Shown here: piece by piece, positions 1 through 64,000 of the stretch
Layout: each line of letters starts with the position of its first letter
How positions within the stretch are numbered: the stretch's first letter is position 1
Assembly: GCA_965237965.1 (NCBI GenBank)
Contig: CBDEGT010000002.1
Location: forward strand, 77,496-141,495
Source: Longimicrobiales bacterium
GTDB lineage: Bacteria; Gemmatimonadota; Gemmatimonadetes; Longimicrobiales; Gaopeijiaceae
Length of the DNA: 64,000 nt
Direction of reading: 5' to 3'
The notes under the pieces: generated by a model
Database searches by the model: none
Seen by the model: only the letters and a program-made list of their open reading frames with translations
Told to the model about the DNA's origin: nothing
Position numbers and translations under genes: made by a program

Positions 1-753
1 GAGCGCCGGCTGGATGCGTGGGACCTCCTGGTGATCTACCTGGACGGGATCCAGATGGGCTCGCACCACGTGCTTGCTGCGGTAGGCGTGGACTCAGACG
101 GAAAGAAGCACGTGCTGGGCGTGAGGGAAGGAGCGAGTGAGAACGCCGAGGTGACCAGCGCGCTCCTAGAGGATCTGGTCGAGCGCGGCCTGGACCCGGG
201 CAGGCGGCGGCTGTTCGTGATCGATGGCTCGAAAGCGCTCAGGAAGGCGATCGAGAAGGTGTTCGGCCAACGTCACCCCATCCAGCGCTGCCGCAACCAC
301 AAGCTCCGCAACGTGCTGGGTCATCTGCCGAAGGATCAGCATCCTCAGGTGAAGGCGGCGTTCCGGGCGGCGATGAAGCTGGACGCGAAGCAGGGCGAGC
401 AGAAGCTCGAGCAGCTCGCCCGATGGCTCGAGCGCGACCACCCCTCGGCCTCGGCCAGCCTACGCGAAGGCCTCAGCGAGATGTTCACGATCAACCGGCT
501 CGGCCTCCCGCCGCGGCTGAGGAAGTGCCTGGGCTCGACCAACCTGATCGACAGCACCCACTCGGGCGTAAGACGGAAGACCCGCAGGGTGACCAACTGG
601 AAGAACGGAGCGATGGCCTTGCGCTGGGCTGCGGCCTCGTTCGTGGAGACCGAGAAGAGCTACCGGAGGATCATCGGCTACGACCAGATCTGGATGCTCA
701 GGGCCCACCTCGACGACCATGAACCGGTTGCCGAAATGAGAAAGGCAGGCTAA
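1..753 (+). CDS. IS256 family (Mutator-type) transposase, C-terminal ~240 aa; 5' end lies outside the window
   Basis: ORF 31..753 reads ..HVLAAVGVDSDGKKHVLG..FVIDGSKALRKAIEKVF..RCRNHKLRNVL.., the conserved IS256 DDE core. The frame is open to the window edge. Confidence 0.8.
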   Translation, partial: ERRLDAWDLLVIYLDGIQMGSHHVLAAVGVDSDGKKHVLGVREGASENAEVTSALLEDLVERGLDPGRRRLFVIDGSKALRKAIEKVFGQRHPIQRCRNHKLRNVLGHLPKDQHPQVKAAFRAAMKLDAKQGEQKLEQLARWLERDHPSASASLREGLSEMFTINRLGLPPRLRKCLGSTNLIDSTHSGVRRKTRRVTNWKNGAMALRWAAASFVETEKSYRRIIGYDQIWMLRAHLDDHEPVAEMRKAG

Positions 754-799
754 CAAGGAGACTCTCCGGAGCCACCACCTTCAACTGTCAGCGGGACAC

Positions 800-940
800 C
801 ATCCGAGCTGGCACTCGATGCGGTAGCGCCCCTCAAGGGCCGCGTTCAGGCGGGAGACAGGATCGGGGCCATTCACCCGCTCAAGATGGGCATGGGACCC
901 ATGAACCGCGAGCAAATACCTCTCGTGGGCAGACGGGTGC
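800..940 (-). repeat. kinase-5' module, copy A (kinase promoter/SD/N-terminal codons; orphan)
   Basis: Contains ctcgatgcggtagcg..cgcgttcaggcgg, whose reverse complement encodes [13 protein letters not shown]. About 90% identical to six other copies. Confidence 0.6.
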
Positions 941-965
941 AGTTCTCGGCCCTCGGGCTTCGCGC

Positions 966-1562
966 TCAGGGTTCCCCGGGCAAGTATCGTCGGGCGATTT
1001 CGAACAGCTCGTTCAACCCGAGCGTCGCGAGCCAGCCCTGCAGGGTCGCGACGTCCAACGTGTCGCCGCTGATCCGAAGCATCACGGCGATGTCGCGCAG
1101 ATGCCGGTCCGACTCGGAGGTTCGGTAGTACTCGAGCTTGCGCAGAATTACATACTCGAGCGGCGCCACCCAGATGCCCAGGTCGCCGATCTGCATGCGC
1201 CTGCGGTGACCGAAGGCCCAGGCGTGCAGTGGGGTGTCTCCGGCCAAATAGACGTCCGCCCTCAGGGCCGTATCGCGATGGATGATGTTGAAGTGGCCAC
1301 CCTCGGGTCGAGCGGCCTCCTCCCGCATCACATCGAGCGGCGGCACATAGAACGCCTCACCGTCGAACAATGATGCTAGCCGGGCAGCATCCGGCGGATC
1401 CAGCACGAGCACGATGTCGATGTCACGCGTGAAGCGGGGCTCTCCGTAGATCACCGAAGCGACCCCTCCGGTGATCATGTAGGGGATCGCCGTGCTCTCG
1501 AGGGGCCGGATGAAGAGCCCGGTCAGGTCAGGGGCAATCACCGCCCACCAGGACCCGCGCAC
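966..1562 (-). CDS. Pol-beta-superfamily nucleotidyltransferase, AbiEii-like (putative toxin/abortive-infection NTase)
   Basis: Motif TGGVASVIYGEPRFTRDIDIVLV matches the G[GS]..R.S.D[IL]D signature of the AbiEii/DUF1814 NTase. 198 aa. Overlaps the upstream small ORF by 35 bp. Confidence 0.5.
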   Translation of the reverse strand: MRGSWWAVIAPDLTGLFIRPLESTAIPYMITGGVASVIYGEPRFTRDIDIVLVLDPPDAARLASLFDGEAFYVPPLDVMREEAARPEGGHFNIIHRDTALRADVYLAGDTPLHAWAFGHRRRMQIGDLGIWVAPLEYVILRKLEYYRTSESDRHLRDIAVMLRISGDTLDVATLQGWLATLGLNELFEIARRYLPGEP

Positions 1563-1767
1563 GGGCTCGTACCTCGTCCTCCGATAGATCTGGCCAACGA
1601 GCCCGCAGGCCGGCCGCTTTGAGCTCGTACGCCTGACGGATCAAGGAGCCCATCACCGCCAGTTTCTGCGCCGGCTTCATCCGCCGCAGGAGTTCGGTCT
1701 CCTTGTCCGTCATGGTCATGGACCGACTCTCCGGAAAGGGACCGTCTTGGGCAAGGCCCGTTCGCAC
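1528..1767 (-). CDS. small helical protein upstream of and overlapping the NTase gene; candidate cognate antitoxin-like partner (likely start MTMTDKE.. at ~1719)
   Basis: 64-79 aa ORF, same strand, 3' end overlaps the NTase start. No recognisable domain. Confidence 0.35.
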   Translation of the reverse strand: MRTGLAQDGPFPESRSMTMTDKETELLRRMKPAQKLAVMGSLIRQAYELKAAGLRARWPDLSEDEVRARARVLVGGDCP

Positions 1768-1986
1768 GTGCGGCTCGGTGGTGCAGTGGGCCGGGTGACG
1801 AGGTCGGGCACGGCACCTGGCTCAGAACGGGGCCAGCCGGCCGACGATCAGTATCCCGTGTCCAGGGGAGCACCCGCAATGGCCGGGGGGGCGGCTGGGC
1901 TGCAAGAGGTCTCCTCGCTAAGATGTTCACAGAGGACCTCAAGATCGGGACCCGAAGCCCCCCATGGCCGGCTATGTAGATGCTAG

Positions 1987-3189
1987 GGAAGCTCTGAGCA
2001 AGGCCCTTCTGGGGGCGGTGCGAGACGGAGGGAGCCGGTTTCAGCGGTCTTGGGGGCGATGACGGGCTGAAAACGCGCCCAACCGGCATGTTCTGGCCGA
2101 TGATCCCCTCGTTGCGCCCCGCGTGGGCGGATGTTTCCCGCGCCGGCCGCTCACGCCGTCGAATAGCGGCCCGCCACAAGCAGGTTCGCGAAGCCCAGGA
2201 GCAGCGCGATCCGTTCCATGTTCTTGGCCAGCCCGCGGTAGCGAACCTTCCGGTAACCGAAGCGGCGCTTCACATACAGGAACGGGTGCTCCACCTTTGC
2301 CCGCACCGAGGCCTTGTCCCGCTCGCGCAGCCACCGCGCCCCGCCCTGCTCCAGGAGCCGCCGCCGCCCCGGTCTCATCGCCACATGCCACTGCACCGGA
2401 CGGCCTCCCGTGTCCACCCACTTCTCGATCCCCCGGTAGCCCGCGTCCGCCCACACCTCCTCCTCGCCGCCGTGAAGCAACGCCCCCGCCTCCCGAAGAT
2501 CGTGCGTGTTCGCCGGCGTCGCCCGCACGCCATGCACCAGTCCCGTCTCCGCGTCCACCCCGATGTGCGCCTTCATCCCGAAGTGCCACTCGTTGCCCTT
2601 CCTCGTCTGATGCATCTCCGGATCCCGCGCCCCCTCCCGGTTCTTCGTCGATGACGGCGCCGCGATGATGCTCGCGTCCACGATCGTCCCCGCCCGCACC
2701 CGGTAGCCCCGCTCCGCCAGGTGCGCGTTGATCTCCTCGAACAAACCACGCCCCAGCCTGTGCCGCTCCAGCAGGTGCCGAAAGTTCAGAATCGTCGTCT
2801 CGTCCGGCAGCGGACCCGTCAAACGCAGCCCCGCGAACCGCCGCACCGACTCGATCTCGTACAGCATGTCCTCCATCCCCGGGTCGCTCAGGTTGTAGAA
2901 CAGCTGCACGCAGTGAATCCTCAGCATCGCCGCCAACGGGTACGGCTGCCGCCCCCGCCCCGCCTTCGGATACAACGGCCGAATCCGCGCCTCCAGACGC
3001 TCCCACGGAATCAGCGCCTCCATCCGCTCCAGAAACAGCTCCCGCCGCGTCCGCCGCTTCTTCCCCTCGTACTCCACATCCGCGAACGTCACCTGCTCCA
3101 TCGTCCGCCTCCCCGATCGTCCCGCTCAGCCCTTGAACTCCCGCCCCGTAAATCTAATGTCCCAGGGACCGACTTATTCAGAGTATTCC
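1987..3189 (-). mobile_element. IS5-family insertion sequence 'IS5-A' copy 1 (~1.2 kb). Imperfect terminal IRs GGAAGCTCTGAGCAAG / GGAATACTCTGAATAAG, flanked by TAG
   Basis: Terminal inverted repeats found at both ends. An identical copy lies at 25361..27774. Flanks are ..gcTAG|IS|TAGgcg. Confidence 0.8.
2151..3101 (-). CDS. IS5 family DDE transposase
   Basis: 316 aa, ..LAAMLRIHCVQLFYNLSDPGMEDMLYE..IVDASIIAAPSSTKN..KGNEWHFGMKAHIGVD.. is typical IS5/IS1182-clade transposase. Identical to ORF 26751..27686 except the last residues. Confidence 0.85.
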   Translation of the reverse strand: MEQVTFADVEYEGKKRRTRRELFLERMEALIPWERLEARIRPLYPKAGRGRQPYPLAAMLRIHCVQLFYNLSDPGMEDMLYEIESVRRFAGLRLTGPLPDETTILNFRHLLERHRLGRGLFEEINAHLAERGYRVRAGTIVDASIIAAPSSTKNREGARDPEMHQTRKGNEWHFGMKAHIGVDAETGLVHGVRATPANTHDLREAGALLHGGEEEVWADAGYRGIEKWVDTGGRPVQWHVAMRPGRRRLLEQGGARWLRERDKASVRAKVEHPFLYVKRRFGYRKVRYRGLAKNMERIALLLGFANLLVAGRYSTA

Positions 3190-3542
3190 TAGGCGAAGGT
3201 GATGGATTAACGCATGCATACGCTCGCGCGCCGGCTTCTCATCTCTCTCGTTCGCTCGCACCCTTCGGGAAACGGGGGGCGGCGTGGCGTCGACCGCCCG
3301 ACCTACCAGCCAGAACGTCGTAGCGCGCGCCCGCGAGGATATGCGGCCTCAGAGCCCCCCACGGACTTAGAAAGGCGGGCCGCGGCTTTGAGGCTGCACT
3401 AGATCGGCCTTCGCCGCGGCCGTCCCCTACGTAGCCTTCCCACCGCGAGTACGTAGCAGCGCGTAGATCACCCAGAAGGCCCACCCCGCATCTTCCCGTC
3501 TAGGTGGTCGATCGAGGATCGGAGCGAACCGAGGGGAGATCG

Positions 3543-4403
3543 ATGTCAAACTCAGTGGCGGGCGGCAGAGGCGGCTCGGGTCGCTCTTCCCCAGTCGCGA
3601 TCGTCACCGGAGCAGCCAGCGGCATTGGCCGACACTGGGCGCAAGTCCTGCGAGGTCGCGGATTCAGACTTGCTTTGGCAGATGTGAGCGGCGAAGGGCT
3701 GCGAGCAGCGTTCGACGACGAGGCGGGCGTCCGCCTCCACACCCTCGACACGCGCTCGGTGGAGGGATGGCAAAGGATGGTGGACGACACGCTCCACCAT
3801 TTCGGCGCCGTAGATTATCTGTTCAACATCGCTGGCAGTGGCAGACCGGGGTTCCTGCTCGACGTCCCGATGGACCTCGTGGACACGTCCATCGATGTGA
3901 ACCTGAAGGGCCACATCTACGGAATGAAGACCGTCGGACCGGTCATGGTTCGTCAGGGATCCGGCCACATCGTCAACATGTCCTCGCTGGCCGGGATCTC
4001 GCCTACGCCGGGCAACGAACTCTATTCGGCCGCCAAGAGTGGCCTCCGCGCCGTGTCCATCGCGACCGCTATTCGCCTGCGGCCCACGGGCGTCTTCATC
4101 ACCGTCGTCTGTCCCGATTTGGTGGACACGCCGACCCTCGCGAAGCACTTGATGTTAGATCCGAACGATGTCGCGCTCATCCACTCGGGTCGCCGCGCGC
4201 TCACGGTTGAGGAGGTAGAGGCCGCCCTCTTGCAGGCGCTTCGGGACCGGCCGTTGGAGATCACGGTGCCGGGTTCTCGAGGTTGGTTCGTGAAGATCGT
4301 CAACTGCTTCCCTCCCCTCATGTTCCACCTCTACGGCGTCCTCATGCGGCGAGGTCTCAGGCGTCTCGAGATGTTGAAGCGGGCACGTGTGAGGCCGGGG
4401 TGA
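3543..4403 (+). CDS. SDR family NAD(P)-dependent oxidoreductase
   Basis: TGAASGIG Rossmann motif and YSAAK catalytic motif. Start chosen at MSNSV. Confidence 0.8.
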   Translation: MSNSVAGGRGGSGRSSPVAIVTGAASGIGRHWAQVLRGRGFRLALADVSGEGLRAAFDDEAGVRLHTLDTRSVEGWQRMVDDTLHHFGAVDYLFNIAGSGRPGFLLDVPMDLVDTSIDVNLKGHIYGMKTVGPVMVRQGSGHIVNMSSLAGISPTPGNELYSAAKSGLRAVSIATAIRLRPTGVFITVVCPDLVDTPTLAKHLMLDPNDVALIHSGRRALTVEEVEAALLQALRDRPLEITVPGSRGWFVKIVNCFPPLMFHLYGVLMRRGLRRLEMLKRARVRPG

Positions 4404-5431
4404 ACTCCCACCCCGGCGGCTCTGCGTCACTCGTCCTCAGAGCGCTAGGCGTTGCCGTCCTAGCTCTCGCTACTTCGCGCGCTGCGTCCGGGCAGGAAAC
4501 GGAGCCCGTCAACCTCTACCGGTTCGTGCTCGACCTCGAGGTTCCAGAGTCTCCTGCGCTCGTCGCGCTCGGGCTCGCACCTTCACAGGCGCTGGCGGCG
4601 ACCGCGCCGAAGCCGCTCGGCATGAGCCTCGCAGCTGAATGGGACGGGGCGGGACGATCGCTTCCCGCGGCTGCGTTCGAGTTCTCGCCTTATTTTCTGG
4701 TGGGCGGCGGACGGCGCACCTTGCAGCGCTATCGTTCGAATTCGGTCCGGGGTCGACTCGGGCGCATCGGCGGCAGAACCGTTGTCTCACTGGGCGTCGC
4801 GGGCGATCCGGCGCACAGCGGTGCGGTGCGTATCGCGCTCGGTGTGCGCGCCACGCTGCACGATCCACACGATCCCGTCAACAACGCCGGCGGTCTTCCG
4901 GAGTTGGTGTCCGCGCTCCTGCCCGACAACGTCTCGGCCCGCGCGAGCAACATTCGTGGCTACTCGGACGCGATCGATCGGAGCCTCACGGAAGCTGCCC
5001 GGGCGATGAGAGCCCGGCCCCGATGGATCGTGTCAATGGGCTACGGAGTCGTGGGGTCGGTCCACGATCAGACGTCGGAGGGCGGGAAGATCGACTCCGG
5101 TAGCCACACGCTCTGGCTCGCGTGGCAACGTACCCTGGACGAAAACTTCGATCTCCTGTTCACGGGTCAGGCGCTACGCGTCTTCAACCCCGCAGCGGAC
5201 TTCAGGATCGCATCGGGTTTGCGTCGGAAGGCCGCGGCCGTGGATCTGCTCGCGGACGTATACTACGACACCCAAGACCGAAGACTGCACGGGGGTATGG
5301 CGTTCTCGGTCCATCTCGCACGCGGCATCCGGGCTGGGCTGTCGCTCGGCTCGGAGCCCGAAGCTGATGGTACGAGGGTTGTCCGCAAGCTCAGAGTGCG
5401 ATCGCTGTTGCGTTGGTCGTACGGAAACTGA
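4401..5431 (+). CDS. exported hypothetical protein, possible outer-membrane beta-barrel (GTG start)
   Basis: Signal-peptide-like SASLVLRALGVAVLALATSRAASGQ and C-terminal ..LLRWSYGN* (aromatic terminus). No recognisable domain. Confidence 0.4.
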
Positions 5432-5558
5432 ACGACCTCGGCGACTCCCACTACGTGGTTTCCTCCTGACGACTACGTAACCCGGCGTACACCCCGCCCA
5501 CCGCCGCAGACGTAACGTTCCATCACCTGGTACGGCTCTGCAGCAGGGAGAGGGTACG

Positions 5559-6533
5559 ATGTGGTCACTTCGAGGGCTGAGAGGCGCTGTCGCGGTCGTC
5601 GCCACACTGTGTGCAGCCGGGTGTTCGTGGGGCCTCATGCGCTTTCAGGCCGAAGGGCGATCCGACGTGCTGAGCGAGGCCGTCGGTCCCTACGAGGCCG
5701 TTCCAGGGATCACGCGGTTCGCATGGGACGATCTCGGCGGGCTGCACACAGATGCGATGGACACGCACGCCTTCCCGTTGAAGGTGCTCGTGGCAGCCCT
5801 TCTGCTGCGCCGCAGTGAACAGGGAGAGGCCGTTGCGTTTCGTGAAGAGGCGGTGCTCCCGATCCTCCAGGAGTTCGGGTTCATCATTCCGGACACCATC
5901 CTCAACATGCGGGACGCGCTGCAACCCAACCGGTATGCCAGGCCGCCCCCGTTTCCGGGAGCCGTCGATCTCGCGCTAACCAAAGCCGGGGAACGGCTCT
6001 TCACCGATCGGTGTGGATCGTGCCACGGCGAATACAGCTCCATCCCAAACGTGCGCCTCCAGCGGTACCCCAACGTCGTGGTGCCCGTTGAGAACGTGGG
6101 CACCGACCCCACGCGTTGGGAGGCCGCGGAGCCGGCGCTGGCCACCGCGATCCAGGAGAGCGCAGCGGGGAATCTTCTCGCCGTCGGTCCCACCCCTGGG
6201 TATGTGCCGCCGCCCCTGACCGGACTCTGGGCCACGGCTCCATACCTTCACAACGGGTCCGTCCCCACCCTCTGGCACATGATGCATCCCGAGCTCCGAC
6301 CCGATCGATTCCAGGTGGGGGGGCACCGACTGGATTTCGAGTGGCTGGGAATCGACGGGGAGACCGCCCGGGACGGGATCTATCGGTACCCGGACGGCTA
6401 CGAGCCGTGGTCGACGCCCCTCGTCTTCGACACGGCGCTCCCCGGTCAGAGCAATCGCGGTCACGAAAAGCCGTTCCAGGACCTCTCCGGAGCGGAGAAG
6501 CGGGCTCTTCTCGAGTACCTGAAGCTCCTCTGA
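5559..6533 (+). CDS. c-type cytochrome lipoprotein (single CxxCH; second-domain-like to di-haem cytochrome c peroxidase/MauG)
   Basis: Lipobox ..LCAAGCSW, haem motif CGSCHG, and PYLHNGSVPTL resembling the CCP-family distal motif. Confidence 0.6.
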   Translation: MWSLRGLRGAVAVVATLCAAGCSWGLMRFQAEGRSDVLSEAVGPYEAVPGITRFAWDDLGGLHTDAMDTHAFPLKVLVAALLLRRSEQGEAVAFREEAVLPILQEFGFIIPDTILNMRDALQPNRYARPPPFPGAVDLALTKAGERLFTDRCGSCHGEYSSIPNVRLQRYPNVVVPVENVGTDPTRWEAAEPALATAIQESAAGNLLAVGPTPGYVPPPLTGLWATAPYLHNGSVPTLWHMMHPELRPDRFQVGGHRLDFEWLGIDGETARDGIYRYPDGYEPWSTPLVFDTALPGQSNRGHEKPFQDLSGAEKRALLEYLKLL

Positions 6534-6678
6534 GGCCTCGCTCCCCATTCGGAGCGTGCCTCGCCATGATAGGCACCATAGGGACATGGCGTCCACGAGG
6601 GCTCGAGTCGGCCGTGGAGAGCGCGTAACACCGGTAGTTGGTGCTCGTCAGCGGCTCGACCTGCTCTTCCCACAGCCT

Positions 6679-7953
6679 CTACAAGGCCTCGGGCGGGCCC
6701 TCCAGCACGAACCGCCACCGCTCGTAACCGGAACCGCGGAGATCCCGGACAAGCAGGAGCATCTCGGTGGCAGGCTCGAGAAGACCCACCGCCACGATTC
6801 TGCCGTCGTATCGGTTCTCGATGGAGTTCACCGGGGTGTGGGCCACGACATGTAGCTCGGCCCCGTAGACGTTCAACGTCTGCTCGAGCGCCGACACAAG
6901 TGTATCGGTCTGAACATAGCCTCGAAACCACAGGATGCTTTCGTCCTCGAACAGGAGCCTACCCCTTCGGTCGAGCGCCGCGGGTTCCACGACGATCACC
7001 TCGGAGTATTGGCTTCGCACCGAGTCTGCGGTCTCCATGTCTAGCGCAATCGCCACCGTCGAATCGGCCCAACGGTAGAACAGGTCTTCAGCGATAAAGG
7101 TGCGTATTGAGTCGTTTACCGCCTCTACCGAACTCGGTGCAACCCCCGGGAGAATCCCGCCGTGGGCGAGGAGGGCGCCGTCCACCCGCATGACCCCAGG
7201 GCGCTCGGCCAGCCACTTGCCGAGGAGGGATGAGCGCACGTCGAAGAGCTCGGGATACGAGGCCCCGTGCATGCGCGCGATCAGCTGCTCCTTGGGTGCG
7301 ACGTAGCGGACGTCGTGAGTGAAGATCAGCGCCTCATGATTCCCGAGAACGACGTGGGAACCACCTCCAGCCGAACGGGCCTCCTGCTCCAGCCGGTAGA
7401 GGAGCCAAAGCGTCTTGGTGACGTCCGCGCCACGATCGAAAAGATCCCCTAGGAAGACCACGTGCCGGCGCCCTCCAGTCCACGTCCCCTCCGCGTCGGT
7501 CAGCCGCGCGTTCATGAGCAGCCGCAGAAGCCGCTCGTACTCGCCATGCACGTCCCCCACCACGAAAAGCGAGTCGACCCCCGTCCGAATGCCCGATTCG
7601 GGCGATCGGACTTCTCCTATGAAGAGTCGGGTCGAGTGCAATCGGCTAGAGCCGGCCACCCCGTACCGAAGGAGAACGTCCCGATCAAGGCGCGGAAGCG
7701 ATACCTCGTGAGATTCTGCCCGTGGTGTCTTGGTATCAAGAATAAGACCATCGTCCGTGAGCACCTGGAGGAACCCTTCCTGCGCCCCGGAGGTGAGCCA
7801 GTGGACCCCGAGCTCGACACCGTCATCCGTCACCCACAGCCCGTACTCCCCCTCCACTCGGGTCTGAGCCTGCGCAGGTCCCGAGCTGAGCGCCAGCAGG
7901 TGTGAGCAGAGCAGTAGAAGGGCGCTCCAACGCGGGAACGTGGAGCCGCTCAT
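6679..7953 (-). CDS. secreted metallophosphoesterase (calcineurin-like / PPP-family phosphatase)
   Basis: GDVHGEY..GDLFDRGAD..GNHE motif series, and N-terminal signal peptide MSGSTFPRWSALLLLCSHLLALSSGPAQA. Confidence 0.75.
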   Translation of the reverse strand: MSGSTFPRWSALLLLCSHLLALSSGPAQAQTRVEGEYGLWVTDDGVELGVHWLTSGAQEGFLQVLTDDGLILDTKTPRAESHEVSLPRLDRDVLLRYGVAGSSRLHSTRLFIGEVRSPESGIRTGVDSLFVVGDVHGEYERLLRLLMNARLTDAEGTWTGGRRHVVFLGDLFDRGADVTKTLWLLYRLEQEARSAGGGSHVVLGNHEALIFTHDVRYVAPKEQLIARMHGASYPELFDVRSSLLGKWLAERPGVMRVDGALLAHGGILPGVAPSSVEAVNDSIRTFIAEDLFYRWADSTVAIALDMETADSVRSQYSEVIVVEPAALDRRGRLLFEDESILWFRGYVQTDTLVSALEQTLNVYGAELHVVAHTPVNSIENRYDGRIVAVGLLEPATEMLLLVRDLRGSGYERWRFVLEGPPEAL

Positions 7954-8007
7954 GGGACCCACGGGGGAGGCCAACACGACTGTGAAGATCGAGGTCCGCC
8001 CAGCCGA

Positions 8008-8970
8008 TCAAAAAGCCATGTAGCGGCCTCGATCGACGTCGTCGAGGAAATCCTCAATCCGGTCCCAGACGTCATCGATCTCACCCTCCGTAAGACCGAT
8101 CTGAATTACCCCATCCTCCTCTCGTACCCCTCGCGTGTCCCACAGGTTTTCCGTTGGCTTCACCCTTACCAACTCGTCGTCGACTACCTCCCACTGTGCC
8201 AGCACCCCCAGCGTCTCATCTAACTCCTCCTCAGTGATGTCCCGAAGCCGCTCCACCGTGGCTGCAGGGAACTGATTCACTTGAAGAAATTTCCACTTCG
8301 TGCCGCGGTTGCTCTCCTCGCTTCGAAACGCCACGCCGTTGTCCACCGCGAAGACACGCGGGTTCGATGAGAACCTGGAGATGAGCAGGTTGCCGACGTT
8401 CGAGTCGCTGTGCCAAATGAGGTGCGTGAAGAGGTTCGCGTTCGCCCAGTGCCTGGCATAAGCAGGATCAGAACCGAATCGGTCCAGATCGAACACATCC
8501 TCATCTGTCACGAAAGTGAGGAAGGACTGCAGAACCACGAGCACCGACGCAGCCCCGCGGAATGTGGGATCCATGCGATCGTCCAGCGTCTGATACCAGT
8601 CGAGGGACACGGCACGCGGAACCGTCGGAGGAACGACGAAATCCGGCTCGTCCAAGAACAGCTTCTGGAGCTCGTAGGCCGCGATCTCGTAGCGCGGTGA
8701 GTTGTTGAAGTCGTCCCCACCTCGCGGGGCCGCTGCCCACTTAGTGAGAATCACCGTCCCGTCCTCGAACGACAACTCGGGACGCTGAGTTCGGTCTCGC
8801 TCGGTTCGCGTCCCGATCAGAGCGTCAGGAAGCTCGAACGGCGCGTAGGCCAGAAGGTATTCAATCGAGTCCACCGGAAGGGTGATATTCATGTCCTGAG
8901 CGCGCACAGACGACGTCGGCGCCGAGAACATCGCCACGCTCAGAGGCACGATCACATTGCGGGTTTTCAT
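8008..8970 (-). CDS. secreted protein with protein-kinase-like (PKL/APH-like) catalytic motifs
   Basis: Signal peptide. HSDSNVGNLL matches the HxDxxxxNLL catalytic loop of ePK/APH/choline kinases, and AVDNGVAF is a DFG-equivalent. Immediately upstream of the secreted phosphatase on the same strand. Confidence 0.4.
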   Translation of the reverse strand: MKTRNVIVPLSVAMFSAPTSSVRAQDMNITLPVDSIEYLLAYAPFELPDALIGTRTERDRTQRPELSFEDGTVILTKWAAAPRGGDDFNNSPRYEIAAYELQKLFLDEPDFVVPPTVPRAVSLDWYQTLDDRMDPTFRGAASVLVVLQSFLTFVTDEDVFDLDRFGSDPAYARHWANANLFTHLIWHSDSNVGNLLISRFSSNPRVFAVDNGVAFRSEESNRGTKWKFLQVNQFPAATVERLRDITEEELDETLGVLAQWEVVDDELVRVKPTENLWDTRGVREEDGVIQIGLTEGEIDDVWDRIEDFLDDVDRGRYMAF

Positions 8971-9000
8971 CCCATCCTCCGTTGGCCTATCGGAATGCGG

Positions 9001-9768
9001 CTAGTCGGACTCTTCCCTCTTCGGTCGCCGGTCCTCAGGAAGCACCACGGGCAAGGACACGCTGAAGGTCGTGCCTACGCCCGCTTCACTCTCTACCGAG
9101 ACCTCACCGCCGTGCCGGTCAACGATCTCCCTACAGATCATGAGCCCGAGCCCCATGCCCACTCGCTCCCCTTTTGTGGTGAACCCCGGCTCGAAGATCC
9201 TCTCCAGGTTCTCCCGAGTGATGCCGGTCCCGTTGTCCGCGACCTCTACGACTACCCGGTCGCCGGACGGCTGGGCCCGGAGGGTGAGCGTTCCTCTGCC
9301 CCGCACGGCTTGAATCGCGTTCATCATGAGGTTCATGAACACCTGATTCACCTGCTGGGCATAACACTCCACCCGGGGTAGGGTCTCAAACTGCTCTTCG
9401 ACTGTGATCCTGTCGCCCAACTCGTGCCTGAGAAGGTCGAGGGTCCCGTGCAACGCCTCAACCAGGTCGATGTTGTCCACCTCGGAGCGATCGGGTCTGC
9501 CGAAAGTACGAAGCGAAGAGACCACGTGCTTCATCCGCTCCACCGCCATCACATTGGTCTCCTCTACGTTAGTGATGACATGGATGATCCTGCGAACCTC
9601 CCCCAGCTCGTCCTCGGTCACCTTCTCGTCCTCGAGGATCATCTGCAACCGGCCGAGCGCACGCTTGGTAACTTCATGATTGCTCGCCAACGCTCCCAGT
9701 GGTGTGTTTACCTCATGCGCGACCCCGCGAACCAGGTTCCCCAGGGTGGCAAGTTGAGCGGCACGCAC
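9001..9768 (-). CDS. cytoplasmic sensor histidine kinase (HisKA + HATPase_c); coding-looking coiled coil continues upstream without a start codon
   Basis: H-box VAHEVNTPL, N-box MNLMMNAIQA, G-boxes DNGTGI / GMGLGL. GTG start only 10 aa before the H-box. Confidence 0.8.
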   Translation of the reverse strand: MRAAQLATLGNLVRGVAHEVNTPLGALASNHEVTKRALGRLQMILEDEKVTEDELGEVRRIIHVITNVEETNVMAVERMKHVVSSLRTFGRPDRSEVDNIDLVEALHGTLDLLRHELGDRITVEEQFETLPRVECYAQQVNQVFMNLMMNAIQAVRGRGTLTLRAQPSGDRVVVEVADNGTGITRENLERIFEPGFTTKGERVGMGLGLMICREIVDRHGGEVSVESEAGVGTTFSVSLPVVLPEDRRPKREESD

Positions 9769-9899
9769 CAGATCGGCGCGTACCTCGAGCTCGCGGGCTT
9801 GGACCTCGTCTAATTCTCTCTGGACCGATTCCAGCTTCCGGTTCGCCTCTGCGAGCCGGCGGGCCAGCGTCTCACTGTCGAGGGTATCGGGGCGGGAGC

Positions 9900-10382
9900 T
9901 CAGAAAAACGCCTTGACGAGCTTCTCGCGAAAACCAGCCAACTCCTCATGCGCCGCCTCGAGGGCACCGACCCGCGAGGCCAGCTCGTTGAAGAGTGACG
10001 AGCGCTCGAACCCATTTCGTACGATGAGCTTGAAGTGCTCTACGTTCCAAGGTTTCTCCAGGTAGTAGTAGAGGCCGACTTCGTTGATGGCCTCAATCGC
10101 GTTCTCCGTGTCCGCGTATCCGGTTAGAAGTATCCGTGTCGCCTCAGGGTGAAGTCTACGCGTTTCCTTCAAAAACGAGATTCCGTCCATCTCCGGCATC
10201 ATGAAGTCCGCGACGACCACGCCGATCGAAGGCTCCTCTTCGACCACCCGCAATGCCTCCGACGGAGTGCAGGACGTGAGGACTCGGTAGGAGGTCTCAA
10301 GAACCAGGAGGGACTCGAGCGAGCGCACGACCATCTCTTCGTCGTCGACGATCAGGATGGTGTCTTTGCCCCCTTCGGACAT
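9900..10382 (-). CDS. response regulator receiver protein (REC + C-terminal coiled coil)
   Basis: ILIVDDEEMVV..VVADFMMPEMDG..ILLTGYAD receiver motifs. Stop overlaps the downstream HK region. Confidence 0.8.
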   Translation of the reverse strand: MSEGGKDTILIVDDEEMVVRSLESLLVLETSYRVLTSCTPSEALRVVEEEPSIGVVVADFMMPEMDGISFLKETRRLHPEATRILLTGYADTENAIEAINEVGLYYYLEKPWNVEHFKLIVRNGFERSSLFNELASRVGALEAAHEELAGFREKLVKAFF

Positions 10383-10445
10383 CGGCGGTCTCCGTTATTG
10401 GGGCGGCGTGCGGCGGCGACTGGTGCGCGACCAAGCGTCGCCTAT

Positions 10446-10856
10446 TCAACCTACGAGTGATCGGACCCTTCGCGCCAAGCCTTGAAGTATGCCTGTCGCC
10501 AGCTCGGGGTGATCGGCTAGAAGCTCGTGGAAGTCCGTCCGGGTGATGCACATCAGCCGGGTGGGCTCGAGGGTTCGGGCCCCGACCACGCTCGGGTCCG
10601 AGTCGATCAGAGACCACGTCCCGAAAGGCGTGTCCTCGCGGGCAACGTGCTTCTGGTCACCGACACCACTCAGCTCCACCGCACCCCGTACGATCACATA
10701 CAAGGAATCACTGGACTTCCCGGCCTCGATCAGCACCTCCCCTGCCTCAACATCGAAAACCTCGGCGATGGAGGCCAGAAGCCCAAGATGAGAGCTTCGC
10801 GCGCCCTGCAGCAGGTCGACCTTCTGGAGCAGGAACACCTTCTCGATCAGATCCAA
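10446..10856 (-). CDS. cyclic-nucleotide-binding (cNMP/CAP effector) domain protein
   Basis: ..GEVLIEAGKSSDSLYVIVRGAVEL..GTWSLID..RTLEPTRLMCITRTDFHELL matches the cNMP-binding beta-roll pattern. First gene of a cNMP-RR-HK operon. Confidence 0.65.
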   Translation of the reverse strand: MDLIEKVFLLQKVDLLQGARSSHLGLLASIAEVFDVEAGEVLIEAGKSSDSLYVIVRGAVELSGVGDQKHVAREDTPFGTWSLIDSDPSVVGARTLEPTRLMCITRTDFHELLADHPELATGILQGLARRVRSLVG

Positions 10857-11004
10857 TCGCCCCCTCTCTCGGGCGTCGTTCGTCGCCGTCTTCGCCGCCG
10901 CCCTTCCCTTCGTGTGGACGGGGTATCCTCCGGTGCGGCCGATCGGGCGAAAGACCGGGAGTCGGCCAAGGCACGCACGTACTCCAGCATCGGTACGCCG
11001 AATC

Positions 11005-13432
<2,428 letters not shown>

Positions 13433-13761
13433 GACCCCATCCTCTCAAGAGGTGGAGTCTCCGGCAATCCCGGGGCGATTCAGTCCAAGCGCCTAAGATG
13501 CGCGCTAGACCACTATATCGCGAATAAATCCTTCTAGGGATGGACTAGGAGGACGATCACCACGCCTCTAGGCAGCTCCTTCCTTGGACGGCGCAAGTCT
13601 ACGCCATGCTCCGAGGTCTACCGATCCGTTCCCCACAGTAGGTGGCTCGTGCTCACCGGACTCCTGCAGTTCAATGAAGTTGCGGAGGGCCGACTCACGA
13701 ATACGCCACGAGCGAGCACACGCGAGAAGAGCCCGTGCCAGGTCAAGGGGCCTGTCCGAGA

Positions 13762-15789
13762 TTAGAACGAACTGCGGCACTCCGTACCAGTGAGCTCCAC
13801 AACCTTTGTCCTCCGCAAGTCTTTCAGAACATAGCCAACGGCTACTATGACCCCTAAACCTCCCACGAGGAAGGAAGGGTGAAAGGCTGAAGCCGCCGCC
13901 ACAAACAGCAGGAGCCGGCCACTACCCGAAAGGGGACGAAGCGCATGCCCCTCCAGCGCCGCAGCGAACGCGGAAAGGGCCACCATAGCCATGACTCCCT
14001 TTCCGATCACCAGAAATGCCGGGCCACCAAGTACGATCTCCGGATGCACGACCATCAGCAAGGGAATCAGATAGAGACCCTTCGCATACTTCCATGCGTG
14101 AAGACCGGTTCTCATGGGATCGGATCCAGCCACACCGGCAGCCGCGTAAGCGGCTAAACAGACAGGAGGAGTCACGTTTGAGTCCTGAGAGAACCAGAAG
14201 ACAACCAGGTGAGCAGTGAGGACTGGGAGTCCGAACTCATTCACAAGAGCTGGACCGGCGAGGACGATCAGGACGATATAGCTGGCAGTAACCGGAAGCC
14301 CCATCCCCAGCACCAGGCTGGCAAGGAGGAGAAGAATGAGGGCCAGGAGTAGGTTGCCCTGAGAAAAAGAGAGCATGACGGCAGAGAAATTGAGGCCCAA
14401 GCCGGTCAGTCCAACGATACCGACGATGATGCCTGCGACCGCACATGCCAAGCTGACAGGGAGGGCATTTCGGCAAGCAAGCACGAACCCGTCCACAACC
14501 CGCACGATCCCACCCTTGAGCCACTCGTACGGGGACTGTAGCCTTAGTCTGCCCGGTCCCTGTTCCAGATCCTCCACCCGCATGATCCGGTCCCAAGTGG
14601 CGCGCCCACCAGCCAGCGCGACAATGGCCAGGCAAGATAGGAATCCGACTCGGGCCACAGATAGGTCCATGAGGAGGGCTCCGATGAGCACTACCAGGGA
14701 AAAAAAGTAGTGCCATCCCTTCGCCATCGTGGCTCTGAAACTGGGGAGCTCCGAGGCGGGAATCCCCTGAAGACCTCTCGCTACCGCTACCAGATGCACG
14801 AAGACGAACACCGTCCCCATGTAAAGAATGGCGGGAAGCAAACCTGCCCTGATGATCTCCAGGTAGGGTAGCCCGGTGTATTCAGCAATGAGGAAGGCTC
14901 CAGCTCCCATGATGGGTGGGAGGATTTGACCTCCAGTGCTTGCAGCTGCCTCGATCCCCCCAGCCTCCTCTGGACGATACCCAACCCTCTTCATGAGTGG
15001 GATAGTGAAGGCCCCGCTGGTCACTACATTCGCGATCGCGCTTCCGGAGACAGAACCCATGGCGGCAGAGGCCACAACCGCCGCTTTAGCGGGCCCCCCC
15101 GACTGCCTCCCCGTCAGGGCATAGGCTAAATCCATGAAAAATTGCCCAGCCCCCGTGACCTCCAGGAGCGCACCGAAGAGGATGAAGATGAAGACGAATG
15201 TGGCAGCGACTCCCAAGGGGATCCCGTAGATACCTTCCTGACCCAAGTAGAGTTGGCCCACAATCCGGCCGGTTCCATACCCCCCATGCCGGAGAACACC
15301 TGGAAGGAAGGGGCCTAGGTACGCGTAGCAGACAAAGAGAACGGCGATGGATGAAATCGCCCAACCCAGCACTCGGCGCGTCGCCTCCAATAGGGTGATT
15401 ACTGCCGCTCCACCGACGACGACATCGAGGGTGCTGGGAGTGCCAGCTCTACCCACGATGGCGTCCAGATTTAGGGTAAGATAGAAGGCAGTGGCAGCGG
15501 CGGTGGCGATGAGGACCACGTCCATGGACCAGGCCAGACCACGTCGGAGGCCCCTCTCATGGCCGCTCCTCCACGGGAAGAGGAGGAACGCCAGGATCTC
15601 GACTAGCGCGAGATGAAACCCCCTCTGATAGAAGAGTCCGACCGGTCGGATTCCGGCCGCAGACAGTTGGAATAGGGCAAGCGCAATCGCGAGGATGACG
15701 AAAGCCCCGGCGGCGAAGGCGGGCAGGCCCAGCTCCCGTTGCGGAATCCTACTGACGGAGGCTGGATACAATGGCCGACTGGCCTTCAA
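13762..15789 (-). CDS. TRAP transporter fused permease (TAXI-type, DctQM-like fusion)
   Basis: 675-aa polytopic membrane protein with the TRAP fused-permease pattern, directly downstream of the TAXI solute-binding-protein gene. Confidence 0.8.
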   Translation of the reverse strand: MKASRPLYPASVSRIPQRELGLPAFAAGAFVILAIALALFQLSAAGIRPVGLFYQRGFHLALVEILAFLLFPWRSGHERGLRRGLAWSMDVVLIATAAATAFYLTLNLDAIVGRAGTPSTLDVVVGGAAVITLLEATRRVLGWAISSIAVLFVCYAYLGPFLPGVLRHGGYGTGRIVGQLYLGQEGIYGIPLGVAATFVFIFILFGALLEVTGAGQFFMDLAYALTGRQSGGPAKAAVVASAAMGSVSGSAIANVVTSGAFTIPLMKRVGYRPEEAGGIEAAASTGGQILPPIMGAGAFLIAEYTGLPYLEIIRAGLLPAILYMGTVFVFVHLVAVARGLQGIPASELPSFRATMAKGWHYFFSLVVLIGALLMDLSVARVGFLSCLAIVALAGGRATWDRIMRVEDLEQGPGRLRLQSPYEWLKGGIVRVVDGFVLACRNALPVSLACAVAGIIVGIVGLTGLGLNFSAVMLSFSQGNLLLALILLLLASLVLGMGLPVTASYIVLIVLAGPALVNEFGLPVLTAHLVVFWFSQDSNVTPPVCLAAYAAAGVAGSDPMRTGLHAWKYAKGLYLIPLLMVVHPEIVLGGPAFLVIGKGVMAMVALSAFAAALEGHALRPLSGSGRLLLFVAAASAFHPSFLVGGLGVIVAVGYVLKDLRRTKVVELTGTECRSSF

Positions 15790-15808
15790 CTCCAGATCCT
15801 CAGAGTCC

Positions 15809-16864
15809 TCACTGGGAGACGATCAGACGCTCTGGCACGTCGTGGCCACTGTCCCGCAGGTACCTAACGGCGCCAGGATGCAATGGGATGGGTGACGCTG
15901 AGAGCGTGTACTCCGCCGAGATCTGACGCGCCACTGGGTGCACGCCTTCGAGCTCCTCAAGCGCCTCCAGTAACTCCTGGATCAACGAGTACGCAAGCTC
16001 CTCGGGCATGTCGGCCGATACCACAAGGAGATTCGGAGTGCTCAGCGTATGAACTTGCTGCTCCTGTCCACGGTACGCCCCGGCAGGGACCACGTCCGGA
16101 CGAACAGTCGGATCGACCGCTTCGGTGCGCTCCACCTCTTCCGCTCCGAGAGGAACAAGGTGGACCGTACGCGCTGTGGCAAGATCCATCAGGGAGCTTG
16201 TTGGAGGGCCGGCGCTCCAGAATCCGGCATCCACATTCCCATCGCGGATCGCGTTCGCGGTCTCATTGAAGTTGAGGCGCTGAGGCTCGAAGTCATCGTA
16301 TCCGATCCCGTTCGCCTCCAGGAGAGTCCGAGCGGCAACCTCCGTCCCACTACCCGGGGCTCCCACGGAAACCCTTCGACCTACGAGGTCATAGAGCGTG
16401 CGGACACCGGTTTCCTCTAGGGTCGCCAAATGAAGGATGTTCGGGTAAAGGGCAACCAGAGCAAGAATTTGTCCGGACTGCCCTCCTTCAAAAGAACCCC
16501 TGGCGGTATGAGCCTCAAGGGCATTAGTACCCATGGAGAACGCCACCTCCACTTGCCCCGCCATCAGGAGGCTCAAGTTTTCGACCGAGCCTCCCGTAAC
16601 TTCCGCCACCACGACCTGGTCCGGCAGGCCTCGGCTCCAGATCTCAGCAATGGAACCCCCCAGAACGTAGTAGACTCCTCCTGTTCCTGCGGTGGCTAGG
16701 GCCAGGATTTCAGGGCCGTCTCCAGGTGAGCAACGAACGAGGCTGAAGACCGAAACGAGCACGGCACCCAGCATCGCCACTGCTCTTCCCCAACCACCGC
16801 TCAGGCTTCCTTGCGTCTTCGGGTGAGCCACTTCTTCCACTGTCCTTGAAACTCCTCTGCCCAT
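15809..16864 (-). CDS. TAXI family TRAP transporter solute-binding subunit
   Basis: ..LATAGTGGVYYVLGGSIAEIW.. is the TAXI hallmark. Signal peptide present. SD taggaggtgggg upstream. Confidence 0.85.
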   Translation of the reverse strand: MGRGVSRTVEEVAHPKTQGSLSGGWGRAVAMLGAVLVSVFSLVRCSPGDGPEILALATAGTGGVYYVLGGSIAEIWSRGLPDQVVVAEVTGGSVENLSLLMAGQVEVAFSMGTNALEAHTARGSFEGGQSGQILALVALYPNILHLATLEETGVRTLYDLVGRRVSVGAPGSGTEVAARTLLEANGIGYDDFEPQRLNFNETANAIRDGNVDAGFWSAGPPTSSLMDLATARTVHLVPLGAEEVERTEAVDPTVRPDVVPAGAYRGQEQQVHTLSTPNLLVVSADMPEELAYSLIQELLEALEELEGVHPVARQISAEYTLSASPIPLHPGAVRYLRDSGHDVPERLIVSQ

Positions 16865-16914
16865 ATCACCCCACCTCCTACCGGACCTGTGCCAGTGACC
16901 GGCCCCCCCCCGAT

Positions 16915-16985
16915 CTTACGCTCGATGCGGTAGCGGCCTACAAGGGCTGCGTTCAGGCGGGTGACGGGATCGGTCACCAGTTGCC
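16915..16985 (-). repeat. kinase-5' module, copy B (truncated; directly upstream of TAXI gene start)
   Basis: Reverse strand encodes [23 protein letters not shown], followed by a G9 run and the TAXI SD/ATG. Confidence 0.6.
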
Positions 16986-17014
16986 CACCGCGTCGGCTGG
17001 GTCGACAGCCTCCC

Positions 17015-17490
17015 CTACGGCGCTACCACTGGCGTCGGCGCCACGAGGCTCATCCTGATCCTCCACGAACCGTCCGCGTCTTTCGTCAACGCGTTCATGT
17101 AGTTCCCGGACGCCTTCACCGGCTCACCGTCCGGGGGCGTCACGTCGACCTCGTACGTTCCCGACGCCACTGCTGATTTTCCATCCTCGGCAATGAACGT
17201 CTCATCAGGTTGAATGGCGAGAGACTGGCTCCCACCGTCGAAACCCGCCTGGATTGCTATCGCGATGGCGTCCCTGTCGCGGTCGGGAGCTTGTCCAGGG
17301 AACATGCGGACCGCCTCCATCGTGTATAGCTCGGCGAGTCCTCCTGAGTCCTTGTTCCCGAAGAGTTGAACGTAGGTATCACCCAGAGCGGTGATCGCCG
17401 TCCTTTCGGCGTTAAGGTCGACCTGAGGCCCCGATGGAGCGCAGGTCGCGAGCAGCACTGAAAGGGACAGGGCCAGGACACGGATGCTCA
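17015..17490 (-). CDS. lipoprotein with SnoaL/NTF2-like (DUF4440-like) fold
   Basis: GTG start VSIRVLALSLSVLLATCAPS lipobox. Small alpha+beta protein pattern. Low-confidence domain call. Confidence 0.45.
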
Positions 17491-17739
17491 CGGAATCCCT
17501 CCTGTGGTCGGCAGGGTCACGCAGCGCGTCGGCTGTGGCTGAGCGAGTATAGCGCGCGGATCTCGTCGCCGCATGCTGGAGTCTGGGGCCTGCGCCGGGC
17601 GGGCGGGATGGCAAGGCCAGGCGGCGGATGCCATCAGGCCCCCGCCGGCTCGTGGGAGGACCTCAGGTGTTGGGCGACGGAGACCTCGCCGGGACCCGAG
17701 GTGGTCGCCGGGCGTGGGGGGTTGGCGGCTGGTTGGGAG

Positions 17740-17890
17740 GGCGCTCGATGCGGTAGCGGCCTTCTAGGGCCGCGTTCAGGCGGGTGACGGGATCGGGCTT
17801 GTTCACCTGCCCAAGATGCCGGTCAGGGCGGTAAACCGCGAGAAAGCTCCGATACACGAGGGCGAGCGAAGGATCACGGCCAGCAAGGTG
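17740..17890 (-). repeat. kinase-5' module, copy C (includes ~80 bp of conserved upstream promoter-like sequence)
   Basis: Encodes ..[20 protein letters not shown]. Upstream part ..caagatgccggtcagggcggtaaaccgcgagaaagc..ggatcacggccagca is shared with copies E and F. Confidence 0.6.
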
Positions 17891-18050
17891 GGCAGTGAGC
17901 CGGACGGCTTGGCTTTACGGAGCTGGAAACAGAGTGTACTTGGGGTCCTAGCCCGCCAAAAAAGAACAGCGCCCCCCAGCACCGAGCGCCCTACTCCTCT
18001 CGGATGATCAACTGAGTCGTCGGCTTGGTCACTTCCCCACCCTCCGTTCC

Positions 18051-18716
18051 CTAGTCGACACTTGGCTGCGGGACGATTCGGATATACGGCAGAGGCTGCC
18101 CCCAGCCGTCGGGGAACCGTTCACGCGCCTGTTCATCGGACACAGACGGAGCGATGATCACATCACCTCCCTGTACCCAGTTTGCCGGCGTAGCAAGCTG
18201 CTGCTTCGCGGTTAGCTGGCAAGAATCAAGCAGCCGAAGGATCTCCACGAAATTACGTCCTGTGCTCATCGGGTACGTGAGGGTAGCCTTGATCCTCTTG
18301 TCAGGCCCGATGATGAAGACAGAACGTGCAGTGGCATTGTCCCCAGCGGTTCGACCTTCGGAGGAGTCACCGGAATCGGCTGGGAGCATGTCATAGGCCT
18401 TCACGACGGCGAGGGTCGGATCACCGATCAACGGGTACGTCACAGCATGACCCTGTGAGGCCTGGATGTCCTTTGACCACGCCTCATGGTCAGCGACGCC
18501 GTCGACGCTGATCCCGATCACCTTACAACCTCTCGCAGCAAACTCGTCTTGGAGAGTGGCGACAGCACCGAGCTCCGTAGTGCACACTGGTGTGAAATCC
18601 TTGGGGTGCGAAAACAAGATCGCCCAGCCGTTACCGATCCAGTCATGGAAGGTGACCGTGCCCTGCGTCGTAGCGGCAGTGAAATCTGGCGCTGAGTCGT
18701 TGATGCGGAGTGACAT
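18051..18716 (-). CDS. peroxiredoxin (Prx6/1-Cys-type)
   Basis: ..FSHPKDFTPVCTTELG.. peroxidatic-Cys motif. 221 aa. Confidence 0.85.
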   Translation of the reverse strand: MSLRINDSAPDFTAATTQGTVTFHDWIGNGWAILFSHPKDFTPVCTTELGAVATLQDEFAARGCKVIGISVDGVADHEAWSKDIQASQGHAVTYPLIGDPTLAVVKAYDMLPADSGDSSEGRTAGDNATARSVFIIGPDKRIKATLTYPMSTGRNFVEILRLLDSCQLTAKQQLATPANWVQGGDVIIAPSVSDEQARERFPDGWGQPLPYIRIVPQPSVD

Positions 18717-18841
18717 GGGTCCTCCTCAGGAGTGGGAAGGTTCGGGGTGTGATGCACCCAACGATCCGTTGCGCGGAGGATGCGCACCTACTGAATCGCC
18801 CCGGGATTGCCGGAGACTCCACCTCTTGAGAGGATGGGGTC

Positions 18842-21310
<2,469 letters not shown>

Positions 21311-21625
21311 ACCACCCAATACCTCTCTATACGGTATACGGAGCGGCTGGCTGACGCGGGCATCGAGCCGTCCGTGGGAAGCAAAGGAGATTCCTACGAC
21401 AACGCGTTGGCCGAATCGATCATCGGCCTGTTCAAGACGGAGATGATCCGACGGAACGGGCCCTGGCGTAACCTGGAAGACGTCGAATTCGCCACGCTCG
21501 AGTGGGTCTGGTGGTTCAATCACCACCGTCTGCTCGAACCCATTGGGTACGTTCCCCCAGTGGAGAGGGAGCAGGAGTATTACCGGAACCTGAGCGCCCC
21601 GGCCAGGCTGGTGGCACTCAACTAA
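21311..21625 (+). pseudogene. IS3 orfB C-terminal part (integrase core C-terminus) displaced by the IS30 insertion
   Basis: ..SVGSKGDSYDNALAESIIGLFKTE..WWFNHHRLLEPIGYVPPVEREQEY is the conserved IS3 orfB C-terminus. Confidence 0.7.
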
Positions 21626-23560
21626 ACAAGTCTCCGGAGAAGCCGGGGCGATTCACGTTGACGCTGTAACGCTCTCGCCCTTCCACGGTCCGGGTGACGT
21701 TCATGCCACCCACCGCGGTCATGATCGTCTTCTGGACGTCGGCCATGCTGAGCCCGTAACGGGCCGCCGCCTGCCGGTCCACATCCACCTCTACGTACTT
21801 CCCTCCGATGGCTCGCTCGGCGAAGACGGAGGCCGTACCCTCCACCATGGGGAGGAGGCCCTCGATCTCTTTGCCGATCGCTTCGAGTGTGGCGAGATCT
21901 GGGCCGAAGAGCTTGATGCCGACCGGGGTCTTCAGATCAGGAGACGGTGCCTGAGCATGAAGCCCAGGGTCGGGCGGTAGAACCTCAGCGCCGCTCGGTT
22001 GATCGGGTTCTCCTCCTCCGACCTGATCTTCCCCCGGATGAACGCCCCCATCGCCACCGGCACAAGCGTGATGGCCAGCAGCGCCGACGCGGCCATGGCC
22101 AGAGTCTTGGTCAGCGCCAGGGGCTTGAACAGGCGCCCCTCCTGCGCGACCAGGGAGAAGATGGGTAGGAAGCTCAGCGTAATGATGAGCAGCGAGAGGA
22201 ACAGCGCCGGCCCCACCTCCTTGGACGCATCCAACGAAAGCTGCCAGGAGGAGCGGGTGCCGCCGTCTCGCTCGTTGCGCTCCATGTGCTTGTGCATGTT
22301 TTCGATCATGACGATCGCGCCGTCCACCATGGCCCCGAGCGCGATGGCGATGCCGCCCAGGCTCATGATGTTTGCGTTGACGCCGAGCCAGCGCATGACG
22401 AGGAAGGACATGAGCACGCCCACCGGCAGCGTGACGATGGCGACCAGGGCACTGCGGGCGTGCATGAGGAAGACGATCGCCACCATCGCCACGATCAGGC
22501 TTTCTTCCAAAAGCTTCTCCCTGAGCGTCTCGATGGCGCGGTGGATGAGGTCGCTCCGGTCGTAGCCGACCACGATCTCCACGCCCTCAGGTAGGGAGCG
22601 CTGGATCGCGGCCATCCTCTCCTTGACCCGCTCGATCACCTGGAGGGGATTCTCGCCGAACCGCATGATCACGACCCCGCTGGTCACCTCTCCCTGGCGT
22701 ATGCGCCCGTCCTCTGCTCGCCACGCCAGGTCCGCCATACCCCGCCGGATCTCGGGGCCCACGTGAACGCGGGCCACGTCGCCCACGGTGACGGGCGTGC
22801 CGCCGGGCCCTAATCCAATGGCAACAGACTCCACGTCCTCGATCGAGCCCAGGTAGCCGAGGCCGCGGACCATGTACTCGCTCCCGCCCAGCTCCAGGAC
22901 CCGTCCGCCCACATCCAGGTTCGATTCGCGGAGCGCTCTCAGGACCCGGGAGAGCGGGATCTCGTATGCCAGCAGCCGCTCCGGCTCGAGTTCCACTTGG
23001 TACTGCTTCTCGAGCCCGCCCAAGGTCGCGACCTCGCTCACCCCCGGGACCGCGGTGAGCTGATAGCGCACGTACCAGTCCTGGAGGCTCCGGAGCTCCG
23101 CGTTGTCGAGCTTCCCGCTCCGGTCCAGCAGGACGTACTGCATGACCCAGCCGACCCCCGTCGCGTCGGGGCCGAGCTGCGGCTGCACCTCCTCAGGTAC
23201 CTTGTCGCCGATCCCGTTCAGGTACTCGAGCACGCGGGAGCGTGCCCAGTACAGGTCCACGTCGTCCTCGAACACCACGTACACGAAGGAGCGCCCGAAC
23301 TGGCTAATGCCCCGCACGTACTTCGTGCTCGGAACCTTGAGCAGCTCCGTCGAGAGCGGATAGGTGACCTGGTCTTCGACGACCTGGGGCGCCTGCCCCC
23401 TCCATTCCGTCTGCACGATGACCTGTACATCGGAAAGGTCGGGGATGGCGTCCACCGGGGTCGTGAGCATCGCCCAGCCACCGAAGCCCACGATCGCCAC
23501 GGTACCCAGAACGACGAAGAACTTGTTGTCGAAGGACCACTCGATGATGCGCCGCAGCAT
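21618..23560 (-). pseudogene. CusA/CzcA-family RND heavy-metal efflux pump. Only N-terminal half (542 aa) plus a ~75-aa internal fragment in another frame; 3' half removed by IS3 insertion
   Basis: MLRRIIEWSFDNKFFVVLGTVAIVGFGGWAM.. is the CzcA N-terminus. Second fragment ..YVEVDVDRQAAARYGLSMADVQ.. Ends at the IS3 right IR (21655). Confidence 0.75.
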
Positions 23561-23562
23561 GA

Positions 23563-24141
23563 TTAGCGCCCTCCCGTGGAGTCGGGACGGGCCATTCCGC
23601 CGGCATCCATGTCCATGCTGTCCATCCCTTGCATGCCGCCCATGTCCGTTCCCTCCATGCCGGACATCTCCATCTGCTGCATGCCCCCCATGTCCATTCC
23701 TGCCATGTCGGACATGTTCATCTGCGCCATCATCGCCTTGATCACCTCGGCGAGGTTCGACTCGGAGTCGAGGAGGAATTGCGCCGAGGTGACCACGCGC
23801 TGGCCGGGCTCCACGCCGTCGACGACCTGCACGAGTCCCTCACCGCGCACGCCGAGCACCAGTTCGTGCGGCATGATCTCGCCAGCGCCCATGTCCACAA
23901 AAGCAACCGCACGCTCACCCGAATACAGTACGGCGGAGACCGGAACGGTCAGCGCCTCGCCCAGGTCGGAGGCGAAGCGCACAGTGGCGTACATCCCCGG
24001 CTTGAGCTGTCTGCCGGGGTTGGCCAGCGCGATCCTCGCACGCATGGAGCGGGTACGGTCCGCCAGCGTCGGGTAGACGTACTCGATGGTGCCTGAGAAC
24101 GTTCGGCCGGGGAGCGCAGCCACTTCGACCTCTGCGGGCAT
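23563..24141 (-). pseudogene. RND efflux membrane-fusion protein (CusB-like) C-terminal part with Met-rich metal-binding tail; N-terminus deleted
   Basis: MFP beta-barrel/MP-domain sequence, then ..MNMSDMAGMDMGGMQQMEMSGMEGTDMGGMQGMDSMDMD (MxM repeats typical of Cu/Ag systems). Confidence 0.65.
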
Positions 24142-24163
24142 GCCTTCGCGGACAAGGCCAATG

Positions 24164-24796
24164 TCAGCCTCGAAGACCTCGGCGCTGCGCGGCAGTCCCC
24201 ACCCCGTACTTCGCAGACGTGAGCTCGGCGAAGTCCCCCACCAGCGTCTCGTTACGGCCCGTGACCGCGATGGCCTGATTCACGAAGTAGACCTGGTAGT
24301 AGGTCGACTTCACGTCGGCGAGGACCTGATCCCGCACGCGCTCCACCTCCCACTCCGAGGTCTCGGCTTGGAGCCGCGCCACCTCCTCCCTGAGTCCAAG
24401 CTTGCCCGGCCAGGGGAGCATGGCACTCAATTGCACTTGGGCCATCGTCATCATGTTCCCGCTCAGACGGGGCCGCGCCACCGGCACGTTCATGAGGCCG
24501 ATCCCGACCATCGGGTCGGGCAAGGCCCCTGCCTGGGGCACGCGGGCGGCCGCTGCCTCCGCCGCCCGCTTTGCGGCCGCGATCCGCGGGTTGACGGAAT
24601 CGGCCTCGGCCAGCAGTGCCGGGAGCGCCACGTCCTGGGCGGAGAGCGACTCGGTGCAGGCCATCAGCCATGCGCCTAGACGCGTTGAGATCCTGATCGT
24701 TCTCATTCCCTTCGTGCGAATCATGCTCTCGAGTCCTCTCATAGTCCGTTTCCGATTCCCGCCCCAACCACACACGAGGGCGTCCGGATGGGACAC
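24164..24796 (-). pseudogene. TolC-like outer-membrane efflux factor (CusC/CzcC) N-terminal ~200 aa, fused by deletion to the MFP fragment
   Basis: Signal peptide plus the ..EVERVRDQVLADVKSTYYQVYFVNQAIAV.. OMF repeat pattern. Only about 45% of expected length. Confidence 0.6.
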
Positions 24797-24896
24797 CCGA
24801 GGTAGTCTGGGGCTGCTCCGACGCCGCTCATGCGGTGCCGGTGGCGTTGCTGGGTTTGGAAGGGCGGGGACCGGAAGGAACTCCGGCCCTCGTGGA

Positions 24897-25283
24897 CTAC
24901 GCCCGAGGGGGGTGGAAGAGGGTGTGCGTCAGCAGGAGGTAGGGCGGGACCTCATCGAGGAGGATCCAGGCCGTCGGCAGGGGCGAGATCATGATCTCCA
25001 CTGAGACCACGGCAGGCAGGGAGACGCTGGGGACCCAGCACTGGCCCATCACCGAACAGAAGGGACAGTTGCCACCCTCGTGATCGGCATCATCCCCGTG
25101 GTGTTGCACGGCCATGAACATGCGGGTGGCAACAGCTCCGTCGGACTCGACCTCGCCTAAGGCCGCCGCGCTCCTCGCCGGCATGGGTGCGCACGTCGAC
25201 GCCACGACCGCTTCCGTGAAGGAGAGGGCCATCGCTGCGGAGGCGAGAGTGCCGGCCAGAATGCGCGTACGTCGCTTGATCAT
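24897..25283 (-). CDS. small exported His/Cys-rich protein, possible metal-binding accessory protein of the efflux operon
   Basis: Signal peptide MIKRRTRILAGTLASAAMALS, then ..MAVQHHGDDADHEGGNCPFCSVMGQCW. Confidence 0.35.
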   Translation of the reverse strand: MIKRRTRILAGTLASAAMALSFTEAVVASTCAPMPARSAAALGEVESDGAVATRMFMAVQHHGDDADHEGGNCPFCSVMGQCWVPSVSLPAVVSVEIMISPLPTAWILLDEVPPYLLLTHTLFHPPRA

Positions 25284-25554
25284 GGATCCGGAAGAAGGAT
25301 ACGACTTACGGTACACTCGAGGGTCCGAAAGGGATTCGGGCCCCCGGGCTGCTCGCTAGGGGAAGCTCTGAGCAAGGCCCTTCTGGGGGCGGTGCGAGAC
25401 GGAGGGAGCCGGTTTCAGCGGTCTTGGGGGCGATGACGGGCTGAAAACGCGCCCAACCGGCATGTTCTGGCCGATGATCCCCTCGTTGCGCCCCGCGTGG
25501 GCGGATGTTTCCCGCGCCGGCCGCTCACGCCGTCGAATAGCGGCCCGCCACAAG

Positions 25555-26762
25555 GGAAGGTCTGAACAACCCCATTTTGGGAGGAACGCGATCGGTTGCG
25601 GTTCGAAGATCCGGTTACGAAGGCCTATCGGAGCGATGAAGTGTTGGCTGGCGCGCCGGATAAACGGTCCGAACCGTCAGGAAGTCGCTTCGATGTGTCC
25701 GGCTCCCGCCCTCGCGCGGCCCATGGGCGCATGGGCCCCGCGTTATCCGGTCGCGTAGCGGCCAGCGATGAGCAGATTCGAGAACCCGAGCAGCAACGCG
25801 ATGCGCTGCGTGTTCTTCGCCAGTCCCCGGTAGCGCACCTTACCGTACCCGAAGCGCCGCTTCACATACAAGAACGGATGCTCCACCTTCGCCCGCACCG
25901 ATGCCTTGCGCTTCTCGGCCGCCGCCTCGGCGCCGTCCCGATCGAGCAGGCGACGCTTGCCCGGCTTCATCGCCACCTGCCAGGCGACGCCGCAACCCCT
26001 GTTCTCCGGGCGCTTGTCCACACCCTGGTAGCCCGCGTCGCCCCATGCCTCCGTCTCGTCACCATGCAGCAGCACGCACGCCTGCGTCACGTCCGCCGCG
26101 TTGGCGGCCGTCGTCGCCAAGCTGTGCGCCAGACCCGATTCGGCGTCCACCCCGATATGCGCCTTCATCCCGAAGTACCACTGGTTTCCCTTCTTCGTCT
26201 GGTGCATCTCCGGATCCCGTTCTCCCCTGCGGTTCTTCGTCGACGACGGCGCGTCAATGATGCTCGCATCCACGATCGTCCCCGTCTTCAACCGATGCCC
26301 GAGAGACGCCAGATGCACATTGATCTCCTCGAACAACCCCATCCCCAAGCCCTGCGTCTCCAGCAGGTGGCGGAAGTTCAGGATCGTCGTCTCGTCCGGC
26401 AAAGGACCGCTCAGGCGCAGACCCGCAAAGCGGCGCACCGACTCCACCTCGTAGAGCAGATCCTCCATGCCCGGATCGCTCAAGTTGTAGAACAGCTGCA
26501 CACAATGAACCCGCAGCATCACCCCAAGCGGATAGGGGCGGCGGCCACGGCCAGCCTTCGCATAGAACGGCTCGATCCGATCCTCCAGCTGTTGCCAGGG
26601 AATCAGCCCCTCCATCTTCTCCAGGAAGATCTCCCGGCGCGTCCGCCGCTTCTTCGAATCGTACTCCAGTTCCGCAAAAGTCATCTGAAGCTCCATGGCC
26701 CGCTCACAGCTCCCCGGTCGTTTCATACCACGAAACTACACCCGTCTTGTTCAGAGCTTCCC
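25555..26762 (-). mobile_element. IS5-family insertion sequence 'IS5-B' copy 1 (1208 bp). IRs GGAAGGTCTGAACAAC / GGAAGCTCTGAACAAG, 4-bp TSD CAAG
   Basis: CAAG at 25551..25554 and 26763..26766. Identical inverted copy at 28480..29686. Confidence 0.8.
25743..26696 (-). CDS. IS5 family transposase (IS5-B; ~70% aa identity to the IS5-A transposase)
   Basis: MELQMTFAELEYDSKKRRTRREIFLEKMEGLIPW..KGNQWYFGMKAHIGVDAESGL.. Confidence 0.85.
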   Translation of the reverse strand: MELQMTFAELEYDSKKRRTRREIFLEKMEGLIPWQQLEDRIEPFYAKAGRGRRPYPLGVMLRVHCVQLFYNLSDPGMEDLLYEVESVRRFAGLRLSGPLPDETTILNFRHLLETQGLGMGLFEEINVHLASLGHRLKTGTIVDASIIDAPSSTKNRRGERDPEMHQTKKGNQWYFGMKAHIGVDAESGLAHSLATTAANAADVTQACVLLHGDETEAWGDAGYQGVDKRPENRGCGVAWQVAMKPGKRRLLDRDGAEAAAEKRKASVRAKVEHPFLYVKRRFGYGKVRYRGLAKNTQRIALLLGFSNLLIAGRYATG

Positions 26763-27686
26763 AAGCAGGTTCGCGAAGCCCAGGAGCAGCGCGATCCGTT
26801 CCATGTTCTTGGCCAGCCCGCGGTAGCGAACCTTCCGGTAACCGAAGCGGCGCTTCACATACAGGAACGGGTGCTCCACCTTTGCCCGCACCGAGGCCTT
26901 GTCCCGCTCGCGCAGCCACCGCGCCCCGCCCTGCTCCAGGAGCCGCCGCCGCCCCGGTCTCATCGCCACATGCCACTGCACCGGACGGCCTCCCGTGTCC
27001 ACCCACTTCTCGATCCCCCGGTAGCCCGCGTCCGCCCACACCTCCTCCTCGCCGCCGTGAAGCAACGCCCCCGCCTCCCGAAGATCGTGCGTGTTCGCCG
27101 GCGTCGCCCGCACGCCATGCACCAGTCCCGTCTCCGCGTCCACCCCGATGTGCGCCTTCATCCCGAAGTGCCACTCGTTGCCCTTCCTCGTCTGATGCAT
27201 CTCCGGATCCCGCGCCCCCTCCCGGTTCTTCGTCGATGACGGCGCCGCGATGATGCTCGCGTCCACGATCGTCCCCGCCCGCACCCGGTAGCCCCGCTCC
27301 GCCAGGTGCGCGTTGATCTCCTCGAACAAACCACGCCCCAGCCTGTGCCGCTCCAGCAGGTGCCGAAAGTTCAGAATCGTCGTCTCGTCCGGCAGCGGAC
27401 CCGTCAAACGCAGCCCCGCGAACCGCCGCACCGACTCGATCTCGTACAGCATGTCCTCCATCCCCGGGTCGCTCAGGTTGTAGAACAGCTGCACGCAGTG
27501 AATCCTCAGCATCGCCGCCAACGGGTACGGCTGCCGCCCCCGCCCCGCCTTCGGATACAACGGCCGAATCCGCGCCTCCAGACGCTCCCACGGAATCAGC
27601 GCCTCCATCCGCTCCAGAAACAGCTCCCGCCGCGTCCGCCGCTTCTTCCCCTCGTACTCCACATCCGCGAACGTCACCTGCTCCAT
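26751..27686 (-). CDS. IS5 family transposase (IS5-A copy 2); last ~7 codons altered by the IS5-B insertion
   Basis: Identical to 2151..3101 up to ..FANLL, then GKL* instead of VAGRYSTA*. Confidence 0.8.
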   Translation of the reverse strand: MEQVTFADVEYEGKKRRTRRELFLERMEALIPWERLEARIRPLYPKAGRGRQPYPLAAMLRIHCVQLFYNLSDPGMEDMLYEIESVRRFAGLRLTGPLPDETTILNFRHLLERHRLGRGLFEEINAHLAERGYRVRAGTIVDASIIAAPSSTKNREGARDPEMHQTRKGNEWHFGMKAHIGVDAETGLVHGVRATPANTHDLREAGALLHGGEEEVWADAGYRGIEKWVDTGGRPVQWHVAMRPGRRRLLEQGGARWLRERDKASVRAKVEHPFLYVKRRFGYRKVRYRGLAKNMERIALLLGFANLLGKL

Positions 27687-27948
27687 CGTCCGCCTCCCCG
27701 ATCGTCCCGCTCAGCCCTTGAACTCCCGCCCCGTAAATCTAATGTCCCAGGGACCGACTTATTCAGAGTATTCCTAGCTCTAAAGACCGTCTACGCGGGG
27801 GATCAGACTCCCGGCACTCTATACATATGCTTGACTGGCCCGCGGGTCCCTCGCGGCTCGCGAAAGGGACCCACCAGCGGGACGGGTCCTCCTCCAGGGC
27901 GGGGCTGTTCAGCCAGCCCGAAGCCTCAATGACTAGGACGCCGCACTG

Positions 27949-28242
27949 TCAGTGCGGCGCGAACGCGCTCAGGACGGGGTCTTGAGCTGGATTGTTGGGA
28001 TAGTTGTGCAGCGGCAGGATGTGCGGGTGCTGCAGGTTCGCGGTCGTCTTGATCTCGGCCAGGAACCGCTCGGCCCCGACTACAGCGGCTAGCTCAGGTT
28101 TCAGAACCTTGAGCGCGACCTTGCGCTCGTGCCGGAGGTCGTCGGCCAGGTAGACCGTCGCCATCCCGCCCTCGCCGAGCTGGCGCTCGATGCGGTAGCG
28201 GCCTTCGAGAGCCGCGTTCAGGCGGTCAGGCACATCGCTCAT
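27949..28242 (-). pseudogene. Ser/Thr protein kinase N-terminal fragment (97 codons; kinase-5' module copy D plus ~60 further kinase codons)
   Basis: [74 protein letters not shown] then divergence and stop. Contains the kinase Gly-loop and VAIK Lys. Confidence 0.7.
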
Positions 28243-28479
28243 GCTGACTCCCAGGGAGAACGGAGTCCTAGGCCATGCAGCGATCTATTATCTATAGGGA
28301 GGCGGCTACAGTTTGGGATGAGAAGGGGGGGATGGCCAGCCTCCCGGCCACGGAGTCGCAAGACTTCAAGCGCTCCAGAACGCAAACGGGCTCAATGGCC
28401 CCAATCGACCGTGGGAGACTGGCCAAATGGACACTACCCCCAAGCAGGTGACCGGTGTCGACGTAAGCGATCGCTTTAG

Positions 28480-29686
28480 GGAAGCTCTGAACAAGACGGG
28501 TGTAGTTTCGTGGTATGAAACGACCGGGGAGCTGTGAGCGGGCCATGGAGCTTCAGATGACTTTTGCGGAACTGGAGTACGATTCGAAGAAGCGGCGGAC
28601 GCGCCGGGAGATCTTCCTGGAGAAGATGGAGGGGCTGATTCCCTGGCAACAGCTGGAGGATCGGATCGAGCCGTTCTATGCGAAGGCTGGCCGTGGCCGC
28701 CGCCCCTATCCGCTTGGGGTGATGCTGCGGGTTCATTGTGTGCAGCTGTTCTACAACTTGAGCGATCCGGGCATGGAGGATCTGCTCTACGAGGTGGAGT
28801 CGGTGCGCCGCTTTGCGGGTCTGCGCCTGAGCGGTCCTTTGCCGGACGAGACGACGATCCTGAACTTCCGCCACCTGCTGGAGACGCAGGGCTTGGGGAT
28901 GGGGTTGTTCGAGGAGATCAATGTGCATCTGGCGTCTCTCGGGCATCGGTTGAAGACGGGGACGATCGTGGATGCGAGCATCATTGACGCGCCGTCGTCG
29001 ACGAAGAACCGCAGGGGAGAACGGGATCCGGAGATGCACCAGACGAAGAAGGGAAACCAGTGGTACTTCGGGATGAAGGCGCATATCGGGGTGGACGCCG
29101 AATCGGGTCTGGCGCACAGCTTGGCGACGACGGCCGCCAACGCGGCGGACGTGACGCAGGCGTGCGTGCTGCTGCATGGTGACGAGACGGAGGCATGGGG
29201 CGACGCGGGCTACCAGGGTGTGGACAAGCGCCCGGAGAACAGGGGTTGCGGCGTCGCCTGGCAGGTGGCGATGAAGCCGGGCAAGCGTCGCCTGCTCGAT
29301 CGGGACGGCGCCGAGGCGGCGGCCGAGAAGCGCAAGGCATCGGTGCGGGCGAAGGTGGAGCATCCGTTCTTGTATGTGAAGCGGCGCTTCGGGTACGGTA
29401 AGGTGCGCTACCGGGGACTGGCGAAGAACACGCAGCGCATCGCGTTGCTGCTCGGGTTCTCGAATCTGCTCATCGCTGGCCGCTACGCGACCGGATAACG
29501 CGGGGCCCATGCGCCCATGGGCCGCGCGAGGGCGGGAGCCGGACACATCGAAGCGACTTCCTGACGGTTCGGACCGTTTATCCGGCGCGCCAGCCAACAC
29601 TTCATCGCTCCGATAGGCCTTCGTAACCGGATCTTCGAACCGCAACCGATCGCGTTCCTCCCAAAATGGGGTTGTTCAGACCTTCC
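28480..29686 (+). mobile_element. IS5-B copy 2 (1207 bp), 4-bp TSD TTAG, inserted in the 5' end of the IS110 transposase gene
   Basis: TTAG at 28476..28479 and 29687..29690. IRs as in copy 1. Confidence 0.85.
28545..29498 (+). CDS. IS5 family transposase (IS5-B copy 2)
   Basis: Identical protein to 25743..26696. Confidence 0.85.
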   Translation: MELQMTFAELEYDSKKRRTRREIFLEKMEGLIPWQQLEDRIEPFYAKAGRGRRPYPLGVMLRVHCVQLFYNLSDPGMEDLLYEVESVRRFAGLRLSGPLPDETTILNFRHLLETQGLGMGLFEEINVHLASLGHRLKTGTIVDASIIDAPSSTKNRRGERDPEMHQTKKGNQWYFGMKAHIGVDAESGLAHSLATTAANAADVTQACVLLHGDETEAWGDAGYQGVDKRPENRGCGVAWQVAMKPGKRRLLDRDGAEAAAEKRKASVRAKVEHPFLYVKRRFGYGKVRYRGLAKNTQRIALLLGFSNLLIAGRYATG

Positions 29687-29739
29687 TTAGCACGTTCTGC
29701 ACGGTCGATGAGGCCGGTGAGATCGAAGAGGAAGGTCGC

Positions 29740-30687
29740 GTGCGGACGAGCCCACAAGCGTTCCGAACCCATTTCCAGAAGTCGCCTCGCCGCGTCGTGA
29801 TCGAGGTCGGAACGCATTCGCCCTGGATGAGCCGGCTGCTCGCAAAATGCGGTCACGAGGTGATCGTCGCAAATGCTCGCATGGTCTCACTCATCTACAG
29901 GAACGAACGGAAAACGGACCGCATCGACGCCGAAAGCTTGGCACGCCTCGGTCGCCTGGATCCCAAGCTCCTCCATCCGATCCAGCACCGCGCGGAGGAA
30001 ACCCAGGTCCACCTCGGGCTCGTCCGGACGCGCGCGACCGTGGTGCGGGCCCGCACCGCGCTCATCAATCACGTCCGCGGTGCCGTCAAAACACTGGGTG
30101 GCCGAATCCCGCGGTGTTCGACCGATGGCTTCGCACGTAAGGCCGTCGAGCACATCCCCGAGTCGCTCCAGCCGGCGCTTCAGCCCGTGCTCGAGAGCAT
30201 TACCCAGCTGTCACGACAAATCCGTTTCTTCGACAAGCAGATCCAGGGGCTCTGCGAAAAGCGCTATCCCGAGACCGCCCTGCTACGCGAAATCGTCGGC
30301 GTCGGCCCTACGACAGCGCTCACCTACCGCCTCGTCATTGATGACCCCGTCCGTTTCCGTGACAGCCGTTCGGTCGGTGCCTACATCGGACTCACGCGCC
30401 GCCATGCCGATTCCGGAGAATCCGCGCCAGAGCTCCGCATCACGAAGAGCGGAGATTCCTTGCTCCGCTCGCTCCTGATCCAAGCCGCCCACTACATCCT
30501 TGGCCCCTTCGGACCCGAGAGTGACCTCAGGAACTGGGGCCTTGCCTACTGGCGTCGAGGTGGAGCGACACCCAAAGCCAAGAAGAAGGCAGCGGTTGCG
30601 GTGGCCAGGAAGCTGGCCGTGCTACTGCATCGATTGTGGCTGAGCGGTCAGCCCTATCAGCCGCTACGCAAACCGAAGGTTGCCTAA
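29740..30687 (+). CDS. IS110 family transposase, residues ~20 to end (N-terminus separated by IS5-B)
   Basis: ..RRVVIEVGTHSPWMSRLL..GVGPTTALTYRLVIDDPVRF..KKKAAVAVARKLAVLLHRLW.. are the IS110 DEDD and C-terminal motifs. Confidence 0.8.
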   Translation: MRTSPQAFRTHFQKSPRRVVIEVGTHSPWMSRLLAKCGHEVIVANARMVSLIYRNERKTDRIDAESLARLGRLDPKLLHPIQHRAEETQVHLGLVRTRATVVRARTALINHVRGAVKTLGGRIPRCSTDGFARKAVEHIPESLQPALQPVLESITQLSRQIRFFDKQIQGLCEKRYPETALLREIVGVGPTTALTYRLVIDDPVRFRDSRSVGAYIGLTRRHADSGESAPELRITKSGDSLLRSLLIQAAHYILGPFGPESDLRNWGLAYWRRGGATPKAKKKAAVAVARKLAVLLHRLWLSGQPYQPLRKPKVA

Positions 30688-31149
30688 CGACCAACTTCAA
30701 CAACGCCGAGGAGGAAGCACTCCGGCGTCCGTTGCCGATCGACAACCTAACCGCCCGGTCGCAGGCGACTGCGTCCCACATCTCGGGACCTCGAGTCCGT
30801 GCTACAGTTTGCAGCGCCTCGATCGGTAGGACCCCAAGCTGCACCGGCCCAAGTTTACCGGCCAACACGAGTGCGTATGGGAGATTCGCGGACGGTTGGT
30901 CGCCTTCGGCAACCGGCCGCCAAGTCGGCCTTGACTTTAACCCCTTCTCATGGGAGATGTGGGGGAGGAACAGCGGGATGGCAAGCCCAGGGGGGACCCC
31001 CGAGCGCGACACCCGATCTCATGCTATCAGGCGCTTGATCGCGTCAGCACGACAAAGATGGGCGCACTTTGGGCGCACTCGCCCCTTCGCGCACCCGACG
31101 AGCTGAGATCGCATACCGATGTAAGTCATTGTCCGAAAAGCAGTGCCGA

Positions 31150-31245
31150 GGGCGGGAGTCGAACCCGCAAGGGCCGAAGCCCGGGGGATTTTGAGTCTCA
31201 CTCCATCCACCTTCCACTGCCTCTAACGGCAGCACCGGCGAGCGC
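31150..31245 (-). other. tRNA-like 3' end (T-arm GCGGG-TTCGACT-CCCGC plus acceptor 3' strand); full cloverleaf not resolved by eye
   Basis: Reverse complement ..gggcttcggccc(ttg)gcgggttcgactcccgccctcggcA. 5' half gives only a 6/7 acceptor pairing and no clean anticodon arm. Confidence 0.25.
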
Positions 31246-31356
31246 TCTGACCCCAATCGCGCATCGGTGACAGCCTATGTAGCCGGAAGGTCTGCGGTGG
31301 AACATGGGCGCAAAATGGGATCACTTGTGGCGGTCGGTCACACCGTCATCGCCATC

Positions 31357-31440
31357 AGGTCGGCACCAGCCGCTTCAGCTCCTCGAAGAAGTTCTGGACG
31401 AGGATGACGGTGACGCGGTCTTCGGCCGATCCACATCAGC
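31357..31440 (-). repeat. kinase-3' module, copy 1 (last ~24 codons ..VILVQNFFEELKRLVPT* plus stop), immediately downstream of floA
   Basis: 45 of 47 bp identical to copy 2 at 40296..40385, including synonymous positions. Confidence 0.55.
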
Positions 31441-31546
31441 CAGGTATCCGAAACCGTTCATCCTAGAGGCTCCGATTGTTCTCCTCCTCACCGCCCGAGA
31501 TCGACTCACGCATGGAGGTGTCCGACTGGACGTCGCCGTAACGCAT

Positions 31547-32455
31547 TTAGTTCATCACCTCGAGGTTCCCGCCCCGGAAGGCCTCGGCGATCGCCAGCGG
31601 AACCTTGGCCTCGGCCTCGACCAGATCGGCCCGCTTCTCCTGTACCTTGGCGAGGTTCTCCTGCTCCAGCGCGACGGCCATCGCACGCCGCTCCTCGGCG
31701 CGCGCCTGGGCGACCCGCTTGTCGGCCTCGGCCTGATCGGTCTGCAGCTCGGCGCCGATGTTCTTGCCGACGTCGATGTCAGCGATGTCGATGGAGAGGA
31801 TCTCGAACGCCGTACCGGCGTCCAGACCGCGTGCGAGCACGGTCTTGGAGATGTTGTCGGGGTTCTCGAGGACGGCCTTGTGGGAATCCGCGGAGCCGAT
31901 GTTCGACACGATGCCCTCGCCCACCCGTGCCAGGACCGTCTCCTCGCCTGCGCCTCCCACCAGTCGATTGATGTTCACCCGCACCGTGACGCGCGCGATC
32001 GCGATCAGCTGGATGCCGTCGCGCGCCATGGCCGTTACGCGCGGAGTCGTGATCACCTTCGGGGTGACCGACACCTGGACGGCCTCGAACACATCGCGCC
32101 CGGCAAGGTCGATAGCGGCCGCCTGCTGGAAGGACAGCTCGATATTCGCCTTGTCCGCGCTGATCAGCGCGTGCACCACGCGATCGACCGCACCGCCGGC
32201 GAGGTAGTGCGCCTCGAGGTCCCCGATGTCGAGCACGATTCCCGCCTTGGTCGCCCAGATCAGGGGACGCACCACGGCGGGCGGGTTCACCTTGCGGAGC
32301 CGCATTCCCACCAGGTACCCAATGCCGACCTTCGCGCCGGCGGAGATCGCCTCGACCCACAAGCGCACCGGAATCGCCCAAAGGATCAGGCTTACGAGGA
32401 TGAAAGCGCCGACCAACGTGATCAGGCTGGTCGAAAAGAAGAGCTCGTCAGTCAT
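31547..32455 (-). CDS. floA: flotillin-like protein FloA (UPF0365/YqfA family)
   Basis: [56 protein letters not shown].. is the characteristic FloA N-terminus and SPFH body. Confidence 0.8.
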
Positions 32456-32582
32456 GGGCAGCCCTCGATGGAATCGTGGGTGATTGGGGAGCGTACACTC
32501 CGGCGGAGATCGGTCGTAGGGGACAGGCCCGGCCTCCACTATAACGCATCGCCGCGGCCACTGGAGCAGTACCGGCCAGGTA

Positions 32583-32712
32583 GACGGTCGCCATCCCACC
32601 CTCACCGAGCTGGCGCTCGATGCGGTAGCGACCTTCGAGGGCCGCGTTCAGGCGGGTGACGGGATCGGGCTGGTTCACCCGATCAAGATGCCGGTCAGGG
32701 CGGTAAACCTAT
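32583..32712 (-). repeat. kinase-5' module, copy E, directly upstream of floA (fragment ORF stop overlaps floA ATG: ATGACTGA)
   Basis: Encodes [36 protein letters not shown].. then out-of-family sequence. Confidence 0.6.
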
Positions 32713-32787
32713 GGCCATGTCTGGTGCCATGGGGGTCCTCCTCCTTGTGACAAGTGCAGGGTGTCTTGCAGTGGGGGGTCAGGTCCA

Positions 32788-33408
32788 TCACCGGCGGGCT
32801 CGTATCGGAATCAGAACCCGCGTGCCCGCCCATTCCACGACCAACTCCACGGCGTCCACGGCCAGACTCCTGAAGGAAAAGGTCAGCAACTCGACCGGCT
32901 CCTCCGTGGGCTCGACGGGCACGATCCCCGAGCCGATGTCCTGCTCCCGCACCAGGTCATCGATAGGGATGCCCCATCGCTCTACTTCCGCATTGACGAT
33001 GACCTGCCATTCCTCCCTCGACGGGATTACATAGAGCGAGTAGGAGCCGGACTCCAGCGGGACCCCGGCGATCTCCACCGGGACCGGAACGCTGATAGAG
33101 GTGGCTTCGTTGGCTCCGAGTCGCCACGGCTCTCCGTAGGGCACCACCCGGCCCATGATTGGTCGGCCAACCGTCCGGGGGCGGCTGTAGCATACCTTGA
33201 TCTCCTCACCGTCCAGTCGGACGGTGGCCGAATCGAAAGGGCTGATTCGGATGTCAAGATCAGAGGGATCGTCTCGAATCCAGCAGGCAATATCCACGGG
33301 GCCTACCACCTGCTGGCCTTCGGCTAGGCCGTGACCAGCAAGCTGCAGAACACAACCGAGGACAACGCCTCTGAGACGTGGCACACCCACAGTAAATCGC
33401 ATCTTCAA
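32788..33408 (-). CDS. DUF2911-like secreted protein
   Basis: Signal peptide. ..PWRLGANEATSISV..GSYSLYVIPSREEWQVIVNAEVERWG.. matches the DUF2911 pattern. Confidence 0.5.
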   Translation of the reverse strand: MKMRFTVGVPRLRGVVLGCVLQLAGHGLAEGQQVVGPVDIACWIRDDPSDLDIRISPFDSATVRLDGEEIKVCYSRPRTVGRPIMGRVVPYGEPWRLGANEATSISVPVPVEIAGVPLESGSYSLYVIPSREEWQVIVNAEVERWGIPIDDLVREQDIGSGIVPVEPTEEPVELLTFSFRSLAVDAVELVVEWAGTRVLIPIRARR

Positions 33409-33502
33409 ATCACTCTCAAGGGGCCGGGTGGCGCGTTTTGCGAGTCAAGCCGAGGTTCACGTCCGTGGCATCTGCAGCTCATCGAAGCACGCTGATCCAT
33501 AC

Positions 33503-33685
33503 CGTCGCCATCCCGCCCTCACCGAGCTGGCGCTCGATGCGGTAGCGACCTTCAAGGGCCGCGTTCAGGCGGGTGATGGGATCTGGGCGGTTCACCCGAT
33601 CAAGATGCAGGGCAGGACAGCGAACCGCGAGAAAGCCCCTATATACAGGGGGGTGAGCGGAGGATCACGGCCAGCAGGCAGGCAG
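33503..33685 (-). repeat. kinase-5' module, copy F (longest; includes conserved upstream region), upstream of DUF2911 gene
   Basis: ..ccatcccgccctcaccgagctggcgctcgatgcggtagcgacc..ggatcacggccagcaggc. Confidence 0.6.
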
Positions 33686-33989
33686 TCTCTCTCGCCCCGG
33701 ATCACCTACCCCGTGGTTCCGCGCGCGCGTTACGGTTTGGGTGTGTGGTTGGGTTGTTCGCAGCCTCATGGTTCTGGCCTCGGTCGTAATCACCGTCATA
33801 TTCGTCGTCGCATGGCTCTGGGGTTGGTACGCGTCACTCGCTTCGTAACCAACTCCGGATTGTGGGGCGTGCGCGGCCCCGAGACGCACGGTCATATATT
33901 GAATCTTCTGCCCATGTCGGGCTCGGCCCCGACCAGCACGGGATCTAGTCCCAGTGACGCACCGTCTTCAACGTGGAGCACACTGAGCC

Positions 33990-35925
33990 ATGTCGAGCTT
34001 CTTGGCGCATGAGATCCGCGTACTCGTCGCCGCCCTCGGCATCGTCCTCTGCACGTCCGACGCTGTCGCTGCGCAGACCAACGGACGGGACGGCAGCGCG
34101 CCCTCCGCGCCCGCCGTCCGGATCGGTGACGAGCCGGTCATCGACGGCTCCCTCTCGGACCCGGCCTGGGAGGGGCTTCCCGTACTGACCGACTTCGTCC
34201 AGCGCATCCCGCGGGACGGGGAACCGGCCACACTGAGAACTGAGGTGCGGATCGGGCACGACGAAGCGGCGCTCTACGTGGGCGTGCGCGCGCACGACGA
34301 CCAGCCGTCTCTGATCGTCCCGGGCGAGGCGATCCGAGATTACGACCTCGCCCAGTCCGACACGGTCATGCTGATCTTCGACACGTACAAGGATGGAGTG
34401 AACGGCTTCGCGTTCGGCACGAACCCGGCCGGAATCGAGTACGATGGCCAGGTGGTGGACCAGGGCTCAGGAACCGGCGGGCTCCGCGGCTCGCTCGGAA
34501 CCGGGGGCGGTGGTGGCGCTGGGCGCCAGCAGGGCGGCTCGGGCGGTGGCTTCAACCTGAATTGGGACGGCAACTGGGAGGTGGCGACCGGCCGCGACGC
34601 GCAGGGCTGGAGCGCCGAATTCCGGATCCCCTTTTCGACGCTGCGCTACCGCGCCGGTGGACGGCAGGACTGGGGCCTCAACGTGCTGCGACGAGTACGC
34701 CGGGTGAATGAGGAATCGTCTTGGTCGGCGATCCCGCGCGAGTTCGACTTCAACCGCGTGAGCGAGGCGGGCACCCTGACCGGCCTCGAGCCGCCGGCAG
34801 TCCGGTCGGTCCAGCTCACGCCGTACGTACTCGGCTCCTCCGCGCGGAACTATGCGCTCGACGACCCCGGGTTCGACGAGAACGGCGAGGTGGGCGGCGA
34901 CGCCAAGGTGCAGATCACGCAGGGCCTCACCCTCGACCTCACTTACAACACCGATTTCGCGCAGGTTGAGGTGGACGACGTCCAGACCAACCTGACACGC
35001 TTCAGCATCCAGTTCCCGGAGAAGCGCCCGTTCTTCCTCGAGAACTCCGGGATGTTCTCCTTGGGGGGCCGCGGGGCAGACCTCTTCTTCAGCCGCCGCA
35101 TCGGGATCGCGCGCAACCTGAACCGGGTGCCCATACAGGGGGGTGGCCGGCTCTCGGGCAAGACGGCCGGGCTCAACGTCGGCCTGCTCCACATCCGCAC
35201 CCAGGAGCTGGACAGCGTCCAGAGCGGGCAAGCCTACTCTGTGGTTCGGCTCGCGCGCGAGCTGGGCAATCGTACCAGCATCGGAGGCGCGTTCCTGCAG
35301 CGGGACGGGCTGGAGGAGACTGACGACTACAACCGCACCTACGCTGTGGACGGGCAGCTGGGGATCGGCACCGCGTGGAACCTCAACGCCCTCGTGGCCC
35401 GCACCGAGACGCCTGGAATGGAAGGCCGGGACTACATGTTCAATGCAGGCGGCAGCTACAGCAGCCGCAACCTGAATCTCAACGGCAGCTTCAGCGAAGT
35501 CGGTGAGGACTTCAATCCCGAGGTTGGCTTCCTTCAGCGCTCCGGCTATCGATCGTTTGGCGGACGCGCGGTGATCTTCATCCGTCCGACGGATCTGTTC
35601 GGGCTACGTGAGCTCAGGCCGCACGTCAGGTTCAGCACCACGCGCGATCTCGAGACCGGTTTCGAGGAAACCTCGCAGGTCCACCTCGACCACCACTTCG
35701 AGTGGGACTCGGGGATGTTCTTCAGCCCCGCCTTCAACTGGAATCGCGAGGGGCTCGAGGAAGCTTTCTCAATCTCCGACAGCGTGATCGTGGCGCCAGG
35801 CACCTACGACGGCTGGGAGATGAGTTGGCATTTCTACACGAACCCATCGGCACCAGTCTCATTCGAGGCCCGCTTCACCAACGGCGCCTTCCTCTCGGGA
35901 AACCGGCGCGGATACTCTCGTCCAG
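33990..35925 (+). pseudogene. DUF5916/CBM9-like exported protein (carbohydrate-binding family 9 N-domain + beta-barrel), C-terminus truncated by IS110-like remnant
   Basis: Signal peptide. ..DGSLSDPAWEGLPVLTDFVQRIPRDGEPAT..NWDGNWEVATGRDAQGWSAEFRIPFSTLRY.. ORF runs out of family into the IS110-like sequence at ~35925. Confidence 0.55.
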
Positions 35926-36180
35926 GCCGCCTGGCACTACAGGATGCGACCCGCCGTGGGCAAGCAGCTCGAGAAGCGACAGCGCGGCCAACCGCCCGCC
36001 GTCATCGCCCATGCCTGGAAGTCCCAGCACCGGCTCCACAAGCTCTACCACCGCATCGCGGTCCGGAAATCGGCCCAGGTCGCTGTCGTCGCCGTCGCCC
36101 GCGAACTCGTCGGCTTCATGTGGGCCGTCATGCGTGAGCTCGAAATCGAACAGGCGACCGCGCTCGACGCGGCCGCGTAA
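35922..36180 (+). mobile_element. IS110-family 3'-terminal remnant (encodes ..AHAWKSQHRLHKLYHRIAVRKSAQVAVVAVARELVGFMWAVMRELEIEQATALDAAA*)
   Basis: C-terminal IS110 transposase signature. About 90% nucleotide identity to 11030..11200. Confidence 0.55.
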
Positions 36181-36265
36181 CCCAGACCAAGAGGACCCGA
36201 GGCACGATAGGAGGACGCTCGACCTAACTATTGGGGATTATATACCCTAGTGCCCAAGCCTTTCC

Positions 36266-36409
36266 TTACTTAGAGGGCTTGGGCGGGCTGTAGTCGATGA
36301 CGGACCGCAGGAGTTTGTCCGGTGTGGTCGGAATACTCACGTCAGCTTCTAGCTCGACTTTCGTCGGCTGGTAGGTTGAGGGCTTTTCGGGTTTCTTGGA
36401 CTTCTTCAT
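36266..36409 (-). CDS. small Lys/Pro-rich hypothetical protein (passenger)
   Basis: MKKSKKPEKPSTYQPTKVELEADVSIPTTPDKLLRSVIDYSPPKPSK. No homology recognised. Confidence 0.3.
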   Translation of the reverse strand: MKKSKKPEKPSTYQPTKVELEADVSIPTTPDKLLRSVIDYSPPKPSK

Positions 36410-36455
36410 GAGCGTCTCTCTCCAGCTTAGAACGGCAGTGATGATTCGGCGACCC

Positions 36456-37201
36456 CTACCGCGACCAAACGTTGTTGTCGTACTGTCGTCTCGAGTCATC
36501 GTTCACCCATTGCACGTAGGGACTCGAGTTCCAGTAACCGGTGTCGAGTACCCGAGCTATTGGCATCACCATTATTGACTTAGCACCCATATTTGCTAGT
36601 GCTCCAGCGGCACTGATGGCGGTCCCACCCGTGACCCATGTGTCCTCAACCAGGAGGACTCGCTCCCCGTCCGCACTCTCGCCGTCGCTGACGAAGCACT
36701 GGGGGCAGTAGGAGCCGCGGGTAGCAACCATGTCATCGTGGGGTTGGTACTCCAGCAACGGGACGAGCTTTTCCCGTAACGGTACCATCATCGCGAGTGC
36801 CTGCCGAAGCGGTTGGTCCATGAAGCTCCTTCCGCGCTTTGATGGTACGGGCGTCACTACTGTCACTTCCCCGCCTAGAAGTGCTTCGATATCTTCCCTG
36901 TTGGAGGCCAAGAACATCCACAGGACAGACACGAGTTGAGCTCGGTACTCCGGATGTCCGGCCTTGTAGTTCGCCATCTTGTTGTACCAAGCGCCAGGCC
37001 GCAGCGCGATGCTCACCGGAACAACTGATTGTAGCGTGTCCGCGGTGCCCCAGTACCACACAATCGTGTACAGGCTGGACAGTAGTTGTATCTATCGCCC
37101 TTCGGTCCCAAGCAACCTGGGCAAACCCAAGATTCAGCAACTGGCGCTACTTGTCTAAGATCTTGGACCACCGCTTGGAAGAATTCACAGACACTAGCCA
37201 C
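36456..37201 (-). pseudogene. ComF/ShosT-like phosphoribosyltransferase-domain protein (N-terminal CxxC..CxxC zinc ribbon + type I PRTase), frameshifted between the two parts
   Basis: Frame 1 (37013..37201): ..WVCPGCLGPKGDRYNYCPACTRLCG. Frame 2 (36456..37061): ..VTVVTPVPSKRGRSF..ERVLLVEDTWVTGGTAISAAGAL (PRPP-binding loop). Confidence 0.6.
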
Positions 37202-37209
37202 CCAAGCTG

Positions 37210-38161
37210 CTACGCGGTCAGGCTCAGTTCTGGTTCATTCTGAGCCTCGAGTCTCTCAAGGATTTCATTTGTTGACCCGACCTCAATCGCCACCGCCCCG
37301 TATGCTCCGTCCTCGACGTACTCCCTCGCCCACTCATACGACTCCACAAGGGATTTGAGTAGAAAGACCGCCCGTCCATGCTGCATCGCGACTCGGGCCT
37401 GCATTCGGGCTCCAGAGGTTTTACTCGCCTCGACCACGACGGTTGTGAGTGAAAGCCCAGACATCACGACATTACGCATGGGGAACGTCCAACGACGCGG
37501 GGTTTGGTGGGGAAAAAACTGACTCAATAGCGCCCCACCAGCATCCACGATTCGCGTGGCGAGTTTCCTGTTTACGGACGGATAGCAATGATCCAGGCCG
37601 GTTCCCATGACGGCGACCGTCCGACCGCCGGCCTCAAGTGTACTAGTGTGAACAGCCGTGTCGATACCGGCGGCCAACCCCGAGTTGATCGTAAACCCCG
37701 CTTCGGCTAGTTCAGACGCGAGAAGAGTTGCCCTCTTCAGCCCCGCGTCGGTCGCGTTCCTCGTGCCGACGATCGCAATAGACCTCGAGTCCATCTGCTC
37801 CCTCCAACTACCCTGCAGAAAGACTATTGGGGGGCGATCGAAGATTGAGTGAAGGTTATGGGTAGCATGGGTCTAGCACTGACCGAACGTCGATTCCTCG
37901 CTCGAGCCAGTCGTCGACGGCTATACGAGCTTCGTCGAGCTCATCAGAGGAAACGGTTCCTGCCAACCCACAATTAACCTCCGGGGTGCTGAACAGCACG
38001 TCATCCAGCGTCAGTTGGATGAGTTCCACAGCTGAGCCCACAAGGTCTATCAGCGTCGCGAGCTGGTCAACCCTGACTGGCTTTATTGCGGCTCTAATTA
38101 GAGCCGCAATAGCAGTTAGCTCGTCGCGGCGGTCGCCAGGGCTCAGATCCTTGAGGTCCAA
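37210..38161 (-). pseudogene. DprA/Smf-family (DNA-processing protein A-like, Rossmann/SLOG) protein, split by a frameshift in the linker
   Basis: N-part ..AVDDWLERGIDVRSVLDPCYP*. C-part frame reads ..NLHSIFDRPPIVFLQGSWREQMDSRSIAIVGTRNATDAGL..NSGLAAGIDTAVH.. The two frames overlap at 37856..37875. Confidence 0.65.
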
Positions 38162-38215
38162 GGCCGTTTTTCCGTTGAGGGGGTTGAGCGGGTGGCGTAA
38201 AACTCGTCTGGTACA

Positions 38216-39187
38216 TCACGCAACCAAGTCCTGATAGCGGAGCCGCTTACCGTCCAGGCCCCGGACCATTGCGGTCATCTGGTCTAGTGTGTCCTGATTA
38301 CGCTGGTTGTGGCGACCAGCGAACTCACCCACATAGCGGTCCAAGTGGGCGGCGGACATCTGGTGGTAGGTGCCGTGGTAGCCACGCTTGAGCATCGACC
38401 AGAAGGATTCGATACCGTTGGTGTGGGCCATCCCGTTCACATACTGACCGACACCATGTTGGACAGTTTCGTGAAAAGTCAAGCCCGTATAGGCCCTGTA
38501 TTCGTCGGTGTAGACGGTCGCTTCTGGCCTAGAGTGTTTCCGGACAAAGCCTTGCAGGGTTGTTGCGTCGGTGGATTCGACCACCTGAGCAACGACGGTA
38601 TTGGTCTCCCGGTCCTTGGCTCCCACGACCGCCGTCTTGCCCACGGGGCCACGGCCAGCCCGTAGCTTCTTGCTTGAGTGCTTGTTCCGCTCCTTGCCTC
38701 CTACGTAGGTCTCGTCCACTTCCACCGGCCCGACGAACGCGCCGGTGGACTCCCACGCTTCACGGAGACGGTGCGCTAGGTACCACGCGGTCTTCTGCGT
38801 GACCTTCAGGTCGCGGTGGAGCTTCATGCTCGACACGCCCTTCAGGTTCGTGGCCAACAGGTAGATGGCGATCACCCACTTCTGGAACCCTATGTTTGAG
38901 CCCTGTAGCGCGGTTCCCGTGCGGGCGCTGAACCGCCTCCGGCAATCGCGGCACCGGTAGGGCATGGTCTTGTGTTTCGCGCCTACCTGGACGTTCAGGG
39001 AGCCGCAAGGTGAGGGGCAAGCGATCCCATCCGGCCAACGCGCTTTGACGAACCATACTTCGGCTGACTCATCGTCAGGAAACAGATCGAGCAAATCGAT
39101 AAGCGCGAGGCCTTCGCGGTAGTGCTTTCCAGGTGCTCTCCGTGCCATTGAATCCTCTCTCGTTGGGCTGATTAATAATAGTGCCAA
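38216..39187 (-). CDS. IS1595 family transposase (N-terminal zinc ribbon + DDE_Tnp_IS1595)
   Basis: ..WPDGIACPSPCGSLNVQ..YRCRDCRRRFSARTGT..VEVDETYVGG..YTDEYRAYTGL..HTNGIESFWSMLKRG.. Confidence 0.85.
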   Translation of the reverse strand: MALLLISPTREDSMARRAPGKHYREGLALIDLLDLFPDDESAEVWFVKARWPDGIACPSPCGSLNVQVGAKHKTMPYRCRDCRRRFSARTGTALQGSNIGFQKWVIAIYLLATNLKGVSSMKLHRDLKVTQKTAWYLAHRLREAWESTGAFVGPVEVDETYVGGKERNKHSSKKLRAGRGPVGKTAVVGAKDRETNTVVAQVVESTDATTLQGFVRKHSRPEATVYTDEYRAYTGLTFHETVQHGVGQYVNGMAHTNGIESFWSMLKRGYHGTYHQMSAAHLDRYVGEFAGRHNQRNQDTLDQMTAMVRGLDGKRLRYQDLVA

Positions 39188-39409
39188 TCGGAGATAAAGT
39201 CAAGGGCCAATTGAGGTTAAATGGCGTCGCGGTCAAGGATTTACTGGCGGATTTACTGGCGGCGCTTGGGCACTAGGGTATATAATCCCCTAACTATTGG
39301 GTACGGCCCTCACGGGCCTCAATCCCAATCCATTAGTATTGAGCCAGCTCCAGACGAATCTGACTTCGTGCCGCGCTGGGTAGATACCTACCTAATCGGC
39401 GAATATTAG

Positions 39410-40221
39410 GGCCTGTTAACACTAAAGGCCCATTTGTATTATATTGGGGCTATGAAAATCACAGAGTCCCAATATCGTCGGATAGAGGCTTGCTTTCCAC
39501 GTCAGCGCGGCAATGTGAGCTTCTCCAATCTCGAAGTGCTTAACGCGATCCTGTATGTGGCCGAGCACGGCTGCAAGTGGCGCGGGTTGCCTGCGCGCTT
39601 CGGTAACTGGCATACGATCTACACCCGAATGAATCGCTGGGCCAGGGCAGGTGTGCTGGATCGTGTCTTTGCGGCCCTGCAGGACGAGCAGATCATCCGG
39701 ATCAAGATCGAAGCGCTGTCGCTCGACAGTACGATCGTCAAAGTGCACCCTGATGGCACCGGCGCGCTAAAAAAAACGGCCCGCAGGCCATCGGGAAGTC
39801 GCGTGGAGGCTGGACCACCAAGATTCATATGGTTGCCGCAGATGCTCGAACCGCGATAACCTTCTCGCTATCGCCAGGCCACAACCACGACGCACCCGAA
39901 GGACGCGAACTGCTACGCATGTTGAAGCCGGTACACTCCACTGTGTCGATGATCATGGACCGGGCCTACGAGGGGGCCGAAACACGGCAATTGGTGTTGG
40001 AGCTGGGGTTTACGCCGGTCGTGCCACCCAAACAGGGCCGTGTTAGCCCGTGGCAGTACGATCGAATCATGTATCGCCGTCGCAACGAAATAGAGCGGTT
40101 ATTTCGGCGACTCAAAGGCTTCAGAAGAATCTTCTCCCGCTTTGACAAGCTCGACGCGATGTTCACGGCCTTCATCCACTTTGCGCTCATCGTCGAGGCT
40201 CTCAGATAGTGTTAACAGGCC
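39410..40221 (+). mobile_element. IS427-group (IS5 family) element. IRs GGCCTGTTAACACTA / TAGTGTTAACAGGCC; inserted at a TAG/CTAG site 118 bp from the transposon TSD
   Basis: 15-bp perfect IRs at 39410..39424 and 40207..40221. Flanks ..atTAG|IS|CTAGtagg. Confidence 0.8.
39452..40209 (+). CDS. IS5/IS427 family transposase, orfA-orfB with programmed -1 frameshift at an A8 slippery tract
   Basis: MKITESQYRRIEACFPRQRG..LPARFGNWHTIYTRMNRWARAG.. A8 run at 39769..39776. orfB ..MDRAYEGAETRQLVLELGFTPVVPPK..ERLFRRLKGFRRIFSRFDKL.. Confidence 0.8.
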
Positions 40222-40295
40222 CTAGTAGGATCATCGTCGAAGCTGTCCTCGGGTCCTCTTCGCTATTTGAAACCCTTGCGCCAGCCCTTTCATAT

Positions 40296-40385
40296 TAGTT
40301 CGGCACCAGCCGCTTCAGCTCCTCGAAGAAGTTCTGGACGAGGACGAGCGGCTGCTCTGGTTCCGAACCGCGGGCGTTCCACCCG
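40296..40385 (-). repeat. kinase-3' module, copy 2 (..EPEQPLVLVQNFFEELKRLVPN*), downstream of NHL lipoprotein gene
   Basis: 45 of 47 bp identical to copy 1. Confidence 0.55.
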
Positions 40386-40566
40386 ACAGACCTGCGCCTC
40401 CTGCTGGGTTACGAAAGCCCTCAGGTCCATCTCTGCCGCTGGGCGGATCTCCCATCTCTGACGACCAAACGCCAAGAATTGAGCGGTTCCATCAAGTTAC
40501 GGGTCGCGGCCGTCAGCGAGGACCCCGTCGCCGCAAGTCAGGACCGGTGTTGCGCTGATTGAATCT

Positions 40567-41775
40567 CTATCGGCTAATCGAGTAGCCCAGGCTCCGACCC
40601 ACGAGCTTACTCGGATCGGCATTGGGCTTGGGCACGAACTTGTCCACGTGCCCGGTATCGAAGTTGACCACGTATACGTTGCCATCTTGGTCCACATCCA
40701 TCTGGTGCGGTCGTGCCATGGCTCCGGGTGCTCGGGTCAACTCGGACGTTCGCCACGTCTCCAGAGCTCCCGTTGGTCCGTACCCACCCCCCGTAAATCC
40801 GTACGTGCCCCAGCCGTACTGATACTCCCCGCTCGTGTTGAACTTCATGATCCGATTCAGCACCGCAGAGGTCACCCAGACCGCGTCGTTCACGTCGATG
40901 CTGACGTCGACAGGGAAGAAGATCTCGGGCCATTCCTCGACGTATTCACCGTTGTCCGTGAAGACCTGGACGCGGCTGTTACCACGGTCAGCAACGTAGA
41001 CGCGACCGCTGCGGTCAACGTCGACGCCGTGGACGAGGTCGAACTGCCCGGGGCCGCTCCCGAGCTCGCCCCACTCCATCATGTACTCGCCGTCCGCATT
41101 GTACTTGACGATGCGCGAGTTCGTGTACCCGTCGGCGAGGAGAAAGCTACCGTCCGGGAGAAAGGCCAGTGACGCGTTCTGGCCAAAGTCGAACGGGCCC
41201 GGGTTCTTGTTCGCCCGCTGCTCTTCCCGGGTCTGGACAGGGTTCGGGTCCCTGAGCTGCATCACCAACTCGCTTCCGTCGTTCGTGAACTTCAGGACCT
41301 GCTCATGGACTCCGTTGCCCCCCCGCTCGACGACCCAGACGTGACGCTCCGGATCGTAGGGACTGATATAGATCGCATGCGGTCGGTTGAACAGCGAATC
41401 CCACTGCGACCACCGCTCGATGATGTTCCCGTCCCCATCGGCAACCACTACGTAGTTCGTGCCGCCAGGCCTTTCCGCCGACCCTCCGCTCGCGCCATAA
41501 ACAGGCGGAAACTCCCTGTCTCCCCACAACCCGATGATGATCCGGTCGGGGGTGTCCGCCGCAATAGCCGCCCCCTGTCCCCACGTCCAGGTCTCATCAT
41601 GATCCGGCGCCGCCTTCCACCAGCCCGGCACGGCGTCGTACTCCCCCGTCCTTTCGTCCCCACCCTTCTGGGCCACCCGCTGCGCCGTAGTACTCTCGCT
41701 CTCCATAGCGCAACTGGACAACACAACCACGCCACCGGTGACGAAAAGGGCCAGGACAACGGCTAACATTCGCAT
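40567..41775 (-). CDS. NHL-repeat (six-bladed beta-propeller) lipoprotein
   Basis: Lipoprotein signal MRMLAVVLALFVTGGVVVLSSC. Repeated ..DGNIYVADxGNxRVQ.. blades (NHL pattern). Confidence 0.7.
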   Translation of the reverse strand: MRMLAVVLALFVTGGVVVLSSCAMESESTTAQRVAQKGGDERTGEYDAVPGWWKAAPDHDETWTWGQGAAIAADTPDRIIIGLWGDREFPPVYGASGGSAERPGGTNYVVVADGDGNIIERWSQWDSLFNRPHAIYISPYDPERHVWVVERGGNGVHEQVLKFTNDGSELVMQLRDPNPVQTREEQRANKNPGPFDFGQNASLAFLPDGSFLLADGYTNSRIVKYNADGEYMMEWGELGSGPGQFDLVHGVDVDRSGRVYVADRGNSRVQVFTDNGEYVEEWPEIFFPVDVSIDVNDAVWVTSAVLNRIMKFNTSGEYQYGWGTYGFTGGGYGPTGALETWRTSELTRAPGAMARPHQMDVDQDGNVYVVNFDTGHVDKFVPKPNADPSKLVGRSLGYSISR

Positions 41776-42076
41776 GATGCCTTTCCTTCCTTAGCAGGGA
41801 GCCTCAATGGACAGCCCACATGTGAGCACGATCCGGTGTCACCTGGCGATGAGCCGGCCAGCCCTCCCCTTCCCGTGAGACGTTCGGTGTTCCCCGGGGG
41901 GGTGGGAACCAGGTTAGCAGAGGCGTTTCCTAGGTGTCAACAAGAGTTCCCCCAAAAAGTGCCAAGCGAGCTAAAGAGGGGGCGATTCCCCGCTAGTGTA
42001 TAACGGCTTCGCTGGTTCATCACCCTAAGCAGGTTCACTAGCTATGTGAAGAACCCCCCTAGATTCCGACACTTCA

Positions 42077-42140
42077 GCGAAACCCCGGAAGCGGCGCCTT
42101 CAGCTCCTCGAAGAAGTTCAGGACGACGATCATCCCCTTG
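42077..42140 (-). repeat. kinase-3' module, copy 3 (diverged: ..MIVVLNFFEELKAPLPGFR*), downstream of metalloprotease gene
   Basis: Core cttcagctcctcgaagaagttc is shared with copies 1 and 2. Confidence 0.5.
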
Positions 42141-42185
42141 GCGCCCCCAGCCCCCTTCTATCTATTGGACACGGGCTCGTGCGTG

Positions 42186-43865
42186 CTACGGTTCCTTACG
42201 GACACGCACACGATATCCCGTGCTGAGGTCCTCAAGCACCTCGACGGTCAGGCCGATCGCCGGATCCTGGAAGGTAGATACCCGTTCCTCTCCGACATTG
42301 AACGCGACTCGATTGGCCGGCTCACAATGGTTGACAATGTCAGGTTGAGCCTGCTGAATCCAAATCGGCACGTCACCGCTCTCTACGTTGCCGTCCACGG
42401 AATAGACCAACACGCCTTCTTGGCAGATCCGCGCGTCAAAGCCGATGCGCTTCCGCGCCTCTATCACGTAAGCTGTCGTTTCGCTCGTTGGGATCACAAT
42501 CGCCTGAAACTCGTCGGGTTGCTCGAACGTGAACACGGTCCTCTCGAACTCACCGAAGGTGATGCAATCGACGTCCTCGTCCAGCACCCATCCTATCTTC
42601 CACTTATGCCAGACCAAGAAGTGGGCAAGGGGGGTTGCAAATGGGAGGCTCATCGGGTCCCAGGCGCCGACTGGCGACATGTTCTCCCAAAAGTCTTCGG
42701 GGTTCGCGCCACCAAGGTCGGGGAGACCGAAGAGGTGCCCGATTTCGTGCACCAGGATGTTGTAGCTGTCAACATCGGTGGCGCCATGCCGGACTTCCAC
42801 TCCGTCGACGGACACGCCGGCGCCAGACTGCTCAGCGTATGAGCTGGTAAATGAGTTGGTAGCGTTCGCGAGTGAGTTCTTTGGGACGACGATGTGGACC
42901 AGGTCGAACTGCGTGAAGTCCACTGAGGCATCTGCCGCATGGATGGCGTCAATTACCCATTCCCAATGGGTACGCACTTCATAGTACTCCATGGGGTGAG
43001 GCAGACGAATCCAGTTCGGAGTTGATTCCGCGGTATTCACCATGCGGCCGTTCGAAGCTTCCGAAAACCACTCCTCGGCCAGCGTCCAAATCTCATCGAA
43101 GACCAGTTCCGTCGAATCAGTTCCCGGAAAGTCAGGGAAGTCCACGAAGAGAACGAGTGATCGCACCACGCCAACGGGACGGAAATACTTCTCCGGCCGA
43201 TGCACAAAGGCCTCCTGTTTGATCCCCTCGATCTTGCAGGTCTCGATGGGAACCGGGTCCGAGACGGCTATGAGGCGGGAACCGACCACACCATCCGTCG
43301 TGGCGAAAACGTCGGCGGCCCCGTAGGCAATCCCTGTTACAACACCCGTTGGGCTGACTTCGACGATCTGCCCATCCGAGGATTCCCATGTGATCGACTT
43401 GTCCTCAACCCGTGTTCCCCCTAGGTCCAACGCCTCAGCAGTTAGCTGGGCGGTTTGCCCTGGCGGGATCATGACCCCCGCGTTGGATCCGATGGATACG
43501 GAGGCGACCATCTGCTCGACCGTGATGGACGCGGACCCGCTCACCGGACCTGCGGTGGCAGTAATCGTGGTGGTCCCGTTTCCGATGGTCTTGACGAGGC
43601 CGCTTGAGGCATCCACGGTCGCAACGCCGACGTTCGATGACGACCAGGCGAATGACTGACCCGAGATCGGGGTCCCTGAAGCGTCTTTCGCGACCGCGCT
43701 GAATTGTTGATCGACGCCGACGGATGCCAAGGTCTGCTCAGACGGTGAAACTTCGATAGTGGCGACTACTGGCTGCGTTGGGCCGGACGGTCCTGCGGGT
43801 TCCTTATCGCCCCCACAGGCACCGACCAGGAGGACAGACAGAGAGACGGACAACACTGTCGCCAT
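42186..43865 (-). CDS. M6-like zinc metalloprotease lipoprotein with Big_2 (bacterial Ig-like) domains. Its ATG and the 26 in-frame codons upstream are supplied by kinase-5' module copy G
   Basis: MATVLSVSLSVLLVGACGG lipobox, Ig-like ..TATIEVSPSEQTLASVG..TITATAG.. repeats, and zincin motif ILVHEIGHLFGLPDLGG. Confidence 0.65.
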   Translation of the reverse strand: MATVLSVSLSVLLVGACGGDKEPAGPSGPTQPVVATIEVSPSEQTLASVGVDQQFSAVAKDASGTPISGQSFAWSSSNVGVATVDASSGLVKTIGNGTTTITATAGPVSGSASITVEQMVASVSIGSNAGVMIPPGQTAQLTAEALDLGGTRVEDKSITWESSDGQIVEVSPTGVVTGIAYGAADVFATTDGVVGSRLIAVSDPVPIETCKIEGIKQEAFVHRPEKYFRPVGVVRSLVLFVDFPDFPGTDSTELVFDEIWTLAEEWFSEASNGRMVNTAESTPNWIRLPHPMEYYEVRTHWEWVIDAIHAADASVDFTQFDLVHIVVPKNSLANATNSFTSSYAEQSGAGVSVDGVEVRHGATDVDSYNILVHEIGHLFGLPDLGGANPEDFWENMSPVGAWDPMSLPFATPLAHFLVWHKWKIGWVLDEDVDCITFGEFERTVFTFEQPDEFQAIVIPTSETTAYVIEARKRIGFDARICQEGVLVYSVDGNVESGDVPIWIQQAQPDIVNHCEPANRVAFNVGEERVSTFQDPAIGLTVEVLEDLSTGYRVRVRKEP

Positions 43866-43950
43866 CCCGCCCTCACCGAGCTGGCGCTCGATGCGGTAGC
43901 GGCCTGACAGGGCTGCGTTCAGGCGGGTGACGGAGTCAGGCATTAGTTGC
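43856..43950 (-). repeat. kinase-5' module, copy G (fused in frame to the metalloprotease gene)
   Basis: [30 protein letters not shown].. The kinase GGMATV supplies the lipoprotein start. Confidence 0.6.
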
Positions 43951-43994
43951 TGCCCTTACGTTGGCGAAGCTCCCCGAACGGCTTGCCCCGATCC

Positions 43995-44815
43995 TCAGTA
44001 GCGCAGCATCCGACGCCGTGGGACGAGGTTTGGCCGACCAAGAAACGCGTATTGGATGTTCTTGACGTAGTTGCTGAAGATACGTCGAACCTGGTAGCCC
44101 GCGACGCCGCGGAGATCCTGCACCCAATCGGTGACGGACTGGGGGCTTCCTCTGAGGAGTACGGATGACGCGAGGAAGTCAGCCTGCTGCGAGCTAGTCT
44201 GGTTGGACAGATAGTACTCCAGGCTTGAACGCCTGGCGTAGTTTCTGAGCTGGAATCGAGGGATCGTGCTTTCCCTGAACGTCGAGATGGCATCATTGAT
44301 GATCCTCATCGATTCATCGGGATCCACGGTGCTTACGTAGATCCCCCCTCCGCTAGCTGCTCGGTCTACTATTTGTGCCCCCGCTGCATAGGACAGTCCC
44401 CTCGCCCTGATTTCGTTGGAGACGGACCCGGCAAGGATTCTCACCGCGACCTGGAACGCAGGGTAGTGTTCATGTGTGCTCGTCGGCCCCCCGAAGTAGC
44501 CGAGGATGTAATTTGTCGGGAGATCGCGAGCCTCTACGGGTTGTAATTTGTCGGGAGATCGCGAGCCTCTACTCTGAGCCCCGGGTCCTCTTTCGCCCAG
44601 GGTTGTGGAAGCTGCCAAGAGTAGGAGCCGACCGGGAGCGCCCTAAGCGTACTCCTGATCGCGGATTCGACGGCGGATCGATCGATCGCGCCGACTACAG
44701 ACAGCAGCATCCTGGAGCGAATAAACTGCTCGCCGTGATAGGACCTACCACACGAATGCGTGGCGACACTTCGGGGTGCGGCCACCGACTGGAGATCCGC
44801 ACCCTGAACGAACAC
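43995..44815 (-). pseudogene. M16-family (insulinase-like) peptidase, C-terminal non-catalytic domain only; 5'-truncated and frameshifted by a ~35-bp tandem duplication
   Basis: ..LLSVVGAIDRSAVESAIRSTLRALPVG.. and ..FQVAVRILAGSVSNEIRARGLSYAAGAQI.. Direct repeat GTAATTTGTCGGGAGATCGCGAGCCTCTAC appears twice around 44510..44575. Confidence 0.6.
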
Positions 44816-45067
44816 GCTCGGAATACTGCGTTTATGACGCTGCGCACGGAGACTACCTCTACACCAGCGCCTGGGTCGAGAAGCTGGTCCGCGAGTTCAG
44901 CAGTGCGCAGCGATTTATCGAGATCACGAAGCAGTCACATACTGACTGATCTCGTAAGCGGAGTCCGCTCGACATCAACTTTGAAGTGCAACACGGGCTA
45001 GGTAATTGAGTTGTTTTCCTAACACTCCTTAGGGGTGAGGAAGCCGAGTCGTTTGCGAGGTCTGTTG

Positions 45068-45586
45068 TTAAGTGTTTGAGCGATACGAGAGCAGTGACGT
45101 TGGGTGATGCGGGTCATGCATCGGCCAGGTGCCCGTTTCGCGAGTGACTCGCGGAGGGAAGTAAGGAAGCGAACATGTCGCGGGCGGAGTCGGGTCGAGG
45201 CGCTGGTGAGGCTGCTCTTCGCCGATTCTATGGAAGCAACATCTTCCGTCCTTGAAGGCCCTAGTCCGCGTGCCGGGGTCGTACCGACTACGTCGGACGG
45301 TTCGAGTGTGCTGAAAGAGCCTCGGCGCAGCCCGAACGGGGGCCAGCATCAAGAGTGCCCGCTCTATGGCGACCAGGTGGACGATGACCTCGACGGCCTC
45401 GGCTTCCGCGTAGTAGGTGTTGGCCCAGCGGGCGATCTGGTTGAGGTTGTTGCCGATGCGCGTGACCGGCCGGCGCACCAGATCCGACAGCGTCAACCCT
45501 GCGGAGCGCGCCTTCGCGTGCCACTCGGCACGCTCCGCCTCGCTGGCGCGAATCTTCAACCACACGTCGCGTCCAGCGCCCCTCAT
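45068..45586 (-). CDS. MobC-family mobilization (relaxosome accessory) protein
   Basis: ..WLKIRASEAERAEWHAKARSAGLTLSDLVRRPV.RIGNNLNQIARWAN.. The RIGNNLNQIAR motif is the MobC hallmark. Confidence 0.6.
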   Translation of the reverse strand: MRGAGRDVWLKIRASEAERAEWHAKARSAGLTLSDLVRRPVTRIGNNLNQIARWANTYYAEAEAVEVIVHLVAIERALLMLAPVRAAPRLFQHTRTVRRSRYDPGTRTRAFKDGRCCFHRIGEEQPHQRLDPTPPATCSLPYFPPRVTRETGTWPMHDPHHPTSLLSYRSNT

Positions 45587-45673
45587 GTGCCGTTGCCGTT
45601 GGGAGGGTCGAAGGGGGCACAGCCCCTCGCCAGCCCCTGCCGGGGACCCGCGAAGCGTGGCCCCAAAGGGTAG

Positions 45674-45708
45674 GCTGGCTCATGACAGGTAACGGGTCAT
45701 GAGCCAGC
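45674..45708. other. perfect 13-bp-stem hairpin GCTGGCTCATGAC-aggtaacgg-GTCATGAGCCAGC, 4 bp downstream of int1 stop
   Basis: Read directly. Candidate terminator or recombination (att core-type) site. Confidence 0.6.
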
Positions 45709-45711
45709 GTC

Positions 45712-46896
45712 TCAGCGGATCGGTTCGGCCTCCGGGTCTCGACGCTTGCCAGCGAGATACGCGGCCCAAGCCTGCATGACCTCGCGCCTCCGGTCCAGCA
45801 GGTCCGAACGGGCGTAGGCGGCCTCGGCCTGACTGCGGACCTTGTGTGCGAGCGCCGCCTCCGCCACCTCGCGCGCCACGCCCGTCTCCGAGCACCAGTC
45901 GCGGAACGAGGACCTCATCCCGTGGGGCGTTCCTGCGATGCCGAGACGCCGGAGCAACTTGCTGAACATCGAGGCGTGGATCCTTCCTCCCTTCGCGCCC
46001 CGGAACACGATCCCGCCGCCGCCGTGGAGCTTCCGGGCTTCCTCGAGGATCTCCAAGGCCCGCCCCGACAGGGGAACCCGGTGCTCGCGCTTCGCCTTCA
46101 TGCGGTCGGCGGGAATGGTCCAGACATCGAGCTCGACCTCGTCGCACGCCGCGCCCCGGACCTCGTTCGAGCGTGTCGCGGTCAGGACCATGAACTCGAA
46201 CGCCAGCCGGACACCGGCATGGGACTCCGAGTCGCGGACCTTGGCCAGAGCCGCCGCCACCTCGCCGTGCGGGAGCGCCTTGTGATGCCGGATGGCGTTG
46301 CCGTTACGCGGCAGCGCGGCGGCGATGGCGTCCCCCGCCGGGTTGTCCGGCCGGTAGCCCTTCGCGACGGCCCACTTCATCACCGCGCCGATCCGCTGGT
46401 GCACGGCCCTCGCGGTCGCGGGCTTGCTCGACCAGATGGGCTTGAGGATGGCGAGCACGTCGGCCGTCGCGACCTCGCTCACGCGCTTCCGGCCGATGCG
46501 CGGATGGGCGTAGTCCCGCAGCGTCTGCCGCCACTGCCCGGCCATGCGGGATGGGTTCTTCCAGGTCGGCGAGTGGATCGCCATCACCTTCTCGACGGCC
46601 GCCTCGAAGGTGGGAACCCCCGCGTCTCTCGGGTCGTGGCCCCAATGGACCGCCCGCCTGTACTCCAGCGCCTTCTCCCTCGCCTCCCTGAGCGTCACGA
46701 CCGGGTACGAGCCCAGTCCGAGATTGGTGGGCTTCCCCGCCACTCGAATGCGCTGGCCCCAAGACTTGGAGACGCGCCCGGACTTCATCCGGTGGACGCG
46801 GAGGTACAGGCCGAGCCCGCCGAGCCCGCCGTCGCCGTAGCGTCCCGGCGTCTTCACCCGCGCCACGAAGGCGGCCGTAAGGGGTCGTTTACGCAT
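45712..46896 (-). CDS. tyrosine-type site-specific integrase (P4-like, N-terminal DUF4102 arm-binding domain)
   Basis: ..RYGDGGLGGLGLYLRV.. (DUF4102) and C-terminal ..HGMRSSFRDWCSETG..LAHKVRSQAEAAYARSDL.. (R..H..R..Y catalytic region). Confidence 0.85.
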   Translation of the reverse strand: MRKRPLTAAFVARVKTPGRYGDGGLGGLGLYLRVHRMKSGRVSKSWGQRIRVAGKPTNLGLGSYPVVTLREAREKALEYRRAVHWGHDPRDAGVPTFEAAVEKVMAIHSPTWKNPSRMAGQWRQTLRDYAHPRIGRKRVSEVATADVLAILKPIWSSKPATARAVHQRIGAVMKWAVAKGYRPDNPAGDAIAAALPRNGNAIRHHKALPHGEVAAALAKVRDSESHAGVRLAFEFMVLTATRSNEVRGAACDEVELDVWTIPADRMKAKREHRVPLSGRALEILEEARKLHGGGGIVFRGAKGGRIHASMFSKLLRRLGIAGTPHGMRSSFRDWCSETGVAREVAEAALAHKVRSQAEAAYARSDLLDRRREVMQAWAAYLAGKRRDPEAEPIR

Positions 46897-47062
46897 GCGG
46901 TGTATCCTACCTGTGTATCACATATCGACGGATACACAATGGTACAATACGGTACGTACCGGCACAAGAGGGAGCCTGTAAACACGGCTCGGATACGCCG
47001 TATCACATTGTAATAACACACTTTACGGAACACTACGGGACCGCATGGGACGATGTTCGCGA

Positions 47063-47607
47063 TCATACTGTTGTACTTGTGACAGAAGTCGCCCTTGACC
47101 TCGAGCACGAGGGCGCTCGCCCGGCGGGCGGGACGGTCGGCCTGCCAGGAGAGGAGCTGCTCCGGACGAACCGGAGGGCCTGCCAGCGATCGATCCGGAG
47201 ATAGGCGGAGATCTGGGCGCGGGTGAACACGCCGCTGTGGAGACAAGCCAGGGCGATCCACTCGGCTTGGCGTCCCGTCCAGCCGAACGCTTCGAGCGCG
47301 TCTTCCCGTCCCCTGAGATGCGCGATCATCGCGGCGCTTCCGTGACCAGAGCCCGGTCGGCCTGCAGGTAGGTGATGAGGATGCCCATCGGGTTGTAGAC
47401 GACGAGCTCGGAGGGGATGACGGTGAGGAAGGTGAACCGGAGCGTGATCGACCACCGCTCCCTCAGGGTCTCCTGCCCCTGCCGGAGGTGGACCAGGTCG
47501 AAGTCGGCGGTCGCGCCGTGGGGTGCCTCCGGTGCGGGGTGGATGCGGAGCACGACCTGCTCGACCTGGAGTTCGGTGTCGGCGGTGCCGGCCGCCATGG
47601 CGGCCAC
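47063..47607 (-). CDS. hypothetical protein between the two integrase genes; two overlapping frames, possibly frameshifted. wHTH-like ..LACLHSGVFTRAQISAYLRIDRWQALRFVR
   Basis: ORFs 47326..47607 and 47063..47455. No family recognised. Confidence 0.3.
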
Positions 47608-47917
47608 CTCGGCGCCGTCACGCGTGAACGCGGCGTTCGCCAGCTCGGTCGAGAGGAAGCGGAGACTCCGGGTCCAGTGCTCCTCGACCGTGGCCCGGCG
47701 GCGCGAGTAGAAATCGGCATGAAGCGGTTCAGGAAGAACTTTGCCGATGACGTTCCAAGACGGCCCGTAACGACCCGTAGTAACCCTATAACCTCTTAAA
47801 CTACAGCGTGTTGCGTTACATAGGCTGAGTCGATTCGTCTATTGCCGTGCCGGGACACCTATTGTATTCTCCCTTGAATAGTGTACTATAAAGTGATCCG
47901 CAGCACGGGAGAATACG

Positions 47918-49072
47918 ATGGCACGGCGACCGGCAACCCTTACTGCCGCCTTCGTACGGACGGTGAGCAAGCCCGGCGTTTACGGCGACGGACGCGGCTC
48001 GCGCGGCCTGAGCTTGCGCGTTCACCGGATGAAGAGCGGCCGGCTATCGCGCACATGGAGGCAACGGTTGCGCGTCGCGGGGCGGCTGACGACGACCGGG
48101 CTCGGCCGGTATCCCGAAGTCTCGTTGGCGGAAGCCCGGCACAAGGCCATTGAGAACGCGCGGGCCATCGGCCAGGGTGTGGACCCGCGCGGCGGCGGCG
48201 TCCCGACGTTTCGCGAAGCCGCCGAAGAGACGATCCGGCTACACGCCGAATCGTGGAAAGCCGGCTCGCCGCTCCCCGGGGAATGGCACTCGACGTTCAG
48301 GCTGTACGCCACGCCGATCCGGGACAAGCCGGTGGACCGGATCACGTCGGGCGACGTGCTGGCGTGTCTCCGGCCGGTATGGAACGTGAAGCCAGCCGCC
48401 GCGCGGAAAGCCCGGAACCGGCTCCGCGTGGCATTTCGCTGGTGCGTCGGACAAGGCTACATCTCGACGAATCCCGTGGACCGCGCAGTGGCCGCGCTCC
48501 CGAAGGTCAACGGCAACGGCACGACGCACCATCGCGCGCTCCCGCACGGTGAGGTTCCAGACGCGCTCCGGCGCATTCGGTCGGCCGACGCCCCGGAATC
48601 CGCGCGGCTCGCCGTCGAGCTGATCGTCTTGACGGCGGCGCGCTCCGGCGAAGCGCGCGCCGCGACGTGGGACGAAATCGACACGGCGGTGAAGGTTTGG
48701 ACGATCCCGCCGGCGAGAATGAAAGCCGGCCGGGAGCATCGCGTGCCGCTGTCCAGCGGCGCGCTCGACGTGCTGCTGCGCGCCAGCGAGCTTGCCGGCG
48801 ATTCGCCGTTCGTCTTCCCGACGCGGGCCGGCCGCGCGCTGTCCTCGAAATCCACTTACTGGGTGCTCCAGCTGGCCGGTGTCACCGGGACGACGCTGCA
48901 CGGTTTCCGAACGTCGATTCGTGTCTGGATGGCCGAAACCGGCGTGGACCGCGAGACGGCGGAAGCCGTGTTGGCTCACGTCGTGCGCGGCACCGAGGGC
49001 GCGTACATGAGATCGGACCTGCTGGCGCGCCGGTGCGAAGTCATGCAGGCATGGAGCGCCTATGTCGCATAG
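47918..49072 (+). CDS. tyrosine-type site-specific integrase, paralogue of int1 (~50% aa identity), divergently oriented
   Basis: ..VYGDGRGSRGLSLRV.. DUF4102, and ..LHGFRTSIRVWMAETG..LAHVVRGTEGAYMRSDL.. Confidence 0.85.
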   Translation: MARRPATLTAAFVRTVSKPGVYGDGRGSRGLSLRVHRMKSGRLSRTWRQRLRVAGRLTTTGLGRYPEVSLAEARHKAIENARAIGQGVDPRGGGVPTFREAAEETIRLHAESWKAGSPLPGEWHSTFRLYATPIRDKPVDRITSGDVLACLRPVWNVKPAAARKARNRLRVAFRWCVGQGYISTNPVDRAVAALPKVNGNGTTHHRALPHGEVPDALRRIRSADAPESARLAVELIVLTAARSGEARAATWDEIDTAVKVWTIPPARMKAGREHRVPLSSGALDVLLRASELAGDSPFVFPTRAGRALSSKSTYWVLQLAGVTGTTLHGFRTSIRVWMAETGVDRETAEAVLAHVVRGTEGAYMRSDLLARRCEVMQAWSAYVA

Positions 49073-49089
49073 TACGCGGAAGGATGGAC

Positions 49090-49642
49090 CAGGGTGGCGC
49101 TCAACGTAGACGAAGCCACGCAGCTCCTCCTTCGCATAGGCCGGTGAGCCGAACCCGTCGGCGATCCCTTGGGTGAGCGTGGCGCGGTTCATCCGCTCGG
49201 GATGGCCGGTGCTGTGCCCCAGCTCGTGCAGCGCGGTCTGGTAGTAGTGGTTCGCCGAGGGGAACTGCACCCGCTCGGGCAGCACGATCTCGTCGCGGTT
49301 CAGGTTGTAGAACGCCCGATCGCCGGCCACGTGACGGACGGGGACCCCGCTGTCTTCCAGCACCCTCTCGGCCTGCTGGTGCGCCTTCCAGAGCGGCTCG
49401 GCAGCGGGCGCGGGCCGGGCCGGCAGCCCGTCGGCCTGCTCGGCGTTGAAGACGGTGTACTGCCGGACGACAGGCGCGCGCATCCGCTCGTGGCGGTAGA
49501 CGCGCTTGCCCTCGGCGTCCCTCCTGGGCCGTCCGCGCTCGTCGGTGACGGTGATCCGCCGGTGGTCCTGGTGCCGTTGGCGCTGATTCTCTAGCCACAA
49601 CGCGACCGGAGTGCTGCGGCGCCCCCCCCCCCCGAAAAACAC
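49090..49642 (-). pseudogene. ArdC-like protein (ssDNA-binding N-domain remnant + zincin-like metallopeptidase domain), 5'-truncated at a C12/G12 tract
   Basis: ..RVYRHERMRAPVVRQYTVFNAEQADGL.. (ArdC N-domain end) and ..HYYQTALHELGHSTGHPERMNR..FGSPAYAKEELRGF.. (HExxH). The long ORF continuing to 48239 is a spurious antisense of int2. Confidence 0.6.
49622..49633. repeat. homopolymeric C12 (G12 on reverse strand) tract at the 5' junction of the ArdC-like gene
   Basis: gcggcgCCCCCCCCCCCCgaaaaac read directly. Confidence 0.7.
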
Positions 49643-49722
49643 GTTTTCGTTGACGCAGCGGCCTCAGCGGCCGAGTTTGAACGTCCCCTCAACGTCCCGT
49701 TCCCCCAGCAGGATGGTCTCAC

Positions 49723-52422
49723 ATGGCCCTGTTCGGTATCCGGAAATCGCTCCGCCCATCTGCCGCCGAGCTTCCGCTTGCACTCCAGGAACTGCTGGGT
49801 GAAGTAAAAGAGGAGAAGGCGGAGCTCGAGGTTGTCCTCGAGCGGGTGCGCAGGGCCGCCAAGTCCATGAGCAAGGTGGACAAGCAGCTCGTCGATGTGG
49901 CGAGGCGCCAAGAGGCGTTCGGCGAGGTGCTAGCATCGGCTGAGAGCCGCGCTGACAGCGTCTCCGAGCTTTCTGACGAGGTTGCCCGAGCTCGTGACTG
50001 CGCGGCTGAGCTGGAGCAAGGCCAGGGCGAGGCTGGGGAGGGACTCGCTCAGATACGCGAAGAGATGGGGTCTTTCGAAGGGGAGATTACCGGGATCAAG
50101 GCTGCCCTCATGGAGGCGCGCAAGGTGCGCGCCGACGTGGAGGGGTTGGCCGGGCCGGCGGGCACGGTGGACCAGCTCAAGCAGAAGTCGGAAGAAGTGG
50201 GCGAGCGGCTCAAGGACGTGCGGGAAGGTCTCCATGCCGTAGAGGAGACTCAGGAGACGCTGCGGAAGGGGCAGGCGGTGGAGCAGGGCGAGCTCGAGGA
50301 GCTACGCTCTCTATCGCAGCGCCTGGGACGCGAGGTGGAGGAGGCTTCCGCACGGCTGGCTCGTATGGAGGCTGCAACCTCCAAGGTGACCAAGGTAGGG
50401 GAGGTGGCGTCCCGGGTGGAGCAGCAGCTTCAGAACCTTAATGCGCTTGCCGAGCACGTCAGCCGCAAGACCGGGTCTCTCGAGGAGCAGCGCGAAGTCG
50501 TTGACCGGGCGGCCGCCCAGGCCGCCCGCCTGGACGATCTCGTGTGGGACGTGGACAAGAAGCTCAAGAAGGTCACCGAGGATTCCAAGGTGATCCAGAA
50601 GACGCAGAAGCGGATTCTCGGAGTACAGGAGCTGGTGCAACGGGTGGAGGAGCAGCTAGGCACCCTGAGGACGCGCGAAGAGAACGTGGCCCGGGAGGGC
50701 AGGGGTCTGGAGAAGCGGCTGGGCGAAATTCGTGACGAAATCGACGCCGGGCTCCAACGCTTCGAGATGGAGCGTAGTGGCCTGGATACGGTGAACACAC
50801 AGGTCCTCAGCCTGAGGAGCACACTCGGAGAGTTCGAGGGCCGGCGCTCAGACATGGAGAAAGCCACTCGCGATATGGCTGGGGCCACGGCGCGGGCGGA
50901 CGATTTGACCGCACGGCTGGCCACCCTCATGACAGACATGGGACGGGTGGACGAGCAGGCGGAGCGCGCACACGCCATGCGTTCCGTTTTGGAGCGGGCC
51001 GAGGCGTCCGCTGCGCGGGTGCGGGAGCAGGTTCAGAGCCTAGAGGACTCGCAACCGTCCCTGGACACGATGGCAGCTGACATCGTCGAGCTGAGCAAGG
51101 CGCACGACGGGGTCAACGATACGCTGGAACAGCTCAAGGAAGCCCGCGCCGAGGTGGAGCGGAGTCACGCCGCACAAGCGGACACCCGCTCCTGGCTGAC
51201 CCAAACGCAGACCCAACTCGATGAGTTGAGGACTCAGGTCGCGGACATGGACCTTGCCGGCGCGCGCATCGACGAGACGCGCACGGCGTTGGATGATCTC
51301 GCTGCGCGCAATGACCTGATCGAAGAGCGCAAGCGCTTGCTGACGTCCGTGGAAGAGAGGTTGAACGACCTCGGCATGCTGTCGAATAGCCTGGACGAGC
51401 GCATGAGCGTGATGGAATCGCATCGGGCTGCCATGACCGAACTCGAGGAACACGCTCGCGGGCTGAACGACCGACTCGATGATGCCGACCGTCGTTTCAA
51501 GCAGGTGGCCCAACGCGCCGAAGAAGCTGGACAGGTGGAGGGGCGTTTTGACGCCTTGGCGAAGCGCGTGGAAGGCACGGAGGACCGGATCCGGGAGGTC
51601 GATGCGACGGTTAGGTCAGCCGGCCTCCGTGCGGCCGACGTGGAGTCGCTCGGGGTCAAGATCGAGGCCGTAGGTCAGGAGCTGGAGACGCGCGAGAAGG
51701 CTCTACAGAGAGCGATGGCCGATCTGGGGCGTGCCACCGCCCTGCACAAGGACCTCTCGAAAGGGATCCGGGATCTGGAGGAACAGCAGCGGCGCGTGTC
51801 CCATGCGGCTGCTGCGGCGGGCGAACAGGCCTCCCTCATGGCAGAGCTGGCTGACCAGGTCGAGGGCAGGGTGGGCAACCTGCGCTTCGCGGAAAAGCGC
51901 ATCACCCAGTTCGAGGAGAAGCTTGCTGGCTTTTCGGCGGCCGAGCAGAGTCTGGAGCAAACGCTCCAGAACCTGGCCACACGGCAGGAAGGAGTGGACG
52001 CAGTGCGTGGAGAGCTGGATCAGTTATTCACCGCGGTGGAGGGCACGGTGAGCGACGTGAGGAGCATCACAGACGCGCGCCAGGAAATCCAGCGTTCTCG
52101 GGCCGTGCTCGACGATGTCCTCGAACGAGCGGCTCGTGTAGACGAGCTCGCGCTTGCAGTCGACAAGAAAAAAATGGAGATCGGCGACGCCGAGGAGCGC
52201 ATGGCGCGACTGGACACGCTCCTCAACGACATCCAGGGCAGTCTCGAGACGGTCCACAGCCAGAAGGCGGTGGTGGACGCGGTGCTCGAGAAAGCGGGGC
52301 AGCTGTCGTTCCAAGCGAAGGAGGCCGAGGCTCTGATCACTGCGCTCCGCGAAGAGCGCGACGTGGCGGCGCGCGTGCTGGAGGCGGTGCGCGAGGCGCG
52401 CGCGGAGAAGCGGGTCAGCTGA
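49723..52422 (+). CDS. 899-aa all-alpha coiled-coil protein (E/A/R/L-rich), no NTPase or other catalytic motifs
   Basis: Continuous heptad-like sequence across 2.7 kb. No Walker A and no MCP signature. Antisense frames have only short ORFs, so this frame is the coding one. Confidence 0.7.
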   Translation: MALFGIRKSLRPSAAELPLALQELLGEVKEEKAELEVVLERVRRAAKSMSKVDKQLVDVARRQEAFGEVLASAESRADSVSELSDEVARARDCAAELEQGQGEAGEGLAQIREEMGSFEGEITGIKAALMEARKVRADVEGLAGPAGTVDQLKQKSEEVGERLKDVREGLHAVEETQETLRKGQAVEQGELEELRSLSQRLGREVEEASARLARMEAATSKVTKVGEVASRVEQQLQNLNALAEHVSRKTGSLEEQREVVDRAAAQAARLDDLVWDVDKKLKKVTEDSKVIQKTQKRILGVQELVQRVEEQLGTLRTREENVAREGRGLEKRLGEIRDEIDAGLQRFEMERSGLDTVNTQVLSLRSTLGEFEGRRSDMEKATRDMAGATARADDLTARLATLMTDMGRVDEQAERAHAMRSVLERAEASAARVREQVQSLEDSQPSLDTMAADIVELSKAHDGVNDTLEQLKEARAEVERSHAAQADTRSWLTQTQTQLDELRTQVADMDLAGARIDETRTALDDLAARNDLIEERKRLLTSVEERLNDLGMLSNSLDERMSVMESHRAAMTELEEHARGLNDRLDDADRRFKQVAQRAEEAGQVEGRFDALAKRVEGTEDRIREVDATVRSAGLRAADVESLGVKIEAVGQELETREKALQRAMADLGRATALHKDLSKGIRDLEEQQRRVSHAAAAAGEQASLMAELADQVEGRVGNLRFAEKRITQFEEKLAGFSAAEQSLEQTLQNLATRQEGVDAVRGELDQLFTAVEGTVSDVRSITDARQEIQRSRAVLDDVLERAARVDELALAVDKKKMEIGDAEERMARLDTLLNDIQGSLETVHSQKAVVDAVLEKAGQLSFQAKEAEALITALREERDVAARVLEAVREARAEKRVS

Positions 52423-52537
52423 TCTAGCCGACGCGCACGACGTTGCAGTAGGCTCTAGCCCGCCGCAGCCACCAGACCTGTGCGTCTACGAGGCGTGCGG
52501 TCGTCTCCTCTGTGCAGCCCTTACGGGACTGCCTGAT

Positions 52538-53434
52538 TCACATCTCAGGAGGGAGACGGTATGATCTGGCCAGCTCTGATGGCCTTGGCAGGCAGCCCCT
52601 GCCGCCCATCGCCTCGTGTGCTGTGTTCCTCGCCTGCGTGACGCTTTCGTCGTGCGCTGGCGGCGCTCCCGCTCCCTCTGTCCGCCCGGCTAGGGCATCG
52701 CTCACTCGGTTCACCACCTCGGTGACGGAGCTTCGGCAGCGGATGGAAGAACGCCCGTCGTGCGTCCTCGAGGCCACGAAGTCGTACGACCAGACGTGGC
52801 CCCGATACAGCGGCCTCAGCCGGATGCACGATCCGTCGTTGAGCCACAGCCGACCTCGCTTCGGCTGCCGCTCCGGGACCTTCAGCCCCTCCTGTCTCCA
52901 GATCCGCTCCACCCGCTTGTGGTTCACGGCCCAGCCCTCCGTCCTCAGCATCCCGGTCACCATCCGGTACCCGTAGCGCCCGAACCTGCGAGCCACCTTC
53001 ACCACGTCCTCTCTCAGCGCCTCCTCATCTTCGCTTCGCTTCGGTATCCGACGCTGCGTCGAGCGTGCCTGGCCCAACACCCGGCACGCCCTGCGCTCAC
53101 TCACCCCAAGCCGCTGGCGTACTTGCACCACGCAGCGTCTGCGCCGCTCGGGGCTTAGAAGTTTCCCTCGGAGGCTTCCTTCAAGATCAGCTTGTCCAGC
53201 GTCAGCTCTGCCACCGCCCGCTTCAGCTGTTGGTTCTCCTTCTCGAGCTCCTTGAGACGCTTCGCCTGGCTCAGCTTCATTCCCCCCCGTACTCCCGCCT
53301 CCATCGGTAGTACGTTTGCTCGCTCACCCCCAGGTCTCGGCACACCTCTTTGGTCGTATTGCCGTTCGCCAGGGCCACCTCTGCCTTGCGTAGCCGGTTG
53401 ATGATCTGTGCCGGACTCAGCCTCTTTGGTGCGG
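52538..53434 (-). pseudogene. second IS3-family (IS407-like) element remnant: orfA with frameshift at a G7 tract, plus orfB HTH/N-terminal half only
   Basis: orfA MAAPKRLSPAQIINRLRKAEVALANGNTTKEVCRDLGVSEQTYYRWRREYGG | MKLSQAKRLKELEKENQQLKRAVAELTLDKLILKEASEGNF. orfB ..GYRMVTGMLRTEGWAVNHKRVERIWRQEGLKV..SCIRLRPLYRGHVWSYDFV.. then loss of homology. Confidence 0.6.
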
Positions 53435-53649
53435 CCATTGTGCCCTCCCCTTTCGTGTCTTGACCCCGTCCAGATTCTAAAACTGGACGGGGTTGTTAGC
53501 GGCGGCCCAAAATTGCACAGATGTGGCGGCCGAAAATTGCGCACTTGGCGACTTCGTGGCTGCGAAGCGCCGGGCATGACACGACAGGGCCGAGCGACCT
53601 CGTAGCCGATCGTTCACGTTGGCGTCTCCTCGAGAGCGGTGGGGGCGCG

Positions 53650-54690
53650 ATGATCGGATGGGAGAAGCGAGTGTTGCTGAGGCATTATCTCGAGCAAGGC
53701 CTAACGAAGGCCGCGGTAGCTGAGCAGCTAGGCGTGAGTCGGCGCACGGTTCACTACTGGATCGAGACGGGGCAGCTGGACCGGGACATAAGCGAGGAGA
53801 CGACGCGGTACGGGCCTCGACCACCGGTGCCGACGAAGCTGGACGCGTACAAGGGCATTGTACTGAGCCGGTTGGCCGAGTACCCGGAGCTCACGGCGGT
53901 CCGGCTCTTCGAAGAGATCAAGGCAGCCGGCTACTCAGGCGGCTACACGCAGGTGAAGGAGTACGTGCGGCGGGTCAGGCTCCGGCCACCCGAGGAGCCC
54001 TTGGTACGCTTCGAGACTGCGCCGGGCCATCAGGGCCAGGTAGACTTCGCGGACTTCCGGCTACCGTGGGGCAAGCGCTACGCGCTTCTCGTGGTCCTGG
54101 GCTACTCGCGCCAGCTGTGGCTGCGGTACTTCACTCGCAAGACGATGGCTCATGTCTTTGAGGGCCTGGAGGCCGCATTCGCCTCGTTCGGTGGCGTACC
54201 GTCCGAGCTACTGTTCGATCAGATGAAGGCGGTCATCATTGATGATGAGCGCGACGCAGGTGGCCGGGTCACTGAGAACGCCGAGTTCCTGCGCTTCGCG
54301 TATCACTGGGACTTCCGGGTCCGAGCGTGTCGGCCGTATCGGGCGAAGACCAAGGGCAAGGTCGAGCGACCGGTGAGTTACGTGCGCTCGAGCTTCTTCT
54401 ACGGCCGCACGTTCACATCCGACTCTGATCTCAACGCTCAGGCCCAGCACTGGCTCGATACGGTGGCTAATGTGCGCAACCACGGCACACTCAAGGAGCG
54501 ACCGGTCGACCGCCTCGAGCGGGAGCTGAGCGACCTGAAGCCGCTCGCTCTACGTCCATACCGCTCCTACGTGCTGCCGCCCATGGTGAAGAAGCAGCCA
54601 GCGCAGACTCAGGTGAACAAGGTGCCACGCATCGACGTTCAGCGTCGACCGCTCGAGACGTATGCTCAGGTCGTGGGAGGCGCCCGGTGA
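53650..54690 (+). CDS. istA: IS21 family transposase IstA
   Basis: HTH ..LTKAAVAEQLGVSRRTVHYWIE.. and DDE core ..HQGQVDFADFRLPWGKRYALLVVLGYSRQLWL.. Confidence 0.85.
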   Translation: MIGWEKRVLLRHYLEQGLTKAAVAEQLGVSRRTVHYWIETGQLDRDISEETTRYGPRPPVPTKLDAYKGIVLSRLAEYPELTAVRLFEEIKAAGYSGGYTQVKEYVRRVRLRPPEEPLVRFETAPGHQGQVDFADFRLPWGKRYALLVVLGYSRQLWLRYFTRKTMAHVFEGLEAAFASFGGVPSELLFDQMKAVIIDDERDAGGRVTENAEFLRFAYHWDFRVRACRPYRAKTKGKVERPVSYVRSSFFYGRTFTSDSDLNAQAQHWLDTVANVRNHGTLKERPVDRLERELSDLKPLALRPYRSYVLPPMVKKQPAQTQVNKVPRIDVQRRPLETYAQVVGGAR

Positions 54691-55511
54691 AGGCCGCTGT
54701 GCGCTCGCGTCGTGACCGGATCCGGGGCCAGCTCGCTGACCTCAAGATGCCCGGTGCGCTCGAGTCGCTCCACGACGTGCTCGCGGGTGTCGACGGCGGA
54801 GGCGTCACGGCATCGGAAGCCATCGAACAACTGCTCGGGGCTCAGATCACGCTGCGCAACAACCGAAGACTCCAGGCCGCGATGCGTTCGTCTCGGCTCC
54901 CTGCCATCAAGCTGCTCGCCGACTTCGACTTCAGCTTCCAGCCCTCCATCAAGCGCGAGCAGATCGACTCCCTGCACGAGCTCGGCTTCTTGGAGCACAA
55001 GGAGAACGTGATCTTCCTCGGCCCACCCGGTGTCGGTAAGACCCATCTCGCGATCAGCCTCGCCATCGAGGCCGCCCAGAGCGGGCGCAGGGTCTACTAC
55101 GGCACGCTCGCCGACCTCATCACCTCGCTCGAGGAGGCCAAGGCCGCCGGCAAGTTCGGGCACCGCCTCAAGACGCTGACCTACCCCGCGCTCCTCGTCG
55201 TCGACGAGATCGGCTACCTGCCTGTCTCTCAGACCGGCGCCATGCTCTTCTTCCAGCTCATCAACCGCCGCTACGAGCGAGCATCGACCGTGCTGACTTC
55301 GAACAAGGGCTTCGAGGAGTGGGGCCAAGTCTTCGGCGACGAGGTCATGGCTGCCGCGCTGATCGACCGGCTCCTGCACCACTGTCACATCGTTAACATC
55401 CGGGGCAACAGCTACCGGATGCGCCATCACACCGAGCTCTCCAGGTCCCTCCACTCCGCTCCTTCGGAGCCGAACTCTTCACTCCATCGGCCTAGGAGAT
55501 CAAGAACATAA
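54687..55511 (+). CDS. istB: IS21 family helper ATPase IstB
   Basis: Walker A GPPGVGKTHLA and Walker B LLVVDEIGYLP. Stop overlaps the istA end. Confidence 0.9.
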   Translation: MKAAVRSRRDRIRGQLADLKMPGALESLHDVLAGVDGGGVTASEAIEQLLGAQITLRNNRRLQAAMRSSRLPAIKLLADFDFSFQPSIKREQIDSLHELGFLEHKENVIFLGPPGVGKTHLAISLAIEAAQSGRRVYYGTLADLITSLEEAKAAGKFGHRLKTLTYPALLVVDEIGYLPVSQTGAMLFFQLINRRYERASTVLTSNKGFEEWGQVFGDEVMAAALIDRLLHHCHIVNIRGNSYRMRHHTELSRSLHSAPSEPNSSLHRPRRSRT

Positions 55512-55934
55512 GGAGCAGAAGACGACCTAGAGGCTCGTCACCTCCGTCGGGTGTAACCTTTTCACCCGCCACGAATGAGCAATTTTCGTCCGGCGTTGAC
55601 AGGGGTCTCGTTTTAGGGGGGCAGATCAGGAACGCGGGTGCTTCCGAGACGCTTGTTGAGCCATTTGTCGATGACATTTCGGTTGGGGCGTGAGCGGCCT
55701 CTGCAATGTGCAGCAGCCAAGTGTACGAGGGTCTCCAATCGAATTGTATTAGCCTGGAGAGCGGGCACAGTGAGGAGTCCGGCAAGCATAGGGACAGTAG
55801 ACTTCGGATCGCGCCTGCCCATGCAACGGGCGAGACGTCTCAACTCAGGAGCATTTAGCGGAATCACTTCGAACCGGATGACGGCGAAATCGATAAGACA
55901 GGCCTGCTTCGGGATACGATCCAAGCAGGTGGTT

Positions 55935-56989
55935 GGTCAAGCCTAAGGCGTTCCGCCGGAACGTCGGAGCCGATGAAGTCCGGGATCTCATGGCCTTCTA
56001 CGAGGAGGGCGCGGCCGCGGGCGGCTTCGAGGAGGGGGTCCGCACCGCGCTCGAGGCGATCCTGGCGAGCCCGCGCTTCGTTTTCCGCTTCGAGCCCCCG
56101 CCCCGGGACGTGCGCCCGGGCGAGAGGTATGCGGTCGGAGAGGATCAACCCGGATGTACGCTCTTACCCGGACTTCCATCAGCAGCTGAAGGACGCCATG
56201 CTCCGCGAGACGGAGCTGTTCTTCCACGGCCTGGTGAGGGAGGACCGGTCCGTGCTCGAGCTGTTCACGGCCGACTACACGTTCGTCAACGAGCGGCTGG
56301 CTCGGCACTACGGCATTGCGGGCGTCACGGGCGAGGAGTTCGTGCGCGTGACCTACCCCGACGGTCGGCGTAGGGGGCTACTCGGACACGGGAGCGTCTT
56401 GACGGCCACGTCGCTCGCGGGTCGCACCTCGCCGGTGCTCAGGGGCAAGTGGGTGATGGAGGTGATCCTGGGCACGCCGCCACCGCCTCCTCCGCCCGGC
56501 ATTCCCGACCTCGACCAAACCGACGCCACGAGGGAAGGTCGTACGCTGAGCACGCGCGAGCGCATGGAGGTGCATCGCGCGAGCCCGGTCTGCGGGTCTT
56601 GCCACAGCGTGATCGACCCGATCGGGCTGGCGTTGGACAACTTCGACGTGACCGGTCGGTGGCGCACACGCGAGAATGGAGCGGCCCTCGATACGCGCGG
56701 AGTGCTCTTCGACGGAACGCCCGTGGAGAGCCCCGCCGACCTGCGGCGGGCGCTGCTCGATCGGCCGATCTCGATCGTGCGCAATTTCACCGCAAACCTG
56801 CTCACGTATGCGCTCGGCCGCCGCATCGAGTACTTCGACATGCCCGAAGTGCGACGGATCGCGCGTCGCGCCGAGGCCGAGCAGTTCCGCATCTCCGCCT
56901 TCGTCAAGGGCATAGTGGAGAGCGACGTCTTCCGGATGCAGCGGGCTGATCCGGCCACGGCGAGCACCGGGTCCACCGGCCTACCGTGA
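55935..56989 (+). pseudogene. DUF1595/DUF1588/DUF1585-family protein (partner of DUF1552), 5'-truncated at the IS21 end and with an internal frameshift
   Basis: Frame 1 ..ILASPRFVFRFE.. (DUF1595). Frame 2 ..ELFTADYTFVNERLARHYGI..SPVCGSCHSVIDPIGLALDNFD.. (DUF1588/1585). Confidence 0.6.
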
Positions 56990-58395
56990 CCTTCCTGACC
57001 GGTCGCCACGTCTCGCGCCGCACCTTCCTCCGTGGCGCCGGAGCCGCGGTGGGGCTGCCCTTCCTCGAAGCCATGGTTCCGGCGGGGCGGAGACAGATCG
57101 TAAACCCCGATCCGACGCGTCTGATCGTGATCGAGATCGTGCATGGAGCGGCGGGGGCCAGCGAGTGGGGCACGCGGCAGAATCTCTGGTCCCCTGCGGC
57201 GATGGGCCGAGACTTCGACCTCAGCCGGGGCGCGCTACGCCCGCTCGAACCGTTCCGGGACCATCTGACCATCGTCAGCAACACCGACGTGCGCATGGCC
57301 GAGGCCTACGATCCGACGGAAGTCGGGGGCGATCATTTCCGCTCGAGCGCGGTCTTCCTGACGCAGGAGCACCCCGCCCAGACGGAAAGCTCCAACGTCC
57401 GCGTCGGAACCTCGCTCGACCAGCTCTACGCCCAACGCTTCGGGCAAGACACGCCCATCCCGTCCATGCAGCTATGCATCGAGAACGTAGACCAGGCGGG
57501 TGGGTGCGGGTACGGATACGCGTGCGTCTACACGGACGCGCTCAGTTGGGCCTCGCCCACCACGCCGCTTCCGATGATCCGCGATCCGGGCGTTGCGTTC
57601 GAACAGCTGTTCGGGGCAGGAGGGACCCCCGAGGCACGCGCACGGCGGCGAAGGACACAGCAGAGCATCCTCGATTGGATCGCGGCGGACGTGGCCAGCC
57701 TGAAGTCGGAACTGCAATCGGCCGACCGGCTTTGACTCGACGAGTACCTCGAGAACATCCGCGAGCTCGAGCGCCGGATCGGGAGGGTCGAAGCACAGAA
57801 TTCCTCCGGAGAGCCCCGGCAGCTCCCCGCAGCGCCGAAGGGCGTGCCCGACTCGTTCACGGAGCACGTCCATCTGATGATGGACCTGCAGGTTCTCGCG
57901 TTCCAGTCGGACGTGACCCGAGTGTTCTCGCTCAAGCTCTCCCGCGACGCGTCGGGACGGGTGTACTCCGAGAGTGGCACCGACGCCGCGTTCCATCCGG
58001 CCTCGCACCACGGAGGCAGGGAGGAGGCCATCCTCGATTTCTCCACCATCAATCGGTACCACGTGAGCATGCTTCCGTACCTGATGGAGAGGCTGGCAGC
58101 GGCGACCGAGGGCAACCGCAATCTGCTCGAGAAGTCGATGATCCTGTACGGGTCTCCCATGGCCGATGGAAACCTTCACAACCACCGCCGCTGTCCGCTG
58201 CTCGTGATGGGGGGCGCAAACGGGCAACTCCAGGGAGGCGTTCACCTGAAGGAGCCCGACGGTACGCCCATGGCCAACGCGATGCTTACGCTGCTCCACA
58301 AGCTCGGCATGGACGATCTGGAGGCCTTGGGAGACAGCACCGGAGCGATGTCGCTGGATCCTTCACCGCGCGCCCTCGATGATGCGCTGCCCTGA
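56986..58395 (+). pseudogene. DUF1552 family protein (Tat signal RRTFLRGAGAAVGLPFLEAM) containing an in-frame TGA at 57733..57735
   Basis: ORFs 56986..57735 and 57844..58395 share one frame. Sequence across the TGA (..SADRL*LDEYLENIRELERRIG..) is the conserved DUF1552 core. Confidence 0.7.
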
Positions 58396-58677
58396 CCCCG
58401 GACGCACCGCGGATCCGGTACGTCCGGTGAAGTGGACCCTGCGTGCCGACGCGTTCGGCCCGGTTGCCCTTGGTCTCTTGCTGTGGGTGGTGACGCCGTC
58501 CGCTCCGGTCGCGGACAGCGCGATGAAGGGAGACGTCGCCGGCGTGCGCGCACTGCTCGCGCGAGGAGCCGACGTGAACGCCGCTCAGGGGGACGGCATG
58601 ACCGCGCTCCACTGGGCGGCCATGAACGGGGGCTTCGAGATCGCGCAGGTCGTGATCGACGCTGGAGCAGACACCGA
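58379..58677 (+). pseudogene. ankyrin-repeat protein, 5' part (interrupted by IS1595-family element)
   Basis: ..MKGDVAGVRALLARGADVNAAQGDGMTALHWAAMNGGFEIAQVVIDAGADTE then the IS IR. Confidence 0.65.
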
Positions 58678-58875
58678 GGTGATTGTATACTTGACACCGG
58701 TGCTAAAGTCCATTAACTTGTTGGTATGGAATCGTCTTTGCTGCTCTCAGTATCGCGCTCGGCCACCTTGTCCAGCTCGGCCATAGCCCGTTTGCCGAAT
58801 AGGCGGACCATGATCTCGCGGTCGGTTGTCTCGCCGATGTTCCGGGGCAGCTTTCGCTTCTTAGGAGTCTGAGCC

Positions 58876-59763
58876 ATGAAGGACATTAACCTCATTTCGT
58901 TGTTTGACAGGTTCGGATCGGACGAGAAGTGCAGAGAGCTGTTGGAGTCCATCCGCTGGCCACATGGCGTGGCGTGCGTGCGCTGCGGCGACATGGCCGT
59001 CGATCAACTCCAGCGCAGGAGCCAATGGGAATGCCGGGGCTGCGGCTACCAGTTCAGCGTGACCTCGGGCACGATCATGCACGACACCCACCTGCCGCTG
59101 CGCAAGTGGTTCGTTGCCATCTACCTCATGTGCGATTCCCGTAAGGGGGTCAGCGCCAATCAACTCAAGCGGCAACTGAACGTCGCCTACAAGACCGCCT
59201 GGTACCTCTGTCACCGCATCCGCGAGGCCATGGGCAACGATCCGCTCAGCGGCCCCACGTTGGTCGGCGTGGTCGAAGTGGACGAGACGATGGTCGGCGG
59301 CAAGCGCAGGGGCGAGGACTGGCGCGAGAACAAGCACTGGGTGGCCGGCGCCATCGAGCGCGGTGGCCGCGTCCGCATCGAACGCATCCCCGACATCAAG
59401 AGACGCACGCTGCATGACTTCATCCGCCGTGCCGTGAAGGACGAAGCCGAGGCGATCTACACCGACGACCTCCGGTCCTACATCGGTATCGGAGATGAGG
59501 ACACGCGTCATGAGACCGTCAACCACTCCGCTGAGGAGTGGGTCATAGGGGACGTCCACACCAACAGCATCGAAGGTGTGTGGAGCCTTTTCAAGCGCTC
59601 CATCGTCGGCACCTTCCACAAGATGAGCGTCAAGCATCTTGACCGTTACCTAGAAGAGCTCGAATGGCGGCACAACAACCGCGACAACCCGTACATCTTC
59701 CGCGACACGCTTCGCCGGATCATGCGCACCGAGAACCTCACTTATCGGGAGCTGGTGGCCTAG
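58876..59763 (+). CDS. IS1595 family transposase (ISXO2-like)
   Basis: Zn ribbon ..CVRCGDMAVDQL..CRGCGYQFSVTSGT.. and DDE ..VEVDETMVGG..YTDDLRSYIGI..HTNSIEGVWSLFKRS.. Confidence 0.85.
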   Translation: MKDINLISLFDRFGSDEKCRELLESIRWPHGVACVRCGDMAVDQLQRRSQWECRGCGYQFSVTSGTIMHDTHLPLRKWFVAIYLMCDSRKGVSANQLKRQLNVAYKTAWYLCHRIREAMGNDPLSGPTLVGVVEVDETMVGGKRRGEDWRENKHWVAGAIERGGRVRIERIPDIKRRTLHDFIRRAVKDEAEAIYTDDLRSYIGIGDEDTRHETVNHSAEEWVIGDVHTNSIEGVWSLFKRSIVGTFHKMSVKHLDRYLEELEWRHNNRDNPYIFRDTLRRIMRTENLTYRELVA

Positions 59764-59771
59764 ATGTCCAA

Positions 59772-60122
59772 TCACAGTCTCATCCGCACCCTTCCAAAGT
59801 GACGGAACCATAGGCGTAAACTCGCTTCCTCTGTGCTGCACTCTTCGGCCGGACCGTAAAAGCCGACTTTCTCTAGTGGTCGCACAAGAAGATTGACTTC
59901 ATCTCGTGCCTCAGATCTCATAAAACTCTGGTTTCCGGGATCTGCCGGATTCATTGTTTCGGGCTCGCACACCTGCCTCAACTTGAGGTATGCTTTTTCT
60001 AAGGGTTTCTTGAGTTGCCTTCGCCTCAAGAATCCGGGTAGCCAGATGATCAGCATGCCCGCTCCCAGCGTGACAGAGTGGGACAGGGCTTCTTCCCTGA
60101 TGAACTGTATGATGGTATCCAT
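59772..60122 (-). CDS. small hypothetical protein inside the IS1595 element (one predicted TM helix LGAGMLIIWLPGFL)
   Basis: 116-aa ORF between the transposase stop and the right IR. No homology recognised. Confidence 0.3.
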   Translation of the reverse strand: MDTIIQFIREEALSHSVTLGAGMLIIWLPGFLRRRQLKKPLEKAYLKLRQVCEPETMNPADPGNQSFMRSEARDEVNLLVRPLEKVGFYGPAEECSTEEASLRLWFRHFGRVRMRL

Positions 60123-60170
60123 GCCCCCACGCTAGCCACGGGGTAATCCGGTGTCAAGTATACAATCACC

Positions 60171-61408
60171 CTCGAGACACAGTGGGGCCAGACCCCCCTC
60201 ATGTTCGCGGCCGCGGCAGACCGTACCTCCGCCGTGCGGGCGCTGCTGGCTCGCGGTGCTGACCCCTCGATCACCGCGAGCGTAATCGACATCTCGGCCA
60301 GGGCCCGAGAAGACGCGAGGCTCGAGCGCCTCCGTGACCGGCTTCTGGGGCGCTTCGAGCGCGGTCGGATCGAGCGCGCGGATCTGGTCGCGGCGGGCTA
60401 CCGCAAGAAACCCTCTAACGCCGTCCGCAGCGCGAGCGCCAATCCGGCCCGAGGCGGAGACGAAACCCCGCGGGTCTCGCACGAAGAGCTCGTGGGACGC
60501 TACGGTGGGCTCACCGCGCTCCTCCTGGCCACGCGCGACGGACGCAACGGTAGCGCCCTCGCGCTGCTCGAGGCCGGGGCGGACGTCGACCAACAAAGCG
60601 CCGGGGACCGGACCTCACCCCTGCTCATGGCCGTCATCAACGGGCACTTCGATCTGGCGCTCGAGCTACTCGCGCGAGGCGCCGATCCGAACCTGGCGAG
60701 CGACGCGAACAACGCCATCCGCAGCCCGTGGACTACATGCGGCAGCAGACGACCTATCTCGAGCTCTTGCAGGCCCTGCTCGAGGCCGGGGCGGATCCGA
60801 ACGCTCGTCTCGCCCACCGACTCTGGTTCACGGAGTACGGACGTGAGTACCTGGGCGTCGACTGGGCCGGCGCGACCCCGTTCCTGCGCGCAGCGCATGC
60901 GCTCGACCTCGACGCGATGCGGCTGCTCCTGAAGCACGGAGCCGACCCGGACATCCCGACCTTCAGACCGACGATCTCAGGCCAGCCGGGATTGGCCGAC
61001 GATCCGTCGGGCCTCCCGCCCGTTCCTGCAGGAGGGCCCGGGGTCCACTCCATCCACGCGGCTAGCGGGGCAGGCTACATCTACGACTCTGCCGGCAACA
61101 CGCACCGGTACGTAGAGAGCGGCTGGCTGCCGGCCGTCCGGTTCTTCGTCGAGGAGCTGGGTGTGGACGTGAACCTGCGGGACTTCGATGGTTTCACGCC
61201 GCTCCACAACGCAGCGGCCCGCGGCGACAACGCATTGATCCTGTACCTGCTGGAGCAGGGTGCCGATCCCCACCTGGTCGCGCGCACCGGCCAGTCCACA
61301 CTCGATGCTGCCAACGGTCCGCATCAACGCCTGGTTCCGTTCGTCGAGACCGTGAAGCTGCTGGAGGAGTTGGGCGTCACCAACAACCACCGCTGCGTGT
61401 CCTGCTGA
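60171..61408 (+). pseudogene. ankyrin-repeat protein, 3' part (with an additional frameshift near 60720)
   Basis: ..LETQWGQTPLMFAAAADRTSAVRALLARGADP.. continues the repeat phase exactly (GADTE|LETQWGQTPL). Frame switch between ORFs 60201..60932 and 60728..61408. Confidence 0.65.
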
Positions 61409-61425
61409 CGCCACGCCCCCTCTCT

Positions 61426-61690
61426 TCAGGGTCGCGGCAACCGCGGCACCGTGAGAGGGCCAGCCTCCAGCACCCTTCCCCAGATCCTACGCCCCACCGA
61501 GTCAGCCTCCCTGATGATGCGTTCTTCGTCCATCGTGAGGACGCGGTGGCCGCGCATCACGAATTGTCCGTCGATCATGACCGACTCGATGTCACCCGGG
61601 TGCCCGCTGTGGACCAACGCCGACACGATGCGGCCCGCCGGGACCAAGTGGGCGCGCAGGGTGTCGACGATGAGGATGTCCGAGCTGTTC
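61426..61690 (-). pseudogene. amidohydrolase-family (MtaD/AtzA-like deaminase) C-terminal ~90-aa remnant
   Basis: ..[61 protein letters not shown].. Confidence 0.5.
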
Positions 61691-63571
61691 GGCGACGACG
61701 TCGAGGGCGAGTGTTTTTGGGACCTCTGCCCCGATTTCTCCGCTTCCGCCCGGGAGCGCGTTCTCCAGGGAGGACAGACGGTCCGCGAGGACGTGAGGCA
61801 TGGCAAGGCCTGGCTTCGGCTTACCGTGGCTCACGTAGCCGACACGGAGCACATCTTCGTCTTCGGCAGTGATGTCACGAACGAAAAGGCGGCCGAGCGC
61901 GAATTGGCCGAGCGCGCCCGCTTCCCGGCGATGAACCCCGGCGCCGTAGTCCGGCTCGCCGCCGAGGGGACAGTCATCCGCGCGAACCCTGCAGCCAGCC
62001 GCCTGTTTGGTCGGGACAGCATTCAAGGTCTCTCGTGGGTGGACCTGTCACCCGGCATGGACGGCGGGCTACTTGCTCGGGTGCGTGGTGGTGCTGACCT
62101 CGTTCAGTACGAGGCAGACATCGATGGTCGCTGCTTCTCCTTTACGCTCCGCCACGAACCACTCGCCGATCAGGTCTTCGTGTACGGCTCGGACGTCACG
62201 GAGCTAAAGAGCGCCGAGCGAGCGTTGGCCGAGTTGGCGCGCTTCCCTGACATGAACCCTGGCCCCGTCTGCCGGCTGTCGCGCGAGGGGGAGGTACTCC
62301 TGGCCAACCCCGCGGCACGCACCGTGTTCGGACCTGGAGACCCGACCGGTCGCAACTGGCTCGATCTCGTGCCCGCCGCCGGGGGAGACTTCTGGCAATC
62401 GCTTTTGTCGTCCGGCAAGACCGCGGCTATGGAAGCGACCATCGGCGACCGCCATTTCGTACTCACGCACGCCCCTGGAACCGAGGGTGTTTTCGTGTTC
62501 GTGTACGGCTCCGACGTCACGCGCGAGAAAGAGGCCGAGCGGGCGCTGCGTCAGAGCGAAAAGATGGCTACGCTGGGTACGCTAGCCGCGGGCGTGGCGC
62601 ATGAACTCAACAACCCGGCCGCCGCTGCCCAGCGTGCCTCTGAGCAGCTCGAGCAGGCATTCGGGGCGTTGCAGGCCGCACGGATGGCACTCGGGGCCTC
62701 GATTGCCAGCGAGGATGTCGACCGGATCGTCCAGGAACTAGACGGGAAGGCACGCGAGGCGTCTGCCTGTCCGTGCGATTTGGATCCACTGGAGCGTAGC
62801 GACCTCGAGGCTCGATTGGAGGACTGGTTGGACGAGCGCCGAGTCGATTCTCCTTGGGAGGTGGCACCGTCGCTCGTCGAGGCGGGCGTCGACATCGCCG
62901 CATTGAACGACTTCGCCAAGGACGTGGGCCCGGAGAACCTGGGCGTGATCGCGGCGTGGTACGCGCACACGCACGGGGTCTACCGACTTCTCGAGGAGAT
63001 CCGTCAGGGGGCCTCCCGCCTCGTCGAGATCGTAGGGGCCATGAAGGCCTATTCGTACTTGGGACAGGCACCGATCCAGAACGTCGACGTGAACGAGGGG
63101 ATCCGGAACACGCTGGTGATACTGCGGAGCAAGCTCAAGGCGGGCGTCGTGGTGCGGCAGGAGCTGGCGCAGGACCTTCCACGGATCGAAGCCCTCGGCA
63201 GTGAGCTTAACCAGGTGTGGACCAATCTCATCGACAACGCGGCGGACGCGATGGAAGGGAAGGGTGAAATCCACCTGAAGACCTCGTTGGTGGACGACCG
63301 AGTGAGGATCGAAGTGCAGGACGACGGTCCCGGGATTCCCGTGGATATCCAATCCAGGGTCTTCGACGCCTTCTTCACCACGAAGCCCCCGGGCAAGGGC
63401 ACCGGCCTGGGCCTGAATACCAGCTATAAGATTGTGGAAAAGCACGCCGGATCGATCCGCATAGACTCCGAACCGGGCCGGACGCGCTTCACCGTCGAGC
63501 TACCGATCCGGCGCCCGACGCCTAAAGAGGGAGCCGAGCGAGTCGAGGAAACGATGGAGGAAGAGGCCTGA
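61672..63571 (+). CDS. multi-PAS sensor histidine kinase (three tandem PAS-like modules + HisKA + HATPase_c)
   Basis: Repeated ..F(V/Y)GSDVTxxKxAERxLAExARFPxMNPG.. modules. H-box [14 protein letters not shown] boxes ..[24 protein letters not shown].. Confidence 0.75.
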
Positions 63572-64000
63572 TGGCGTCAGCACAAAGGGCGGTCATCTTG
63601 ACCGTGGACGACGAACCGCAGGTTCTCAACGCGATCGCACGGGACCTGCGCGGTCACTTTCGCTCGGACTACAGCGTCGTCAAGGCGAGCTCGGGCGCCC
63701 AGGCGCTCGAAACCGTGAAGCAGCTCAAAGATCGTGAGACGGCGATTGCGCTCTTCCTCGTAGACGAGCGCATGCCTCAGATGAGCGGCACGGAGTTCCT
63801 TGCACAGGTGCGGACCCTCTACCCCGACGCTCGAAAGGTGCTCCTGACTGCGTATGCAGACACGGAGGCGGCGATCTCCGGCATCAACGACGTAGGGCTG
63901 GATTACTACCTGATGAAGCCGTGGGATCCGCCCGAGGAGCGCCTATTCCCGGTCCTGGATGACCTCCTCGACGATTGGTCGGCAGGCTTCCGTCCTCCGT
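63571..64000 (+). CDS. response regulator receiver protein (partial; continues past window end). Start overlaps HK stop (ATGA)
   Basis: [55 protein letters not shown].. Confidence 0.75.
   Translation, partial: MASAQRAVILTVDDEPQVLNAIARDLRGHFRSDYSVVKASSGAQALETVKQLKDRETAIALFLVDERMPQMSGTEFLAQVRTLYPDARKVLLTAYADTEAAISGINDVGLDYYLMKPWDPPEERLFPVLDDLLDDWSAGFRPP

Follow-up and report, generated by a model that had tools for sequence, protein, structure and literature searches.

Copies of a kinase 5′-end module are repeated along one strand of the 64,000-nt stretch of Longimicrobiales DNA analysed here (the window), and they represent pieces of kinase genes rather than kinases. The explanation towards which we lean, with modest confidence, is that they are stubs, or orphan termini, left by Hanks-type Ser/Thr kinases of ~890 aa (a Pkinase domain with a TolB/PD40-like propeller) whose family is hyper-expanded and turns over fast, and that these stubs are decaying, persist as recombination substrates and have in some cases probably been co-opted as promoter or coupling leaders. 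Kinase bodies would have been lost through IS insertion (shown for copies 1 and 8), deletion or replacement by other genes, leaving both ends of the gene, whose DNA sequences are nearly identical among the many paralogues; recombination would partly homogenise the stubs and let them persist. Where an intact promoter-like box is followed by a co-directional gene, as for copy 3 (DUF4440) and copy 6 (DUF2911-FloA), the cargo is probably served by a leaderless promoter within the stub and by a short uORF that can couple translation to it; such a role, confined to a subset, would be incidental and not the reason for the existence of the family.

Copies of the module in the window

All seven copies of the original prediction were recovered on the minus strand by blastn of the window against itself (pairwise identity 84-95% over 44-160 nt) and by a profile search, which added an eighth on the same strand; the translations are kinase N-termini, as had been described. 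The 60-mer proposed as a search probe has two matches at ≤3 mismatches in the window, versus none in shuffled sequences. Copy 1 (803..924; blastn, profile positions 10-133) comprises the promoter-like box, a GTG and ~21 kinase codons, and is cut at 803 by the end of an IS256/Mutator-family element (Mutator-family transposase at 1-753, plus strand, Pfam); the IS end at 600-803 is present twice in another locus (L017), with both alignments ending at 803. The additional copy 8 (13481..13538; nhmmer, profile positions 8-65) is promoter-only, consisting of the box, a TTG and two codons, and is cut by an IS3 end at 13484, with uncut homologues of its box in L152 (13328-13376) and L104 (9368-9527). 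Copy 2 (16904..16976) has ~19 kinase codons without a box, directly upstream of the TAXI-DctM genes, and copy 3 (17740..17896) has the full box, a GTG and ~18 codons upstream of a DUF4440 gene, and shares ~110 nt of sequence upstream of the box.

Copy 4 (28003..28242; 28143-28242 in the profile search) is an 80-codon remnant of a kinase N-lobe in ORF 27949-28242, located between IS5-like elements. It is 90-96% identical to intact kinases over aa 1-80 (tblastn), with homology ending about codon 80, at 28003, and in L104 and L132 the same 5′ flank leads into a kinase truncated at about codon 30. As predicted, it is the only copy that runs on into kinase sequence, being the only one to reach the Pfam Pkinase threshold (1.6e-9, profile positions 1-68). 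Copy 5 (32573..32709) has the -10-like CATCTT, a GTG and 35 codons and lacks the CTCGCG element; its ORF (32448-32678) stops 5 nt inside the FloA start (ATGACTGA), and the junction with FloA and its leader is also present in L104 and L152, with a different promoter type in each. Copy 6 (33501..33686) has the full box, a GTG and 31 codons upstream of a DUF2911 gene and is conserved in strain L157, and in copy 7 (43855..43943) an ATG and 29 kinase codons run in frame into a Big_2/metalloprotease gene at its lipoprotein signal, without a box and with upstream sequence resembling an operon-internal kinase junction. Within the window the whole box is found only in copies 1, 3, 6 and 8, and is absent from copies 2, 4 and 7.

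Module architecture and the parent kinase family

The module consists of a promoter-like box of rigid spacing without a Shine-Dalgarno (SD) sequence (CTCGCG-N18-CATCTT-N6-ATG/GTG; spacing identical and SD absent in 83 of 92 distinct boxes), followed by the first kinase codons, ~20-80 of them in the window and about 0-65 in related loci. The box is present in about half of the 5′ stubs. Conservation has its 5′ edge just upstream of the CTCGCG element, several unrelated classes of sequence adjoin the module on its 5′ side, and the stubs originate from both promoter-bearing and operon-internal kinases. The parents are the Pkinase/beta-propeller kinases of ~890 aa of the Longimicrobiales/Gemmatimonadota: intact relatives are 875-903 aa long and contain the catalytic motifs HRD and DFG, and the L152 gene at 5084-7768 matches both Pkinase and PD40/Tricorn in Pfam. 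Of the marks of a Hanks-type catalytic domain (PF00069: Gly-rich loop, VAIK Lys, HRD and DFG), the HRD and DFG motifs are absent throughout from the translations of the window copies, compared with these intact kinases.

The original prediction had taken the identity between copies as a sign of a DNA-level repeat, which independent paralogues would not keep. This argument is overstated, as the exact pattern of a 40-nt core is also found in many different Gemmatimonadota MAGs within intact kinases of ~890 aa. Outside this pattern the synonymous variation in the intact kinases looks ordinary, and amino acid conservation together with a strong GC3 codon bias therefore explains much of the identity. 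Recombination or homogenisation can nonetheless be seen directly, in mosaic stubs and in promoters swapped between strains (see below).

Orphan 3′ ends and the missing kinase interior

The window also contains three orphan kinase 3′ ends, overlooked in the original prediction, all on the minus strand and ending in VQNFFEELKRLVPN and a stop codon. The first (31344..31415, VILVQNFFEELKRLVPT and stop) lies ~130 nt past the FloA stop and is also found after FloA in L159 and L160, the second (40294..40357, LVLVQNFFEELKRLVPN and stop) follows an NHL-repeat gene, and the third (42071..42130, IVVLNFFEELKAPLPGFR and stop) lies ~55 nt past the protease stop; the latter two are kept in L157. Such 3′ stubs are as short as their 5′ counterparts (the last ~15-60 kinase codons), and a search with the kinase C-terminal motif gave 28 matches, 14 orphan and 12 intact, with none in the reversed-sequence control. 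Possible degenerate 3′ remnants were seen after DUF4440 and DctM.

A tblastn search with 14 intact kinases detected no remnant of the kinase domain or propeller in the 64-kb window. Kinases merely split by an insertion were considered and rejected, as the rest of the kinase is absent beyond the cargo in the window; the far side of the IS at copy 1 lies outside it. In three related loci (L079, L104, L132) a 3′ stub and a 5′ stub adjoin, with both kinase bodies gone. We also noted that the arrangements copy 7-protease-3′ stub and copy 5-FloA-3′ stub, which count against decay, suggest a replaced kinase interior more than they do two independent deletions.

Distribution in public genomes and metagenomes

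We scanned public genomes and metagenomes for the 40-nt core, which gave 109 copies with enough downstream sequence to assess. Short stubs make up 65 of these, while 26 continue as kinase and 18 are partial, and a further ~24 copies are cut even earlier than the assessable stubs. Copies in related metagenomes are therefore orphaned more often than intact and do not always head intact kinases; the earlier suggestion that they are scars of a very large kinase family fits the data. The coding part of the stubs is under relaxed constraint, with 104 of 699 residues in codons 13-26 never seen in intact kinases, versus 7 of 462 in a leave-one-out comparison of the intact kinases.

As with other pseudogene remnants left by IS insertion and deletion, copies 1 and 8 are IS-cut, kinases are frameshifted or partly deleted in related loci (L011, L019, L030), and the copy 4-type kinase is shortened to different extents in different loci. 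In contrast to simple pseudogene decay, only the two termini survive, they outnumber intact genes, and they are conserved at orthologous sites. Moreover, in 78% of the truncated copies the break lies no more than ~200 nt from the start, and since random deletion predicts neither such clustering nor the survival of termini only, an extra factor is needed; candidates would be selection against longer truncated kinases, gene conversion confined to the conserved ends, or a directed mechanism.

Cargo genes and strain comparisons

The genes behind the stubs were confirmed by Pfam as named in the original prediction, and the differing families bear out that most copies adjoin unrelated genes. All on the minus strand, they encode a TAXI-type TRAP solute-binding protein with a fused DctM permease behind copy 2 (13762..16864, TAXI/NMT1_3 part 15809-16864), a DUF4440/SnoaL-like protein between copies 3 and 2 (17015..17614), FloA (31547..32455), flanked by copy 5 and a 3′ stub and lacking its native NfeD partner, a DUF2911 protein between copies 6 and 5 (32788..33408), and a Big_2/zinc-metalloprotease-like lipoprotein (42186..43857, with the ORF extending to 43943 to include copy 7), which has copy 7 on one side and a 3′ stub on the other. 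The cargo families are diverse, and copies 6-DUF2911-5 and 3-DUF4440-2 form single-gene units of 0.8-0.9 kb. Distant orthologous TAXI loci (L153, L154) are stub-free, as is a native NfeD-FloA locus (L158); hence at least these cargo genes moved into kinase territory, instead of kinases dying beside resident genes. This relocation of TAXI and FloA from stub-free loci is an observation that counts against decay.

Independent assemblies and samples show the same stub/cargo junctions (L157, L152, L104, L155, L001, L159/L160), and stubs are kept at orthologous sites across ~20% nucleotide divergence, a persistence which is long for neutral debris and likewise counts against decay. The junction is fixed, whereas the 5′ half of the stub, the promoter and the upstream context are exchanged, and strains lose synteny where the stub begins. 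Window block 16976-13495 is 99.8% identical to L152 9888-13370, with homology ending at the first codon of copy 2, and the two 99.8%-identical strains carry the copy 2-TAXI-DctM block in differing surroundings. Similarly, the copy 5/FloA-leader junction is common to the window and L104 with a differing promoter, and the copy 7/protease junction is shared with L155 at 95.5% identity, whereas the 5′ half of the stub is ~14% diverged and the promoter differs, the L155 counterpart carrying a box. Between L026 and L119 the module is ~93-95% identical, versus 80% for the adjacent hydrolase gene, and conservation stops at the kinase-homology boundary. Being dispersed repeats of ~60-180 bp, the stubs recombine with other members of the family.

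Promoter or leader function

A portable promoter or leader, kept and spread because it drives expression from a leaderless promoter with a short uORF that loads ribosomes and couples to the next gene, had been suggested earlier and is in our view a minority possibility as the general explanation. Its basis is the rigid, SD-free architecture with a 5′ conservation edge just upstream of CTCGCG, the direct fusion of the box to non-kinase ORFs (a cyclase in L020, an ORF in L127), and the stronger conservation of the L026/L119 module than of its neighbouring gene. Gaps to co-directional genes are short, with such genes having their own SD, and downstream proteins more often have hydrophobic N-termini by a crude measure (18/36 vs 45/174, p=0.008). 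Stub stop codons overlap the next start as (A/G)TGA in 14 of 65 stub frames compared with 8 of 129 control frames (p=0.003), an about threefold enrichment which lends some support to a leader role that may apply in a subset.

The suggestion is only partly borne out: copies 2, 4 and 7 have no box, copy 5 lacks CTCGCG and copies 1 and 8 are disrupted by IS elements. Of the genes that follow a stub, 45 are co-directional and 16 convergent, as among ordinary neighbours and irrespective of the box, so that about a quarter of the stubs face the 3′ end of a gene. The box is also without a match to the σ70 consensus, orphan 3′ ends are equally common and incapable of a promoter role, and conservation runs through the coding part of the stub to the exact homology boundary, an extent that a promoter function would not need. 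Putative mobile promoters have been described as sequences of 50-100 nt or more with at least 80% identity upstream of non-homologous genes within a genome, some shared across genera, and were read as reused regulatory DNA (Matus-Garcia, Nijveen and van Passel 2012, PMC3488235). The copies likewise share at least 80% identity over 50-100 nt upstream of non-homologous genes, but as far as that description goes they differ in including the first codons of one gene family, in their variable 3′ truncation and in having matching orphan 3′ ends. The convergent quarter, the variety of truncations and the orphan 3′ ends together indicate that promoter reuse is not the whole story.

Recombination cassettes and other explanations

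Somewhat less probable still is that the stubs delimit recombination-driven cassettes, with the kinase 3′-end/5′-end junction as a homology arm and the bounded kinase bodies or cargo exchanged, deleted and copied between loci and strains by RecA-type recombination or gap repair. If this were true, the DNA-conserved junctions of a giant tandem kinase family in the Longimicrobiales/Gemmatimonadota would be universal homology arms, and the system an integrase-free analogue of integrons, in which the kinase promoter and stop/start coupling would express any installed cassette. Several of the above arrangements agree with it: cargo between a 5′ and a 3′ stub (copies 5 and 7, and perhaps the degenerate remnants after DUF4440 and DctM), adjoining 3′/5′ stub pairs, single-gene units, the differing contexts of the copy 2 block and the relocated TAXI and FloA genes, to which can be added same-strand tandem stubs (L014, L064, L081, L084) and tandem kinase arrays with overlapping stop and start codons (L019, L015, L006). 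However, homologous exchange alone regenerates full units, leaving the first formation of arm/cargo junctions and the shortness of the arms unexplained, arm lengths vary continuously, and no two kinase loci were seen to carry an identical cargo unit. Furthermore, L152 has an intact kinase-tannase-3′ stub layout with the 5′ stub absent, the same protease is followed by different 3′ stubs in L155 and the window, and the window is an island rich in IS elements and integrases which also contains fragments of other genes (AcrB, HlyD, OEP, peptidase M16).

Integron cassette arrays have same-orientation repeats (attC) between single-gene units with diverse accessory cargo and an IntI integrase. The stubs share the orientation, the ~0.8-0.9-kb single-gene units and the diversity of cargo, but are kinase coding ends with imprecise inner boundaries and not attC-like imperfect palindromes, and exchange would be homologous, not site-specific. 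Rhs/CdiA orphan toxin modules and Neisseria pilS cassettes are short family-homologous patches by variable DNA that serve as substrates for homologous recombination; what is swapped there are in-frame coding tips belonging to one gene. The stubs are also conserved family-gene patches next to variable DNA, but here the variable DNA comprises entire unrelated genes, mostly out of frame, and it is the outermost 5′ and 3′ ends that are conserved.

A miniature mobile element or an att/attC-like recombinase site is very improbable. Many copies are intergenic, the core contains a near-palindrome (GCGGCC-CTCGAA-GGCCGC, seen directly in the sequence), and the window encodes two tyrosine integrases (45712-46896 and 47918-49072; Arm-DNA-bind_3, Phage_int_M and Phage_integrase domains, a P4-like architecture). 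Against this, the 3′ end is unique to each copy, differing at all 71 junctions without a shared tail, the 5′ ends belong to unrelated classes, the rest of the kinase expected after integration is missing beyond the cargo, and L153 has a similar integrase and zero stubs. The stubs resemble REP, BIME and MITE repeats in being short, abundant, mostly intergenic and rearrangement-promoting, but are of clear coding origin and lack constant ends, and terminal inverted repeats or target duplications were not seen by eye.

A structured cis-regulatory RNA, a riboswitch- or attenuator-like leader common to kinases and other genes, is slightly less credible again: local hairpins can be drawn and copy 5 folds with z=-3.3, but the remaining copies do not fold better than shuffled sequences, and a candidate hairpin around CATCTT lacks covariation (paired fraction 0.667 vs 0.645 on average in shuffles; G-C is replaced by A-C). 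In the window the Rfam gathering score is reached by ALIL alone, the IS3 frameshift element, with nothing at E≤1 in 31200-33800, and as the truncation points vary a common RNA is not retained. Finally, although the sequence comes from a metagenome assembly and its core recurs many times, an artefact of chimeric assembly at a shared k-mer can practically be dismissed, because a repeat-induced chimera would link kinase to kinase and not to a unique gene, and identical junctions were recovered from independent samples and assemblers in the same six sets of loci listed above.

Orphan kinase ends in the window

The repeats in the window are orphan 5′ and 3′ ends of a very large family of Hanks-type kinases with propeller domains, here called 5′ stubs (a promoter-like box and/or the first codons) and 3′ stubs. 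Self-blastn of the window recovered all seven minus-strand copies of the original prediction at 84–95% identity, namely c1 (803–888), c2 (16904–16973), c3 (17740–17896), c4 (28143–28225), c5 (32573–32709), c6 (33501–33686) and c7 (43855–43934), and the 60-mer given with it had two matches in the window at ≤3 mismatches versus none in shuffled sequences. All seven copies translate to a common peptide that includes DP(V/I), and their alignment showed 50–110 nt 5′ of the GTG start to be common to c1, c3, c5 and c6, with a different 3′ point of lost similarity in each copy. Only the copy at 27949–28242 reaches a Pfam Pkinase match, as had been predicted, and its similarity to intact kinases stops at codon ~80 (28003). 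A profile search of the module added c8 (13481–13538), which consists of the upstream box and two codons only and adjoins an IS3 end at 13484, and the end of c1 is the end of an IS256/Mutator-family element at 803, an IS end present twice in L017 (L numbers denote loci from public genomes, metagenomes and related strains). Since both copies stop at IS ends, c1 and c8 are ordinary IS disruptions, and some stubs are thus IS-generated.

A 58-bp repeat (31354–31410 and 40294–40351) corresponds to the 3′ terminus conserved among the module's kinases (..VQNFFEELKRLVPN*), of which a third copy lies at 42071–42130. A tblastn search of the 64 kb with 14 intact kinases, one from a 99.8%-identical strain, found no kinase-domain or propeller fragment, and a kinase split by an inserted element was rejected for copies other than c1, as there is no kinase remainder within the window. 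The neighbouring genes named earlier (TAXI, DUF4440, FloA, DUF2911 and the Big_2/metalloprotease) were identified as the same by Pfam.

Prevalence and decay of the stubs

Public genome and metagenome contigs were scanned with a 40-nt degenerate pattern for the core of the module, which gave 30 loci in Gemmatimonadota/Longimicrobiales MAGs and at least 120 metagenome contigs. Full-length kinases with this N-terminus, whose existence elsewhere had been raised as a question, are present (875–903 aa), one from a close strain matching Pkinase and a PD40/Tricorn-type propeller, and they often stand in same-strand tandem arrays with overlapping stop and start codons (L019, L015, L006). The 109 copies with at least 600 nt downstream were sorted by blastx against 12 intact kinases; among the matches listed, kinase similarity was gone within 200 nt of the core in 65, continued in 26, and was partial or frameshifted in 18. 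Copies elsewhere hence do not always head intact kinases; had they done so, this would have spoken against the original prediction. Profile search found about 24 further copies that break off ahead of the core or within it, in some cases directly after the start codon. Truncation points spread continuously over 0 to ~65 codons, with few lying further in; ~78% of truncated copies are cut no more than ~200 nt from the start, compared with ~6% expected under uniform breakpoints along 2.7 kb. No shared 3′ tail or junction motif was found among 71 junctions. A search with the kinase C-terminal motif gave 28 matches versus none in reversed-sequence controls, 12 of them ending long ORFs and 14 being orphans. 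With orphan ends of both kinds numerous, and short copies in excess over uniform breakpoints, both termini survive preferentially, and in the sampled loci orphan termini exceed intact ones. At stub codons 13–26, 15% of amino acids are absent from all intact kinases, versus 1.5% in a leave-one-out comparison of the intact kinases; protein-level constraint is relaxed, and the stubs decay as proteins.

L009 was considered as the state before deletion of L068 and L078, and was discarded as it has the same stub before the lipoprotein gene, after its kinase. Three contigs with a Gemmatimonadota-type kinase core (L021, L023, L030) are binned as Chloroflexota, Acidimicrobiaceae and Vicinamibacteria MAGs, which is probably mis-binning, although horizontal transfer may be an alternative source of the core.

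Recombination between stubs

Independent paralogues were originally thought unable to keep ~90% nucleotide identity. This holds in part: intact kinases show no unusual third-position entropy outside the search pattern, so that amino-acid conservation and GC3 bias explain much of the identity and an extra nucleotide-level constraint on intact 5′ ends is rejected, but recombination between loci is visible as well. In the orthologous stub and hydrolase loci L026 and L119 the gene is 80% identical and the flanks are unalignable, whereas the module is ~93–95% identical up to the kinase-homology boundary. Between the window and L104, FloA and its 120-nt leader, stub junction included, are 94–96% identical, while the promoter part of the L104 stub is of a different type from that of c5 and of the same type as c8. 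Similarly, L155 has the same junction between c7 and the protease (95.5% identical), but the 5′ half of the stub has diverged by ~14%, with a promoter box in L155 and none in the window. A 3,483-bp block of c2 and TAXI-DctM is 99.8% identical in L152; it starts with codon 1 of c2, and the sequence 5′ of it is different throughout. L157 (99.7% identical to the window) retains c5, c6, c7 and the 3′ stubs, and its differences from the window lie in IS content. From these strain comparisons it follows that the junctions between stub and cargo, i.e. the unrelated gene behind the stub, are stable and inherited, that recombination with family members takes place in the outer parts of stubs, and that synteny between strains breaks at stubs.

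The leader after the c5 junction (~60–90 nt; 32484–32573) is also present in L104 (9606–9700) and L152 (14080–14149). Since the gene behind it in L152 is not FloA but a different SPFH/Band_7 gene, the leader contains a second breakpoint. About 70 bp of the protease gene (42233–42303) is absent from L157, where the blast blocks abut at 11641, and may represent a small tandem duplication or an indel.

On balance, we favour a reading of the stubs as decaying, recombining kinase termini with occasional co-option. They would persist because only these parts of the gene are similar enough to many paralogues for continued recombination or conversion, and longer kinase remnants are perhaps counter-selected. 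If so, a single family of paralogues can scatter hundreds of short substrates for recombination through a genome, and these fix where strains differ; orphan termini can then come to outnumber intact genes. For annotation, stubs are called as short "kinase" ORFs or N-terminal extensions, as in a 585-aa protease call, and they help to interpret synteny breaks in Gemmatimonadota MAGs.

The upstream box and its possible function

Among 92 distinct copies, 83 have the exact arrangement CTCGCG, 18 nt, CATCTT, 6 nt and then ATG (73) or GTG (10), even though spacings of 14–24 nt and 4–9 nt were permitted in the search. There is no Shine-Dalgarno sequence at the box, and GGAGG-type sites are present at the cargo genes. 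To judge from its geometry, we infer that the box is a −35/−10 pair from which transcription begins at the start codon and yields a leaderless mRNA, which would make it a candidate non-canonical promoter for a poorly studied phylum. In the window the whole box is found in c1, c3, c6 and c8, c5 has it without CTCGCG, and it is absent from c2, c4 and c7; the sequence 5′ of c7 and c2 resembles a tandem-kinase junction. The hexamers are not σ70-like, and 32400–33800 contains no σ70 consensus promoter. A structured RNA was rejected, as only c5 stood out among four folded copies, as was a hairpin stem around CATCTT, for which the apparent covariation failed a shuffle test in four registers, and no Rfam family matches the module, whether above the gathering score or, over 31200–33800, with E relaxed to ≤1.

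The original prediction saw a portable promoter or leader in the module, and selection for such a function is unlikely to be the main driver, although the box may well serve the downstream gene in a subset of copies. In 14/65 stubs versus 8/129 control frames the stub ORF stop shares an (A/G)TGA with the start of a long downstream ORF (p=0.003; p=0.01 without two near-duplicates), the c5 stub ORF terminates within the FloA start, and the distance to a co-directional gene is often <100 nt. Gene orientation speaks against a general promoter role: with neighbouring genes predicted by a codon-usage caller, and hence approximate, 45 genes after stubs were co-directional and 16 convergent, which is the usual proportion for neighbours. 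The ratio was the same with the box (27:10) as without it (18:6), so a preference of box-bearing stubs for co-directional genes was rejected, and the orphan 3′ ends are unable to be promoters at all. Cargo families are mixed (hydrolases, Big_2 surface proteins, beta-lactamase-fold proteins, GGT, LRR, TIR, cyclase, DinB), with a crude excess of hydrophobic N-termini in downstream proteins (18/36 vs 45/174).

Upstream of many box-bearing copies lies an ORF end, ..GFVSVIIVSALFALGLPLVLL*, which in L018, L029, L072, L109, L148 and L105 is conserved at DNA-level identity; the conserved unit may therefore include part of the upstream gene at its 3′ end, and the peptide may be a C-terminal membrane anchor or sorting tag. 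A second upstream class, a separate repeat family, has a ~70-nt inverted repeat (gaatacaCCCCGAa..cgcttagaacgcgc..TCGTGGGGtgtattc) directly 5′ of the box (L083, L098, L107, L113, L125, L038, L055, L071, L073, L088, L099, L111). In L020 (3059–3130), L075 and L106 the box or stub is directly 5′ of class III adenylate/guanylate cyclase genes (N-terminus ..RRLAAVMFTDVVGYT..), and the box may be part of a broader signalling regulon.

Origin of the cargo genes and comparison with known systems

In minus-strand order the window includes c7, protease, 3′ stub, NHL gene, 3′ stub; then c6, DUF2911, c5, FloA, 3′ stub; and then c3, DUF4440, c2, TAXI-DctM and c8, which is cut by IS3. If units of 5′ stub, cargo and 3′ stub moved as cassettes on homology arms, genes would be captured and shuffled in a new way, without the help of a dedicated recombinase; we consider this improbable. 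The TAXI-DctM loci L153 and L154 (75–81% amino-acid identity) have a conserved context without stubs and the native NfeD-FloA locus L158 is likewise free of stubs, so at least these cargo genes were relocated into kinase-rich territory; with an NfeD remnant followed by FloA and the 3′ stub of the window in L159 and L160, this took more than one step. L152 has an intact kinase, a tannase and an orphan 3′ end without a 5′ stub, and the 3′ stub after the protease differs between the window and L155, and the history was therefore not one clean mechanism. Minor explanations, even taken jointly, are very improbable. FloA itself (31547–32455) has 302 aa versus ~331 aa in relatives, and as its N-terminus matches theirs, it appears to be shortened at the C-terminus, directly 5′ of the orphan 3′ stub.

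Among known systems, patches of homology operate in a similar way in orphan toxin modules and silent pilin cassettes, although in-frame parts of one gene are swapped there. Integron arrays, which look similar, use attC and IntI, which were not identified here. A literature search found no paper on Gemmatimonadota kinase stubs, and only general ones on mobile promoters. Putative mobile promoters are the closest described category, and the copies fit their operational definition (PMC3488235); unlike the elements described there, the copies carry coding sequence, have 3′-end counterparts and often do not face a gene.

Mobile elements and other gene fragments

In other respects the window is an island rich in IS elements, with IS3 copies carrying ALIL elements, nested IS5-like elements, and IS110, IS1595, IS21 and IS30-like elements. 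Two inverted IS3-family copies (11222–13484 and 18790–20971), each with an ALIL frameshift pseudoknot (13038–13154, minus strand; 19120–19236, plus strand), are 100% identical in one half and 85% in the other, and bracket 13485–18789 (DctM, TAXI, c2, DUF4440, c3 and a peroxiredoxin) like a composite transposon. An IS5-like element is present twice (1982–3192 and 25355–27777), the second copy being interrupted at 25555–26762 by a related IS (78% identical), of which a 100%-identical inverted copy lies at 28479–29686; the kinase remnant c4 is flanked by these elements. Two P4-type tyrosine integrases (45712–46896, minus strand; 47918–49072, plus strand) and a nearby MobC/NikA-like gene (45068–45586) suggest integrative mobilisable elements; there is no tRNA gene within the window. 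Truncated efflux genes stand in a row at 21932–25355 (an AcrB of only 542 aa, HlyD_D23 and OEP fragments), and gene fragments in the island are thus not limited to kinases. The 3′ end of a DUF5916 gene is duplicated over 189 bp at 91% identity (11038–11226 and 35917–36105), adjoining the IS3/IS30-like region, and in L157 the same segment is duplicated over 319 bp.

Follow-up and report, generated by a model that had tools for sequence, protein, structure and literature searches.

The window analyzed here, a stretch of 64,000 nucleotides from a Longimicrobiales bacterium, is rich in insertion sequences and contains seven 5' stubs, one promoter-only remnant, and three 3' stubs of a protein kinase gene family (Table 1). 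All three 3' stubs lie on the minus strand and share a 24-nt core, CAGAACTTCTTCGAGGAGCTGAAG, which occurs exactly at positions 31373-31396 and 40313-40336 and with one mismatch at 42098-42121. No match to this 24-mer was found in 100 dinucleotide-preserving shuffles (chance expectation, 0), which bears out the description of three minus-strand copies in an earlier note on this DNA. By our own count, copies 1 and 2 are identical at 51 of 54 nt (three differences), in agreement with the 45 of 47 reported there, and a repeat search of the window listed this repeat family as D7, giving copies 1 and 2 an identity of 94% over 54 nt.

The 3' stubs end at a TGA (31357-31355, copy 1), a TAA (40297-40295, copy 2), and a TGA (42076-42074, copy 3). 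The open frames ahead of these stops comprise 26, 37, and 27 codons, respectively, rather than the 16-25 codons given earlier. None of the copies has a start codon, kinase domain, propeller, or gene body, and thus they are relics rather than genes, as the term orphan 3' ends had implied. In copy 1, kinase-like sequence continues upstream past an in-frame TGA (..DERFRIPG-stop-CGSAEDRVTVILVQNFF..), extending the relic to ∼35 codons. The C-terminus of copy 3 reads ..VVLNFFEELKAPLPGFR-stop, not ..KRLVP-stop. Each copy follows an unrelated gene, also as first described: FloA precedes copy 1, an NHL beta-propeller protein precedes copy 2, and a Big_2 lipoprotein that weakly matches a reprolysin-like zinc protease precedes copy 3. 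Exact-sequence look-ups of the NHL and protease proteins returned no record. The floA gene itself carries an in-frame TAA at 31547-31549 and has a changed C-terminal frame. On the downstream side, insertion sequences rather than genes follow two of the three stubs, copy 2 being ∼60 nt from an IS5-family element (about 39395-40230), and the NHL gene is also among the downstream neighbors. The sequences past the three stops are mutually unrelated.

Table 1. Kinase-derived stubs and associated genes in the 64-kb window
Feature	Coordinates	Strand	Remarks
5' stub + promoter region	802..984	-	cut after ..IECQLG
Promoter-only remnant of 5' module	13472..13617	-	adjoins IS3-family element
5' stub	16912..16996	-	upstream of TAXI-type TRAP solute-receptor gene and its DctM permease
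5' stub	17741..17901	-	cut after RYRIER; upstream of DUF4440/SnoaL-like gene
Longest kinase fragment in window	28003..28263	-	first ∼80 codons align to family; frame then cut beside IS5-family copies
3' stub copy 1	31355..31462	-	∼35 codons of kinase C-terminus, DERFRIPG-stop-CGSAEDRVTVILVQNFFEELKRLVPT-stop, in-frame TGA inside; starts at floA stop codon
floA	31463..32455	-	between 5' stub and 3' stub copy 1
5' stub + promoter region	32574..32716	-	∼120 nt upstream of floA start
5' stub + promoter region	33491..33676	-	upstream of DUF2911 gene (32788-33408)
3' stub copy 2	40295..40375	-	..SEPEQPLVLVQNFFEELKRLVPN-stop; ∼190 nt downstream of NHL gene
NHL beta-propeller gene	40567..41775	-	between 3' stub copies 2 and 3
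3' stub copy 3	42074..42157	-	KGAGGAKGMIVVLNFFEELKAPLPGFR-stop; starts ∼30 nt past protease stop codon
Big_2/zinc-protease-like lipoprotein gene	42186..43943	-	between 5' stub and 3' stub copy 3
5' stub fused in frame to protease lipoprotein signal peptide	43857..43964	-	same junction in L046

The earlier note left open whether the 3' ends and the 5' module derive from one kinase family; they do. Full-length genes in other genomes start with the 5' module of the window and end in ..LVQNFFEELKRLVPN-stop (∼900 aa), and both ends are present in single genes of L003, L008, L018, L021, L023, L033, L035, and L041, which terminate in ..NFFEELKxxVPN-stop. The full-length relatives contain a Pkinase domain at residues 16-267 and PD40 repeats. 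Judged from sequence, the 3' module and the 5' module are the two ends of one large family of ∼900-aa Hanks-type Ser/Thr kinases from Gemmatimonadota and Vicinamibacterales, in which a PD40 (TolB-like) beta-propeller forms the C-terminal part. When 14 full-length kinases were searched against the 64-kb window by tblastn, N-terminal matches fell within the first ∼81 aligned residues and C-terminal matches covered the last 16-34 residues; neither kinase interior fragments nor an intact kinase was detected. The C-terminal matches correspond to residues ∼860-931 of L008, L018, L022, and L033 (copy 1 to residues 898-931 of L022, copy 2 to the L008/L033 C-termini) and cover little sequence (E-values, 2e-4 to 4e-4). 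No tblastn match was obtained for copy 3, which was assigned to the family from its DNA core and from the alignment. The family is multicopy, as had been suspected, with many more copies elsewhere, so that the refuting condition set in the earlier note does not hold: an exact 21-mer core was found in 44 genomic stretches, of which 38 belong to the family, almost all of them in Gemmatimonadota or Vicinamibacterales.

An alignment of 42 3' ends shows conservation from approximately -15 to +39 around the 21-mer, dropping to background level after the stop codon. The conserved 3' DNA is thus ∼55 nt long, ends at the stop codon, and is preceded by three-base periodicity. Across the family, DNA is conserved only over some 100 codons at the start of the gene and ∼18 codons at its end; because it is confined to the gene ends, only end relics are recognizable and these look like discrete modules. 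The idea of a discrete repeat module was therefore not upheld, since its sharp limits are those of coding conservation, stub lengths vary (14 to ∼200 codons for 3' stubs in other genomes), and neither a terminator nor a structured RNA was found. The identity of the 21-nt core even across orders and phyla is attributed to high-GC codon bias. A MITE/REP-like mobile repeat was also considered and rejected, as the similarity is that of a conserved coding tail ending at the stop codon and the defined ends of such elements are lacking.

The start codon is kept in all seven 5' stubs of the window and a promoter region is detectable in five. A 126-nt repeat family, D1, has seven copies in the window and lies ahead of the floA, DUF2911, SnoaL-like, TAXI-TRAP, and protease genes. 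In metagenome contigs, 41 5' stubs ahead of diverse genes were found alongside ∼4 longer genes, a ratio that is not usable as a frequency since short-read assemblers break in the ∼300-nt conserved 5' region of intact genes, yet bridge short stubs; many contigs end right at the module. From their sequence, the 5' stubs supply the promoter and start codon of the family, and the genes that follow them are probably now expressed from these. Similar upstream segments before non-homologous genes have been described as putative mobile promoters (Matus-Garcia, Nijveen and van Passel 2012, PMC3488235). The 5' stubs, though not the 3' stubs, resemble these in having at least 100 nt of high similarity ahead of non-homologous genes within and between genomes, and they fall within the definition used for mobile promoters (at least 50-100 nt, at least 80% identity, non-homologous genes), their promoter activity being putative. 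They differ from mobile promoters in including 20-80 kinase codons and in deriving from one gene family, and the 3' stubs have no counterpart there. The 5' stubs before many unrelated genes are likely donated promoters. Between copy 3 and the NHL gene, a further, very short 5' stub of promoter and ∼4 codons seemed plausible by eye but was not detected by a profile of 99 promoter regions and was rejected.

Relatives provide an erosion series and also alternative states. Behind the same protease gene, L178 has a last-blade fragment, the tail VVQNWLEEVAAQVGN-stop, and a 5' fragment; L046 has only VVLVVVNWLEE.KERVGN-stop, directly at the stop codon, and the window keeps 27 codons. The protease gene is 95% identical between the window and L046, while their 3' stubs, which start at or near its stop codon, are unrelated. 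The same stub as in the window follows floA in L051 and L052, two independent assemblies; L053 has the native context nfeD-floA-orf172 without kinase sequence. Relatives L054 and L057 lack the copy 2 stub downstream of the NHL gene. "Mini-kinases" with interior deletions occur in L006, L020, and L028, the last joined at an ATCCTG (Ile-Leu) codon pair of a kind present in both family ends, from which we infer microhomology at the join. Stubs make up 10 of the 30 classifiable 3' ends in other genomes, a sample picked via the C-terminal motif, so that retention of the end in every case is partly a selection effect. Stubs sit where gene order differs between relatives. Units of 5' stub, gene, and 3' stub enclose the protease and floA in the window, a sulfatase in L127, and an ABM monooxygenase in L070; the 3' relic of the latter is missing from the near-identical copy in L090. 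Tandem 5' stub-gene units are found in L137, L092, L107, and L133 and in the window.

On balance, we favor the interpretation that each of the three copies is what erosion has left of the 3' end of a former kinase paralog, and that these remnants also serve as dispersed homology for recombination. The kinase bodies would have been lost via deletions or illegitimate joins, with the neighboring functional gene as the outer limit. Deletions bounded in this way could account for several stubs beginning 0-30 nt from the upstream stop codon (∼190 nt for copy 2), and the leftovers may persist because, at such a small size, they are seldom hit by another neutral deletion. Since they nearly match the ends of dozens of paralogs scattered elsewhere, the stubs would then join in ectopic homologous recombination or gene conversion, which could explain their position at gene-order breaks. 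The floA stub provides an example. It differs from L051/L052 at 2 positions in ∼100 nt up to the core and at 6 in the next 17 nt, and the first 13 nt past the core match copy 2. On this pattern the stub is a mosaic, and the tail swap starting right after the core indicates ectopic recombination between family members. The 3' stubs themselves are probably without a function of their own.

Several observations stand against simple neutral erosion. The retention of the native outer ends in what survives is not easily accounted for in this way, and 26-37 seemingly useless codons remain, though several stubs start only a few nucleotides from the neighbor's stop codon. Unrelated genes exactly between 5' and 3' stubs look like replacements of the kinase body. 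In addition, the 3' stubs behind the protease of the window and of L046 are unrelated despite the 95% identity of that gene.

An alternative is cassette exchange, in which double homologous crossover, within one genome or into a different Gemmatimonadota genome, would let a stub-flanked gene take the place of the body of any kinase paralog. Dispensable kinase genes would act as landing pads and the kinase promoter would drive the newcomer. We consider this unlikely, although it is in keeping with the recurrence of 5' stub-gene-3' stub units with unrelated cargo (protease, floA, sulfatase, and ABM monooxygenase), the tandem 5' stub-gene units in the window and four other stretches, the identity of the core across orders and even phyla, and the floA stub, whose switch point is the end of the 3' core. 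Shared cargo with different flanks, homologous from the stub start codon onward, is likewise seen for the window and L046 and for a DinB unit in L092 and L115. Swapped flanks are, however, also predicted by ordinary ectopic recombination between dispersed repeats, and the 3' homology of just ∼45-55 nt is marginal for RecA-dependent exchange. The post-protease stubs of the window and L046 diverge from the stop codon onward with no switch inside the module, and L178 is an erosion intermediate with a native protease N-terminus. Moreover, stub lengths vary widely, most 5' stub-gene units have no 3' stub, and no filled/empty allele pair was found. The broader proposal that conserved kinase ends are the natural homology arms of a recombinase-free cassette system, including swaps across Gemmatimonadota after DNA uptake, is in our view less probable again; cassette exchange, if true, would be a new route of gene mobility needing no dedicated recombinase.

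It is improbable that the 3' stubs are kept for a role in cis, either as a transcript 3'-end or stability element or as a promoter/UP-element for downstream sequence. Such a role would fit the persistence of the stubs where adjacent DNA has been trimmed nearly to the upstream stop codon, the ∼98% identity of the floA stub in L051/L052, the ∼45 nt conserved past the stop in some members (L046 versus L127: AGGYTCAGATCCCCTGGC..CGCGTCTTCGTGGAAG), and the very short spacers of tandem kinase arrays, in which the next gene can lie as little as 1-150 nt after the stop. However, the sequences after the three stops have nothing in common, and two of the stubs are followed by insertion sequences, not genes. 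The floA stub was also considered as a case of excess constraint, having 2 mismatches in ∼100 nt versus L051, and this was rejected because conservation is just as high in the neighboring 3' third of floA. A terminator or a structured RNA, which the earlier note had raised, was looked for in three ways, with nothing found. Rfam at gathering thresholds gave no stub match in the window, only two ALIL pseudoknots of IS3 elements, and in a terminator scan none of the stubs showed a terminator-like hairpin and T-run. Folding of ∼135-nt segments gave z-scores of -1.45, -1.33, and +0.20, and shorter segments gave -2.4, -1.8, and -0.2, with 14-39% of same-length genomic windows folding as well; the folds are thus within the genomic background. 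Inverted repeats that bracket the core in copy 1 (GCGTCACCGTCATC / GATGACGGTGTGAC) and copy 2 (GTTCGGAACCAG / CTGGTGCCGAAC) were dismissed as a hairpin lead, since 14-24% of genomic windows of the same length fold equally well.

Integration, too, classically leaves orphan 3' ends complete with their stop codon. By analogy with tRNA genes, an element might insert in the kinase 3' end, carry a replacement end, and orphan the original. The IS-rich region, its altered gene order relative to relatives, and a P4-type tyrosine integrase at 45712-46917 would fit, but we regard duplicated attachment sites as highly improbable. The window contains no intact kinase as a reconstituted target, its integrase (the only tyrosine integrase found) adjoins no stub, and what lies between stubs is in each case one chromosomal gene (floA, NHL) sharing 80-98% identity with homologs inherited vertically. 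Stub lengths of 14 to ∼200 codons also argue against this model. A phage or integrative-element origin was rejected on the position of the integrase, on the absence of tRNA genes from the 64-kb window, and on the absence of the core 21-mer from viral contigs (0 matches). Finally, an assembly or sequencing artefact, with repeats joined chimerically in a long-read metagenome of low coverage, is scarcely credible: the window does come from long-read metagenome data (L045, an independent 11-kb contig of the same sequence labeled 2.09x, differs by 4 indels only) and near-identical proteins show frameshift-like differences, but the floA-stub junction recurs in two short-read assemblies from other samples (L051 and L052), the protease 5' junction recurs in L046 from another sample, and analogous stubs occur in dozens of unrelated assemblies.

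Our preferred reading, eroded kinase relics with residual homology, has partial precedents. As in pseudogene remnants left by deletion-biased decay, there are startless fragments, in-frame stops, homologous intact paralogs, an IS-rich region, and erosion intermediates in relatives. Unlike ordinary remnants, the relics here are nearly all extreme native ends from a single family, and the stubs account for about one-third of classifiable 3' ends and often start at a neighbor's stop codon. The orphan C-terminal modules of Rhs and contact-dependent inhibition (CDI) systems are similar in that displaced 3' ends with a short conserved stretch can recombine with full-length paralogs. However, the stubs have no variable toxin tip, immunity gene, or adjacent full-length gene, and it is the extreme end of the protein that is conserved, with nothing variable after it. 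An Rhs/CDI-type orphan cassette was rejected on these grounds, as each stub ends at the invariant family C-terminus and no full-length gene lies upstream. Repeat-mediated rearrangement at IS or rrn copies is comparable in that stubs lie at gene-order differences and one mosaic switches at the conserved core; the repeats here differ in being conserved coding ends of a paralogous family, down to ∼50 nt, and not mobile elements.

Taken alone, the finding amounts to gene debris, although unusually common. A literature search on this kinase family in Gemmatimonadota returned nothing relevant, and no description of the terminal-stub pattern was found. The pattern suggests that kinase family turnover in Gemmatimonadota is fast enough to make terminal stubs common. 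The stubs also affect annotation, giving rise to spurious N-terminal "kinase" extensions and chimeric gene calls (e.g., P0001, P0002, and P0005).

Read on the minus strand, three sites of the window end in a common tail, and the 24-mer CAGAACTTCTTCGAGGAGCTGAAG, which is exact in copies 1 and 2 and has one mismatch in copy 3, found no match in any of 100 shuffles of the window sequence. This agrees with the earlier note, which had described a three-copy, minus-strand family of orphan gene 3′ ends, each lying after an unrelated gene and with copies 1 and 2 near-identical. In our count, these two copies differ at 3 of 54 positions. The repeat search of the window lists the same module as family D7. 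The open frames of the copies hold no plausible gene body, and the upstream genes were assigned by Pfam; that of copy 3, hereafter the protease gene, has a weak match to a reprolysin-like zinc protease. The observation therefore holds once coordinates and lengths are slightly corrected; the tail of copy 3 differs.

Positions of the features discussed (window coordinates unless a contig is named)
Feature	Position	Strand	Detail
3′ stub, copy 1	31355-31462	minus	tail ..RVTVILVQNFFEELKRLVPT-stop; 26 open codons; after FloA; 24-mer 31373-31396
3′ stub, copy 2	40295-40375	minus	tail ..PLVLVQNFFEELKRLVPN-stop; 37 open codons; after NHL beta-propeller protein; 24-mer 40313-40336
3′ stub, copy 3	42074-42157	minus	tail ..MIVVLNFFEELKAPLPGFR-stop; 27 open codons; after Big_2 lipoprotein; 24-mer 42098-42121
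floA	31463-32455	minus	in-frame TAA at 31547-31549
Longer kinase 5′ fragment	28003-28263		
Promoter-only remnant	13472-13617		
ALIL pseudoknot	13038-13154	minus	
ALIL pseudoknot	19120-19236	plus	
IS5-family element	1986-2856		
Identical IS5-family copy	25360-25554 and 26762-27441		
Insert in that copy	25555-26761		
Inverted copy of insert	~28474-29690		
34-nt tandem repeat	44504-44572		
P4-type integrase gene	45712-46917		
189-nt repeat, first copy	11038-11226		
Integrase-like ORF	11005-12453		
189-nt repeat, second copy	35917-36105		
DUF5916 gene	33990-36137		
L178, joined relic	7530-7822		
L046, 3′ relic	1818-1900		
L127, 3′ relic	~2850-2900		
L049, P0005 gene	8001-9920		

An exact scan for the 21-mer common to the three copies, using one genome per species, returned 44 loci, 38 of which belong to one family found nearly always in Gemmatimonadota (Longimicrobiales and Gemmatimonadales) and Vicinamibacterales. 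In ∼20 loci, the motif closes an open frame of ∼880 to 950 codons with the C-terminus ..ELILVQNFFEELKxRVPN-stop, and these full-length genes encode kinases with a Pfam Pkinase domain at residues 16 to 267 and PD40 repeats in the C-terminal half. The further copies and intact genes for which a search had been proposed are thus present. Repeat family D1, seven copies of 126 nt in the window, encodes exactly the N-terminus of the full-length kinases. Because the full-length genes begin with the D1-encoded N-terminus and end in the 3′ motif, the 5′ and 3′ modules are, judged by sequence, the two ends of a single kinase family, which answers affirmatively the earlier question of whether the C-terminus belongs to the kinase family of the 5′ module.

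A tblastn search of all 64 kb with 14 full-length kinases recovered end fragments only. Seven are N-terminal; six of these align across only ∼19 to 67 codons, and the seventh aligns over its first ∼80 codons before its frame is cut off beside IS5-family copies. At the C-terminal end, copies 1 and 2 were detected. No interior kinase piece was found in the 64 kb, despite the well-conserved catalytic domain, and a promoter-region profile located one promoter-only remnant. The minus-strand order falls into three groups, namely 5′stub-protease-3′stub-NHL-3′stub, 5′stub-DUF2911-5′stub-floA-3′stub, and 5′stub-SnoaL-like-5′stub-TAXI/DctM. Promoter and start codon are retained in the 5′ stubs, which lie 0 to 150 nt ahead of the next gene's start codon; in one of them, the kinase reading frame runs on into a lipoprotein signal peptide. 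Such an arrangement fits promoter capture and resembles the putative mobile promoters described in general terms (PMC3488235).

Relatives of the window were compared at the three loci. L053 (84% nucleotide identity) shows the native gene order around floA, yggT-nfeD-floA-orf172, and kinase sequence is absent there. L051 and L052 (90% nucleotide identity), which are short-read assemblies, carry the same stub directly after floA, and since they derive from other samples, the floA-stub junction is genuine and was inherited. The first codons of the stub overlap the stop codon of native floA. Up to the invariant core, the window stub differs from that of L051/L052 at 2 of ∼100 nt; the next 17 nt past the core hold 6 differences, and for the first 13 of these 17 nt the window stub is identical to window copy 2. 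The tail of the floA stub reads as a crossover or conversion tract that starts in the core. As a separate observation, floA itself carries an in-frame TAA where intact homologues read ..GVMDYMRY.., and the gene closes in another reading frame (..GGEEENNRSL-stop versus ..GGEEGGQSEPVG-stop in intact homologues). The nonsense codon is probably real rather than a read error because the truncated, 302-aa FloA (P0122) is recorded for two contigs.

At the protease locus, L046 (95% nucleotide identity) has the 5′ junction between GGMATV and L.VSLS in common with the window, and upstream similarity ends at the stub's start codon. Downstream of the gene, L046 carries a different decayed 3′ relic, VVLVVVNWLEE.KERVGN-stop, which begins at the stop codon; next comes a further 5′ stub that an insertion sequence cuts. 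In L178 (65% protein identity), the protease N-terminus is native, and a larger relic lies ∼100 nt past the protease stop. It consists of a last-blade fragment matching kinase residues ∼770 to 817, the tail VVQNWLEEVAAQVGN-stop, and a 5′ fragment over residues 19 to 70. We read this relic as an erosion intermediate of a kinase formerly located after the protease. Its 3′ relic is joined directly to a 5′ fragment without the first ∼18 codons (TGA, then ..IAIQRELGESGMAAVYLADD..), so the start codon is not kept by every 5′ fragment. A kinase N-terminus was fused independently to the start of the protein P0005 (42% identity to the protease): kinase residues 1 to 20 are joined to ∼60 to 105, and the lipoprotein signal peptide of P0005 itself follows. 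Chimeras of this kind are annotated by gene callers as one protein. No kinase fusion occurs in P0006, a close relative of P0005, but a 72-codon 5′ stub lies after its gene. The NHL relatives L054 (88%) and L057 (80%) have only the gene and a short upstream region in common with the window and no 3′ stub at the gene; an inverted 5′ stub and an IS3 remnant lie downstream in L054 instead. In every comparison (floA, protease, and NHL), similarity between relatives ends at gene boundaries adjoining kinase stubs. The NW[FL]EE..GN-stop subtype of 3′ relic occurs in the unrelated assemblies L046 and L127 with ∼45 nt conserved past the stop codon (AGGYTCAGATCCCCTGGC..CGCGTCTTCGTGGAAG), a stretch that continues in L046 into the next 5′ module's promoter, which suggests that some tandem kinases may share a conserved junction unit of 3′ end, spacer, and 5′ start.

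The 38 family loci comprise 20 intact genes, 8 cut by the locus end, and 10 stubs or rearranged genes. Three of the last class (L006, L020, and L028) are "mini-kinases" that kept both ends and lost the interior. The L028 join lies at ATCCTG (Ile-Leu), Ile-Leu occurs near both ends in family members, and microhomology at the join is plausible. The 3′ stubs range from 14 to ∼200 codons. Searching metagenomes for a 39-nt pattern of the 5′ module yielded 84 matches, and in 41 of them kinase homology ends after 22 to 122 residues while the contig continues; the 41:4 ratio of stubs to longer genes is inflated because short-read assemblers break in the conserved 5′ region of intact genes and bridge short stubs. 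The genes after these 5′ stubs encode a gamma-glutamyltranspeptidase, an LRR protein, DinB, an alpha/beta hydrolase, a sulfatase, Spo0M, an ABM monooxygenase, and Big_2 lipoproteins. In the JGI metagenome contigs (L058-L137), the 5′ module consists of promoter, start codon, and 20 to 80 codons ahead of unrelated genes. Tandem stub-gene units occur in L137, L092, L107, and L133. Two metagenome units have a 3′ stub after the cargo (the sulfatase in L127 and the ABM gene in L070), and no recognisable 3′ relic follows the ABM gene in L090, which is near-identical to the L070 unit.

On the best-supported reading of these sequences, the three copies are what remains of kinase genes after deletion of their bodies. 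The bodies would have been lost through intermediates such as the L178 relic and the mini-kinases, at short length only the gene ends are recognisable, and we infer that short leftovers should persist as they leave room for few further deletions. Since the ends of dozens of paralogues scattered over the genome match them, the stubs would recombine ectopically. The floA tail swap is direct evidence of such recombination, which also accounts for swapped flanks that start at 5′ stub start codons. The feature is real and its identity resolved, and its nature is the ordinary one of gene relics. Three observations are puzzling for erosion: several stubs begin a few nucleotides past the neighbor's stop codon, yet were retained; 5′stub-X-3′stub units recur with unrelated cargo; and the window and L046 have differing 3′ stubs after the same protease gene. 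They leave some room for an alternative in which kinase ends would serve as homology arms, so that cassettes are exchanged into paralogue "landing pads"; we consider it rather unlikely overall. Family turnover and promoter donation, the pattern around these relics, would merit a census across the genome.

Coding conservation accounts for the edges of the 3′ module, which had been taken for a discrete unit. In 42 family 3′ ends aligned on the 21-mer, DNA conservation runs from ∼15 nt ahead of the 21-mer to 39 nt past its start and is at background level right past the stop codon; in 29 of the 42, the stop is found 5 codons past ..ELK. The core is identical even across phyla because its codons are preferred high-GC codons. 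Since conservation ends at the stop and the DNA past the three window stop codons is unrelated, the edges mark how far coding conservation reaches and are not the termini of a mobile unit. That the 3′ stub has a cis-acting role is improbable in our estimate; the suggested check for terminator activity or structured RNA revealed no Rfam family at the stubs, no terminator-like site at or past them, and RNA folds unremarkable against both shuffles and same-length genomic windows. Hairpin arms flanking the core in copies 1 and 2 were considered and lie within genomic background. A search of viral contigs for the core 21-mer found nothing. Neither a duplicated integrative-element attachment site nor an assembly artefact is a likely origin of the 3′ stubs.

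The window was taken from a metagenome assembly of long reads. Mobile elements are dense in it, with four IS5-family and two IS3 copies, IS110, IS1595, and IS256-type transposases, and a P4-type integrase. The IS3 copies are inverted, contain ALIL pseudoknots (IS3 frameshift elements) of identical score, and bracket a peroxiredoxin gene, a SnoaL-like gene, the TAXI-TRAP operon, and two 5′ stubs; the layout is similar to that of a composite transposon. A 100%-identical copy of the IS5-family element at ∼2 to 2.9 kb is interrupted by a ∼1.2-kb insert, itself a related element (∼72-76% identical) with a near-identical inverted copy; the sole longer kinase 5′ fragment of the window ends beside this cluster. 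No tRNA was found in the whole window. The 34-nt sequence GGATGTAATTTGTCGGGAGATCGCGAGCCTCTAC occurs twice in tandem (97% identity) between an M16-peptidase fragment and the P4-type integrase gene. Finally, the two copies of a 189-nt direct repeat (91% identity) overlap the 3′ ends of the integrase-like ORF and the DUF5916 gene, respectively.

Follow-up and report, generated by a model that had tools for sequence, protein, structure and literature searches.

The window analysed here, a 64,000-nt stretch of one contig from a Longimicrobiales bacterium, raises the question of why unrelated genes such as floA and a protease gene are each enclosed between pieces of DNA resembling the beginning and the end of a kinase gene. 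The first-pass annotation had read the minus strand as a kinase-5' fragment (module E), floA and a kinase-3' fragment (c1), in this order, had placed the stop codon of the 5' fragment's reading frame over the floA start, and had seen the same layout around the protease, with module G in front and c3 behind. Coordinates, profile matches and Pfam assignments bear out the order at floA, the TGA of the stub frame does lie inside ATGACTGA, in which the ATG is the floA start, and the protease is arranged as described (Table 1).

Table 1. Kinase-end modules, enclosed genes and neighbouring features in the window
Feature	Position	Strand	Description
5' module A	763-951	minus	leader and ~25 codons; adjoins a transposase gene
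Eighth, headless module	13483-13643	minus	leader, TTG start and two codons only; cut by IS3
TRAP DctM gene	13762-15789		transporter pair with TAXI, preceded by module B
TAXI gene	15809-16864		transporter pair with TRAP DctM
5' module B	16904-16977	minus	without leader; ~23 codons, degraded
DUF4440/SnoaL gene	17015-17614		downstream of module C
5' module C	17731-17882	minus	full leader and ~20 codons
Module D	27949-28300	minus	genuine kinase start, truncated within a group of IS5 copies; 97-aa ORF matching Pfam Pkinase
3' module c1	31355-31428	minus	last ~24 kinase/propeller codons and TGA; AEDRVTVILVQNFFEELKRLVPT, stop
Copied nfeD-floA locus fragment	31426-32511	minus	~1.09 kb; equals 9945-11030 of locus L041
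floA ORF	31547-32455	minus	302 aa; Pfam FloA, E=5e-140
76-aa stub ORF	32448-32678	minus	TGA overlaps floA ATG
Filler, 61 nt	32512-32572	minus	separates kinase homology from floA-locus homology; conserved in locus L088
5' module E	core 32584-32709; 32571-32768 by profile	minus	partial kinase leader, GTG start, first ~34 codons (..GGMATVYLA)
DUF2911 gene	32788-33408	minus	enclosed by F and E as cargo; loci L114/L115 match segment 33469-32782 at 97% identity
5' module F	33493-33672	minus	full ~95-nt leader and 31 codons, ending ..GGMATV; upstream of DUF2911
3' module c2	40294-40375	minus	ends ..PLVLVQNFFEELKRLVPN, stop; IS end directly after
NHL-repeat lipoprotein gene	40567-41775	minus	between c3 and c2
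3' module c3	42079-42160	minus	ends ..GMIVVLNFFEELKAPLPGFR, stop; ~25-55 nt after the protease stop
Big_2/metalloprotease-like lipoprotein ORF	42186-43943	minus	585 aa; N-terminal start consists of kinase residues
5' module G	43845-44001	minus	29-30 codons that run in frame into the protease signal peptide; kinase leader absent
Integrase gene	45712-46896		phage/P4-type; Arm-DNA-bind_3 and Phage_int_M
Integrase gene	47918-49072		phage/P4-type; Arm-DNA-bind_3 and Phage_int_M

Judged by alignment, the 5' stubs and the 3' stubs are the two ends of one Ser/Thr kinase family. Its members are membrane kinases of ~885 aa with a TolB-like beta-propeller, encoded in head-to-tail tandem arrays in MAGs of Longimicrobiales/Gemmatimonadota, where 2-4 paralogues are separated by 3-150 nt. 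Full-length kinases in these related MAGs carry both modules, with a C-terminal end ..ILVQNFFEELKRLVP, and full-length members starting with the 5' module terminate in ..ILVQNFFEELRQVVP or ..NFFEELKRLVPN. The 5' flank is 86-95% identical at the amino acid level to residues 1-33 of the full-length kinases, which include the glycine loop (tblastn), and c1, c2 and c3 align with their last 16-25 residues. The window contains seven 5' stubs and three 3' stubs, all ten co-oriented and on the minus strand only. The identity of the 5' copies to E is 87-94% over 70-116 nt (E shares 92% with F and 94% with D, the real kinase start), and that of the 3' copies is 94% over 54 nt and 94% over 33 nt; these repeats are beyond chance, because shuffled sequence is expected to give 0 module matches.

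What is left of the kinases in the window is the material of inter-kinase junctions, namely the last ~10-28 codons of one gene and the first ~5-35 codons of the next, with a ~100-nt spacer between them. End pieces only were likewise found across ~470 kb of related loci, and no internal kinase fragment was found in these loci or in the window; the data are metagenome assemblies throughout, and the related loci represent the ~470 kb rather than whole genomes. The stubs end anywhere from about codon 5 to 106 of the 885-codon gene, with a mode at 20-37 (~24 of 36 ends), and the fillers at their junctions differ in length. Literature searches gave no description of these kinase-end stubs or arrays, and the bracketing of unrelated genes by stubs is a recurring, apparently undescribed pattern.

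The floA unit is the most informative example. Its cargo is a copied piece of the canonical nfeD-floA locus. The piece opens with the stop codon of nfeD and ends within the gene after floA, ~30 nt beyond the floA stop, or ~45 nt if weaker similarity is counted. This floA stands outside the canonical nfeD-floA operon arrangement, since nfeD is absent and the ORF has 302 aa instead of ~331 aa (homologues have 331-335 aa); a premature in-frame TAA (31547-31549) precedes the natural stop TAG (31463-31465). The window floA is a second, non-canonical, truncated spare copy. In the sister genome, the two copies lie ~1.8 Mb apart on contig ctg495819, the canonical intact nfeD-floA at 1.50 Mb and the one in the shell at 3.30 Mb. 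The window copy is moreover chimeric: its 5' 800 nt (32420-31621) are 98-100% identical to the canonical gene, the identity goes down to 74% near the 3' end, and the 3' end together with the 3' stub is 95-98% identical to the type found in loci L035/L065, which is that of another lineage. A fresh duplication of the canonical copy was considered as the origin and is ruled out by this sliding-identity profile, in which the 3' end of the chimera is the older part.

Independent assemblies also contain the floA unit, and comparing them shows where the shared segments end. Between the window and L088 similarity begins at 32669, at the left edge of the 5' core, with no relationship in the DNA farther upstream; between the window and L065/L035 high identity stops inside NFFEELK, within the 3' core. 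The c1/floA junction is common to L035, L036 and L065. The two flanks can also occur separately: L035 and L036 have floA and the 3' stub but an nfeD fragment in place of the 5' stub, and L037 has a 5' stub ahead of an intact nfeD-floA without a 3' stub. The protease unit is shared with L033 over 43940-42186 with the same 5' stub/cargo junction, whereas the leader, the right-hand junction and the 3' module are different. The search for DUF2911 homologues found the 97% identical cargo in a different stub context, in which L114/L115 carry different stub versions with different junctions on both sides. Cargo of 94-97% identity lies between non-homologous outer flanks in different lineages, and the boundaries fall in module cores in 3 of 5 cases; the apparent breakpoints are inside modules on both sides of floA and on the 5' side of the protease, but not for DUF2911 or the 3' side of the protease.

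Other loci contain shells with different contents. The 5' end is fused to the 3' end in empty shells at L023 (a 64-aa in-frame ORF), L106 and L058, and other cargo is a beta-lactamase-family gene at L088/L097 and an antisense Sel1 gene at L100; L088 also has a 638-aa ORF made by in-frame stub fusion. The annotation had supposed that cassettes are exchanged through the conserved ends, and this stands in part: empty shells, other cargo, recurring floA and protease units and boundaries in the cores speak for it, but the DUF2911 homologue search and the contexts examined gave no intact kinase or different cargo within the same outer flanks among relatives, junctions are variable and flanks are sometimes separate. 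It had also counted against its own view the case in which relatives have floA and the protease without the flanks and the flanks occur only here, or in which the flank similarity is limited to these two loci as one duplicated segment. The canonical floA of the same species does have neither flank, but the flanks are widespread and go beyond these two loci.

We give an even chance of being correct to the explanation that fragments were inserted into a kinase array and reshuffled by homologous recombination in its conserved ends, with erosion continuing; the empty shells, the varied cargo and the recurring units with core boundaries fit recombination within the conserved ends. The minus strand of the window would be a remodelled kinase array whose bodies are gone or substituted and whose inter-kinase junction pieces are left. 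In a first step, we infer, a DNA fragment would enter a kinase gene by illegitimate joining, which for floA would mean a ~1.1-kb nfeD-floA piece joined via the 61-nt filler. In a second step, the unit of 5' core, cargo and 3' core would move between kinase loci and between lineages by homologous recombination in the module cores, as the mosaic boundaries support, and gene conversion, with the resident canonical floA as donor, would have replaced part of the interior of the floA unit. In a third step, deletions would go on eroding the non-functional kinase remnants, and short stubs would persist beside functional neighbours; the series of stub lengths, with ends from codon 12 to 106, supports this step, and P0005/L032 is an erosion intermediate with an internal deletion. 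A dedicated recombinase is not implied, and the conserved ends of a many-copy family would act as landing pads. The module-core boundaries could instead represent gene conversion of the stubs by paralogues. A wider version, in which the array junction fragments (3' end, spacer and 5' end) form a general integrase-free cassette platform in Gemmatimonadota through which any end-flanked gene may enter any kinase locus of related genomes, is a tentative extension that we regard as somewhat doubtful.

A serious rival, which we consider possible though not probable, is plain decay: dispensable kinase arrays would collect IS, duplicated fragments and foreign genes, and disrupted kinases would be deleted piecemeal, with no cassette exchange. 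The ends would persist longest because deleting them would harm a functional neighbour, and the likeness of the stubs would reflect recent origin or conversion by live paralogues. The window is indeed rich in IS (IS5 four times, IS3 twice, IS110 and IS1595, beside two integrases), and stubs abut IS ends in module A, module D, the module at 13483, the second stub of L033 and that at 15072 of L034. The continuous series of stub lengths with intermediates having internal deletions, the empty shells, which resemble simple internal deletions, one of them at an IL/IL microhomology, the DUF2911 breakpoints outside the modules and the premature stop of floA are all as decay would have them. It accounts less well for the concentration of stub ends in a short stretch of a long gene together with the lack of internal-only fragments, and for cargo of 94-97% identity between non-homologous outer flanks of different lineages, with boundaries in the cores in 3 of 5 cases. 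In addition, differences in the stub core are almost only synonymous (96 versus 26 non-synonymous), which argues against old neutral relics; the stubs are therefore young or have been converted repeatedly from live paralogues. A codon-identity test of 5'-end homogenisation among full-length paralogues was left out as biased, because the loci had been picked by an exact pattern in the tested region.

Another reading, close to the annotation's alternative of a portable promoter and terminator unit, is that the 5' module has been kept or copied as the driver of downstream transcription and translation and the 3' module as a 3' end or terminator, in the manner of a mobile promoter family. Putative mobile promoters were defined as sequences of at least 50 nt and at least 80% identity upstream of non-homologous genes within one genome, for which recombination-mediated duplication is one proposed route (Matus-Garcia, Nijveen and van Passel, 2012, PMC3488235). 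The modules fit this operational definition (PMC3488235), the seven copies preceding floA, DUF2911, DUF4440, the protease and TAXI/TRAP; the present unit differs in adding a start codon and 5-35 kinase codons, in its matching 3' gene-end fragment and in its origin from a tandem array. In favour of this reading, a conserved ~100-nt leader carries the motifs CTCGCGGTT and GCATCTTGA in different MAGs, stub and next gene are co-oriented in ~13 cases and not in 6 (duplicates of the window and L034 counted once), the next gene usually starts 20-130 nt downstream of the stub (few up to ~320 nt), and there are the in-frame fusions of the protease and L088 and the stop/start overlap at floA. However, scans of the 5' modules revealed no sigma-70-like promoter, a consensus that may not be that of this phylum, and none of the 3' modules contains an intrinsic terminator. 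Furthermore, G and B have no leader, the cargo of L100 is antisense, several stubs face an IS or the 3' end of a gene that runs towards them, and the retention of 20-35 codons is left unexplained. We therefore judge this reading unlikely. We also considered whether the 5' module forms a structured element, as RNA or as DNA. Every copy has a predicted three-way junction with z-scores of only -0.8 to -3.0, and the idea was rejected because, in 43 diverse 5' copies, the paired fraction (84.3% versus 84.4% shuffled) and the covariation (0.103 versus 0.100) equal those of the shuffled controls.

A dedicated integron-like system, in which the module or junction is a recombinase site moving single-gene cassettes, appears very improbable to us. 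The units are tight, of single genes and in one orientation, with a repeated element of ~100-250 nt between them, and the window, L114 and L038 all contain tyrosine recombinase genes. Nevertheless, the wide spread of junction positions and the unequal fillers are against a fixed site, a conserved hairpin and covariation are both absent, and a recombinase is never consistently adjacent; the integrases in the window, with their Arm-binding domains, flank a MobC gene, and neither borders the array. Chimeric joins at a repeat during assembly could be suspected from the metagenome source and from one carrying contig with 2x coverage. We rejected such an artefact, which is scarcely credible, because the same junctions recur in independent contigs, samples and projects, namely L001, L034 (19x, 3.5 Mb), L088 and L065 (JGI), L035/L036 and L033; the resolution of 100% identical IS copies in the window also implies long reads.

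Several known systems resemble the pattern in part. In Borrelia hermsii, the short upstream homology sequence (UHS) around the start codon and the downstream homology sequence (DHS) bracket the unrelated vsp and vlp families, and recombination there swaps the body. A start-codon element and a downstream element likewise bracket unrelated genes here; unlike in that species, neither a single expression site with a silent archive nor a link to antigenic variation is apparent, the genes carried are ordinary periplasmic or membrane ones, and the junctions are variable. Integron arrays have IntI and attI and, at each attC, an imperfect palindrome with a fixed crossover. The kinase shells share with them co-oriented single-gene units, a repeated element, diverse cargo and the same cargo in different contexts, but IntI/attI and an attC-type palindrome with a fixed crossover are absent and the breakpoints vary. 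Orphan toxin modules 3' of rhs and cdiA are variable genes that each follow a stub of the conserved core giving homology for swapping. Variable genes preceded by a stub of a large conserved gene are common to both, whereas the stubs here come from the 5' start instead of an internal core, toxin/immunity pairs are absent from the cargo, and the parent gene encodes a kinase. Homology-facilitated illegitimate recombination in natural transformation, which de Vries and Wackernagel reportedly described in 2002, is said to combine one homologous anchor with an illegitimate joint bearing filler or microhomology. Junctions with filler or microhomology occur here as well, where a homologous anchor would likewise be paired with an illegitimate joint, and dprA- and comF-like genes are present in the window; this process is a candidate solely for the founding events.

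If the kinase ends do act as landing pads, they would provide a route of gene gain and shuffling without transposase or integrase and a reason why expanded kinase arrays of Gemmatimonadota coincide with variable gene content; if the platform were general, the arrays would be built-in pads for gene gain, duplication and exchange. If the plainer reading of decay holds, the locus would be a clean case of dying genes leaving their ends behind. For annotation, short ORFs labelled "kinase" and N-terminal kinase "fusions" like that of the protease, which number in the dozens, would be recombination scars and not domains, and the window floA should be recorded as a truncated spare and not as the organism's functional nfeD-floA operon.

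At the gathering threshold, the known RNA families in the window are two IS3 ALIL frameshift pseudoknots and nothing else. Integration linked to a tRNA was rejected, as ARAGORN found no tRNA in the window; a sub-threshold tRNA-like sequence is located at 31144-31231.

The matches within the two repeat families of the window (listed in the table) have a chance expectation of zero in mismatch-tolerant searches; by BLASTN, the 5' copies share 87-94% identity with copy E across 70-116 nt, and among the 3' copies c2 shows 94% across 54 nt and c3 94% across 33 nt. When translated, the 5' copies give the glycine-loop start of a protein kinase, running to ..(YLA), and the 3' copies give ..V(I/V)LVQNFFEELKRLVP with a stop codon. 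An exact-pattern scan of species-representative genomes gave 30 loci with the 5' core, three of them outside Gemmatimonadota/Longimicrobiales MAGs. About 10 of these run on into ORFs of ~885 aa with kinase motifs, ending in ..NFFEELRQVVP or ..NWFEELRQRMGN, and therefore the two modules are the two ends of one family; about 11 others are stubs ending after 20-42 codons. The kinase paralogues (45-58% identical) stand in head-to-tail arrays with spacings down to 3-15 nt, four in L019 and three each in L015, L006 and L028 (L-numbers denote related loci from metagenome assemblies). Propeller and 3' end are not restricted to kinases: L033 (3886-5730) encodes a 614-aa protein in which an N-terminal Usp domain precedes the kinases' TolB-like propeller and the 3' module.

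Repeat copies, cargo genes and neighbouring elements in the window
Feature	Positions	Strand
126-nt repeat family (5' module), 7 copies	782-907, 16889-17014, 17712-17837, 28154-28279, 32584-32709, 33501-33626, 43855-43980	minus
54-nt repeat family (3' module), 3 copies	31354-31407, 40294-40347, 42079-42132	minus
floA (Pfam FloA, E=5e-140)	31547-32455	
Big_2/metalloprotease-like ORF	42186-43943	
DUF2911 segment	33469-32782	
tRNA-like sequence	31144-31231	minus
IS3 copy with ALIL pseudoknot	13038-13154	minus
IS3 copy with ALIL pseudoknot	19120-19236	plus
IS3 insertion in kinase 5' module	13483	
Truncated AcrB/CusA-type efflux pump with HlyD-like and small ORFs	21932-25316	minus
ComF-like phosphoribosyltransferase	36456-37061	minus
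DprA (DNA_processg_A)	37210-37794	minus
DUF4096/DDE_Tnp_1-type IS	40230-40000	
MobC/NikA-like gene and integrases	45068-49072	

As the first-pass annotation had claimed, floA sits between 5' copy E and 3' copy c1, with the stop codon of the 76-aa stub ORF overlapping its ATG in ATGACTGA, and the protease repeats this architecture; it starts in frame with copy G and is followed by c3. L034, a locus on a 3.5-Mb contig from the window's own sample, is 98-99.8% identical to the window and has an identical set of stubs with fewer IS elements, in the order M16-M16-[G]protease[c3]-NHL[c2]-IS110-IS3-stub-stub-DUF5916(reverse)-[F]DUF2911-[E]floA; the stub region is chromosomal synteny, not a one-off. 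Shells (paired 5' and 3' stubs) with other cargo were found at related loci: a beta-lactamase-family gene in L088/L097, followed beyond the 3' stub by a 5' stub fused to another ORF, and an antisense Sel1-repeat gene in L100. No intact kinase was found between the same outer flanks in any relative in the DUF2911 homologue search and contexts. Empty shells are present in L023 (a 64-aa in-frame ORF joining the kinase start to IMARFVGTDSTPPPTTVLVNNFFEELRRLAPN and a stop codon, just upstream of a full kinase), L106 (a 77-aa equivalent) and L058 (..PHIL joined to ILVQNFFEEL). Other genes adjoining stubs at related loci include LRR, sulfatase, FG-GAP, SusD and tannase genes. In L088 (6440-6500) and L097 (3247-3310) the last residues of the beta-lactamase-family cargo before its stop codon are ..TNFLERIR, a degenerate NFFEELK copy immediately before the second, intact 3' module; a duplication at the junction may have left this scar. 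L097 also lacks 1.8 kb of L088, deleted between two 69-nt direct repeats (L088 6790-6858 and 8646-8714) that are not kinase modules.

The floA of the window is a spare copy: on the 3.5-Mb contig there is, besides the shell floA at 3.279-3.300 Mb, a canonical operon of nfeD (457 aa) and floA (332 aa) at 1.498-1.519 Mb. No kinase stub was found upstream of this operon, so that floA does occur without the flanks, and the flanks are not confined to this place, stubs being present at many related loci. The counterpart of window 32511-31426 is canonical 9945-11030; the segment begins at the nfeD stop codon and extends ~30 nt beyond the floA stop, weaker similarity continuing to ~45 nt past the stop, inside the next gene, and a 61-nt filler joins stub E to it. 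While floA homologues are mostly 331-335 aa long, an in-frame TAA (31547-31549) interrupts the window copy after codon 302, beyond which the normal C-terminal sequence (MRYGDVQSDTSMRESIS..) continues to the natural stop 27 codons on (31463-31465); the 302-aa form is also found in other clusters (P0122, P0123). In a sliding comparison, identity to the canonical gene is 98-100% over 32420-31621 and drops to 74% near the 3' end, and the last ~400 nt through the 3' stub are 95-98% identical to the shell copies of L035/L065. Judged from these sequences, the window floA is a chimera, and the shell floA would therefore represent an older lineage into which gene conversion has copied part of the resident canonical gene.

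Breakpoints were to be sought at the shell/cargo junctions, and boundaries of similarity lie at module cores on both sides of floA and at the 5' junction of the protease. L088, a JGI contig, matches the unit of stub E, filler and floA at 93.9% identity; similarity begins at 32669, where the conserved core has its left edge, and upstream of this point leader and neighbours differ. floA with its 3' stub is common to the window, L035/L036 (90%) and L065 (94%); high identity stops inside the NFFEELK core, beyond which neither the C-terminal codons nor any of the downstream DNA match. Window 43940-42186 corresponds to L033 63-1818 at 95.4%, with an identical stub/protease junction (..GGMATV joined to LSVSLSV), upstream of which there is a typical kinase leader in L033 versus an M16 gene end in the window. 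Such boundaries are those that would be expected if crossovers had occurred within the conserved cores. This does not hold for the 3' module of the protease, which in L033 is a different one (VVLVVVNWLEE..) overlapping the protease stop and followed by a spacer, a leader and a stub that an IS truncates after 12 codons. Nor does it hold for the DUF2911 segment, 97% identical in L114/L115, where a different leader, ~5 codons and an 85-nt filler precede it and a different leader and 37-codon stub follow it, and the breakpoints are therefore outside the modules. Like the DUF2911 case, two further arrangements are at odds with a clean cassette model: L035/L036 have an nfeD 3' fragment upstream of floA in place of the 5' stub, and in L037 an intact nfeD-floA lacks a 3' stub but is preceded, at a distance of 78 nt, by a 5' stub ending ..GGMATV.

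A remodelled tandem kinase array is the best fit for the origin of stubs, cargo and shells. DNA fragments would have been inserted into kinase genes by illegitimate joining, as the fillers and fragment-like floA boundaries suggest; [5' core-cargo-3' core] units would then have been reshuffled, with the conserved ends as sites of homologous recombination and gene conversion, which the floA chimera and the similarity boundaries at modules support; and the remaining kinase sequence would have been eroded by deletions, as the survival of only the ends and the series of stub lengths suggest. Plain decay without exchange is a strong rival, for which the same series also speaks: stubs end from about codon 5 to 106 (mode codons 20-37), and a longer intermediate, the protease homologue P0005 (42% identical, L032), joins kinase residues 1-20 to about 55-100 and then its own signal peptide. 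A tblastn search of ~470 kb, made up of the window and every long related locus, with eight full-length kinases as queries gave many 5' pieces, some 3' pieces and no internal-only fragment. In a 13-codon core, 42 stubs differ from the consensus by 96 synonymous and 26 non-synonymous codons, a bias that equals in strength the one seen among live kinases (49 to 33), and therefore the stubs are young, repeatedly converted by live paralogues, or selected. The leader of ~100 nt is conserved across MAGs and looks, in its left part, like a degenerate 3' module (..VVIVLLVHP and a stop), so that many 'stubs' are whole inter-kinase junction fragments.

Retention of stubs for a selected promoter role is possible but unsupported. 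With window/L034 duplicates counted once, ~13 stubs are co-oriented with a gene starting usually 20-130 nt downstream (a few up to ~320 nt) and ~6 face an IS or a convergent gene; the proposed portable promoter and terminator unit found no support in the sequence, as scans of the modules gave neither a sigma-70-like promoter nor an intrinsic terminator. A three-way RNA fold predicted in the 5' module had no covariation and was rejected. A dedicated recombinase acting on the shells is unlikely, because the window integrases are phage-type and flank a MobC element. Where L034 has two intact M16 peptidase genes, this segment, a MobC/NikA-like gene with two divergent integrases (Arm-DNA-bind_3 + Phage_int_M + Phage_integrase), replaces the first and most of the second; it is probably a mobilisable element that has integrated here.

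No publication on these kinase arrays or stubs turned up in literature searches. The nearest mechanistic analogies are homology-flanked gene replacement systems. The nearest general concept is that of 'putative mobile promoters' (PMC3488235).

IS copies adjoin several modules. In the window, c2 is immediately followed by the DUF4096/DDE_Tnp_1-type IS (end ..GGGCCTGTTAACACTATC), which in L033 (copies at 2669-2900 and 7096-7322) comes behind a truncated 5' stub; in L034 the element after c2 is IS110. Module edges look like preferred IS insertion points. The two IS3 copies are inverted and near-identical, each with an ALIL frameshift pseudoknot (110 bits), and one interrupts a kinase 5' module after two codons. 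Just downstream of c1, adjoining an IS110 copy, there is a tRNA-like sequence whose variable arm is long; its score against tRNA-Sec is 21 bits (gathering score 47), and ARAGORN does not call it. It may derive from a tRNA by decay or be left over from an old attachment site. The ComF-like and DprA genes, between IS1595 and the DUF5916 gene, are absent at this position in the sister strain L034, placing competence-type genes within an inserted segment. The truncated efflux pump (542 aa, covering the profile's first half) forms, together with HlyD-like and small ORFs between IS copies, another decaying gene cluster.

Follow-up and report, generated by a model that had tools for sequence, protein, structure and literature searches.

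How a predicted secreted lipoprotein comes to begin with the first codons of a protein kinase, and from where such a protein could be translated, is the question raised by an open reading frame of 585 amino acids (42186-43943, minus strand) in the window, a stretch of 64,000 nucleotides from a Longimicrobiales bacterium. The reading given in the first-pass annotation, a kinase leader in frame with a lipoprotein metalloprotease, is confirmed from the sequence, and both the kinase match and the Pfam and TIGR03296 domains identify the frame as a true chimera. The N-terminus consists of 29-30 codons of a Hanks-type Ser/Thr kinase, comprising strand β1 and the Gly-rich loop (...GEGGMATV), and is followed in frame by a lipoprotein signal peptide, two Ig-like domains and an M6-like Zn-protease. 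All parts of the frame are given below on the minus strand.

The kinase-derived 5' stub (43855-43943) runs from ATG1 (43943-43941) through codon 30, of which it contributes the GT of GTG, and is matched at 43857-43925 in a tblastn search with 20 full-length kinases. The kinase homology stops after ...ATGGCGACAGT, and that of the protease family begins with G TTG TCC (V-L-S...), which places the recombination junction at 43854/43855. The hydrophobic core and lipobox (VLSVSLSVLLVGA-C; 43815-43856) of the signal peptide follow a PS51257-type pattern, and the codon of the lipobox Cys43 is 43817-43815. Downstream are two bacterial Ig-like domains (aa 61-218, 43290-43763; Pfam Big_2 7.6e-18, with weak matches to Big_1 and Invasin_D3) and an immune-inhibitor-A-like metalloprotease domain (aa 264-514, 42402-43154). 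The latter covers positions 1-285 of the 286 of model TIGR03296 (E=2.3e-26), with a score of 93.4 bits that stays below the curated cut-off of 110.8; the domain is M6-like and by this cut-off not a member of TIGR03296. It contains the sequence HEIGHLFGLPD (aa 399-409, 42717-42749), which conforms to the zinc motif HExxHxxGxxD; in the PDB it resembles the motif region of snapalysin only weakly (E=0.6). The stop codon lies at 42186-42188. The fusion frame is not a kinase, as Pfam gives no Pkinase match on the 585 residues and a complete catalytic domain (VAIK Lys, HRD and DFG) is lacking; the tblastn match ends at 43857, and the kinase part comprises β1 and the Gly-rich loop alone (residues 1-30). 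Met27 (43863-43865) is the Met of the Gly-rich loop GEGGMATV, since a leader copy at 28154 continues into a Pkinase-matching fragment. A 44-nt stretch of this leader occurs in four copies in the window at no more than 1 mismatch, with none expected from 100 shuffles. That the fusion is in frame carries slight weight alone, with a chance of 1 in 3.

The native 5' end of the protease family is retained in three homologues, P0003 (L076), P0006 (L069) and P0011 (L071), which are 39-65% identical to the window protein and whose signal peptides align with its hydrophobic core and lipobox. They have in common the N-terminus MSxPxKxC...R-VL/VA and an upstream element of ~65 nt (CTGCTTGCGCC...CTCTCGGATGTTGAC..GGTCTGATCCCGGAGTG). 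A related upstream element is also found before some kinases. The 'ATGTCC' start of P0006 was considered as kinase-derived and rejected, because the N-terminus and upstream element shared by the three genes mark it as native. In an alignment of the window protein with these homologues, family homology begins exactly at the junction, at 'VL', where the native proteins read '...R-VLTLLLLSLAGC' and the window protein '...T-VLSVSLSVLLVGAC'. All window DNA upstream of 'VL' is kinase, and the protein family's own start codon, n-region and conserved upstream element are missing here. The term gene birth, used in the first-pass annotation, is therefore misplaced: what took place is the replacement of the 5' module in a conserved protease gene that already existed. 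The idea that the protease was once the extracellular part of a kinase, left by an in-frame deletion of the catalytic domain, was also discarded, as the protease has its own stop, the kinase tail stub behind it lies in another frame, and the homologues stand alone, each with a signal peptide of its own.

No ATG of protease origin is left, as those upstream of the lipobox are all kinase-derived, and a kinase-derived start is therefore required, as first proposed. The junction itself carries only GTG30 and TTG31 as alternative starts; the segment from there to the lipobox is devoid of ATG, and the next in-frame Met is found at ~aa 154. In the first-pass annotation the internal ATG27 was preferred on account of a plausible Shine-Dalgarno sequence. 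A candidate tetramer, GAGG (43871-43874), indeed lies 5 nt upstream of ATG27, but it is formed by the G-E-G codons and is an automatic consequence of the G-E-G-G coding in every kinase paralogue. Lipoprotein patterns of the PROSITE PS51257 type call for six uncharged residues, then [LIVMFWSTAG]2-[LIVMFYSTAGCQ]-[AGS]-C, with an auxiliary rule that places a K/R within the first 7 residues and the Cys between positions 15 and 35. SVLLVGA-C matches the lipobox pattern, and its Cys is residue 43 from ATG1 and 17 from ATG27. Neither start combines the two auxiliary features: the precursor from ATG1 has R7, with an n-region of 29 aa and the Cys at 43, and that from ATG27 has the Cys at 17, with an n-region lacking K/R. 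The kinase origin of the start stands; the preference for ATG27 is unproven. Both features are present in the native homologues P0006 and P0011 and from the internal Met of P0005. Judged by these patterns, neither ATG yields a canonical lipoprotein precursor, and the departure from the auxiliary rule lowers confidence in the efficiency of the predicted export without ruling export out. In a sister lineage (lineage 2), ATG1 lies 6 nt past a conserved promoter-like motif, CATCTT, a position that favours ATG1 as the likely start in that lineage. Both ATG1 and ATG27 are thus candidates, and dual initiation is conceivable. All kinase-derived residues should sit in the predicted cleavable signal peptide, leaving the mature enzyme unchanged.

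It is probable that illegitimate recombination fused the 5' end of a kinase gene to an existing gene for an M6-like lipoprotein protease, and that the kinase stub now gives the start. This event, a deletion or a replacement, would have joined kinase codon 30 to approximately codon 19 of the protease, with loss of the native upstream element, the start codon and the charged n-region, and with retention of the hydrophobic core and lipobox. With ATG1 and/or ATG27, the stub would now provide the start codon as well as a replacement n-region, and the fusion protein would presumably be translated and exported. Signal peptidase II, by cutting before Cys43, would remove every kinase-derived residue, and such a crude fusion may be tolerated because this predicted cleavage leaves the mature enzyme unchanged. 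The stub, which is homologous to dozens of kinase paralogues, would go on recombining with them, and in this way upstream DNA would have been exchanged between lineages. The upstream neighbour of the fusion is an M16B peptidase pseudogene remnant (43995-44741, minus strand), 5'-truncated at 44741 and with a 35-bp tandem duplication at 44504-44572; the gene is intact in the sister strain L003. Its orthologues in relatives (80-84% identity) are followed by unrelated genes, so that the order before the fusion is not recovered and a deletion cannot be told from an insertion or replacement. The proteases of L074 and L002 are preceded by 329-aa β-propeller genes, but these are not orthologous (24% identity, E=0.02), and that of L074 is also distinct from the NHL gene of the window.

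The same junction occurs in lineage 2 (L001, L074, L075, P0244, P0248, P0251), where homology to the window ends exactly at the protease stop codon; the DNA beyond it, like that ahead of the leader, is unrelated. That the join was made in assembly, at repeated sequence, is a negligible prospect: the kinase leader is a multi-copy repeat, but the join is at a non-homologous point, beyond the reach of repeat collapse, and at least 7 independent assemblies from several samples, among them contigs of 1.2-3.5 Mb with up to 19x coverage, carry either this junction or the identical protein (P0241). An error does exist in the 2x contig of P0002/L001. Because of it the ORF there was called in another frame, which looked like the evidence named in advance as refuting the chimera; however, the error is 1 nt in a homopolymer, and the better assemblies of lineage 2 (P0244, P0251, L074) are in frame. 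A GTG start for P0002, read from the kinase DNA in its +1 frame and with a textbook signal peptide (MRAAWPR...), falls for the same reason, as the extra C is absent from these three assemblies. The window and L001 align over 549 gap-free codons at 96% nucleotide identity, with a dN/dS of 0.32 overall and 0.22 in the protease half, and the protease body is under purifying selection. This selection on an intact frame in two lineages with the junction speaks against the fusion being a dead by-product of genome decay in an IS-rich region, with a residual frame and a protease that is no longer expressed or exported, as do the intact, in-frame fusion in at least 5 independent assemblies representing both lineages and the conserved kinase promoter-like motif retained directly before ATG1 in lineage 2. 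Decay of this kind is unlikely, yet it would fit the crowding of the window with gene fragments and IS elements, the n-region that is atypical from either start, the neighbouring M16B pseudogene and the lack of a promoter-like site upstream: no sigma-70-like promoter was found for the fusion gene, and a promoter and terminator consensus scan did not exceed the shuffled expectation. It would also fit the state of the gene in the 99.7% identical sister strain L003, where a 70-bp deletion frameshifts the conserved C-terminus of the protease, for which reason the gene is dispensable and is being lost in that strain. Between the lineages the leader itself agrees at only 61/72 positions, fewer than expected from the rate of the body (binomial P=1.3e-4), and its amino-acid differences are switches to other kinase-typical residues, which points to gene conversion from kinase paralogues. 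It is very unlikely that the 26 upstream codons form a separate regulatory leader peptide or upstream frame, with the protease made from ATG27 alone. Some other stub frames do end just before the ATG of their cargo (in L006 the stop is 4 nt ahead) and GAGG precedes ATG27, but the segment from ATG1 to the protease has no stop codon and gives a long precursor, which makes a discrete peptide impossible. What remains of the earlier suggestion of an extension or leader peptide is the extension, as initiation at ATG1 would lengthen the precursor.

The fusion is not the only kinase end in the window, which holds seven kinase 5' stubs and three kinase 3' stubs in total. A looser leader family of 126 nt has seven copies, all on the minus strand, with pairwise matches of 72-159 nt at 83-95% identity. 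The stub at 33501-33686, with the class-A upstream motif described below, ends in ...GGMATVWISVLR and a stop and is followed by a DUF2911 gene (32788-33408); that at 32584-32709 breaks after MATVYLA, ahead of flotillin-like FloA (31547-32605). The copy at 28154-28279 continues into a 97-aa Pkinase fragment (27949-28242; Pfam Pkinase positions 1-68) cut by an IS5 element, and apart from this piece no internal kinase fragment longer than ~30 aa was found in the window. The stub at 17712-17896, broken after RYRIER, precedes a DUF4440/SnoaL lipoprotein gene (17015-17614), and that at 16889-17014 stands before two ORFs, one whose N-terminus resembles that of a lipoprotein (15809-16864) and a long multi-pass membrane one (13762-15789), which by eye look like a TAXI/TRAP transporter pair. 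The last (782-907) breaks after RIECQLG and abuts an IS256-family transposase on the other strand (31-753). Full-length kinases end in ...LILVQNFFEELRQVVP and a stop, and orphan 3' stubs with such ends, also on the minus strand, lie ~55 nt past the protease stop in a different frame (MIVVLNFFEELKAPLPGFR and stop; 42074-42135), downstream of an NHL-repeat lipoprotein gene (40567-41775) (LVLVQNFFEELKRLVPN and stop; 40294-40347) and downstream of FloA (VILVQNFFEELKRLVPT and stop; 31354-31407). The window is also rich in other fragments (half an AcrB, pieces of HlyD and OEP, the M16B remnant) and contains IS elements of the families IS5, IS3, IS110, IS256 and IS1595. It has no tRNA or tmRNA, and Rfam matches only two ALIL pseudoknots of the IS3 copies and nothing structured at the kinase leader.

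Across Gemmatimonadota, 99 leader copies were found in 70 loci. Of the 75 that could be assessed, 31 break off within 110 codons and count as stubs, 4 are truncated at an intermediate length, and the other 40 are full-length or frameshifted copies; the excess of stubs over uniform breakpoints has P=3e-24. The class-A motif, CTCGCG..N..GCATCTTGAGCGC-ATG, lies upstream of 13 of the 31 stubs and 8 of 39 full-length kinases, which is not a significant enrichment (Fisher P=0.07); it is absent from the fusion copy at 43855 and present in the lineage-2 copy. A literature search on kinase paralogy in Gemmatimonadota or Longimicrobiales returned nothing relevant. The protease fusion is a 5'-module replacement and one instance of this wider pattern: a real but rather ordinary swap of a gene end, in genomes of soil bacteria that contain many such kinase stubs.

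A more far-reaching, and doubtful, explanation of the same pattern is that kinase heads, tails and tandem-kinase junctions in Longimicrobiales serve as a recombinase-independent platform for capture and expression of unrelated genes. Genes would be held between a kinase head, with promoter and start codon, and a kinase tail, and cargo would be shuttled among loci and genomes by homologous recombination; the protease would be a cassette whose own start was trimmed away. Leader-cargo-tail sandwiches do exist in the window (protease, FloA), in L014 (a CDGSH protein) and in L009 (a bactofilin), as do successive single-gene units with stubs of their own (33501-DUF2911-32584-FloA and 17712-DUF4440-16889-transporter). 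The head and tail that enclose the protease body differ between the lineages, with homology stopping exactly at the stop codon; furthermore, breakpoints cluster near the Gly-loop codons, and the kinases usually stand in head-to-tail arrays with overlapping stop and start codons (TGATG). However, the breakpoints are scattered over ~13-105 codons with no single site, and the two-piece kinase remnant of L002 is typical of stepwise deletion. In ~23 of 25 cases a stub and the first non-IS ORF behind it share their orientation, which is only modestly above the ~70% that we estimate for neighbouring bacterial genes. No dedicated recombinase is linked to the stubs: the P4-type integrase at 45712-46896 (Arm-DNA-bind_3/Phage_int_M/Phage_integrase architecture) is missing from L003. 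A model of tandem integrative elements that use the kinase 5' end as their att site was rejected, given that the inter-stub segments contain no integrase, that this one enzyme sits outside them and is missing from L003, and that the breakpoints vary between copies. The stubs show no attC-like or single-strand fold relative to shuffled sequence (z-scores -1.05 to +0.29). If a capture platform did exist, it would be the homology-driven counterpart of an integron.

Under the preferred reading, illegitimate recombination onto an existing gene, a secreted enzyme can lose its entire 5' control region and start codon and yet survive by means of an unrelated gene fragment, with the mature enzyme presumably untouched because the signal peptide is degenerate and cleaved off. 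The locus is a clean natural case of 5'-module replacement with a mapped junction, and a warning for annotation, as gene callers assign a false 'kinase-like' N-terminus to the protease. About 40% of the Gemmatimonadota copies of one kinase 5' end are short stubs, most of which stand before an unrelated gene in the same orientation. Should they drive expression, a large paralogous family would constitute a reservoir of portable promoter and start modules, with a bearing on how genes are rewired and acquired in poorly studied soil bacteria.

Several known systems resemble parts of this picture. Integron cassette arrays also consist of single unrelated genes in one orientation, split by a recurring sequence; however, the stub array has no IntI, attI or folded attC, and its recurring unit is a gene fragment with variable ends. 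In polymorphic toxin loci with orphan or displaced modules, such as the orphan tips of rhs/cdiA, a conserved core stands ahead of variable C-terminal toxin tips within one protein family. There, too, short conserved fragments of multi-copy genes flank variable sequence and offer homology for recombination, whereas the kinase stubs precede whole unrelated genes. The extended signal peptide region (ESPR) is a conserved dedicated motif that large autotransporters carry on their Sec signal peptides. With ATG1 as the start, the fusion precursor would similarly have an unusually long extension of ~29 aa before a normal hydrophobic core, but here a lipoprotein has acquired it by accident from a kinase. 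Putative mobile promoters are highly similar 5' sequences, of at least 50 nt and at least 80% identity, that stand before non-homologous genes both within a genome and between genomes (Matus-Garcia et al. 2012, PMC3488235; PMC3575422). Kinase leader copies likewise precede unrelated protease, DUF2911, FloA, DUF4440 and transporter genes and, with non-homologous upstream and downstream coding sequences, agree with the sequence definition of PMC3488235. In contrast to mobile promoters, the kinase unit consists in part of coding sequence (a gene's first 15-75 codons) and has no evident transposition mechanism, and the fusion stub donates a start codon and part of a signal peptide, with promoter activity being only putative. 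Classical bacterial gene fusions, chimeras formed by illegitimate recombination or deletion in the sense described for Drosophila (PMC1463047), share with the window gene an in-frame join without homology and selection on the fused gene. The present fusion probably creates no new protein function, because cleavage is predicted to remove the donated peptide, and it differs from the classical cases in its donor, a very large paralogous kinase family whose 5' end recurs as stubs.

The protease ORF on the minus strand (585 aa, 42186-43943) opens with a kinase-type start that continues directly into LSVSLSVLLVGAC-GGDKEP... when the sequence is read. The first kinase-derived ATG (ATG1) lies at 43943-43941 and the internal one (ATG27, encoding Met27) at 43865-43863, with a GAGG at 43874-43871 and the lipobox Cys codon at 43817-43815, all on the minus strand. 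The ORF contains two bacterial Ig-like domains (Big_2, 7.6e-18) and a zinc-protease domain with the motif HEIGHLFGLPD, to which the M6-family model TIGR03296 aligns along its whole length (E=2.3e-26, 93 bits). As this score is under the curated cut-off of 110.8 bits, the protein is not a confirmed M6 family member, nor is it a kinase, because the catalytic domain is absent. Sequence reading and domain searches bear out the in-frame kinase-protease fusion described in the first-pass annotation.

The N-terminus of the ORF is kinase sequence, far above chance. A 44-nt core of the leader, the 5' end of a Hanks-type Ser/Thr kinase gene, occurs four times in the window at no more than one mismatch, compared to zero in 100 shuffles, and a looser 126-nt leader family has seven window copies, every one on the minus strand (782, 16889, 17712, 28154, 32584, 33501 and 43855). 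The copy at 28154 extends into a 97-aa fragment corresponding to Pfam Pkinase positions 1-68 before IS5 cuts it, which identifies Met27 as the methionine of the Gly-rich loop (GEGGMATV). Pfam and tblastn searches found no further kinase sequence in the 585-aa ORF.

Three homologous proteases with 39-65% identity to the window protein (P0003, P0006 and P0011, at loci L076, L069 and L071) have in common the N-terminus MSxPxKxCxP...R-(V/H)(L/A)xL..LSLxGC and an upstream element of ~65 nt (CTGCTTGCGCC...CTCTCGGATGTTGAC..GGTCTGATCCCGGAGTG; L076:5590-5663, L069:5930-6000 and L071:5930-6000). In the protein alignment, the native '...PPR-VLTLLLLSLAGCGG' lies opposite '...MAT-VLSVSLSVLLVGACGG' of the window. 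At the DNA level, the last kinase homology is ATGGCGACAGT and the first protease homology is G TTG TCC, so that alignment with homologous proteases places the beginning of family homology at the junction. From this switch it follows that the native upstream element, start codon and ~18 codons, including the n-region Arg, were lost, and 29-30 kinase codons took the place of the native 5' end. No ATG of protease origin is left before the lipobox, where only GTG30 and TTG31 remain at the junction, without a Shine-Dalgarno sequence; the kinase module therefore provides the start, as had been proposed. The suggested gene birth is not upheld, since the 5' module of a pre-existing gene was replaced.

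The ~65-nt element is conserved far better than the coding sequence, the protease homologues themselves being only ~40% identical, and a related version precedes some kinases (L023, L038); the sequence pattern suggests a regulon-type promoter or operator. The distant homologue P0005 (locus L002) has an independent, different 5' end (L002:8001-8260 compared to L069:5850-6100), in which a kinase remnant in two pieces (the leader and kinase residues ~60-105) is followed by a different signal peptide, one that bears no relation to the signal peptide of the close relative P0006. The DNA of P0005 and P0006 becomes highly identical just 3' of the lipobox.

The Shine-Dalgarno sequence proposed for ATG27 stands insofar as the GAGG is real and ideally spaced at 5 nt, but the same GAGG is found in every kinase paralogue, because the codons spell G-E-G-G-M. 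In the second lineage carrying this junction, ATG1 lies 6 nt downstream of CATCTT in the conserved kinase upstream element TTCGCG..N..GCATCTTGAGCGC-ATG, a pattern that resembles a promoter for leaderless mRNA and would favour ATG1. A separate leader peptide, also considered in the first-pass annotation, is impossible, as no stop codon separates the two ATGs. Both starts would yield an identical mature protein: the kinase-derived residues all precede the lipobox Cys, and signal peptidase II would cut them off, leaving the native mature enzyme. A start at ATG27 gives an n-region without K/R, and a start at ATG1 gives one of 29 aa (4 R, 3 D/E), which puts the Cys at position 43; native homologues combine K/R in the n-region with the Cys position of a lipoprotein precursor, a combination found for neither window start. 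A consensus scan detected no promoter-like site. An apparent counter-example with homology in another frame is P0002 from the second-lineage locus L001, whose gene call begins at a GTG that lies in kinase DNA in the +1 frame. It was rejected, as an extra C in a homopolymer at L001:~160 (GTCTGTCCCTCCTGG), on a contig of 2x coverage, misled the gene caller; the better assemblies (L074, P0244, P0251) are without it. This serves as a warning for long-read contigs of low coverage.

The same junction is present in L001, L074, L075, P0244, P0248 and P0251 of the second lineage, with a protease body 96% identical to that of the window. This recurrence in several assemblies of two lineages excludes an assembly chimera. 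The junction is conserved although the lineages have unrelated DNA on both flanks, before the leader and after the stop codon. The window itself comes from a genome of the Longimicrobiales (Gemmatimonadota). An identical protein (P0241) sits on a 1.18-Mb contig, and in strain L003 (3.5-Mb contig), 99.6-99.8% identical to the window, the genes are arranged as they are here: M16-M16-[stub]protease-[tail]-NHL-[tail]...DUF5916-[stub]DUF2911-[stub]FloA. Between the window and L001, 549 codons align with no gap and no stop (dS 0.085, dN 0.027), and dN/dS is 0.32 overall and 0.22 in the protease half. This is read as a gene that functioned with its chimeric start over ~4% nucleotide divergence and now lies in a decaying IS-rich region. 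In L003, a 70-bp deletion near the protease 3' end (L003:11641 compared to window 42233-42303) has replaced the conserved last ~45 residues with a frameshifted tail (P0001). The gap-free alignment with its dN/dS, the conserved junction and the position of the kinase residues before the lipobox Cys speak for a functional chimera; against it speak this deletion, the non-canonical precursors from both starts, the pseudogene state of the M16B gene upstream and the scan that detected no promoter-like site.

The leader itself is identical at only 61/72 positions between the lineages, compared to 96% for the body (P=1.3e-4), and its amino-acid differences (S to Q, Q to E, L to I) are all toward other kinase-typical residues. 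Upstream of it lies an M16B 3' end in the window and a class-A kinase upstream element in the second lineage. On the simplest reading of these sequences, the stub would have undergone gene conversion or crossing-over with other kinase paralogues, up to the junction where homology stops.

None of the seven window leaders is part of an intact kinase. The copy at 43855 precedes the protease, 33501 DUF2911, 32584 FloA, 17712 a DUF4440 lipoprotein, 16889 a transporter-like gene pair, 28154 the 97 kinase residues and IS5, and 782 an IS256 transposase. Three orphan kinase C-terminal stubs (..VQNFFEELKRLVP*) lie shortly 3' of the protease, the NHL gene and FloA, and tblastn with 20 full-length kinases found no internal kinase fragment in the 64 kb. 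A genome-collection scan placed the leader at 65 loci, almost all in Gemmatimonadota. Among 99 leader copies, 31 are stubs, defined by kinase homology ending within 110 codons (mostly within 46), four are intermediate truncations, 40 are full-length or merely frameshifted and 24 run off the end of their locus. Short stubs are significantly over-represented (binomial P=3e-24 compared to uniform breakpoints). The first non-IS ORF behind a stub is co-oriented in ~23/25 cases, and most cargo genes keep their own start. The cargo includes lipoproteins, secreted hydrolases, a CDGSH protein, bactofilin, ABM monooxygenase, DinB, a TIR-like protein and a dehalogenase; kinase tails are orphans in ~11/40 cases. 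This abundance of stubs is a more interesting lead than the single fusion. The TIR-like protein, judged by eye, is cargo in L062, and an AbiEii-like toxin fragment (966-1562, minus strand) adjoins the stub at 782; defence-type genes may be among those linked to kinase stubs.

Intact kinases typically form head-to-tail arrays with overlapping stop and start codons (TGATG). Alternatively, an intact kinase is followed by a small membrane-protein gene (beginning M-K-x-Q-I-P-W-L-R-V-F-V-E-G-V-V-I-V), which follows many kinase tails with overlapping stop and start. The 5' end of this gene is also found repeatedly as a short stub, placed between a kinase tail and the promoter of the following kinase, so terminal stubs are not confined to kinases (gene or stub at L006:2250, two sites in L009, L019, L023, L028, L042, L064 and L001:1880-1960). 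Directly 5' of many kinase leaders in different species, the non-coding motif CTCGCG(N)..CTGACC..GCCGCATCTTGAGCGC-ATG is conserved, with CATCTT 6 nt before the start codon (window 32584-32709, 33501-33686, 17712-17896 and 782-915; elsewhere L006, L022, L029, L034, L040, L042, L056, L062 and L074). The motif may act as a promoter of leaderless transcripts or as a common regulator site; its frequency at stubs (13/31) does not differ significantly from that at full-length kinases (8/39).

The surroundings of the protease gene are rich in mobile elements and decayed genes. The window M16B (43995-44815) is a pseudogene with a 35-bp tandem duplication (44504-44572), 5'-truncated at 44741 by a MobC/integrase element with a MobC/NikA-like gene (45068-45586) and a P4-type tyrosine integrase (45712-46896, minus strand); L003 has an intact M16 pair without the integrase. 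Two inverted stretches of 72% nt identity (45752-45888/48935-49068 and 46775-46883/47937-48042) suggest that 47918-49072 (plus strand) is a second, divergently oriented putative integrase paralogue. The segment 36236-39288 is an element of ~3.05 kb delimited by perfect inverted repeats of 27 nt (36233-36259 and 39264-39290). Within it lie an IS1595/ISXO2-like transposase gene (38216-39187) and a gene resembling phosphoribosyltransferases (36456-37061). As L003 is otherwise collinear but has no such element, a transposon carrying a passenger gene has probably inserted here recently. Two inverted IS3-family copies (11005-13484, minus; 18790-21104, plus), 100% identical over 903 nt and each with an ALIL frameshift pseudoknot (13038-13154 and 19120-19236), bracket 5.3 kb with transporter-like genes, the DUF4440 gene, a 221-aa ORF that is peroxiredoxin-like by eye and two kinase stubs, a layout resembling a composite transposon. 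A 189-nt direct repeat (91% identity) links the edge of one IS3 copy (11038-11226) with the 3' end of the DUF5916 gene (35917-36105). IS5-family copies that are 100% identical (2177-3192 and 26762-27777; 25555-26762 and, inverted, 28479-29686), together with a relative at 76% identity, point to bursts of transposition in the recent past. Gene decay in the region is also evident from an RND efflux operon (21932-24796, minus strand) that has been truncated: AcrB spans model positions 2-529 of 1021, and HlyD and OEP survive only as fragments.

Two origins of the stubs are compatible with the data. Kinase genes once upstream of the cargo may have shrunk by successive deletions, the promoter-proximal head being retained because it would drive the downstream gene. 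The broad breakpoint distribution, the two-piece remnant in L002, the many frameshifted or truncated kinases and the IS-rich surroundings argue for such stepwise deletion, to which we give slightly better than even chances. The alternative, in which cargo was inserted, or swapped for the kinase body, between a conserved head and tail, with homologous recombination reshuffling it afterwards, is consistent with four head-cargo-tail sandwiches and with the same protease body having different heads and tails in two lineages; we consider it rather improbable. A domain search, the L003 comparison and folding of the stubs found no dedicated recombinase or folded recombination site. Under stepwise deletion as well as under insertion, the protease junction is an illegitimate join that is in frame by chance.

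The integron label does not apply to the kinase-stub loci. The protease fusion, like classical chimeric genes, was formed by illegitimate recombination; it has a mapped junction and evidence of selection, yet is unsurprising to a specialist. Putative mobile promoters have been defined as sequences of >50 nt with >=80% identity upstream of non-homologous genes (PMC3488235). Operationally, the kinase leader family falls within this published definition, but unlike these promoters, the leader is partly coding and donates a start codon.
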